The notes: generated by a model from the letters alone, not told the origin. DNA of 33,708 nucleotides from an uncultured Candidatus Saccharibacteria bacterium (GCA_964437465.1 CAYTGI010000008.1:1-33708); one strand, 5' to 3'. Counted from the stretch's first letter, positions 1-33,708 are shown. Made by a program: numbers and translations.

Positions 1-84
1 ATTGTTACACTATATACATGTACCCCTCTTTACACTGCAGAGCGTAGATTAGTTGTTAGAGCAAGATTAATTAATGAAGAATAA
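1..84 (+). CDS. Sortase, C-terminal fragment (5' truncated by window edge)
   Basis: Manual translation of frame 1 gives IVTLYTCTPLYTAERRLVVRARLINEE*, containing the sortase TLxTC catalytic motif followed by the conserved R-LVV Arg. Not in the ORF track. Confidence 0.85.
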   Translation: MVTLYTCTPLYTAERRLVVRARLINEE

Positions 85-193
85 AGATCTAATTTTTGAA
101 ATTATTAAGTTCGGAATATTAATTATTCTTTTAATTTTTGCTTTTGCCTATATAGCATGGTTAAATTCTGCTTCTTCATTTCCTGAGTTATAG
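74..193 (+). CDS. Small single-pass membrane protein (39 aa)
   Basis: MKNKDLIFEIIKFGILIILLIFAFAYIAWLNSASSFPEL*; ATG overlaps the sortase end, basic N-terminus then a hydrophobic stretch; its TAG stop is the start of the heptamer array. Confidence 0.5.
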   Translation: MKNKDLIFEIIKFGILIILLIFAFAYIAWLNSASSFPEL

Positions 194-234
194 TTGCTAG
201 TTGCTAGTTGCTAGTTGCTAGTTGCTAGTTGCTA
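191..234. repeat. Tandem heptamer array (TAGTTGC)x6; reads (CTAGCAA)n on the - strand
   Basis: Six exact copies at 191..232 plus TA, read directly. Confidence 0.95.
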
Positions 235-318
235 AAAATATTATAAGGTTTGGATATGAGTTTTTAAGTTATAATTACTGAATTAACAAGAGAAAATGAT
301 TATTAAAGAACTGGGAAA

Positions 319-1032
319 GTGGGCAAACTAGTTCTATTAGGAACAACAATTGGTAACCTTGAAGATATATCAATTAGAGCTTTGAGATACATATTTGAAA
401 GTCCAATCATATTAGCTGAAGATACAAGAGTTTTTATTAAATTCAAGAATATTCTAAAAGATAGATATCTAGAAGTATTAGAATCATTAGAAGTAACAAC
501 AGAAACTAATCAAACAATTTCATCATATAGAGATCAAAACCATGAAAGGGTTGTAGGCAATATTCTAGATTTGTTGAAAGATAATGATGTTGTTTTAATG
601 ACTGACGCAGGAATGCCTGCTATCTCAGACCCTGGATATAAAATTGTAAAAGAATCAATAGAAAATGGCTTTGAGATTGATGTAATCCCTGGTCCTACAG
701 CAGTTTCGAGTGCATTAGTTCTTTCTGGATTACCTACAGATCATTTTGCTTTTATTGGTTTCTTACCCAGGAAAAAAAGTCGTATAAAAAAATTGATTGA
801 TAACTACAATCTTGAACAAACATCTGTTGTGTTTTTTGAATCACCTTTTAGAATTTCTAAGACTCTTGAAGCTTTACAAACTATATATGGAGAGGATCTA
901 CTGGTTAGTGCTTGCGGGGAAATGACTAAAAAGTTTCAACGGGTGGAGCGAGGTAAAGTTTCTGAAGTAATTAATAAATTTGAGAATCAACCAGCAAAAG
1001 GGGAGTGGGTGTTAGTTATTAGGAAATCCTAG
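319..1032 (+). CDS. rsmI: 16S rRNA (cytidine1402-2'-O)-methyltransferase
   Basis: Motifs TTIGNLEDISIRA, AEDTR, TDAGMPAISDPG, PGPTA, GFLPRK, FESPFR, EMTKKF, KGEWV. Confidence 0.95.
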   Translation: MGKLVLLGTTIGNLEDISIRALRYIFESPIILAEDTRVFIKFKNILKDRYLEVLESLEVTTETNQTISSYRDQNHERVVGNILDLLKDNDVVLMTDAGMPAISDPGYKIVKESIENGFEIDVIPGPTAVSSALVLSGLPTDHFAFIGFLPRKKSRIKKLIDNYNLEQTSVVFFESPFRISKTLEALQTIYGEDLLVSACGEMTKKFQRVERGKVSEVINKFENQPAKGEWVLVIRKS

Positions 1033-1033
1033 C

Positions 1034-1054
1034 TTAGAATTTAGATATTAGTAT
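1034..1054. repeat. Degenerate heptamer run TTAGAAT-TTAGATA-TTAGTAT
   Basis: Three 7-bp units starting TTAG between convergent genes; related units occur at 23212..23251. Confidence 0.5.
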
Positions 1055-1069
1055 TTATTTTTTATCATT

Positions 1070-2578
1070 TTATCCACCTATACTCACCCTAAAGCTCAAC
1101 GCCTCCTGGATATGGGATTTATGTATCTTTTCACTTTGTTCAAGATCAGCTATTGTTCTAGAGACTTTTAAAACACGATAATAGGATCTTGCCGTTAAAT
1201 TCAATTTTTCCATAGCCTTTCTAAGTAAATCTTTTGATTCTTCATCCAGGACCAATATCTGTTTTAAGTCTTTCTGGCCCATATCTGAATTAGAATGAAT
1301 CTTTATCTTTTTAAATCTTTCTTCTTGAAGATTCTTAGCATTTTGAACTCTTTTTCTTACATTTTCTGATGATTCCTCTGTTTTATCTTTAAAGAAGTCA
1401 TCATTTTTTACTTTAGAAACATTTACTAATAAATCAATTCTATCCAATATTGGTCCCGATATCTTTTTCTGGTATCGCATTATTTCAATCTGGGTACACG
1501 TACACTCTTTATCACTATCACCAAGATAACCGCATTTACAAGGATTCATTGCAGCTACTAAAATAAAATTTGCAGGAAAGGTTAAAGTCCCGCTAGCCCT
1601 AGAAATTGTAACTATTTTATCTTCCAAAGGTTGGCGGAGTGCTTCTAAAGATTGTACTGAGAATTCTGGAAATTCATCAAGGAACAAAACACCTCTATGT
1701 GCAAGACTAATTTCACCAGGTCTAATTCTAGATCCTCCTCCTACAAGAGCTGTTTGAGATGAAGTATGGTGAGGGGTTCTAAACGGTCTTTCCTGTATTA
1801 AAGGAGAGTTTTTACTTGTTTCTCCAACAATACTATAAATCTTTGTCACTTCTAACATCTCATCTATTTTCATCTCAGGTAAGATTGCTGGAATACTTCT
1901 TGAAAGCATTGTTTTACCTGATCCTGGAACCCCAGACAAGAGTACATTATGACCTCCAGCTGCAGCTATTTCTAAAGCTCTCTTCGCATGATTCTGTCCT
2001 TTTATATCTTCAAAAAGAGAGACTTTAAATTTATCCTTTCTAATAGTTTTAATGTCACTTTTTTCAAATGCTTTTGGAATTTCTTTATTGACTAATTGCT
2101 CAAGGTGCTTAAGGCCGAATATTTCAACTCCTTCTATCAAAGATGCTTCAGCAGCATTTTCATAAGGTAAAAAAATTCTTTTAAATCCGTTCTTTTTTAT
2201 ACCGTCAACAATTGGGAGGATCCCAGAAACTGGTCGCAATCTGCCGTCTAGGGCCAATTCACCAATAAATATTGCATCATTAAAGTCGTATTCTATCTGC
2301 TCAGAAGCTAGTAAGTAGCCAACTGCTAATGGAAGATCGTAACTGGGGCCAGATTTATGGATCTCAGCTGGAGCTAAATTCATTACTATATGCATTGGAA
2401 CGTATTTTCCTCCAGAATTTCGAATTGAAGAAGGAATTCTGTCTCTCGCTTCCTGGATTGATTTATCGGCTAAACCTACAATTGAAAAGTAAGCTTTTCC
2501 TCTTCTATAATCAGTTTCAACTTCGACAATTGTGCAATTTAGACCTTCAAGTGCGGCCGTAAAAACCTTAGTAGACAT
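1070..2578 (-). CDS. comM: YifB/ComM family Mg-chelatase-like AAA+ ATPase
   Basis: NLAPA..KSGPSYDLP, GELALDG, Walker A GVPGSGKT, RPFRTPHH, PGEISLAHRGVLFLDE, AAMNPCKCG, SGPILDRID. Confidence 0.93.
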   Translation of the reverse strand: MSTKVFTAALEGLNCTIVEVETDYRRGKAYFSIVGLADKSIQEARDRIPSSIRNSGGKYVPMHIVMNLAPAEIHKSGPSYDLPLAVGYLLASEQIEYDFNDAIFIGELALDGRLRPVSGILPIVDGIKKNGFKRIFLPYENAAEASLIEGVEIFGLKHLEQLVNKEIPKAFEKSDIKTIRKDKFKVSLFEDIKGQNHAKRALEIAAAGGHNVLLSGVPGSGKTMLSRSIPAILPEMKIDEMLEVTKIYSIVGETSKNSPLIQERPFRTPHHTSSQTALVGGGSRIRPGEISLAHRGVLFLDEFPEFSVQSLEALRQPLEDKIVTISRASGTLTFPANFILVAAMNPCKCGYLGDSDKECTCTQIEIMRYQKKISGPILDRIDLLVNVSKVKNDDFFKDKTEESSENVRKRVQNAKNLQEERFKKIKIHSNSDMGQKDLKQILVLDEESKDLLRKAMEKLNLTARSYYRVLKVSRTIADLEQSEKIHKSHIQEALSFRVSIGG

Positions 2579-2592
2579 TTTTATTTTTTAAT

Positions 2593-3816
2593 CTATAAAC
2601 TTAACGAGGGGATTCGATCGATTTTTGAGAAGTCTAATGGATCTGAAAATATTCCATTTTCTTCAAGTGTAGCTTTATTTTCTGGGGCTATTGATATTTC
2701 GTTAGCTAATTTTATCACATGTAAGTTTGAAGCAATTCCAATCATTGCAGCGTTATCTGTTGTTAATTTTTTCGAAAATGGGAACCTTACTTTAATATCT
2801 TTCGCAGCTTTTCTAATCACATTTCTTAGTCTTGCACTTGCAACAACCCCACCTCCTAGCCAGACTTCTTTTGGTTTGAATTCCTGAATTGCTTTATTTA
2901 CTTTTAATACCAATTGTTCATAAGCTGTAGCTTCAAGCATAATACAGAGGTTAGTAATATGTTGCTTACCTAAACCGTGAGTTTCTCCTTTAATTTCATC
3001 TTGGATTGAAATTTCTTTTTCGTTTAGTTCGTTAACTAGCTGCTTAAAAGCCGTTTTCAATCCAGAAAAACTCATGTTTAAGTCTTTTGAGCTAGCCATT
3101 GGAACTGGAAGTTCATATGTTTCTCCTTTTTCACCTTTTCCTTTCATCAAAGTGGATTGGTTTCTCTTAATAGTTTCTAGTTTTAGACTACCTCTAAACT
3201 CTTTCGCGAATTCAGTAATTAGAGGACCAGCTGGATATCCAAGACCAAGCATACGACCGCACTTATCAAAACACTCCCCTAAAGAGTCATCCAAAGTCTC
3301 ACCAATTTTTTCATAAACTCCTGGGCTTTTAACTAAGATTATCTCTGTATGCCCTCCTGATACTAAAACTCCAAGAGTAGGGTAGTTATTATTATCAAAG
3401 TAATCATCTATTGAAGCATTTCTATCCTGTTTAGAATTTCTTTCTGCAAAACCTGAAAGTAGGTGTCCTTCCATATGATTCACTATAACTAATGGTTTTA
3501 AATGTTTTTCAGCTAGTTCTTTAGCTTTTTTTATACCAATTTCTAAAGCTATAGCAAGCCCAGGTCCAACAGTTACTGAAATTGTATCTATCTCTTCAAT
3601 TGTTTTTTGAGCTTTATTTAATGCCTCTTCAACAACATTGTCGATTCGATCAATATGAGCAAGCTTTGCTAGTGAAGGAACTACACCTCCGTACTTTTTA
3701 TGATATTCCATCTGAGATGGTTGTATGTTTGATAAAACCACAACTCCTTCCACAACCGAAGCGGACGTTTCGTCGCAAGAAGTGTCAATAGCCAAAGTAA
3801 ACGGAATCTTATTCAT
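2593..3816 (-). CDS. tsaD: tRNA N6-threonylcarbamoyladenosine transferase TsaD
   Basis: AIDTSCDETS, YGGVVP, GPGL, HMEGH, LVSGGHT, GETLDD..GE.FDK, SFSGLKT, TDNAAMIG. Confidence 0.96.
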   Translation of the reverse strand: MNKIPFTLAIDTSCDETSASVVEGVVVLSNIQPSQMEYHKKYGGVVPSLAKLAHIDRIDNVVEEALNKAQKTIEEIDTISVTVGPGLAIALEIGIKKAKELAEKHLKPLVIVNHMEGHLLSGFAERNSKQDRNASIDDYFDNNNYPTLGVLVSGGHTEIILVKSPGVYEKIGETLDDSLGECFDKCGRMLGLGYPAGPLITEFAKEFRGSLKLETIKRNQSTLMKGKGEKGETYELPVPMASSKDLNMSFSGLKTAFKQLVNELNEKEISIQDEIKGETHGLGKQHITNLCIMLEATAYEQLVLKVNKAIQEFKPKEVWLGGGVVASARLRNVIRKAAKDIKVRFPFSKKLTTDNAAMIGIASNLHVIKLANEISIAPENKATLEENGIFSDPLDFSKIDRIPSLSL

Positions 3817-3826
3817 GAAGAATTAT

Positions 3827-3864
3827 AACCTATACTTGCACTCTTACTAACGCAAGTATAGGTT
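3827..3864. promoter_or_regulatory. 13-bp perfect inverted repeat abutting the tsaD -10 box (operator or terminator)
   Basis: AACCTATACTTGC (3827..3839), 12-nt loop, GCAAGTATAGGTT (3852..3864); no clear U-tract. Confidence 0.5.
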
Positions 3865-3870
3865 TCGAAT

Positions 3871-4194
3871 TTATTGAACAGAAAGGTAGAAAAGCAACAG
3901 ATAAATATTTGCATAAAGAAGAAAAGTTAGAATAGCAAACATCACTATCCTTACAACTGCCCAGCCCTTAAGATCAATCCAGTATTTGTTGTCCTTAGTT
4001 CTTTTTAAACTTGACCAAGAAACCATTGGCCCCATTAAATATAGAGCAAAAAAAGGATCTTCTAGCTTTATCGCCTTACTTTCTCTAAATGCATCGTTTG
4101 CTCCAATCCACCTTGCTACCCTAATTACCATCGCAATATTAAATACATTCACTACTAAAAGCAAAAGTAGTAAACCGATCATTAAATTTTCCAT
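3871..4194 (-). CDS. Hypothetical membrane protein
   Basis: 107 aa, ATG start, hydrophobic segments at both ends; fills the intergenic gap. Confidence 0.7.
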   Translation of the reverse strand: MENLMIGLLLLLLVVNVFNIAMVIRVARWIGANDAFRESKAIKLEDPFFALYLMGPMVSWSSLKRTKDNKYWIDLKGWAVVRIVMFAILTFLLYANIYLLLFYLSVQ

Positions 4195-4278
4195 ATACTC
4201 AGGAATTTAATAAATATTCTTATTTTCAACATTTTACACTTATAAAAAAGTGATTTGTAGTAGGTGTTACAATTAAAA

Positions 4279-4734
4279 ATGGAAAATATATTAATACTAT
4301 ATGCCACATTAACTTTAAACACAGAGTACTTTGCTAAAAAAATCAAGGATTACTTAGAAAGTCATTCTTTATCAAATTCTGTTTCAATTATGAATATTGA
4401 AGATTTAGAAGAATTTAAGATTTTAGAAGAACCAGACCTGATAATCTTCGGTACTTCAACCTGGAGTGAAGGTGATTTTCCACCAAGAGTTGAAGAGAAA
4501 ATGCAAGAAATTGAAAATTTAGGTTTAGATTTTTCAAAACAAAAGTTCTTTTTGTTTGGGCTTGGAGAGAGTCACTACGACCATTATTGTGGTGCAGTAG
4601 AAAAAGCTGAAGAAATTTTCATCAAAAAGTTAGGTGGAGAAAAAGTTGGAGAAAACTTCTATATCGATGGTCCATTACTGGATGATTATTTCGAAAAAAT
4701 TAAACCAGAAATTCATAGCATTTTAAAGAAGTAA
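4279..4734 (+). CDS. Flavodoxin
   Basis: ILILYATLTLNTE, GTSTWSEGDFP, FGLGESHYDHYCGAVE. Start moved to ATG 4279, 5 nt after TGTTACAAT. Confidence 0.9.
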   Translation: MENILILYATLTLNTEYFAKKIKDYLESHSLSNSVSIMNIEDLEEFKILEEPDLIIFGTSTWSEGDFPPRVEEKMQEIENLGLDFSKQKFFLFGLGESHYDHYCGAVEKAEEIFIKKLGGEKVGENFYIDGPLLDDYFEKIKPEIHSILKK

Positions 4735-4742
4735 ATTCTAGA

Positions 4743-4770
4743 TTGAAAAAATACAAAGATTTATTAAACT
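4743..4770 (+). promoter_or_regulatory. Putative sigma70 promoter for the orphan gene pair
   Basis: TTGAAA-N16-TAAACT upstream of ATG 4793; AT-rich background lowers specificity. Confidence 0.35.
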
Positions 4771-4792
4771 ATGGTGTTGAATAAACATATGA

Positions 4793-6061
4793 ATGAGTGA
4801 AGCACAATCTGACGACTTACCCTCGGAAACTTTAGATGATAATGGAGTAGCTTTATGTGCAACTTGTGCAGGATGGGCAGAGGTGATGGGTGCAGCATTT
4901 GGTCAGTATGGTTCATGTAATGTTAGATTCACCCTTGAAAGAGACTCAGCAAAACAAGAAGGTGAAATTGATATTCAAGAGGTCAGGCGAAACATAGTTG
5001 AAGCTGCAGCGAATGTTATTGACGCCGATATAAAGGATCCTGATTGTATTTATAACCCAATCCTTTATTCAACAGCATTAGTAATGTTAAAACTCGCCAC
5101 TGATAAGAAAGTTACAGATCCAATTACACAAATATCTCGTTTGAACTCTGCAGTTAATATTCATTTAAAAAACAAAAAAAAAGTTGAAGATATTGCTGCT
5201 GGGATGCTTAATCATTACGGGATTGATACAAGGAACATATCTTTAAGAGAACTATTATTTCTGAATCATGTACATAGTGGTCTTATTTTAGATTTAGATA
5301 TAGAAGACTCACTTGAAAGGACCCTTTCCATAACTAGTAGATTTAAATCTAGATTTTTTTCTTTGAATAACCCTTTTGGTCAAGATAGACAAACACCTGA
5401 ATTTCAAGAACTGCTATCTTCGTACATGCGACTTGGTTTTTTGATAACACTTAATCCTGAAGATCCGAGAAGAAGCAGAGAGCTTAAATTACAAGCTTTA
5501 AAGCATAAAACTACCTCAATAATCTCAAGCCAAGGATTGAGTAATGCAGCAGAAATGATTAGGGGGATAAATCCAAGATTGAAGAGTCCCCATGTCCAGA
5601 CTTTACCAGAAGAATTGTTTATAAATGTATATTTTATTGAGCAGCTTGAGCAAATTAAGGTTCGTGGACATGACTTCGAAACTATTCGAACATTTGCTAA
5701 AGAAATTAAAGATTCAGAAACTATTATTCCTCTGAGCTCTCAATTCAGAGGTCTTATGTATGCATTCGCAAGAAAAGCTTTAGATGCAACTTCTCCTATG
5801 CATCTAAAAAGGGCTTACCACAATTTAAAACATCAAAAAGAAACACTAGACCCAGTAATAGAGGCTTTAAAACTAGAGATTAGTTTGATTGAATATGAGG
5901 TTCCTGAGTATTTGTATGATGAGAAAATTCATAGAATGAACCAAATAATAAGCAATGAAAGGTATAGAGGTATTGACCTTGATTCTATTACATTTTTTAG
6001 AGCATATAGAGTTTCACTCTTATCAAGAGCAGATACTAAGCCTTATCCAGATGAAAATTAA
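4793..6061 (+). CDS. Hypothetical protein, N-terminal Cys cluster (CATC..C..C)
   Basis: 422-aa ORF, no family recognised. Confidence 0.75.
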   Translation: MSEAQSDDLPSETLDDNGVALCATCAGWAEVMGAAFGQYGSCNVRFTLERDSAKQEGEIDIQEVRRNIVEAAANVIDADIKDPDCIYNPILYSTALVMLKLATDKKVTDPITQISRLNSAVNIHLKNKKKVEDIAAGMLNHYGIDTRNISLRELLFLNHVHSGLILDLDIEDSLERTLSITSRFKSRFFSLNNPFGQDRQTPEFQELLSSYMRLGFLITLNPEDPRRSRELKLQALKHKTTSIISSQGLSNAAEMIRGINPRLKSPHVQTLPEELFINVYFIEQLEQIKVRGHDFETIRTFAKEIKDSETIIPLSSQFRGLMYAFARKALDATSPMHLKRAYHNLKHQKETLDPVIEALKLEISLIEYEVPEYLYDEKIHRMNQIISNERYRGIDLDSITFFRAYRVSLLSRADTKPYPDEN

Positions 6062-6077
6062 TTTTTAAGAAAATATT

Positions 6078-6449
6078 ATGACAGACCCTAGCACTCATTT
6101 AGATATAACACCTACTCCAGATGAAACTTCAGAAGAGACACAAGTATTAAATATGCATGGTCAAGTTGTAAAGAAATTTATTATTAATGAGAGAAATGGT
6201 ACAAAGAGAGACGTAGAAGCAGTTGATAAATTCATAACAGAAATATCAAAAGATATTCCGAAAGGGCTTAAAGCCGCGATAAACCATCAGCATTTGGCTA
6301 GATCATATTTTTCAGGAATCATCTCTGCTATTGGTACAACAGGTGAACAAAAAGAAGAAGATTTAGAAAAATTTAATAAGGTCAAATCTTCAGTGATTTT
6401 CTTCAAACACGCACTGTTTGCAAAATTTAACTTAGGTAATGAAAGTTGA
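6078..6449 (+). CDS. Hypothetical protein
   Basis: 123-aa ORF 16 nt after the previous gene; its stop abuts the convergent SOD stop. Confidence 0.7.
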   Translation: MTDPSTHLDITPTPDETSEETQVLNMHGQVVKKFIINERNGTKRDVEAVDKFITEISKDIPKGLKAAINHQHLARSYFSGIISAIGTTGEQKEEDLEKFNKVKSSVIFFKHALFAKFNLGNES

Positions 6450-6451
6450 GC

Positions 6452-7063
6452 TTAACTAGACACATTATCATATAGCTCTGAAACTTTATCCCAATTAACT
6501 ACATTCCAGAATGCTTCAATATATTCTGGCCTTTTATTTTGGTAGTTTAAATAGTAAGCATGTTCCCATACATCTAAACCTAGTATTGGTACTAAACCAT
6601 CACTCAAAGGACTATCTTGGTTTGGCTTAGAAACTATTGAAAGCTCCCCTTCATCATTAACTACTAAAAAAGCCCATCCTGATCCAAAGACTCCTGCGGC
6701 TGAGGCAGAAAACTCATCTTTAAAATCCTCAAAAGAACCAAAAGCTTCCTCTATGGCTTCTGAAAGATCGCCATCTGGTTGCCCTCCACCTTTCTCTGAG
6801 AGAGTAGAGAAGAATAGATTATGATTTACAAAACCTCCTCCATTGTTTCTAACAGCAGTAGCTATGTCATCAGGAAGATTATCTAACATCCCCATTAGTT
6901 CTTCAGCAGTGTATTCCTCAAATTCAGTTCCTTCAACAGCTTTATTTAGCTTATTAGTGTACCCCTCATGATGTTTTTCACTATGAATTTTCATAGTCTC
7001 TTCGTCTATGTAAGGCTCTAAAGCGTCATATTCCTCTGAGAACTCTATACGTTTGTGTGTCAT
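6452..7063 (-). CDS. sodA: Superoxide dismutase, Fe/Mn family (Mn-type signature)
   Basis: [37 protein letters not shown]. Confidence 0.95.
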
Positions 7064-7079
7064 ACTAATTATTTAAAAA

Positions 7080-7541
7080 TTAAAGTAAAACTTCTATCTT
7101 ACCTTCAAAAGCATCAGTATCTTGAAAATAAACTTTTTTAGGTTCAAATTTTAAAAATCCTTCTTTAGCACTACTCCCCTCAAAGTCTTTTTGAGTAAAG
7201 TTTTCCCCTATTAATCCAGGAAATTTTATCTCATATGTATCTATAACTTCTTTTAATTCTTTCCCTCTAATAATTTTAGCTGTCCCCGTTAACTGAATAT
7301 TTTTAAATTTATTACCTTGCTCAGAGTTTTGTTCAATTGATACTGCAACATTTTCATTTGCTATTAGATTGTAAACAGTTTTAGACTCCCTTGAAACTAA
7401 AAAGTATAAATTACCTTCCTTATCAGAAATATAAAAAGAATCCACTACCCATGGCTTTCCCTCACAAACTGTAGCTAGGCTAGCTTTAGATTCGTTTGCA
7501 AGAAAGTTTTTAGCTCTTTGTTTAATTTCATTCTCGTCCAT
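7080..7541 (-). CDS. Pyridoxamine 5'-phosphate oxidase-like FMN-binding protein
   Basis: LATVCEGKPW, LYF, SK.VYNLIANENVAVSI, IQLTGTA. Start moved to ATG 7541 (MDENEIK) to remove the overlap with divergent apbE. Confidence 0.85.
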   Translation of the reverse strand: MDENEIKQRAKNFLANESKASLATVCEGKPWVVDSFYISDKEGNLYFLVSRESKTVYNLIANENVAVSIEQNSEQGNKFKNIQLTGTAKIIRGKELKEVIDTYEIKFPGLIGENFTQKDFEGSSAKEGFLKFEPKKVYFQDTDAFEGKIEVLL

Positions 7542-7578
7542 AGTTGTATAATTAAAACATGAATTGTCAATAATTAAA

Positions 7579-8439
7579 ATGAGAAGGGTTATATTTCGAG
7601 AAAAAAAATTTATGAATACTATTATAGCTATCACAGTTATTCAAGATAATGTAGGGACTATTGAGATTAATGAAGCTCTAGAAGATGCATTTTTTCAGTT
7701 TGAAAAAGTTGTTGAAAAATATACCAGATTTAACAATACAAGCGAGCTTGCTAAGCTGAATAAATCTAACTCGCCTTACAGAGTAAGTAAAGAATTTTTT
7801 GAGCTTATAGAATTTATGCTTTCAATGTCAAAAAGAACGAATGGAGCATTTGATCCCACAATTATTGACTTTTTAGAAGTGTATGGGTATGACAAAGATT
7901 ACGATTTTAGCAAATTGGACAATCCAAATTTGGATAGTTTCGTAAAAAATGTAAAAGAAAAAAGAGGCTACTGGGACCAGATTAAACTAGATAAGGATAA
8001 TTCTACAATACACCTTCCCCAAAATACGAAAATTGATTTAGGCTCAGTTGGCAAAGGTTTTGCTATTGACCTAGCATTTAACACTTTAGAAAAGGTTTCA
8101 AATAATTTTCTTATTAATGCTGGAGGAGATATTAGAGCAAAAGGTAAGAACTATGAAAACCGATGGTGGACTATTAACTTAAAAGGGAAAGATGGCTCAA
8201 ATGGAGCTATTGAACTTAAAAATCAATCGTTAAGTAGCTCAGGCTCATGGGCTCGTAAAGTTAAACAGTTTCATCACCTTATAGATCCAAGTACTGGAAA
8301 ACCTGCAGAAAAAAAATATTCAACTGTTTTTACTCTGGGTAAAAACTCATTAATTACAGATGCCTGGGCAACTGCACTTTTTATCTTAGGAGAAGAAACT
8401 GAAGAATCTAAAAAGGATGTATTAGCTCTTTTCGTCTAA
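7579..8439 (+). CDS. apbE: FAD:protein FMN transferase ApbE (no signal peptide seen)
   Basis: FMNT, SELAKLN, GAFDPT, IDLGSVGKGFAID, INAGGDIRA, SSSG, HHLIDPSTG, DAWATALF. Confidence 0.92.
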   Translation: MRRVIFREKKFMNTIIAITVIQDNVGTIEINEALEDAFFQFEKVVEKYTRFNNTSELAKLNKSNSPYRVSKEFFELIEFMLSMSKRTNGAFDPTIIDFLEVYGYDKDYDFSKLDNPNLDSFVKNVKEKRGYWDQIKLDKDNSTIHLPQNTKIDLGSVGKGFAIDLAFNTLEKVSNNFLINAGGDIRAKGKNYENRWWTINLKGKDGSNGAIELKNQSLSSSGSWARKVKQFHHLIDPSTGKPAEKKYSTVFTLGKNSLITDAWATALFILGEETEESKKDVLALFV

Positions 8440-8949
8440 TATTTCTTTTTTATTTACTAAACCCATAAGTGGTTCTTTTAGAACTATAGTAAATAAAATT
8501 TCACCAATAATTAGTATTCCAAGTGAAATATAAATTTCGTCTTGTGGAGAGTTTTTAAGTCTTAAATAAAAAAAGATAATAAGCATAGATGCGAAAATAA
8601 ATCCTCGTCTACATGCATCAAACAAAGAAGCATTTTCATAAAACTCTTTAAAAAATATCTTATCAATAAAAAAATGAATTGTTCCCACTAAAAAAGTAAT
8701 TCCAAGAGTTAATAAGAATACCCCGGTATATGTATTGGGAGAAATATAATCAAATATACGACCTTCTTCAATAATTTGATTTATAGATGTTAGAACCCCA
8801 TTAAAGTCTTCATCTTCAACTTCTTGTTCAATAACAAATTCTTGAAGTTTATCTATGGAAAGAGGTGGGTTTAAGTACATAAAAAATATAGCCATTCCAA
8901 AGAAAGCTATACTCAAAGTTGAAAGTATTGTAATTGTTCTTATAAACAT
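8422..8949 (-). CDS. Hypothetical integral membrane protein (about 4 TM)
   Basis: 175-aa ORF with several hydrophobic segments. Confidence 0.75.
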   Translation of the reverse strand: MFIRTITILSTLSIAFFGMAIFFMYLNPPLSIDKLQEFVIEQEVEDEDFNGVLTSINQIIEEGRIFDYISPNTYTGVFLLTLGITFLVGTIHFFIDKIFFKEFYENASLFDACRRGFIFASMLIIFFYLRLKNSPQDEIYISLGILIIGEILFTIVLKEPLMGLVNKKEILDEKS

Positions 8950-8991
8950 AAATCTAGTTTTTTGCTTTATTTACAATGATATACTTAAGAA

Positions 8992-9645
8992 ATGGAAGAA
9001 GACAATTCAAAAAAACAAGGTATCTCCTGCAGATCGTTAAGCTGCTTTATTTTAATCATTCTATCAGTTTGTTTTTTAAGTGTTTTCTTTATTATCTTTT
9101 CAAAGCCACCTGCAATTTGGGAAATAATAGTTGATTACAATAATAAGGACGGAGGACTAAATTATGAATTAGAAATTACAAAAGAGGAAGCTCAAGAACT
9201 AATTGAATCACAGATCGATGAGATTGGTGAAAATGTAATTGAAATTCCTGAAGATTACGTATCAGTTTTAGCAAGAGACAGTTTTTCTGAGTTAAAAAAT
9301 CTTACTGTTGATATGGAAGAAGATAAAATGAAGTTATATTGGTCAATTGAGCAGATCGAAACCCCAAAGCCTTTAATAGGATATGCTGAAATAAGAAAAA
9401 ATATTGATAACGAACTCTATGTAGAACAGCTAGGTACTCCAAGGTTTAGACTACCTAGAGCTTTGAATAATTCTTTATCGACTGCAGCATTAGCTGTATT
9501 TAGCTTTGGAGAAGAAAAGGCTGAAAATAACAATCTTTTATACAAAATACTTTCAGCTGATGATTCAGTTCAAATTAATGATGTAAACTTCAAAGAAGAT
9601 GTTTTAGAAATAATAATTAATGTAGAAGTGAGACTATATGATTAA
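8992..9645 (+). CDS. Hypothetical protein with N-terminal membrane anchor
   Basis: 217 aa; Cys-containing TM (CRSLSCFILIIL) then an acidic domain; overlaps the holA start. Confidence 0.75.
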   Translation: MEEDNSKKQGISCRSLSCFILIILSVCFLSVFFIIFSKPPAIWEIIVDYNNKDGGLNYELEITKEEAQELIESQIDEIGENVIEIPEDYVSVLARDSFSELKNLTVDMEEDKMKLYWSIEQIETPKPLIGYAEIRKNIDNELYVEQLGTPRFRLPRALNNSLSTAALAVFSFGEEKAENNNLLYKILSADDSVQINDVNFKEDVLEIIINVEVRLYD

Positions 9646-10579
9646 AGTTTTTTCTGGAACAGACACTTACGAAAGCTTTATTGCCGCTGTAAGTGAGGCG
9701 AAAAAAATAGCAAAAAAAGAATCTGCTACAATCTCGTATATTAACGGGGATGAATTAAATTCTATCGAAGAAATTTTTGCAAAGACTGAAGGAATCGGCT
9801 TATTTAATGATAAATCAATTTTCATAGTAAAAAGACTTTTCACAAAAGCTTCAGTTGAAGAAGAGTTCACTCAAAACTTTGAAAGATTAGATAAAGATGA
9901 CCTTATAATTTGGATTCCAGAGAAGATCGATTCAAGAAAAAAATTTGCAAAACTACTTAAGAAAGAGAAAAGGTTAAATATTTACGATGAAGGTAAAAGC
10001 TGGCAGATAGAGAAGTGGCTTGAAAACTATCTAAAAAAATTCAGTTTTAAATTAACAAAAGATCAGATAATTTTTCTTCTTCAAATTTCTGAAAATAATA
10101 AATGGTTAATAAGATCCGAACTGAATAAAATAGATATCTATTGTAAGAAAAACGAAAAAAATGAACTCACTAAAGAGGAACTAAATAAGATAACAGGTGC
10201 TGAGAGTTCAGGAAATATTTGGGAATTTCTGAATTTCTTTAGTTCAAAAAGTACTACAAAAGCGAAACAAGAGTTAAACAAAATACTCAGATATAGTGAC
10301 CTTTCACAATATGTAATCTCAATGCTAAATAGAGAACTTCAAATGCTTCTTGATGTAAAATGTATAAAGGAAGAAAATGGAGAATTGAAGCTTTTAAAAT
10401 TACACCCTTTTGTTTTGCAAAAAGCTGTTAAGAATTCTGAGAATTTTTCACTTGATGAGATAGAAAAACTATCAAATAGTCTTTTTAATCTTGACTTATC
10501 AATAAAAAATGGTGAAATAAATAGTTCTATTGGATTAAACTTATATTTAGATGGTCTTAATAAAAAATACTTTTTCTAA
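9638..10579 (+). CDS. holA: DNA polymerase III delta subunit
   Basis: GLFNDK.IFIVK, KIDSRKK, SELNKIDIY, NIWEF, LHPFVLQK, LDLSIKNG are typical of HolA. Confidence 0.88.
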   Translation: MIKVFSGTDTYESFIAAVSEAKKIAKKESATISYINGDELNSIEEIFAKTEGIGLFNDKSIFIVKRLFTKASVEEEFTQNFERLDKDDLIIWIPEKIDSRKKFAKLLKKEKRLNIYDEGKSWQIEKWLENYLKKFSFKLTKDQIIFLLQISENNKWLIRSELNKIDIYCKKNEKNELTKEELNKITGAESSGNIWEFLNFFSSKSTTKAKQELNKILRYSDLSQYVISMLNRELQMLLDVKCIKEENGELKLLKLHPFVLQKAVKNSENFSLDEIEKLSNSLFNLDLSIKNGEINSSIGLNLYLDGLNKKYFF

Positions 10580-11777
10580 AATCATAATTGGAATGGTCTT
10601 AATCATTGCGTTAAGCAATGTTGTGAATGCCCAAGATTTTGACTTAATAACTCCAGAAGAAGTTAATCTAGATATCTCAAAAACACGAATTGACGATAAC
10701 TACAGCCTGCCGACTAGAATAGTCATTACCCCTGTTCATTCTGAAACAGAAATTGCAGGACTAGATGCTGATGAGATGTATAGAGGAATTTATTTCTATA
10801 CAGTTGAGATGCTAGGTTTTAATGATATTCCATACCATTACCTTGTTTCTGAGGACGGAGAGCTTTATAAAGGAAACCAGGGTGGTGATGAAAGAAGACT
10901 AAGGATTAGTGGTATTGGTGACAATGTAGTTTTGATTGGCTATATGACTAGTAAGAGTTCTGCTCGTTTCACAACTGAAGCAAAAGATTCTTTAAAAAAC
11001 CTTGTTACTAATATTTCTAATGTAAATGGTATAAATCCACTTGAAAGAGTAGAGGTTACAGGAGTCAAATTTAATAGAGATGTAGAATCTAGAACTGTTA
11101 CACTTGAGAAAAAAGATTTATTTGGAACTTGGCAAACTGATCTTACTGAAATTACGAACTTTGCTTCTTTACAATATAATCCTCAGGGACGAACCTACCA
11201 AATCGCTGTTAACAACGTGATAATTCCAGATTCTGAAGTTACACCAGGAACAGAAGTAGTAGTGTCTTTAGATATTTCGAATCTTGGTCAATTCGGAATT
11301 TATGGAGGAACAGAAAATGAATTATTATTAACAAAGGTTGGAGAAGGTTCAAGTGCATTCTTTTTAAATAACGAATGGGTAAGTACGACCCAAGTGCCTA
11401 TTATGTCTGAAGATGAATATCTTCTACCTTTTAATAACAGTATCTATGATGTAAGAGTTAAAGCTCCGATTTTCGTCGGGCAGATAACTGAAACATTTGA
11501 AATATTCACTATATCTGGTCAGAAAATAAACACAGAACCTATAACAATTACCCTAAACATTGCCAGAACAGACAGACCAATAGTTCAGATTCAAAATACT
11601 GAGACTGGAGTTCTAAATGTTAGATCCGAACCTTCAAGTGTTGCTCAATCATTTACACAAGTTTCTGCAGGTCAAAGATTTTTCAAAGTCGGAGACGCTG
11701 GAAATGGTTGGATTCAAATAGAACTTGAAGATGGATCAAGAGGTTGGATAGCCAGTTGGTATGCCCAAGAAATATAA
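10551..11777 (+). CDS. Secreted amidase_2/PGRP-like + Ig-like + SH3b protein
   Basis: Signal peptide ending VNA-Q; GFNDIPYHYLVSEDGELYKG (amidase_2); Ig-like VTPGTEVVVSLDISNLG; SH3 LNVRSEPS...GWIQI...GWIASWY. Confidence 0.8.
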   Translation: MVLIKNTFSKIIIGMVLIIALSNVVNAQDFDLITPEEVNLDISKTRIDDNYSLPTRIVITPVHSETEIAGLDADEMYRGIYFYTVEMLGFNDIPYHYLVSEDGELYKGNQGGDERRLRISGIGDNVVLIGYMTSKSSARFTTEAKDSLKNLVTNISNVNGINPLERVEVTGVKFNRDVESRTVTLEKKDLFGTWQTDLTEITNFASLQYNPQGRTYQIAVNNVIIPDSEVTPGTEVVVSLDISNLGQFGIYGGTENELLLTKVGEGSSAFFLNNEWVSTTQVPIMSEDEYLLPFNNSIYDVRVKAPIFVGQITETFEIFTISGQKINTEPITITLNIARTDRPIVQIQNTETGVLNVRSEPSSVAQSFTQVSAGQRFFKVGDAGNGWIQIELEDGSRGWIASWYAQEI

Positions 11778-11832
11778 TAGAATTGATTCTTTTCCTAATA
11801 GGCTTTAGTATAAAGCAGATATATTTTTATAA

Positions 11833-14800
11833 ATGAAAAAGAAAAAATTCTTGCTTATAGGTTTAATTTCAATTTTATTAGTTTTACTACTTTCTGGAGT
11901 ATTTTTATTGAATAATCCTTCTGTTGACAATCTTCGTGTTACTAATATTTCATCAAATTCCGCTACGATTTCTTGGGAGACAGAGGATGATGTTGTTGGA
12001 AAAGTTTTAGTTAAAAGAAATAATACATGGACTCCTATTGATGGATTAATTAATTCTGGTGAGGAACATTATGATGACAGAGATATTGAATTAAATTCAG
12101 AAGGTGAATACGTAAAAAAAGAATTTAATGGAAGAACTATTCACCACGTAACAGTAAGAAAATTAAACCCAGAACAAGAATATTTCTTTAGAGTAGATAC
12201 CGGAAGTAAGATCGTAGACGCAGAAATAAATAGCTTTACAACAGCTCCTGTTCAAGAGTCATTTCCTAGTCCAAAAACAATCGTTGGAAAAGCAGCCCTA
12301 ATAAATGGCGCTGCTCCAACAAACGGAGTTGTTTACTACCAAGTTATTGGAACTAATCCTGAAGATGTTCAATCACAGCCGATTTCTCCAACTGGGACCT
12401 TTTCATTAGATATATCAACACAATTACAAAAATTGGAACCAGATAATGGAGAAATACCTGTAAATATTGATTCTCCAGAAGTAACAATAGATATAATTTC
12501 AGATAGTGGATCAATTAAATTAGACTATACTTTCCCAGCTGATTTGACAGAAGCATTTGCAGATATAGGTACTTTAGTATTAGAACCTATTGATGAATCT
12601 TTAATAAATGATATTTCTGTTTCTGATGAGCAAGAATGCGTTTGGTCTTGCAATGGTGCATGTGCATATCCACCAGATGTAAAAAACTTTAATGATGCTC
12701 ATAATGGAAATGGATATTGTAATTGGATGTACGAAGCTGGATGCGGTGCTTGTGCTCCTGAAGAGGAAACTCACAATAATGATAATGGAGGTTCTAGTGG
12801 TGGACAACCAGCTACTGGAGGTGGTGGCGGCGGAGCATGTATTCAGCCAGGAGAGAGTAAAAGTAATTGGAGCGATTGCGATCAGTCTTGTGGAATGAGT
12901 GCTTGTGATGGTAATGGACCTCTACAGTGCTATAGAACTAGTGCAGGAGATAAATGTTTAACTGATGAATCATACAATGCATTAATTAGTGGAGGTAATG
13001 ACAATAGTGGAAATACAGGAGGTTCTGGTGAGACTGGGGGAAATGGAACAGGAGGAAATGAAGGGTCAGGAGGAGGGACTTCTACAGGGCCTTCTTGTGC
13101 TCAGCAATGTCTCCAACAACTAGAAGACGGAACAGGGGGAGATATAGGGACTGCACAGTGTCAAAGAAATTGTGAAGCTGCAGGTGGTGGTGGAACTGCT
13201 CCAAGCACAACTAGATGCTGGTACATAAACGGATCAGCTTGCACCATAAAGACAGTATTTAATAGAGATTGTAGAACAAGCGAAGGGGAATACCCTATGT
13301 CCCAAAGTAATCGATGTTCAAGAGATGCTAGGGCAGCAACTGAAGTGGAGCCAAGACCTGCATGTAATGGCTTTTGGGTTGTTGGAAACTCTTGTAATAA
13401 TCCTAATGCAGGAGTAATCCAGAATTATACAAATTCTGAAGGCCTCCTTGAGGTATGTTGTAGAACTAATTCTTCCGGTGGCGGAGATGATCAGGGTAAT
13501 AACTCAGATGAGGGAATGGAAAATCAAAGACCAGCTTGTAATGGATATTGGGTTGTTGGAAACTCTTGTAATAACCCTAATGCAGGAGTAATTCAATCTT
13601 TTACGAATTCAAATGGCCAAGGAGAGGTTTGTTGTAGAACTAATCCTTCAGATGGAGGGAGTAGTCAAGGAGGCAATCAAGATAATAATGAGCCAGAAGT
13701 AACAGTTCCTAGAAATAGAACCTGTTTTGTTGAAGACGAAGATTCACTAGAGGGAAGCTGTTTTAGTGTAAATGAAAGTGAGCTAGATCAGTACGGAGAA
13801 AGCCAATGTATGCTAGATCAACGAGTTTGTATTAATATTGCAAACGCTAATGCTGCAAGAAGGAGACAGGCTCAAGGGGAAGAAGAAGAGGTTCCCTTAT
13901 TGCCCTCTGAAGAAAATGCAGGAGACGATGAGGATACAGATGGAGGTGGAGCACAGAATTCTAATACATGTAGGGATAATGCCGGAGTTGCAAGCTGTCA
14001 AGGTGAAGCTGTTGGTCACACATATGAATCTAATGGAGAAACTTTTGAATGTTATATTTATCAACCAGAAAACCCAACTTATAACTATTGTCTAGGAAGC
14101 CTGATTAGTGAAAGTAATATTAGTCCAGGAGATGAAGAAGAAGATACTTCTGAAGAAACAGATGGAGAGACTTTGGGTCCTTGTAACAGTGATGATGTTT
14201 GCCAATCTGTTCCAAGAAGGGATGATGCGACTTGTTTAAATGGAACAATACCTTCTGTTTGTTGTCCTCCAAACAATAGAATTAGTTTTATAGGTAGTGA
14301 TGTTTTTTGTGCTCCAATTCCTGAAGAAGAACCAATAACACAAACTCAGTCCCAAATAACCTGCAATAGTGGCGATATAGTTGAAGCTAATAGAAGTCAA
14401 TGTACAGCATTTTTTGGAAGTAATAATGCCGATTATGCTGAATTTGAAGTTAACGGAAACTCTGTAACTTGTGTATTTTTTAATGCAGATGGAAATGAGG
14501 TTGGAAGACAAACTATTGTTTTTAGAGGATGTAATAATGAAGGCTTTAGTAGAAATAATACCAATTACTCTCCGTTTAATTTTGTAGTGCCTAAAGTCTC
14601 AGCTCAAACTGATGATGATCCACCTGCTCCTGAGATAATTGACCCAACCCTTCTACAAAAAGGCCTATATGTAGTTGAAGTTCCAGGATACGAGACTGCT
14701 GAATTCGAGATCTTCTACGATAATATCCGAGTTAGTTATTTTGAGGACCAGAATGCAGATGGAATAAAACAAGCTAATGAGCCAAACTTAGATCCAAATA

Positions 14801-15387
14801 TTTATGAAATTAAATTATCTCAAACTGCTTCAATAGCAACTAGAGAGCTTAGTAGAGGATGGAATCTTCTAGGATTTGAAATTTTTTCCGAAGAGTATGA
14901 TTCTGCAGCAGAACTAATCTCCTATCTAGCTGATCAAGGAATTTTTGTAGAACAGATATCTCAGTATGACAGCGGTAACTGGATTCACTTTATTCAAACA
15001 ACTAACTCAGTAGGTCAACCAGAAGTATACGGAGCTAGTTTTAACTTGGTTCCTGGTAAAAGCTATTTTGTAAGATCATTAAGTACTGGGACCGCAGCTT
15101 TCAAGGGACAAGAATTCACAAGTTCAGTACCAATAAAACTTAATACGGGATGGAACTTAGTAAGTATCCAATCTGCAGTTAACTATACAGCGCAAACAGT
15201 ATTACAATTGTGTGGTGCTAATAGTATTTTCTGTACAAATGTAAGTCAATGGATTGACGGTGCTGGCTATTATGACTCCTATGAATCTGTTGATGGAACT
15301 TCATTTGGAAATAATTTTATTATATATGAAAATAGAGGCTACTTTATTAAAGTAGAAAGCGATGGATCATTCACTATTAATCCTTAA
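11833..15387 (+). CDS. Large surface protein: TM anchor, FN3-like domain, Cys/Gly-rich cassette, DxNxDG motif, two GWNL repeats
   Basis: RVTNISSNSATISWET...HHVTVRKLNPEQEYFFRV (FN3/PAP-N); Cys-rich 12637..14532; FEDQNADGIKQANEP; LSRGWNLLG and LNTGWNLVS. Confidence 0.85.
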   Translation: MKKKKFLLIGLISILLVLLLSGVFLLNNPSVDNLRVTNISSNSATISWETEDDVVGKVLVKRNNTWTPIDGLINSGEEHYDDRDIELNSEGEYVKKEFNGRTIHHVTVRKLNPEQEYFFRVDTGSKIVDAEINSFTTAPVQESFPSPKTIVGKAALINGAAPTNGVVYYQVIGTNPEDVQSQPISPTGTFSLDISTQLQKLEPDNGEIPVNIDSPEVTIDIISDSGSIKLDYTFPADLTEAFADIGTLVLEPIDESLINDISVSDEQECVWSCNGACAYPPDVKNFNDAHNGNGYCNWMYEAGCGACAPEEETHNNDNGGSSGGQPATGGGGGGACIQPGESKSNWSDCDQSCGMSACDGNGPLQCYRTSAGDKCLTDESYNALISGGNDNSGNTGGSGETGGNGTGGNEGSGGGTSTGPSCAQQCLQQLEDGTGGDIGTAQCQRNCEAAGGGGTAPSTTRCWYINGSACTIKTVFNRDCRTSEGEYPMSQSNRCSRDARAATEVEPRPACNGFWVVGNSCNNPNAGVIQNYTNSEGLLEVCCRTNSSGGGDDQGNNSDEGMENQRPACNGYWVVGNSCNNPNAGVIQSFTNSNGQGEVCCRTNPSDGGSSQGGNQDNNEPEVTVPRNRTCFVEDEDSLEGSCFSVNESELDQYGESQCMLDQRVCINIANANAARRRQAQGEEEEVPLLPSEENAGDDEDTDGGGAQNSNTCRDNAGVASCQGEAVGHTYESNGETFECYIYQPENPTYNYCLGSLISESNISPGDEEEDTSEETDGETLGPCNSDDVCQSVPRRDDATCLNGTIPSVCCPPNNRISFIGSDVFCAPIPEEEPITQTQSQITCNSGDIVEANRSQCTAFFGSNNADYAEFEVNGNSVTCVFFNADGNEVGRQTIVFRGCNNEGFSRNNTNYSPFNFVVPKVSAQTDDDPPAPEIIDPTLLQKGLYVVEVPGYETAEFEIFYDNIRVSYFEDQNADGIKQANEPNLDPNIYEIKLSQTASIATRELSRGWNLLGFEIFSEEYDSAAELISYLADQGIFVEQISQYDSGNWIHFIQTTNSVGQPEVYGASFNLVPGKSYFVRSLSTGTAAFKGQEFTSSVPIKLNTGWNLVSIQSAVNYTAQTVLQLCGANSIFCTNVSQWIDGAGYYDSYESVDGTSFGNNFIIYENRGYFIKVESDGSFTINP
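13354..13644 (+). repeat. Intragenic duplication of a 39-aa four-Cys module
   Basis: 13354..13470 and 13528..13644 both encode RPACNG(F/Y)WVVGNSCNNPNAGVIQxxTNSxGxxEVCCRTN. Confidence 0.9.
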
Positions 15388-15389
15388 CT

Positions 15390-16442
15390 ATGAGATTAAA
15401 AGAAAATGGGACAATCATACTAACTGTATTTTTTCTCATTCTGATTGCAATTTTAGGATTTATTAGTTTATATATTTTTTCTTTATCAGAAGATCAAGAC
15501 GATGTTGGGGTTTCTGATACTGAAGGTCCACCGCCAAAAGAGGTAATAATTAGTAATCTAACAAATTCATCTGCCACTATATCTTGGGTTACAGATACCC
15601 CTTCAATAGGTTATGTAAAATATGGAGAAAGTGTTTCCGAAATAGAATCAACTGCTAATGATGTTCAAGGGGATGGTGTAAACGCAAATCAAAATCTTCA
15701 CTATGTGAGATTAACAAGTTTAGACCCTGGTCAAGAATATTTTGTTGAGATATATAATAATGACACTGCTTTTAATAATGCAGGGGAGTTCTATAAATTT
15801 ACTACTTTTGAAAATAACGATATTTCAACACCAAATACATTAAGAGTATCTTTACCTTCAGGAACAACAAACGCAATAGTTTACGCTCATGCATCAAACG
15901 GAGGGAGTACTTCAACAGTTTCTTCATTAAGAGCTACCAATGAATCTGTTTTATTACAGTTGAATAATTTAAAAGACAAAGTTAATGGGGATGAATACAA
16001 TTTAGATGGTAATCTTATCAGGATTTTTGCTACTGCTACTGATGGAACTAGGTATGCAAGAGATATAGAAAAATTTGATGAGATTATCGCATTTAGCCAA
16101 GCAGATACAGTTGCTTCGTTCTATGATCCAAACGCAGTTATTGGAACAATTGTAGCAGAAGAACCTGAACCAATTCCTGAACCTGAGCCAGAACCTACTA
16201 CAGAACCTGTTCCAGATCCTGTTCCAACACCACAACCTCAACCAACTCCACAGCCTGTACCTCAGCCACAACCTACACTTCCTCCTGCAGGGGGAGAAGA
16301 ACCTAATGTCCCTGTAAATGATATTAACAATATCCCTGACACTGCAATTAGTAGTGAAATATTGTCTAGTTTTGGATCAATTTTAGGAGGGTTACTATTA
16401 GCTGCATTTGGATTAAGTTTTTGGAGAGAAAAAAAATCTTAG
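15390..16442 (+). CDS. FN3-domain surface protein with Pro-rich stalk and sortase-type sorting signal (IPDTA)
   Basis: N-terminal TM; ISNLTNSSATISWVT...HYVRLTSLDPGQEY; PE/PQ stalk; IPDTA (16332..16346), hydrophobic stretch, REKKS tail. Confidence 0.85.
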   Translation: MRLKENGTIILTVFFLILIAILGFISLYIFSLSEDQDDVGVSDTEGPPPKEVIISNLTNSSATISWVTDTPSIGYVKYGESVSEIESTANDVQGDGVNANQNLHYVRLTSLDPGQEYFVEIYNNDTAFNNAGEFYKFTTFENNDISTPNTLRVSLPSGTTNAIVYAHASNGGSTSTVSSLRATNESVLLQLNNLKDKVNGDEYNLDGNLIRIFATATDGTRYARDIEKFDEIIAFSQADTVASFYDPNAVIGTIVAEEPEPIPEPEPEPTTEPVPDPVPTPQPQPTPQPVPQPQPTLPPAGGEEPNVPVNDINNIPDTAISSEILSSFGSILGGLLLAAFGLSFWREKKS

Positions 16443-17710
16443 CTTTCTAAAATTTTCTTTATTCCAGTAGCTAATTCTCTAGCTCTTTCTTGATTCATAT
16501 TTATACTTGTTGGTAGGTTCATCGTTAGACCAGTCTTGGTTTCAGTTGTAGGAGTAAGCTTAGGAACATAACAAAGTTTTTCATATGTTTTTAAATTAAC
16601 ACTTGATCCGTAAAGAGGAGAAGCGAACCAATTACCTAAAGTAACCCTTACATCTCTTGAAAAGTCCCAGACCTTTTTAAACTTTTCTTCATCTGGAACT
16701 AGAATAGGATATCTAAGATAAACTCTTGAATCAGTAATTGTTTCATTATCTGAATATGGTGCAAGGTGAAGGTGATATATAATTGAAATTGCCTGTCTAT
16801 GAGAATTATATTTTTCTAACTTTCTTAACTGCACAAGTCCTAACCTAGATAGGGCAGGGGACATTTTCGCTGGAAACCAGTCTGGTTTCTCAGACTTATT
16901 TTCTCTCTCTTCAACCATGATTCCTAAAAACCCAAGCTTTCTCCAAATTGATCTTATTAAAGCTCCAATTGTAAATCTGCCTACTCCAACAGAATGAAGT
17001 GGTATTGCTATGTACCAAAAGATAGGATTTAACAATGATTTAATGGTTTGCTTAGTTGGAAATTCAGGAAGCTTTTCAATTTTTTCAAATAAACTGTTTG
17101 ATAAAGTTTCGTTATTTGTGAAAACTGCTCCACCTCTAACCGTAGACATTACTTTTTCAATTCCGAAAGTTGTAAAGCCAATATCTCCTTTTAGATTCAG
17201 ATCTTTTTTAATAATGTGAGCAAAGTCTTCAAAAATTAAAATATCATTTCTATTAATCTCATTTAGTTGAGATCTAATATCTTCAACTTCAACTTTTTTT
17301 CCAAAGGTGTGTTGAACAACGATTATTCTAGTTCGTTTTGTTATTACTTCCTTTAAGTTACTATAATCGGCGTTAAAATCTTCTTTTGAAGTATCCAAGT
17401 ATACTGGTTTTGCTCCAGCGAAACTAACAGCATTAGCTACAACAACACAGGTAAAACTAGGAACTATTACCTCATCATCAGATTTAATCCCAATTGACTC
17501 AATCGCTATTTGAAGAGCTGATCTTCCTGAATCAATCAAGTATAGATAATCAATTCCTAAATAACTTTGTAAATCAAATTTGAATTTAGAGCTATAGTCT
17601 TCATTTCTCCAAGACATTGGATTTAGAAGAGTACCTAATGCTACTTTTACATCATCAAACTGAGTGTTCGGAGATGCTGCTGTAAAAATTGATTTTCTAA
17701 AAATACTCAT
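16439..17710 (-). CDS. DegT/DnrJ/EryC1/StrS family PLP aminotransferase
   Basis: SGRSAL, EVIVPSFTC, GAKPVYLD, QHTFG, EDFAH, TFGIEK (PLP Lys), RGG, NLPT. Confidence 0.9.
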   Translation of the reverse strand: MSIFRKSIFTAASPNTQFDDVKVALGTLLNPMSWRNEDYSSKFKFDLQSYLGIDYLYLIDSGRSALQIAIESIGIKSDDEVIVPSFTCVVVANAVSFAGAKPVYLDTSKEDFNADYSNLKEVITKRTRIIVVQHTFGKKVEVEDIRSQLNEINRNDILIFEDFAHIIKKDLNLKGDIGFTTFGIEKVMSTVRGGAVFTNNETLSNSLFEKIEKLPEFPTKQTIKSLLNPIFWYIAIPLHSVGVGRFTIGALIRSIWRKLGFLGIMVEERENKSEKPDWFPAKMSPALSRLGLVQLRKLEKYNSHRQAISIIYHLHLAPYSDNETITDSRVYLRYPILVPDEEKFKKVWDFSRDVRVTLGNWFASPLYGSSVNLKTYEKLCYVPKLTPTTETKTGLTMNLPTSINMNQERARELATGIKKILES

Positions 17711-18576
17711 GAAACTAATTCTCTTAACTTTATAAGTAATTTTATCAGCTTATATTTAGAACTATCTACTATTAAATCAAAAGAGTCCGTGTACTCAAAA
17801 ACCTCTCCTATAAATTTAAACTTAAAGTTTGAGAAACCCTTCTTTTCATCTTCATCTATACCGAACATATCAAATATTTCTAGTCCCCCACTATTTGCCC
17901 ATTTTAAACAATTCCAAACATGAAAAAATGATGCTCTTAGGTTTTTTTGTTTTTCACTTGATCCTGTATATAGATAATAAGCTACAGAATCGTGTTTAAT
18001 AATAAAACTCGATACAAGAAGTTCATCTTGAAAATAAGTTTGAGCAATTACAAGATTATCTTTTGCTGCATCAAAGACAGCTTCTAAGTATTTGTAACCT
18101 CTTGGAGCAACTTTATGTCTTTTCATTGTTGCTTCGTATAAATTTGAAAACTTATTGAAAGATTCTTTATCCGTTCTGAAATATGTGGTTAATCCATCTT
18201 TTTCCCCTTTACGAATATAATATCTATCCTTTCTTTTCATATCTGATAAGAATTCATCCTCACTAAAACCAAGCTTTACTATGTATGTTTTTCGTAACTG
18301 AACTGGTTTTGTTGGAACTAGATTTTTATCAAGTTCTTCCTTGTTAACTGGATCAATTTGTATATGTGATAATTTCTTTTTATTTCCAATTTCTTGTAGC
18401 TCTTCTAACAATTGATCATCCACAACTGGTCGTGACATGTATCCAATTCTAAACCCTAGAATAGGAACCTTAGATATTGTTCCCCAGGCTTTTGAAGTCT
18501 CAAAAATCTCATAACCTTGATTGATTTTACTCCGCTTCCAAATATCTGATTGTAGTAAATGATTAATATCTATCAT
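17707..18576 (-). CDS. FemAB/FemX-like peptidyltransferase (GNAT fold)
   Basis: HLLQSDIW, MKRKDRYYIRKGEKDG, YYLYTGS, FDMFG, GFSNFKFKFIG. Start at ATG 18576 preferred; ATGA-coupled to the DegT gene. Confidence 0.85.
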   Translation of the reverse strand: MIDINHLLQSDIWKRSKINQGYEIFETSKAWGTISKVPILGFRIGYMSRPVVDDQLLEELQEIGNKKKLSHIQIDPVNKEELDKNLVPTKPVQLRKTYIVKLGFSEDEFLSDMKRKDRYYIRKGEKDGLTTYFRTDKESFNKFSNLYEATMKRHKVAPRGYKYLEAVFDAAKDNLVIAQTYFQDELLVSSFIIKHDSVAYYLYTGSSEKQKNLRASFFHVWNCLKWANSGGLEIFDMFGIDEDEKKGFSNFKFKFIGEVFEYTDSFDLIVDSSKYKLIKLLIKLRELVS

Positions 18577-19618
18577 TTCTATAAACGTAGTAATCAAATA
18601 GTCTATTTAAATAATACATAGGAGTATTATTACAAACCTCATATGTTCCTGAAAAACTCATTATTTCTCCGGGAAACTTCATCTTAAAGTTACTCATACT
18701 CCTCCAAACATGATCAATTCCTTTAGGAACAACTCCCCACATACTGTATTGACTATAGCCATGCTCAATAGCATTTTTTATAATCGTCCAATGTAGAAAA
18801 TACGGAGCAGCTAACTTCGAAAGTTCTGGATCAGATGTAGAGCCTCCGTGAGAGTAGAAGATAGTTGTTTCGTTATAGTTAATTAGAGCTCCAGCGATTG
18901 TTTTTCCTTCGAACTTTGCTAAGAATACTCTAGTTATAGGTTTGATATCTTTCGTCTTTAAATCAACATTCAGAGCCTTCCACTGATCAATAAAGTATGA
19001 GTCATTAAAGTTTTGAAAACCTTTTCTTTCTTTTGTCTCATTTAAAATGTTTACAAACTCTCTAACTTCTTCTTCACTTGTTGCTTCAACTATCTCAACT
19101 CCTAATTTCTCAGCCCTTCTTACATAATACCTAGTATCTTTTTTAAAACTCATTAATGTTTTTTCTTCATTCTCTTTAAAATCAATCACCCACATATCTT
19201 TGGCCTGGCCTGGAGAAAATGATTTTTTCCATCCAGTTTTTTCTAATGATTTAATTTTCTCATCTCTTAACAGAGTATCTATTTTAAAATAGTTTAATCC
19301 TTGAGCTTTAATAAACGATTTTGCAAATACTGAAAGGTCAATAAGAAAATTCTCCAAATCATTTTCTATTACTTTTTCCAACAATACAGGGCTATGTGGT
19401 GAGTAGGCATATTTAGCTATTTTTCTTCTAAAAATTTCAATATATAAAGTACCTACTACTTCGTCATCTTTCTTAATCCAGAATCGTTTGGTATTTTTAC
19501 CTATGCTTTTTTGAAACTCTATCCAGTCATATAAGGTTAGGAATGAAGAAAAACCTTCATAATTAATTTTGTCCCATAACTCTTTCTCATTGTTAAACTC
19601 CTCAAAGGTATACGTCAT
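18563..19618 (-). CDS. FemAB/FemX-like peptidyltransferase
   Basis: SFLTLYDW, YSPHSPV, FKKDTRYYVRRAEKLGV, YSHGGS, YFLHW, YSMWG, NFKMKFPG. Confidence 0.88.
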   Translation of the reverse strand: MTYTFEEFNNEKELWDKINYEGFSSFLTLYDWIEFQKSIGKNTKRFWIKKDDEVVGTLYIEIFRRKIAKYAYSPHSPVLLEKVIENDLENFLIDLSVFAKSFIKAQGLNYFKIDTLLRDEKIKSLEKTGWKKSFSPGQAKDMWVIDFKENEEKTLMSFKKDTRYYVRRAEKLGVEIVEATSEEEVREFVNILNETKERKGFQNFNDSYFIDQWKALNVDLKTKDIKPITRVFLAKFEGKTIAGALINYNETTIFYSHGGSTSDPELSKLAAPYFLHWTIIKNAIEHGYSQYSMWGVVPKGIDHVWRSMSNFKMKFPGEIMSFSGTYEVCNNTPMYYLNRLFDYYVYRNDRY

Positions 19619-19655
19619 GGGTTAATTATACACAAGGAAAATGTTGTTAGCTATA

Positions 19656-19685
19656 AGTTGCTAGTTGCTAGTTGCTAGTTGCTAG
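19656..19685. repeat. Tandem heptamer array (AGTTGCT)x4; reads (CTAGCAA)n on the - strand
   Basis: Four exact copies at 19656..19683 plus AG. Confidence 0.95.
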
Positions 19686-19727
19686 AAAATTATAAGATCC
19701 TGATCGAAATTAACAATTATTAATTAG

Positions 19728-20879
19728 TTAAGAATCTCTTCTCATTGGCATAACCAAATGTATGTAGTTTGGGTCTTCATTATCTTTGAAAACAGAAGCT
19801 GCTAGTGGACCTTTTGTCTCTACAATAATTTTATCTCCTTTAATGTGGTTCACAATATCTTGAAGGTATCTTAATGTATAAGCAGTTTTTAAATCACTAT
19901 CTCCACTTGTATTGGACACAATTACCTCTGTTTCTCCTTCTCCTACTTCAGCAACCGCTGACTTCAATCGTATTTCATTATTTTCAATATCAAAATCGAA
20001 CAGTGTTTTATTTCCTAAATTACCTCTAGCAAAAGTATTTGTAATTTTTATTGCTTCTTCTAAATCTTTCTTTTTTACTTCGTATGTATATTGGAAATCA
20101 TCAGGCATTATTCTTTTATAGTCTGGGTATGGACCCTCGAGTAATCTGACACTAAATTCAATATCATCAAATTTAAAAATAAGTTGTGAACCACTCTCAC
20201 TTAAAAATACTTCTACATTTTCTATCTCTGGATAATCTGAAATAATTCTTGTAAGCTCATTTAGATATCTTGCTGGAACTATTATCTCTTCTTTTTCAAA
20301 ATTTGGATCAATATTTTTAATTTGAACAACTCTTTTAGAAAGTCTAAATCCATCTAGACCTATAAAATGAACTTCATTTTGCTCTTTATCTATTTCAAAG
20401 AAAACTCCTGATTGTTGAATTCTTCCTGCAGAAAGGTCTGTTGAACATGCGAATAATGTTTTATCCATTGATTCAACAAAATCTATAGTACTAATTGTAA
20501 AAATTGGTTTCTCAGTTGTTTTTGGAAGAACTGGAAATTCATCTGAAGGAATTGTTGTGAATGTTGCTTTAGATTTTGAAGTTCTTACATAAAGAGTAGA
20601 ATCTCTAAGTTCTAAAGTAATATTGTCATCACTTGAAGTTGCTGAAACAAAGTCAGAAATGTATTTAGCATTTACTGTTATTGTTCCCTCGTCTTCAACC
20701 TGACAGTCTATCCACATCTGTATACCCATATCTAAGTTTGTTGCCGCTAGTTTTAATGCATTCTCAGAAGAAGATAAAAGTACGTTAGAAAGTATAGGTA
20801 TATTAGGCTTTCCGCTTACTGATTTACTAGAGTATCCTAGTGCTTTTGAGAGTTTTGAATGTTTTAAAGTTACCTTCAT
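19728..20879 (-). CDS. dnaN: DNA polymerase III beta clamp
   Basis: PILSNVLL, ATNLD, EFPVLP, LDGFRLS, RLLEGPYPDYKRIMP, LVMPMR. Confidence 0.97.
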   Translation of the reverse strand: MKVTLKHSKLSKALGYSSKSVSGKPNIPILSNVLLSSSENALKLAATNLDMGIQMWIDCQVEDEGTITVNAKYISDFVSATSSDDNITLELRDSTLYVRTSKSKATFTTIPSDEFPVLPKTTEKPIFTISTIDFVESMDKTLFACSTDLSAGRIQQSGVFFEIDKEQNEVHFIGLDGFRLSKRVVQIKNIDPNFEKEEIIVPARYLNELTRIISDYPEIENVEVFLSESGSQLIFKFDDIEFSVRLLEGPYPDYKRIMPDDFQYTYEVKKKDLEEAIKITNTFARGNLGNKTLFDFDIENNEIRLKSAVAEVGEGETEVIVSNTSGDSDLKTAYTLRYLQDIVNHIKGDKIIVETKGPLAASVFKDNEDPNYIHLVMPMRRDS

Positions 20880-21306
20880 ATCTATTAATTATTTTAATTA
20901 GAAGTATTTAGTAATAGTGAATGTAAATAAGTGTATAAGTTTTTAAATCTCATTATTATAACAGGAAAACTCTGGTTTTTATTCTGTGGAATAGCAATGT
21001 GAATAAAATTTGCTTCATTTTCATCATTCTTCTTGTATATCAGATTTTGATACATATTCTGTTTGTGTAAAGAATTCTAACAGATTATACAGTAATTATG
21101 GTAATTTCATTGTTGGCTAATGATCAATCTCAAGTGAACAATAATATTTGATCAATTTTCTAGTTATAAAATAGAGGCTCTATGTCACCATAGTTGAAAC
21201 ACATTAGACCCGAAGTATAAGTAGAGTAGCATTTTCCACAAACAAGTAATCACTCAATACCCTTTCTGTTATATTTAATTAAAATATATTTTTGTATTTA
21301 TCCACA
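20880..21306. other. Replication origin oriC (DnaA boxes and DUE)
   Basis: TTWTNCACA matches at 21298..21306 (TTATCCACA), 21232..21240 and 20998..21006 (-); near matches at 20922..20938, 20985..20993 and 21064..21072; AT-rich trio-like tract 20881..20920; lies between dnaA and dnaN. Confidence 0.85.
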
Positions 21307-21330
21307 GTATTAAAATCGATATAGCAAATG

Positions 21331-21359
21331 TTGACCAAATTAGCTAACAAAGATAATAT
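21331..21359 (+). promoter_or_regulatory. Putative sigma70 promoter of the orphan at 21410
   Basis: TTGACC-N17-TAATAT, 24 nt from the perfect DnaA box. Confidence 0.55.
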
Positions 21360-21409
21360 GGTTATGTATCCAAATGAAGGAGACATACTTTAATTATTAA
21401 TATTTTATT

Positions 21410-21787
21410 ATGGCAATGAGTGTTATTGACGAAACTGAAACTCAGGAAACTACTGTAATTTCCCCAAATTTCTTAGAAACACAAGAAGATCTTCCACAAG
21501 TTACACTGAATGATGAGGATCCCGGTTATTTTGCGGAGAAATATAGGCATATTATAGGAACAGGAATGGAACAAAATATAAGGAAATTTGGTATCAGTGC
21601 ATTTAATTCCTTTTTTGATGGAATAGATTTTAGAAATCCACATCATCACCAACCATCGCTCATTAGGAAAATGCAAACATATATTCAATTTGGCATTGAT
21701 GCAGGAAAATATTCTATAGAGGAACTTCCAGAAAACTATAGAAATATTCTAGAATATAATCCTTATAATAGATATGCTGAAGCTTAA
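21410..21787 (+). CDS. Hypothetical protein between oriC and dnaA
   Basis: 125-aa ATG ORF with an upstream promoter; stop overlaps the dnaA stop (TTAA). Confidence 0.7.
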   Translation: MAMSVIDETETQETTVISPNFLETQEDLPQVTLNDEDPGYFAEKYRHIIGTGMEQNIRKFGISAFNSFFDGIDFRNPHHHQPSLIRKMQTYIQFGIDAGKYSIEELPENYRNILEYNPYNRYAEA

Positions 21788-23190
21788 TCTATATCTTCAG
21801 TTACAACAGCACTATCGTTGATTGTAGTTATGATCTTTGAGATCTGTAGATTAAACTCATCTTGAAGCATCATCTTACTTTTAATCTTATCCAGAGCATG
21901 GAGTACAGTTGTGTGATCTTTTCGACTTAGAAAAGACGCAACTTGCTCCAGCTTGTAATTAAACTCTTCTCGAAGAATATACATAGCAACTTGCCTAGCA
22001 AGAGCTAGATCTTTTGTTCTTCTAGGACCTTTCATGTCTTTAACTTTTACTCCAAAACTTTTCGAAACTTCCCTTAAAACTTTCGGAACTTTAACTTGTT
22101 CTCTTCTACTTTTAGCATCTCTTCCAAGCATATGCGCAACTTCTTCAAGAGTTAGATCTCCGTTAGGTTTCATTTGATTGAATAATGAAACTTTTTGAAG
22201 AGCACCTTCAAGTTCACGAACGTTATCAGTTATTGATCTAGCAATAAATTCTAATATTTTTTGATTCAAATCAATTCCAAGTGTTGCTGCTTTCTTTTCA
22301 ACAATAGCTAATCGCATCTCAAAGTCAGGCTGTCCTACATCTGCAACCATACCTCCTTGTAGTCTAGATTTAAGTCTACTTTCTAAGTTTTTTATATCAT
22401 CAGGTTTTCTATCAGCAATAATTACAATCTGTTTTCCTGCGTTATAAAGCTCGTTAAATGTATTGAAAAATTCATCTTGAGTTTGAACCCATTTTGAAAT
22501 TAGCTGAATATCATCAATTATTAAAAGATCCATAGCTCTATATTTTTTTCTAAATCGTTCCATCTGACCAGTTTTAATTCCACGAACCATATCGTTTAAG
22601 AAATTTTCTGATGGGGTATAAATAATTTTTCTTGATATATTTCTTTCTAACATTCCAATTCCAATTGCTTGAGCAAGATGAGTTTTTCCTACACCAGTCT
22701 TTCCATGAATAAATAGAGGATTATAAACTTGTCCTGGATTTTCAATAGCAGCAATTGCTGCTGCATGAGCAATTCTATTAGCGTTTCCAACTACAAAATT
22801 TGAAAGAGAGTATTTTGTATTTAATCCTGAGTCTTCAATCGCTTTAATAACCGACCCCATTACTCCGTTTTCAGTAGCTAGAAGGGGAGACTCATCTGCT
22901 GAAGGTTTTTTTTCTACTTGAGAGGAGTTAATTGCAACTCTAAATATAGGTTGAAGGGTAGCTCCGTAAACATAAGTTAATGTGTCTTGAATTAATTTTT
23001 CATGTCTCATTTTTAACCAGTCTGCAGTATAGGGATTAGGAACACCGATTATCGCTTTTTTACCCTCTATTTGTGTAAGTTCAGTATCTTGAAAAAAAGT
23101 TTTGAACTGTGCAGGTGCATCGAGTTTAATCTCAAGCTGAGCTAATGTGGTTTTCCAAAGTTCTTTTGGTTCTTTAATCTTCATAGCCAT
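21784..23190 (-). CDS. dnaA: Chromosomal replication initiator DnaA
   Basis: NFVVG..N, YNPLFIHGKTGVGKTHL, IDDIQ, QDEFFNTFN, RELEGAL, ARQVAMY, RKDHTTVLHA. Confidence 0.98.
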   Translation of the reverse strand: MAMKIKEPKELWKTTLAQLEIKLDAPAQFKTFFQDTELTQIEGKKAIIGVPNPYTADWLKMRHEKLIQDTLTYVYGATLQPIFRVAINSSQVEKKPSADESPLLATENGVMGSVIKAIEDSGLNTKYSLSNFVVGNANRIAHAAAIAAIENPGQVYNPLFIHGKTGVGKTHLAQAIGIGMLERNISRKIIYTPSENFLNDMVRGIKTGQMERFRKKYRAMDLLIIDDIQLISKWVQTQDEFFNTFNELYNAGKQIVIIADRKPDDIKNLESRLKSRLQGGMVADVGQPDFEMRLAIVEKKAATLGIDLNQKILEFIARSITDNVRELEGALQKVSLFNQMKPNGDLTLEEVAHMLGRDAKSRREQVKVPKVLREVSKSFGVKVKDMKGPRRTKDLALARQVAMYILREEFNYKLEQVASFLSRKDHTTVLHALDKIKSKMMLQDEFNLQISKIITTINDSAVVTEDID

Positions 23191-23217
23191 TATTGAAAAA
23201 TTATAAACTACAATATC

Positions 23218-23248
23218 TAAATCCTAAATCTTTAGAATTTAGGATTTA
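23218..23248. promoter_or_regulatory. 12-bp inverted repeat upstream of dnaA
   Basis: TAAATCCTAAAT, 7-nt loop, ATTTAGGATTTA. Confidence 0.55.
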
Positions 23249-23256
23249 TTTAATAT

Positions 23257-23272
23257 ATATCCACGTGGATAA
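23257..23272. promoter_or_regulatory. Two overlapping inverted DnaA-box-like sites
   Basis: ATATCCACG and CGTGGATAA form the 14-bp palindrome TATCCACGTGGATA upstream of dnaA. Confidence 0.6.
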
Positions 23273-23361
23273 GTTGTAAAGAAGAAATTTATTATAAATT
23301 AACAATTACTAATTAATAATTGAAAATTAGACTGCTATAATTAGTAAATTAAGAAATACTT

Positions 23362-23739
23362 ATGATTAAAAGTTTACCCTTTTCAGTTTTCTACTGTGAG
23401 TCTGTAGAAAATACTTATAGTTTTTGGAAATCATTAGACTTTAATATTTTGAATAAAGAAGAAGATAAGATTGTGGTAGGGTTTTCAGATTTTGAGATTC
23501 ATTATATATTAGATTCAACTGAGCCTTTTAAAGAATATCAATTTGCAACCAGAAAAGAAGGTAGAGGTAATGGAGTTCTAATTTACTTTGAAATTGGTCA
23601 AATTGAAGAGTTTAAAAATAAAGTAGGGAAGCTGAAGACAGAAGTGATTACTGATATAAAAGAAAATCATTGGGGTGGAAGAGAATTTATGTTTTCCGAT
23701 CCTGATGGTTTTTTGTTTGTTGCCTATTCAATGAATTAA
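23362..23739 (+). CDS. VOC/glyoxalase/bleomycin-resistance family protein
   Basis: SFWKSLDF, GVLIYFEI, HWGGREFMFSDPDG. Confidence 0.88.
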   Translation: MIKSLPFSVFYCESVENTYSFWKSLDFNILNKEEDKIVVGFSDFEIHYILDSTEPFKEYQFATRKEGRGNGVLIYFEIGQIEEFKNKVGKLKTEVITDIKENHWGGREFMFSDPDGFLFVAYSMN

Positions 23740-23764
23740 TCAATTACTAATTAGTTTAAAACTT

Positions 23765-24238
23765 ATGATTTTAGAATTTGGAGAGAAACATCCTGAAGCT
23801 GAGTATAGAAAATCAATTGGAGCAGTTATTTTTAATCCTGAAAAAACAAAAGTCTTAGGATTGGATTGGCATATTTATTCTGTATACGGAATTGTTCAAG
23901 GAGGTCAGGATGAAGGTGAAACTGAAGTACAAACGCTTAAAAGAGAAATTGTTGAAGAGACAGGATATCAAAACTTTGAGATCATTGAGAAACTTGGAGA
24001 TAATATATTTTCATATTTTTACGCTGATAATAAAGGCCTTTGGAGAAAACTAGAACTAGCTTGTTACAAAGTTGAACTTATAAATTTAGAACAAGATGAG
24101 CAGGAGCTTGAAGATAACGAAGATTTTGACCTTAAATGGGTTTATATCGATGAATTTATAGGAATGATTGATAAGCATACTCCTACAAAATCACAAAACT
24201 TCTTGGGATTAAGAGAATTTTTGTTAAGAGCTAAATAA
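23765..24238 (+). CDS. NUDIX hydrolase
   Basis: Nudix box GGQDEGETEVQTLKREIVEETGY. Confidence 0.9.
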   Translation: MILEFGEKHPEAEYRKSIGAVIFNPEKTKVLGLDWHIYSVYGIVQGGQDEGETEVQTLKREIVEETGYQNFEIIEKLGDNIFSYFYADNKGLWRKLELACYKVELINLEQDEQELEDNEDFDLKWVYIDEFIGMIDKHTPTKSQNFLGLREFLLRAK

Positions 24239-24282
24239 TTAATTAAAAGTATGTCCTATTTGCAGAGTGAGCTATAATTTTT

Positions 24283-24352
24283 CTAGCAACTAGCAACTAG
24301 CAACTAGCAACTAGCAACTAGCAACTAGCAACTAGCAACTCACAACTCACAA
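24283..24352. repeat. Tandem heptamer array (CTAGCAA)x8 + (CTCACAA)x2
   Basis: Eight exact copies at 24283..24338, then two variant units. Confidence 0.95.
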
Positions 24353-24360
24353 CTTCCCAC

Positions 24361-24369
24361 TGCTATAAT
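24361..24369 (+). promoter_or_regulatory. Extended -10 (TGCTATAAT) 6 nt before the yidD ATG
   Basis: TGnTATAAT consensus at a spacing that implies a leaderless mRNA. Confidence 0.6.
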
Positions 24370-24375
24370 TTAAAT

Positions 24376-24663
24376 ATGAAAATGATCTTAAACTTACCAA
24401 AACAAATAGTATTAATGCTTATACGTTTCTATCAAAATTTTCTTTCAATTGATCAATCTTTCTGGGGTAGAAAGACAGGGATAAAGGTTTGTATTCACGA
24501 ACCTAAGTGTTCAGAATATACTTACCAAGCTATTGATAAACATGGAATTCTAAAGGGCTCCATTATGGGGTTTTTTAGAATTATGAGATGTAATCCTTTT
24601 AATGAAGGTGGGCATGATCCTGTTCCTGATCATTTTTCAATTAAATCTAACAAGGGTACTTAA
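24376..24663 (+). CDS. yidD: Membrane protein insertion efficiency factor YidD
   Basis: LIRFYQ..LS, CIHEPKCSEY, AI.KHG, RIMRCNPF..GGHDPVP. Confidence 0.93.
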   Translation: MKMILNLPKQIVLMLIRFYQNFLSIDQSFWGRKTGIKVCIHEPKCSEYTYQAIDKHGILKGSIMGFFRIMRCNPFNEGGHDPVPDHFSIKSNKGT

Positions 24664-24703
24664 TTACTAAATCTGGTAATATTAGGTAGTAACAAAAAAT
24701 CTT

Positions 24704-26872
24704 ATGAAAAAAATCGACAGATCTGTCGTAATTGTGTCTTCGCTAATATTTATTTCAGCTTTAGTTTTTGTTGGATTTATTTGGTTGATTAGTAGCGTCC
24801 AAAACGACATAGAAGATAGAGAAAGAAATGATTTTGGGACATTTAGTTCTTGTAGAGATCTTTCAGAATATGTAAATGCTAACTTCATTAATGACTTTTA
24901 TTATGGTATTCCAGAACCTATTCCATTAATAGATTCAATCGATGAATTTTCTATTCAAGAGGACTCAGCTTTAGGAGCGCCTCCTTCATCATCTGGTAGA
25001 GGTGAAAGCAGGGATTTTTCTGAAACAAATATCCAAGTTGAGGGAGTTAATGAAGCTGATATCGTGAAGACAGATGGAAGTAGCTTGTTTGTTATTAATG
25101 ATGTGGAGTTAGTAATTTTTGATGTAAGTGAAATAAATAATCCAATTGAGCTTTCAAGAACTGAAGTTTCAGCTAACCCAATAGAGATGTTTCTTTATGA
25201 AGAAAAGCTAATAATTTTCGGTAGAGACTTTGCTGACTTTAGAAATTCAAACTTAGACGGATCAAGAACTGATGTTGTAGTTTATGATGTTTCGAATTTA
25301 GAAAATCCAAATATTATTCAGGAGATTAGGTTACAAGGAAACTATGTAACTTCAAGAATGATAGACAATAATTTTTATCTAGTAAGTAATTCTTCCTTCT
25401 ATGACTATGGAGAAGTGACTGAAACTGATATAGAAAGATATGTACCATTAATCAGCGATAGAACTGAACGAGAGTACTTCAAAGCTGCTGACTGTAGTGA
25501 AATATCATACTTTGGAAGTACTGTTAATGGTTTCGTTACTATATTGAGTTTAGATGTAGAAAATACTGAATATAACTCTGAAGTGTTACTTGGAGATACT
25601 TCAAATGTTTATATGTCACCTAGTAATCTATACTTGAGCTCTCTTGCATATGAATATGAGGAATACGAAAATGATGATTTTCGGTATGATTTTGAACTTG
25701 ATGTAGATATTAGACCTAAAAGACCCCCTGTTTATCGAGAGATAATTAGTACAAATACTGAAATCTTTAAGCTTGGATTGGATGGAAATAACGTTGAATT
25801 CAGTGGAAAGGGTAGAGTTAGAGGAACTGTTTTAAATCAATTTTCTATGGATGAGAAGGATGGTTATTTCAGAGTTGCTACAACAATAAATGATTGGAAT
25901 GGATGGGGTCCCGATTCCGAAAATGTTTTATATGTATTAAATGAAGATTTAGAAGAAGTTAGTAAGGTTGATGGACTTGGTCTCGATGAAAGAATTTATT
26001 CTGTAAGATACTTTGGTGATAGAGCTTACATGGTTACTTTTAGGCAAGTTGATCCACTTTATGTAATTGATCTTTCGGATCAAGAAAGTCCTGAAGTTTT
26101 AGGAGAGTTAAAAATACCTGGATTTTCTAACTACTTACATCCTTATGATGAAGATCATCTAATTGGAATAGGGAAGGATGCTAGTGAAGTTACTGGAAGA
26201 GCAGAAGGTCTAAAAATTGCACTTTTTGATGTGACTGATGTAACTAACCCTGTTGTAAAAAATGAAATTATAATGGGTGAAACGGGATCAGATTCAGAAG
26301 TGCTGAACAATCATAAAGCTTTTCTTTTTGATAAGGAAAGAGAGTTGATGGTGATACCAGTCAGTATTTATGAAACAGAAGAAGAGACATCAATTGAAGA
26401 AATTCGTGAAAACATCAGATTATATTTTGAAAATCTAAATCTAAGTATAGTTAATATAAATGAATCTGTATCATACATAGAGTTTGATATTATAGACAAA
26501 GGTACTAATCCTGAAGAATTAATCAGAGGACTTGAAGAGATCAAAGGCGTAACCTCTGTGGGTTCTGCTGACCTTGCAGAGGGTAATTTTGGAAGCGATG
26601 AGTTTACCTCATTTACAATATGGTTTTCTTCTGAAGGTAATTCATATCCAACGTTTAAATATAGTGGATTTAGTGTAATTGAAATATCAGAAGATGTTCT
26701 TGAAGTTAGAAATAATATCATCTTTCAAGAAGGCAATGATGATAGATATTACTATAACTATGGAAATTCAAGGTCTTTATATATCGAAGATACTCTATTC
26801 ACAATTATGAATGGGGAAATGAAATTGAATAATATTGAAGATTTAAATCTTTTAGCAGAGATAGATCTATAA
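24704..26872 (+). CDS. Secreted/anchored beta-propeller domain protein (Beta_propel family)
   Basis: FSETNIQVEGVNEADIVKTDG, LNQFSMDE, ERIYSVRY, VTFRQVDPL, LGELKIPGFSNYLHP. Confidence 0.9.
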   Translation: MKKIDRSVVIVSSLIFISALVFVGFIWLISSVQNDIEDRERNDFGTFSSCRDLSEYVNANFINDFYYGIPEPIPLIDSIDEFSIQEDSALGAPPSSSGRGESRDFSETNIQVEGVNEADIVKTDGSSLFVINDVELVIFDVSEINNPIELSRTEVSANPIEMFLYEEKLIIFGRDFADFRNSNLDGSRTDVVVYDVSNLENPNIIQEIRLQGNYVTSRMIDNNFYLVSNSSFYDYGEVTETDIERYVPLISDRTEREYFKAADCSEISYFGSTVNGFVTILSLDVENTEYNSEVLLGDTSNVYMSPSNLYLSSLAYEYEEYENDDFRYDFELDVDIRPKRPPVYREIISTNTEIFKLGLDGNNVEFSGKGRVRGTVLNQFSMDEKDGYFRVATTINDWNGWGPDSENVLYVLNEDLEEVSKVDGLGLDERIYSVRYFGDRAYMVTFRQVDPLYVIDLSDQESPEVLGELKIPGFSNYLHPYDEDHLIGIGKDASEVTGRAEGLKIALFDVTDVTNPVVKNEIIMGETGSDSEVLNNHKAFLFDKERELMVIPVSIYETEEETSIEEIRENIRLYFENLNLSIVNINESVSYIEFDIIDKGTNPEELIRGLEEIKGVTSVGSADLAEGNFGSDEFTSFTIWFSSEGNSYPTFKYSGFSVIEISEDVLEVRNNIIFQEGNDDRYYYNYGNSRSLYIEDTLFTIMNGEMKLNNIEDLNLLAEIDL

Positions 26873-27673
26873 AGAAACGTTTAGAAATTTATTTGGAGAA
26901 TAGAATTTCTTATTTAAGTCAGAATCTATAATAATAAACTCTTGTTGCTTATTTTTAGAATGCATTCTAAATCCGCTATCTGTAGTTACATCAAACAGAT
27001 CCATTGCTCTAACTTTACATTTAACACAACTTTCTGTTTTTAAAATTGCATAAGACGGTGTTACGTTTGTATCTAGATTTGCAAAGCCACTAATAGGATT
27101 AATCTTTTTGTTTATTGTATTATATATAATTCCAGAAGCTTCATTCTCTATGGAATCTGGGATCTCAATATCGTCTTCTATTTCATATTTAATTTTCCAT
27201 GAGCCATTTTTATCTGCTCTGTAATAGGAGTTTGTTTGGATTAAAAAATTTTTATATCCTTTGTCCGAAAGTAGCTCATATATAAGATCAAGAATGTAAG
27301 GTTGTAGAATGATTTGGGAATTAAAGTTAAAATCATATTTTTTAACTACGGTGTGTTCTTGTATAGAAAATAAATCATCTCCAGATGCATTTGCTCTAGT
27401 ATTGTCTTTCTTAGAGAGAAATGGTGTAAAATTTTTTGTTAAATTTTCTTTATTTAAATTTAGATAATGAATAAACTCCGGAGAAACTAAAAAAGGCACA
27501 CCAACCTTTGCATTGGTCAATCTATTTCCTGAGCTATTATGAATAGTATGATTAAAGTCGAATCTAACAAATTGAATGAGCTTAAATATAGAGTCAAGTA
27601 TTTCTTGAGTTATTTGTTTTCTTGTTGTTATAAGAATTGGGGTTGTACCTAAATCAAAATTGTATCTAACCAT
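26867..27673 (-). CDS. Degenerate ApbE-like protein
   Basis: Colinear by eye with ApbE (LGT, S..NRL, VSPEF, FTP, YILDL, G.KNFLI, INPISG) but the catalytic motifs are replaced. Start moved to ATG 27673, 6 nt after TATACT. Confidence 0.65.
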   Translation of the reverse strand: MVRYNFDLGTTPILITTRKQITQEILDSIFKLIQFVRFDFNHTIHNSSGNRLTNAKVGVPFLVSPEFIHYLNLNKENLTKNFTPFLSKKDNTRANASGDDLFSIQEHTVVKKYDFNFNSQIILQPYILDLIYELLSDKGYKNFLIQTNSYYRADKNGSWKIKYEIEDDIEIPDSIENEASGIIYNTINKKINPISGFANLDTNVTPSYAILKTESCVKCKVRAMDLFDVTTDSGFRMHSKNKQQEFIIIDSDLNKKFYSPNKFLNVSL

Positions 27674-27864
27674 AGAATAAGTATACAATAAAAAATCAGC
27701 TAGAAAACGACAGCTTTTGTTGTTATTGAATTACACTATTAAAATTGAGGCGATCTAAAAGTTTTTCACTAAAACTATGAAATTCCTAGTTTTTTTCATT
27801 AATGTAACTTAATAAATATTATATCCTTTACAAAGGAACACCAGATTATTAGACTGAAGGTAGT

Positions 27865-28449
27865 ATGTCAGAAGATCGTTTTTTTAACCTATTAAAACCA
27901 ATTAAAGAACCCAAATCCTCTTGGGATAAGATATATGACTGGATAATTGGTAAGGCAAGAGTTGTTTTATTGTTTGTTGAAATTTTGATGGTTTTGATTT
28001 TTTTTGCAAAGATTATAGTAGATAATACAGAAAAAAATAGAATACAGGAGTTTGAAAGACTACAGTTGCAATTACTATCTTTAGAGAGTCAGTACGAGCA
28101 AGAATTTTCAACTTTACAGTTAAAAGTACAGAGTTATGATGAGCATTGGCAATTATCAACAAGTTTCTTTCCTATATTAAATGAACTTTCTGGGTATTTA
28201 GGCAATCCTTCTGATCAGTTTTCTTTAAGTATTAATAATACAGGGGTTGTACAGATTGATGGATATAATGATTTAAATGAATTAAAAGAAATCGAAGCAC
28301 TTATTAAAAGTTCTAATACTTTCTTAAATGTTGGATTTAACACAGCAGCTGATCAGTCAGATCTTATCGAACAAAGGGGAAGGTATTCACTAAGCGCTTT
28401 TATAGAGGAGGAACTTATAAATAGGGGTACTCTATTTCAACCAGAATAA
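27865..28449 (+). CDS. PilN-like type IV pilus assembly protein
   Basis: FNLL near the N-terminus, TM, coiled coil, LNELS..L, VQIDG, IKSSNTFLNV; directly upstream of a PilO-like gene. Confidence 0.7.
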   Translation: MSEDRFFNLLKPIKEPKSSWDKIYDWIIGKARVVLLFVEILMVLIFFAKIIVDNTEKNRIQEFERLQLQLLSLESQYEQEFSTLQLKVQSYDEHWQLSTSFFPILNELSGYLGNPSDQFSLSINNTGVVQIDGYNDLNELKEIEALIKSSNTFLNVGFNTAADQSDLIEQRGRYSLSAFIEEELINRGTLFQPE

Positions 28450-28453
28450 TAAA

Positions 28454-29104
28454 ATGAATGCAGTAAAAGGTGTTAATCAAAGAAGAAGTGCTCAGTTAAA
28501 TGAGCTATTGAGTAATAGTAAGAATAAAAGTATTTTTGTTGGAGCAATAACTACGCTTCTTTTCTTGTTCTTAATGATTTTTGGAGTTGTTCCTTCTTTC
28601 CGAGCAGTTCTAGCTCAAAATAGAGAAAATCAACAAATTGCCGAGGTTATTGAAGATGTTGAAGATAAAATTCAAGTTATGGAAAATTTAGTGGCAGAAT
28701 CAGAAGAAAAAGCTGAAGTTATAGATACATTTAATTCAGTATTTGCAAACGATATAGATCAAGGCAATTTTATAGAAGAGTTATACAATCTTGCAGGTGA
28801 AGAGGTGTCAATCAATAATATCTCTTTTCCTTCAACGTTTCCTGTGACTTTAAGCTTAATAAGTTCAAATAGTGAAGTAAGGCAAGTTCAGGTTTCTCTG
28901 TCAGCAACAGGAACAAAAAGATCTTTAGTTGAATTTTATAAGAAATTAGAAGAATCAAGACGTATCATTAATGTTGAAAGGATAAATTTGACAAGAAGGG
29001 CAGAATCAATAATTCAAGAAGTTGGATTTGATCAAGAGTATGAGGTTAGTCTTATTTTTAATTACTATTATTGGAATAATAATATAGAATTAGAAGATGA
29101 GTAA
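28454..29104 (+). CDS. pilO: PilO-like type IV pilus assembly protein
   Basis: TM ending in P, coiled coil, SINNISF, G....LVEFYKKLEESRRIINVERINL. Confidence 0.8.
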   Translation: MNAVKGVNQRRSAQLNELLSNSKNKSIFVGAITTLLFLFLMIFGVVPSFRAVLAQNRENQQIAEVIEDVEDKIQVMENLVAESEEKAEVIDTFNSVFANDIDQGNFIEELYNLAGEEVSINNISFPSTFPVTLSLISSNSEVRQVQVSLSATGTKRSLVEFYKKLEESRRIINVERINLTRRAESIIQEVGFDQEYEVSLIFNYYYWNNNIELEDE

Positions 29105-29339
29105 ATTAAACTCTTTCTGGACATTTCTAGTGGCTTTAGGAATCTTAATATTCCTGGGTACTACTGGTTGGAGTATTTATCAAAGTCTTATCGGCGGGGA
29201 TAGTGACTTTAATGAACAAGTTGAAAGATTACCAAATGATATATTAATACCAGAATACCTTGAAGATCATCTATTTGTAGGCTCAAATATTGAGGATTTT
29301 GATCCAGTTTTAGATAATAATACTTTTAACAGTAATTAA
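29097..29339 (+). CDS. Small membrane-anchored hypothetical protein
   Basis: 80 aa with N-terminal TM; overlaps the pilO end. Confidence 0.7.
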   Translation: MSKLNSFWTFLVALGILIFLGTTGWSIYQSLIGGDSDFNEQVERLPNDILIPEYLEDHLFVGSNIEDFDPVLDNNTFNSN

Positions 29340-29341
29340 AA

Positions 29342-29923
29342 ATGTCAAATTTTCAGAAAATTCAATTAAGCCTAGCTGCAATACTAACCCTTTTAGGCGT
29401 TGTTGTATGGGGGGTATATTTTAATCAACAGACTTCTGAAGAAGATCAAAAAGAAATAGTTAAAGAAACACAGGAGTCTGACACAAAGCTGTTTCCTAAT
29501 AATCCAATAAGTTTTAACCTAGAGTTTGAGTCACAAGATATTGTTCTTGGTTTAAATGAGGAATCTTCTGTAAATATTACTACAAATGGATTGTCATCTA
29601 ATGTGTCTGCTAGTGAAATATTTGTTAACTATGATCCTGAAACAATACTAGTTAATAGTATAAGTAAAGGAACTGCTTTTGATAGTTATGTAGGAGAGGA
29701 AATTAATGAAGAGTTGGGTTTGGTAAAACTGTCTGGAGGTAATTTAGACCAAGGAAAAGAAGAAGACGAAGTTTTTATGACACTTAATATTCAGAGAATA
29801 GCTGAAGGAGAAACTAGTTTAGTAATAGTTGGAGATAATGAATTTGGTGAAATGCCTTCAAAAGTCATATCTTTCTCTGAAGAGGAGATAATAATCAATG
29901 GAGATACTTTAATAATAAACTAG
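29342..29923 (+). CDS. Membrane-anchored cohesin-domain protein
   Basis: TM then VSASEIFVNYDPETILVNSISKG...GLVKL...TLNIQRIAEGETSL, a cohesin-like beta sandwich pattern. Confidence 0.7.
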   Translation: MSNFQKIQLSLAAILTLLGVVVWGVYFNQQTSEEDQKEIVKETQESDTKLFPNNPISFNLEFESQDIVLGLNEESSVNITTNGLSSNVSASEIFVNYDPETILVNSISKGTAFDSYVGEEINEELGLVKLSGGNLDQGKEEDEVFMTLNIQRIAEGETSLVIVGDNEFGEMPSKVISFSEEEIIINGDTLIIN

Positions 29924-29985
29924 GCTTTATTTCGCTCCTAAAATAATGTAAATTGATTCATATAATATAAAGTTTAACGGTTGCT

Positions 29986-32900
29986 ATGAAAAATACTAGA
30001 ATTTATTTATTCGTTGAATTCTTTGCAATTCTCTTTCTTTCTGCATTAGTACTATTGCTATACCAATTTGATAACTATAGTGAAATTCAAGTTGCGGATG
30101 CTGCTCCTACAGTATCGCTTGATTCTAGCTATACCCACAGCTCAGGAGGGATTGATGGATCTATGAATGTTTCTTCAAGCACTGGTGACTTTAACAAGAC
30201 AATGGTAGTAGCAGTATCCTATAGAGTGGTTAGTGGAAATAATGATGGAGATTTTATCTCTGATATCTTTGATAATTTAGCTGGTACAAATTTGACAAAA
30301 ATCTGTGGCGAACATAGTTCAGGGTATTGGACTGAACTATGGTATTTAGATGCTGATTCTGTATATGGTGGGTATGATCTTGATATAACTTGGGTTAACT
30401 CTGTTGATGACAGAAACGTAGTAGTTGCTTTTTTTGATGGAGCAGATTCCACAAATCCAGTTCGTGCATCTTCATGCACAAGTGGTACAGGAACGACACC
30501 GTCAACAACTATTACATCTAATTCATCTGATCTAGTCTTTGCTGCTACTGCAATGTACACAGGTGGTTTTAATGGAGTAACTGAAGGATCAGTTCAAATG
30601 ACTAGGGTGGAACAGATATCAACAGCAAATGTTTTACAAACTACAAGTATTAGGGATGGGGCATCAAGCATTGGTATGAGCTGGACCTCAACTGTTAGTT
30701 GGCCATGGGCAGTTGCTGCAGTATCACTAACATCAACTTTTGAAGCTCCAGATGGTACATTTACTAATAACCCACAGTATTTTTCTGACCCTGGTGATAG
30801 CTTTGTTAGTTATCAGTACAACGTATCTGCTTCTGCTAACAGTGCAGTGTATGTTCAGATTGCCTATGGAGGAGGTAGTTATTATAACGAATATATTTAT
30901 GATGTTACTCTAGGAGGGAATTATTACGATCAAAGTTTATGTTATGAAACTATGTATGGGGATACAGATGCGTATAATTTTGAAAGCTATCTGTTTGAGT
31001 CTCCAACAATTGGTAATAACCAGTTAGAAATTAGTTTTAGTGACTATGTTGGAGAAATAAGTGTTTATGTCGTTACTGTTGATAATATAAATACCGACCA
31101 GGGATACGTATATGATTACTATTGTAGAAGTGATTATGATACCTCAGTGAGCTTAGGATTTGATTACACATACGAAGATATATTTACTGTTGGAGGTTTT
31201 ATTTCTGATGGAACATTCCATAGTACTTCTGCAGGATTCAATACAACAAGAATTAACTTTCAAGCTCAAGATGGATACTCACATACATTAGGAGCAATAT
31301 CTCAAACAACAAGTGACAATGGAATTATAGAGTTTAATATAACCGACTACTTAGCCTATGCTGGAGGAGCAGTTATGTTCTACGGTATTCAGAATTCAGG
31401 TGGAGGAACTGGGGATGGTTTGGGCCCAAATATAAACCTAGATTTACCTACAAACTTTCCTTATCTTAATAGTGATTACTTTACTCTTCGAGGTACAGTA
31501 ACTGATAGTGATGGTGTAGAATCAGTAGTTTATGATGATGAAATAAGTACAGATGTTGACTTGCCTTTTAGTTCTGGAAGTCCTGGAGATACTTCGATAG
31601 AATTTGATGAAGAAATTGGCCCATATGCAGATGGTCAGAGAACAATAACAATAACAGCAGAAGATGGTTTTGGTGATACTTCTGATGAAAATATAGTTGT
31701 CTATTTTGATGAATCTCTTCCTCAGGTATTTTTTGAAACTTCTCCAGATGAAGTTAATACTATAAATAATGATAAAATTGACTTTGTAGGTGTATTTACA
31801 GATCTTACTCCAATTGATTACGTTCAAATCAGAGTAGAAAAAGATGGAGTATTCCAATTCGTTGATGACATCACCTCTGAGGATCTAGATCCAAGTCCAC
31901 AAGCATATAGTTTTGAATATAGCTTGTTTGATGTAGAAAATGGAGTATACTACGTAGAATTCTCTGCTGATGATGCTGCATTTAACTCGGGAGTAGTTGC
32001 TACATTTACATTTGAAGTATTACAGGTAGATACTTACCCAGAATGTGTTCTTGATCCGTTCTTTAATCCTACATCTGATCAAACACCAACAATTTCTGGA
32101 ACTTGTACAGATCCTTTAGGGGTAGACAGAATTCACCATAGAGTTTTCCAAGGAATTGCTTTTGATCCAGAGATTGTTCCATTCCCGACAAACAACTCTG
32201 ACCCTTCAACTGTTACATTAACTAGTGGTAATTGGGGGGATAACACTGTTTCATTTGAGCTAACTAGCCCAGCATTACTTGACGGAAGTGCAGCCGTATT
32301 TATTAAAGCATTTAACACACCGGGTGGTGTAGGTCAGGATGAATTAATACCTCAATTGACTGTAGTTGTTGAGGCAGTTGATAATGCGGCTCCAACACCA
32401 TTCTTGAATCAAGTTGTCCCAGATCCATTAACAGATACGACCCCAATAATAACTGGAACATGTGGAGATAAACATCCTTACGAAGTTAATACTAACATAG
32501 CTTCAATTGAGTATAATCTTGATAATGCTGGATGGAATTTCTTGCCAAACACTGCAATACAAGGTGATCAATTGTTTAACTCTACAGTTGAGATCTATTC
32601 ATATGAACTACCTGAATTATCTGTTAATGACAGTATAAACCCAGATTATACTGTTCAGATCAGGTGTACTGATGCCGCTGGGAATGTTTCTTCAGTAGTT
32701 TCCGATACTTTTGTAATTGAGGCCTTGGCTCCTGGTGATCCAGAGGTTTCTGTAGTAACTGAAGATTTTACTAATCAGCTTAGAAATGCAGTTAGTGCTA
32801 CTAATGCAGTTTGGGGAAATGGAATTGTAAGGTTGAAAGAAGACATATCCGTGAGTAGAGTGGCTATAGATACAACAGACTTCAAAGATAGGTATGACAG

Positions 32901-33708
32901 ATCTTTTGGCTTAGGAGACTATGAAATGGTACAGGGGCCAAACAACACTCTATGGTATTCAAAAAGAAATTCAATCCATAGTTACAATACAGTTACAACA
33001 GCTACTCAATCTTTTGATGCAACGACTTATGGTATGACTCAATCGATAAGAGCAATAGCTGTTACTCAGTGGGGTGGGGATACAATAGTATATGCTGGAT
33101 CCTCTAATGAATTTTTAATACTAAATGTTACTCAAGGAACTCATAGCTTATATACCTCGGCAACATTTAATCCATCTGTTTTAGGTCCTGAACAGATATG
33201 GATAGATCCAAGGTCTGAAACTGGTTTATATATCCAGACTGATATTGTTGATGTAGGGAGTAACTCAAACCTTATATACATTCAAACAAATGGAACTTTT
33301 GCTACAGGAGATGATACAGCTACATGGTACGCAACAGGAGGTGGTGTATCCATAAATAATGTTACTTCATTACACCTTGATACTGTAAATAATCATTTAT
33401 ACATTGGAGTATTCAATATAGGACTTGTTAAGATTGATGACAATGGTACTCCTGGCAATATAGCTGATGATACAAGAGCATTACAATCTGGAAGTGGTTT
33501 TGATGGTATTTTTGATATAGTTCAGGATCAAGACACAGGAGATATTTATTATGTTAACAATGTTGGTTTTGGAGATGGTGTTCATGCAATTACAGATGAT
33601 GGCGCAACACCTATGGATTTATCTGATGATACTTTTGTACAAATTGCTGATGATTCACTTTTGTTTAATAAGAATGTGTATAGATTAGAGTTTATTGAGG
33701 GTAGAGAA
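29986..33708 (+). CDS. Giant surface protein (>1241 aa, 3' truncated): signal/TM, beta-rich repeats, Ig-like domains, beta-propeller
   Basis: Manual translation from ATG 29986 (MKNTRIYLFVEFFAILFLSALVLLL..VADA-A) stays open to the window end; Ig-like DQTPTISGTCTD, DTTPIITGTCGD, DAAGN. Absent from the ORF track because it has no stop in the window. Confidence 0.85.
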   Translation, partial: MKNTRIYLFVEFFAILFLSALVLLLYQFDNYSEIQVADAAPTVSLDSSYTHSSGGIDGSMNVSSSTGDFNKTMVVAVSYRVVSGNNDGDFISDIFDNLAGTNLTKICGEHSSGYWTELWYLDADSVYGGYDLDITWVNSVDDRNVVVAFFDGADSTNPVRASSCTSGTGTTPSTTITSNSSDLVFAATAMYTGGFNGVTEGSVQMTRVEQISTANVLQTTSIRDGASSIGMSWTSTVSWPWAVAAVSLTSTFEAPDGTFTNNPQYFSDPGDSFVSYQYNVSASANSAVYVQIAYGGGSYYNEYIYDVTLGGNYYDQSLCYETMYGDTDAYNFESYLFESPTIGNNQLEISFSDYVGEISVYVVTVDNINTDQGYVYDYYCRSDYDTSVSLGFDYTYEDIFTVGGFISDGTFHSTSAGFNTTRINFQAQDGYSHTLGAISQTTSDNGIIEFNITDYLAYAGGAVMFYGIQNSGGGTGDGLGPNINLDLPTNFPYLNSDYFTLRGTVTDSDGVESVVYDDEISTDVDLPFSSGSPGDTSIEFDEEIGPYADGQRTITITAEDGFGDTSDENIVVYFDESLPQVFFETSPDEVNTINNDKIDFVGVFTDLTPIDYVQIRVEKDGVFQFVDDITSEDLDPSPQAYSFEYSLFDVENGVYYVEFSADDAAFNSGVVATFTFEVLQVDTYPECVLDPFFNPTSDQTPTISGTCTDPLGVDRIHHRVFQGIAFDPEIVPFPTNNSDPSTVTLTSGNWGDNTVSFELTSPALLDGSAAVFIKAFNTPGGVGQDELIPQLTVVVEAVDNAAPTPFLNQVVPDPLTDTTPIITGTCGDKHPYEVNTNIASIEYNLDNAGWNFLPNTAIQGDQLFNSTVEIYSYELPELSVNDSINPDYTVQIRCTDAAGNVSSVVSDTFVIEALAPGDPEVSVVTEDFTNQLRNAVSATNAVWGNGIVRLKEDISVSRVAIDTTDFKDRYDRSFGLGDYEMVQGPNNTLWYSKRNSIHSYNTVTTATQSFDATTYGMTQSIRAIAVTQWGGDTIVYAGSSNEFLILNVTQGTHSLYTSATFNPSVLGPEQIWIDPRSETGLYIQTDIVDVGSNSNLIYIQTNGTFATGDDTATWYATGGGVSINNVTSLHLDTVNNHLYIGVFNIGLVKIDDNGTPGNIADDTRALQSGSGFDGIFDIVQDQDTGDIYYVNNVGFGDGVHAITDDGATPMDLSDDTFVQIADDSLLFNKNVYRLEFIEGRE

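Follow-up and report, generated by a model that had tools for sequence, protein, structure and literature searches.

Among the long simple-sequence repeats of prokaryotes, those with a 7-nt unit have been reported to be the most abundant (Mrazek 2007, quoted in PMC4679880). The closest described case is that of the TAACTGA direct repeats of marine Beggiatoaceae, some Cyanobacteria and Bacteroidetes, which have a patchy distribution across phyla and differ between strains by indels in 7-nt steps (MacGregor 2015, PMC4679880). In Haemophilus influenzae, the expression of hmw1A/hmw2A is modulated by heptamer tracts ahead of these genes, possibly via two alternative start sites (PMC2651432; Dawid 1999 cited there), and a TonB-dependent receptor gene has an (AACAACC)n tract 13 bp upstream; the copy number of the H. 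influenzae tracts differs between strains and modulates expression (PMC2651432). Nostoc PCC 7120 also has heptamer repeats ahead of its start codons, and deletion of the recO heptamers changed reporter output there (10.1101/2022.06.06.494920), and the copy number of the TTTTGAT heptads in the cholera-toxin promoter correlates with promoter activity (10.1101/2021.05.14.444153).

The window, by which we mean the whole 33.7-kb stretch of Candidatus Saccharibacteria DNA that was analysed, contains three arrays of the heptamer CTAGCAA. In the analysis, the host had the appearance of a member of Candidatus Dojkabacteria (CPR). Array 1, (CTAGCAA)6.3, is found at 191..234 on the minus strand, array 2, (CTAGCAA)4.3, at 19656..19685 also on the minus strand, and array 3, (CTAGCAA)8.3, at 24283..24340 on the plus strand, where it is followed by two CTCACAA units to 24354. 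All three were reported by Tandem Repeats Finder as period-7 repeats with 100% matches, and a search with two units and at most two mismatches gave 16 matches in the window, all of them within the three arrays, where 0.20 were expected and none of 100 shuffles reached 16. The arrays that the first-pass annotation had placed at these sites are real. If an exact period-7 tract is defined as a run of 10 or more bases that are each identical to the base 7 nt further on, the 33.7 kb contain no others, so that all three of the exact tracts present are CTAGCAA. On its gene side, array 2 continues into the decayed but in-register units CTTATAG and CTAACAA.

On the CTAGCAA strand, every one of the three arrays has a perfect TATAAT 3-5 nt ahead of it, which we call the distal -10 box. 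At locus 1 the box (240..245, minus strand) is separated from the array by 5 nt (ATTTT) and reads TATAAT-ATTTT-TAGCAAC, at locus 2 (19689..19694, minus strand) the distance is 3 nt and the junction reads TATAAT-TTT-CTAGCAAC, and at locus 3 (24273..24278, plus strand) it is 4 nt and the junction reads TATAAT-TTTT-CTAGCAAC. There are 49 TATAAT in the window on both strands, 17 of them in 4040 intergenic positions, and calculated against this intergenic density of the window itself the chance that all three arrays are capped is about 2e-6 for a slot of 3 positions and about 9e-5 for a slot of 11 positions. The cap is thus not there by chance, and the common flank of TATAAT and a run of T, as earlier claimed, holds for all three loci. 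When the upstream flanks were aligned, however, only AT-rich stop-codon and promoter clutter was in common beyond this, and the suggestion of a defined element, if a module that moves or is copied is meant by this, is not supported, as the flanks are alike only in the -10 hexamer and the T's. A -35-like hexamer with 10 of 12 matches and a 16-nt spacer to the distal box is present at locus 1 (TTAAAA, 267..262, minus strand) and at locus 2 (TTGTTA, 19716..19711, minus strand); a search for one at locus 3 found none. Transcription usually starts about 7 nt after a -10 box, and with the box 3-5 nt from the array this point falls on an A or G of the first unit.

The arrays at loci 2 and 3 are located between the distal -10 box and a second, proximal -10 box with its ATG. 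Array 2 ends 38 nt before the ATG (19618..19616) of a FemAB-family gene (18563-19618, minus strand), which has a TATAAT at 19630..19625 (minus strand), and array 3 ends 22-36 nt before the ATG of yidD (24376-24663, plus strand), which has the extended -10 box TGCTATAAT at 24364..24369 (plus strand). The separate -10 boxes that had been proposed for the two downstream genes are present, each exactly 6 nt before the ATG, a spacing that judging from the sequence would suit a leaderless mRNA. A perfect TATAAT 5-9 nt before the ATG is found at four genes in the window, both array-linked genes among them, and the proximal TATAAT at 6 nt is a recurring promoter layout here. Shine-Dalgarno cores are lacking, in that none of the window's 32 gene starts has GGAG, GAGG or AGGA within 20 nt ahead of it.

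An intergenic, forward and start-proximal placement is in this way seen at two of the three arrays. Locus 1 has the same layout but without a long gene, and it is antisense to a 39-codon ORF (74-193, plus strand) and to the 3'-terminal part of a sortase gene (1-84), just as the first-pass annotation had it. The Pfam match to Sortase (E=5e-4) is below the gathering score because only 27 residues fall in the window. Read on the plus strand, the first TAG of array 1 (191-193) is the stop codon of the 39-codon ORF. Downstream of the array on the minus strand (123..179) there is a decayed unit, CTATAAC, and then an ATG (179..177) opening an 18-codon ORF, within which a weak -10-like CAGAAT (170..165, minus strand) is found 6 nt before an in-frame ATG (158..156; 11 codons).

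The sense strand of the repeat is G-poor and without ATG, GTG or TTG, the antisense strand has one TTG per unit, and stops from the array fall in all six frames. The RNA of the arrays folds no better than shuffled sequence (z -0.33 to +0.81) and has no Rfam match at the gathering score, which speaks against a structured or catalogued RNA family. No terminator-like site was found after the array at any of the three loci either, and a discrete short repeat RNA, one of the options offered earlier, does not agree with this and with the lack of an Rfam match.

A survey for three or more consecutive units found the same heptamer at no fewer than 123 loci, which belong to at least 100 assemblies and represent about 11 phyla. 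Gene starts were counted for the arrays in loci L001-L080 with 2-kb flanks, using only downstream genes confirmed by Pfam, a filter that removed 43 of the 69 candidate ORFs in sense orientation and 31 of the 45 in antisense. Within 60 nt downstream there were 22 sense against 3 antisense starts (binomial 8e-5), and within 200 nt from the array 26 sense against 14 antisense genes. Many of the gaps between array and start codon are just 2-25 nt, too short to contain a promoter, and the array must there be part of the mRNA. Six species of Chryseobacterium have an array of 3.4-10.3 copies at the same orthologous position between two cistrons, with about 14-24 nt from the array to the same ATG, and an array can thus both persist and change in length. 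Among the options listed for the element it is the variable-length 5' leader that is favoured by this comparison, both by the sense bias and by the varying copy number at an orthologous site. The proposed enrichment of TATAAT at the arrays, on the other hand, stands for the window (3 of 3) but not for other genomes, where a TATAAT of at least 5/6 match was found 0-15 nt upstream of 9 of 116 arrays compared to 18 of 116 controls, and TANNNT 2-12 nt upstream of 22 of 116 compared to 18 of 116; the cap may be a peculiarity of this lineage. Other perfect period-7 tracts, about 50 in 315 kb of flanks, often adjoin a CTAGCAA array as point-mutated variants of it. At several loci in Acidimicrobiia, a -10 box is placed between (GGTCAGT)n and (CTAGCAA)n.

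The explanation that we prefer, and to which we would give an even chance, is that the arrays are a slippage-prone simple-sequence repeat in which transcription begins within the first unit, so that the repeat becomes a leader of variable length, situated between a distal promoter and a proximal promoter of leaderless type. Slipped-strand mispairing would generate and resize heptanucleotide repeats in transcribed leader DNA, with copy number presumably varying in this organism. RNA polymerase firing at the distal box would give an RNA with (CUAGCAA)n as its 5' end, because each array begins where a consensus -10 box is predicted to start transcription, and at loci 2 and 3 the leader would continue into the FemAB-family gene and yidD, respectively. 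The array would then be a spacer of variable length between the distal promoter, giving a leadered mRNA, and the proximal one, giving a leaderless mRNA, and a change in copy number would alter both the length of the leader and the distance between the promoters, by which expression might be tuned.

Some observations count against the leader reading. Locus 1 leads into no gene, just into the ORF of 11 or 18 codons, and the array-linked genes have well-placed proximal promoters of their own, so that an action of the array on these promoters from upstream would be just as conceivable. There is also a competing rule for the orientation, as all three arrays have CTAGCAA on the presumed leading strand, and to this come the missing -35-like hexamer at locus 3 and the absence of the cap from arrays of the same heptamer elsewhere.

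That the arrays are nothing but neutral slippage is possible, although we find it rather doubtful. Functionless tracts would then drift and survive where they are harmless, that is in non-coding leaders and on the strand that adds no start codons, and the TATAAT would be there since nearly all spare DNA outside the genes of so compact a genome is promoter DNA. Intergenic DNA makes up only 6.3% of the window (2120 nt), so any array must adjoin a promoter or a gene end, and the many other period-7 tracts in heptamer-bearing genomes, as well as the attribution of the abundance of heptamers to polymerase slippage (Mrazek 2007, quoted in PMC4679880), fit well with such an origin. The sense bias could be explained by the confinement of start codons to the antisense strand alone. 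It is more difficult to reconcile with drift that a cap at 3-5 nt in all three arrays is improbable even against the intergenic density of TATAAT, that one and the same heptamer at all three loci uses 146 of the 2120 intergenic nt of a streamlined genome, and that the array has been kept at one site in six Chryseobacterium species. Another explanation, which we regard as unlikely, is that the array acts as duplex DNA on the proximal leaderless-type promoters, either by offering repeated binding sites to a regulator or a nucleoid protein or in the role of a spacer or UP-like element, comparable to the cholera-toxin TTTTGAT heptads. The distances to the ATG at loci 2 and 3 put the array over and upstream of the proximal -35 region, the proximal layout recurs in the window, and heptad repeats that recruit regulators are known from ctxAB (10.1101/2021.05.14.444153) and from SARP regulators (PMC5930380). 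This leaves the perfectly conserved distal TATAAT without a role, however, and in other genomes the arrays are often intercistronic or only 2-25 nt from a start codon, with no space for a promoter. The strand bias of 22 to 3 is also unexpected for a duplex spacer, and no regulator gene adjoining the arrays was found with Pfam.

The vicinity of dnaA and dnaN (19728-23190), with DnaA boxes in the spacer between them and a perfect box at 21298, makes it natural to consider replication, with an orientation that tracks the fork through strand-biased slippage or through a polar signal of the chromosome close to the origin. On the left side, in arrays 1 and 2, CTAGCAA is read on the minus strand, and on the right side, in array 3, it is read on the plus strand, which in all cases is the presumed leading strand, and this rule covers locus 1, which the gene rule does not. 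The TAACTGA sets of Microcystis that are placed between stop codons likewise all have one chromosomal orientation (PMC4679880). With three arrays, though, the same pattern comes up by chance 1 time in 8, the GC skew of the window tracks gene strand and has no clean origin switch, and neither the placement 2-60 nt from start codons nor a 22:3 bias, which exceeds the usual excess of leading-strand genes, is explained; we consider this very improbable. Even more far-fetched is a mobile or site-specifically added module, be it a copied cassette of promoter and repeat or an enzymatic addition of repeats beside a TTATAAT target. An identical heptamer with the same type of junction at three dispersed sites, and the -10 box between two repeats in Acidimicrobiia, would go with it, but the similarity of the flanks ends with TATAAT and the T's, the spacer varies from 3 to 5 nt, the junctions are without terminal inverted repeats or target duplications, and no transposase, integrase or reverse transcriptase family was found by Pfam in the 32 ORFs of the window.

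If the leader reading is extended further, (CUAGCAA)n, together with AACT-type relatives like TAACTGA, might be a widespread but so far overlooked cis-signal that is read as single-stranded RNA by a conserved factor, for example by ribosomal protein S1 or by a cold-shock-type OB fold, the footprint of which is roughly 6-7 nt. It would be a standby or recruitment site for translation where the Shine-Dalgarno sequence is weak or absent, here wired to promoters so that the repeat opens the transcript and the repeat number sets the balance between the leadered and the leaderless form of one mRNA. We put this forward as a speculation that is quite unlikely to be right. Locus 1 could also be transcribed from the plus strand as the 3' end of a sortase operon, and the resulting (UAGUUGC)n, which is an exact complement of the leaders from loci 2 and 3, might base-pair with these leaders in trans.

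The window is a clean, minimal case, with a very compact genome, no Shine-Dalgarno cores in the window and promoters of leaderless type, in which one heptamer begins exactly at the expected transcription start of a consensus promoter and extends to another promoter. To this the survey adds the wide occurrence of CTAGCAA, its strong sense and start-proximal bias and its persistence at one site across species, and the hypothesis raised is that the repeat is a transcribed leader of variable length that tunes initiation. Should the arrays be neutral, the case instead shows where streamlined genomes tolerate the products of slippage.

The system had been put forward as undescribed, which is too strong, since start-proximal heptamer repeats in Shine-Dalgarno-poor genomes have been described for TAACTGA (PMC4679880). 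By their sequence and position, the CTAGCAA arrays appear to be of the same kind, but they are not that repeat, as the unit is CTAGCAA and the best rotation (AACTGAT against AACTAGC) has the core AACT and one further base in common. Both form perfect tandem sets of a 7-nt unit. TAACTGA is the one favoured unit at many dispersed intergenic sites (PMC4679880), and CTAGCAA is the unit of all three sets in the window. Most TAACTGA sets are also forward and shortly upstream of start codons, and the intergenic regions that carry them are poor in Shine-Dalgarno sequences (PMC4679880). A -10 cap 3-5 nt upstream and a second -10 box at leaderless distance set the CTAGCAA arrays apart, neither being described for TAACTGA in the available part of that account (PMC4679880), and the host is here a CPR bacterium, with three sets in a 33.7-kb window as compared to 169 in a TAACTGA genome (PMC4679880).

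With the H. influenzae tracts the arrays share a perfect 7-nt tandem between promoter elements and start codon (PMC2651432), and as at contingency loci the repeat is sited so that the number of units could alter transcription or translation. Those tracts are locus-specific and belong to contingency genes for surface proteins of a pathogen, and with units such as TGAAAGA and AACAACC in 13-38 copies they are longer than the arrays of the window (PMC2651432), where one unit instead recurs at unrelated housekeeping or envelope genes. The repeats of Nostoc PCC 7120 (10.1101/2022.06.06.494920) and those surveyed by Mrazek 2007 are similarly close to promoters or start codons, but their units are TTTTGAA and others, no consistent promoter cap is reported in the portions of these sources available, and the mechanisms given there are speculative. 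The cholera-toxin TTTTGAT heptads, finally, are also a tandem 7-nt unit in a promoter region, but they act as binding sites in duplex DNA, at one locus and ahead of a single promoter (10.1101/2021.05.14.444153), whereas the strand bias of CTAGCAA and its placement near the ATG in other genomes point to a transcribed element.

Three arrays of the heptamer CTAGCAA are present in the window, each perfect and of period 7 according to Tandem Repeats Finder and a reading of the sites: array 1 at 191-234 (unit on the minus strand, 6.3 copies), array 2 at 19656-19685 (minus strand, 4.3 copies) and array 3 at 24283-24340 (plus strand, 8.3 copies), the last continued by two CTCACAA units to 24354. A pattern of two units with up to two mismatches matched 16 times, always within the three arrays, against 0.20 matches expected, and none of 100 shuffled sequences reached 16. 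No further exact period-7 tract was found elsewhere in the window when at least 10 consecutive bases had to match the base 7 nt further on. On the CTAGCAA strand a perfect TATAAT precedes arrays 1, 2 and 3 by 5, 3 and 4 nt, and these spacers consist of T and A alone. Because TATAAT occurs at 17 of the 4040 intergenic positions in the window, the chance of finding three arrays capped in this way is about 2e-6 for a slot of 3 positions and about 9e-5 for one of 11. Chance is not the cause, and the first-pass annotation was right in regarding the arrays and their shared TATAAT flank as real and non-random.

Loci 2 and 3, the sites of arrays 2 and 3, each lie between co-directional genes and have the same order of parts: a distal TATAAT, a run of T, perfect units, decayed units still in register, a second TATAAT, 6 nt and then the ATG of a FemAB-family gene (18563-19618) at locus 2 and of yidD (24376-24663) at locus 3. 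At the promoter end the units are perfect and the boundary of each array is sharp; toward the gene the units decay. Locus 1 repeats this layout in a weaker form, with one decayed unit after the array, CAGAAT (170..165), 6 nt and an ATG (158..156), from which the ORF runs for merely 11 codons, or 18 if counted from the ATG at 179..177. The distal box of locus 1 and the promoter of rsmI are placed back to back, and the locus is antisense to a 39-codon ORF (74-193, +) and to the end of the sortase gene. This 39-codon ORF is hydrophobic and overlaps the stop of the sortase gene, and its own stop is the first TAG of array 1; the ORF of 18 or 11 codons downstream of the array (123-179, -), antisense to it, is basic. 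At loci 1 and 2 the distal box is paired with a -35-like hexamer across 16 nt (10/12 matches each); none was found for the distal box of locus 3. A promoter on the opposite strand, with TTGCTA as -35 and TTATAA or TATAAG as -10, can be drawn at all three loci with spacings of 13-14 or 20-21 nt, and a promoter scan gives one 9/12 site for it, at locus 1 only; we rejected this reading and kept the perfect TATAAT of the CTAGCAA strand.

A short repeat RNA, one of the options raised in the first pass, did not hold up. No terminator-like site follows the array in any of the three regions, which speaks against a discrete short RNA with a terminator at its end, and a structured, tRNA-like or catalogued RNA was rejected since the arrays match nothing in Rfam and no tRNA or tmRNA, and their RNA forms only weak CUAG:CUAG helices and folds no better than shuffled sequences (z -0.33 to +0.81). 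A coding repeat was rejected as well, as stops close each of the six frames within three CTAGCAA units. ATG, GTG and TTG are absent from the sense strand of the repeat, and the antisense strand has one TTG per unit.

The Pfam gene content identifies the window as a chromosomal origin region, with dnaA at 21784-23190 (-) and dnaN at 19728-20879 (-). The 900-nt spacer between them (20880-21783) holds a perfect DnaA box at 21298 and boxes with one mismatch at 20998 and 21232, and another DnaA box lies at 23264, in the segment upstream of dnaA (23191-23361); the spacer and this segment are likely the replication origin. An ORF of 125 aa in the spacer (21410-21787) has no Pfam match; it is perhaps spurious, or else a small gene associated with the origin. 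The nearest named relatives of the DnaA protein, at 86-87% identity, are labelled Candidatus Dojkabacteria, a CPR lineage; the assignment was taken from this homology, and placement through a protein atlas was indecisive. Only 6.3% of the window is intergenic. Large proteins with fn3 or purple-acid-phosphatase N-terminal domains (1184 and 350 aa) are encoded at 11833-16442, the smaller one with a 12-nt periodic coding repeat rich in Pro and Glu at 16161-16274, and from 29986 a protein longer than 1241 aa, with no Pfam match, runs past the window end at 33708; a place at the cell surface is probable for all of these. The divergent PNPOx-like (7080-7634, -) and ApbE (7564-8439, +) genes overlap by about 70 nt at their predicted 5' ends, and their starts, GTG and TTG, have probably been placed too far upstream; ahead of the ApbE region there is a TATAAT at 7547 (+).

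No Shine-Dalgarno core (GGAG, GAGG or AGGA) was found within 20 nt of any of the 32 predicted starts. In four genes (tsaD, dnaA, yidD and the FemAB-family gene) the ATG follows a perfect TATAAT at a distance of 5-9 nt, which, given the established distance from a promoter to its transcript start, points to leaderless mRNAs; the ATG at 8992 follows a TATACT at 6 nt. The lack of cores together with boxes this close to the ATGs suggests that leaderless or Shine-Dalgarno-independent initiation is widespread in this Dojkabacteria-like genome.

A survey of species-representative genomes for three exact CTAGCAA units gave at least 123 loci in at least 100 assemblies. The listed matches come from Planctomycetota, Acidobacteriota, Bacteroidota, Ignavibacteria, Cyanobacteria, Pseudomonadota, Bacillota, Actinomycetota, Chloroflexota, Gemmatimonadota and one Saccharibacteria, and many of their arrays adjoin tracts of variants that differ in one or two bases (TTAGCAA, CCAGCAA, CTGACAA). 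About 50 other perfect period-7 tracts were found in the 315 kb of flanks fetched around these matches. Judged from these sequences, the carrier genomes are heptamer-rich, with CTAGCAA as one member of a family of units that drifts. At L041, L061, L031/L032 and L071/L072 two inverted arrays lie 0.1-1.3 kb apart around a single gene or intergenic region, and transcripts of such pairs could pair with each other.

Orientation was analysed for the CTAGCAA unit alone in L001-L080 (2-kb flanks), with 83 array entries after removal of duplicates. ORFs of at least 70 codons that start within 200 nt of an array numbered 69 downstream on the CTAGCAA strand against 45 diverging on the other strand. A naive count of orientation from ORFs alone was too noisy in GC-rich loci, and we used instead the count after comparison of the 113 distinct ORFs with Pfam (E <= 1e-5). 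Within 200 nt there were 26 confirmed genes in sense and 14 in antisense (one-sided binomial p 0.04), and within 60 nt 22 against 3 (p 8e-5); ORFs without a Pfam match, left out here, were 43 sense, among them five orthologous Chryseobacterium ORFs, and 31 antisense. Gaps of only 2-25 nt between array and ATG are common in these loci, which leaves no space for a promoter between the two. In six Chryseobacterium species (L010, L019, L035, L046, L069, L106) an array of 3.4 to 10.3 copies recurs at the same orthologous position between two cistrons. The ATG that follows it, about 14-24 nt away, is that of a conserved protein of 130 residues (MITDKEF...), which belongs to no Pfam family, DUF6483 being matched only at E=0.19. 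The short gaps, the 22 to 3 bias and the Chryseobacterium site indicate that CTAGCAA typically lies in a transcribed leader, on the sense strand, where it persists through speciation while its length changes. Among the options of the first pass it is thus the variable-length 5' leader that is favoured, and Chryseobacterium is a cultivable carrier in which the repeat could be studied.

The cap does not in general follow the heptamer into other genomes. A TANNNT whose end lies 2-12 nt ahead of the extended array was found at 22 of 116 arrays and on 18 of 116 control sides, and TATAAT at no less than 5/6 match, 0-15 nt upstream, at 9 of 116 arrays against 18 of 116 controls, the control count being inflated by reversed ATTATG start regions. 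With these two tests a general -10 cap rule across phyla was rejected, and the enrichment of TATAAT upstream of arrays that the first pass had proposed stands for all three window arrays and fails elsewhere. Among the listed matches only L030 and L123 have a perfect cap, and only some Acidimicrobiia loci resemble those of the window. In GC-rich Acidimicrobiia MAGs (L030, L059, L119, L123) an AT-rich TATAAT or TATAAG lies between (GGTCAGT)n upstream and (CTAGCAA)n downstream, which looks like a promoter embedded in repeats. The cap is, on these comparisons, a feature of the window lineage and a few others, and not of the heptamer.

The best-supported reading, which we would give an even chance of being right, is that of a simple repeat generated by slippage in transcribed leader DNA. 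The distal consensus -10 box would fire directly into the array and yield a repeat-headed, G-poor leader without start codons, and the array would be a spacer of variable length between this distal promoter, giving a leadered mRNA, and the proximal promoter 6 nt before the ATG, giving a leaderless one. The firing of both boxes, copy-number variation in the window organism and an effect on expression are all steps that we infer. Slippage could also be neutral and tolerated only in leaders, which we find rather unlikely, and it is more doubtful still that the arrays bind proteins as duplex, or set a spacing, so as to act on the proximal promoters.

An element oriented with replication is very improbable; the CTAGCAA strand is the presumed leading strand at each of the three arrays, but three are few, and a DnaA box or origin element was rejected, as the unit is unlike a DnaA box and the boxes cluster in the dnaN-dnaA spacer. 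Least likely of all is that the arrays are a mobile or site-specifically added module. The first pass had argued for a defined element from the shared flank, and alignments of the flanks beyond TATAAT and the T's have only stop-codon or promoter clutter in common, on which ground a copied cassette was rejected.

CTAGCAA as a bacterial repeat is absent from the literature searched with 12 of its 14 rotations and complements (all save TGCTAGT and AGTTGCT), where the matches were unrelated primer or eukaryotic sequences only, and a search for STRR heptamers in cyanobacteria gave no literature match. The arrays are nevertheless not the undescribed system that the first pass had hoped for. They are real and non-random, and they belong to a known but unexplained class of repeats near start codons, already described in the available text of MacGregor 2015 (PMC4679880), which is the closest description to the CTAGCAA arrays. 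According to that text, most sets of its heptamer, TAACTGA, are forward and stand only a few nt from a start codon, where ribosome-binding sites are scarce; TAACTGA also occurs in Cyanobacteria and Bacteroidetes and differs between strains by 7-nt indels, and S1, Csp or CsrA are suggested as its readers. Mrazek 2007, as quoted there, found heptamers to be the most abundant long simple repeats. In the parts available of PMC2651432, heptamer tracts upstream of hmw1A/hmw2A of Haemophilus influenzae modulate expression, possibly via two alternative starts, and a receptor gene has (AACAACC)n 13 bp upstream of it, and in those of a preprint on Nostoc (10.1101/2022.06.06.494920) heptamer repeats near start codons affect reporters. 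Compared with these systems, and within the literature searched, two features seem to be new: arrays capped by a promoter in a layout of two -10 boxes, and an identical heptamer that keeps a sense bias across phyla.
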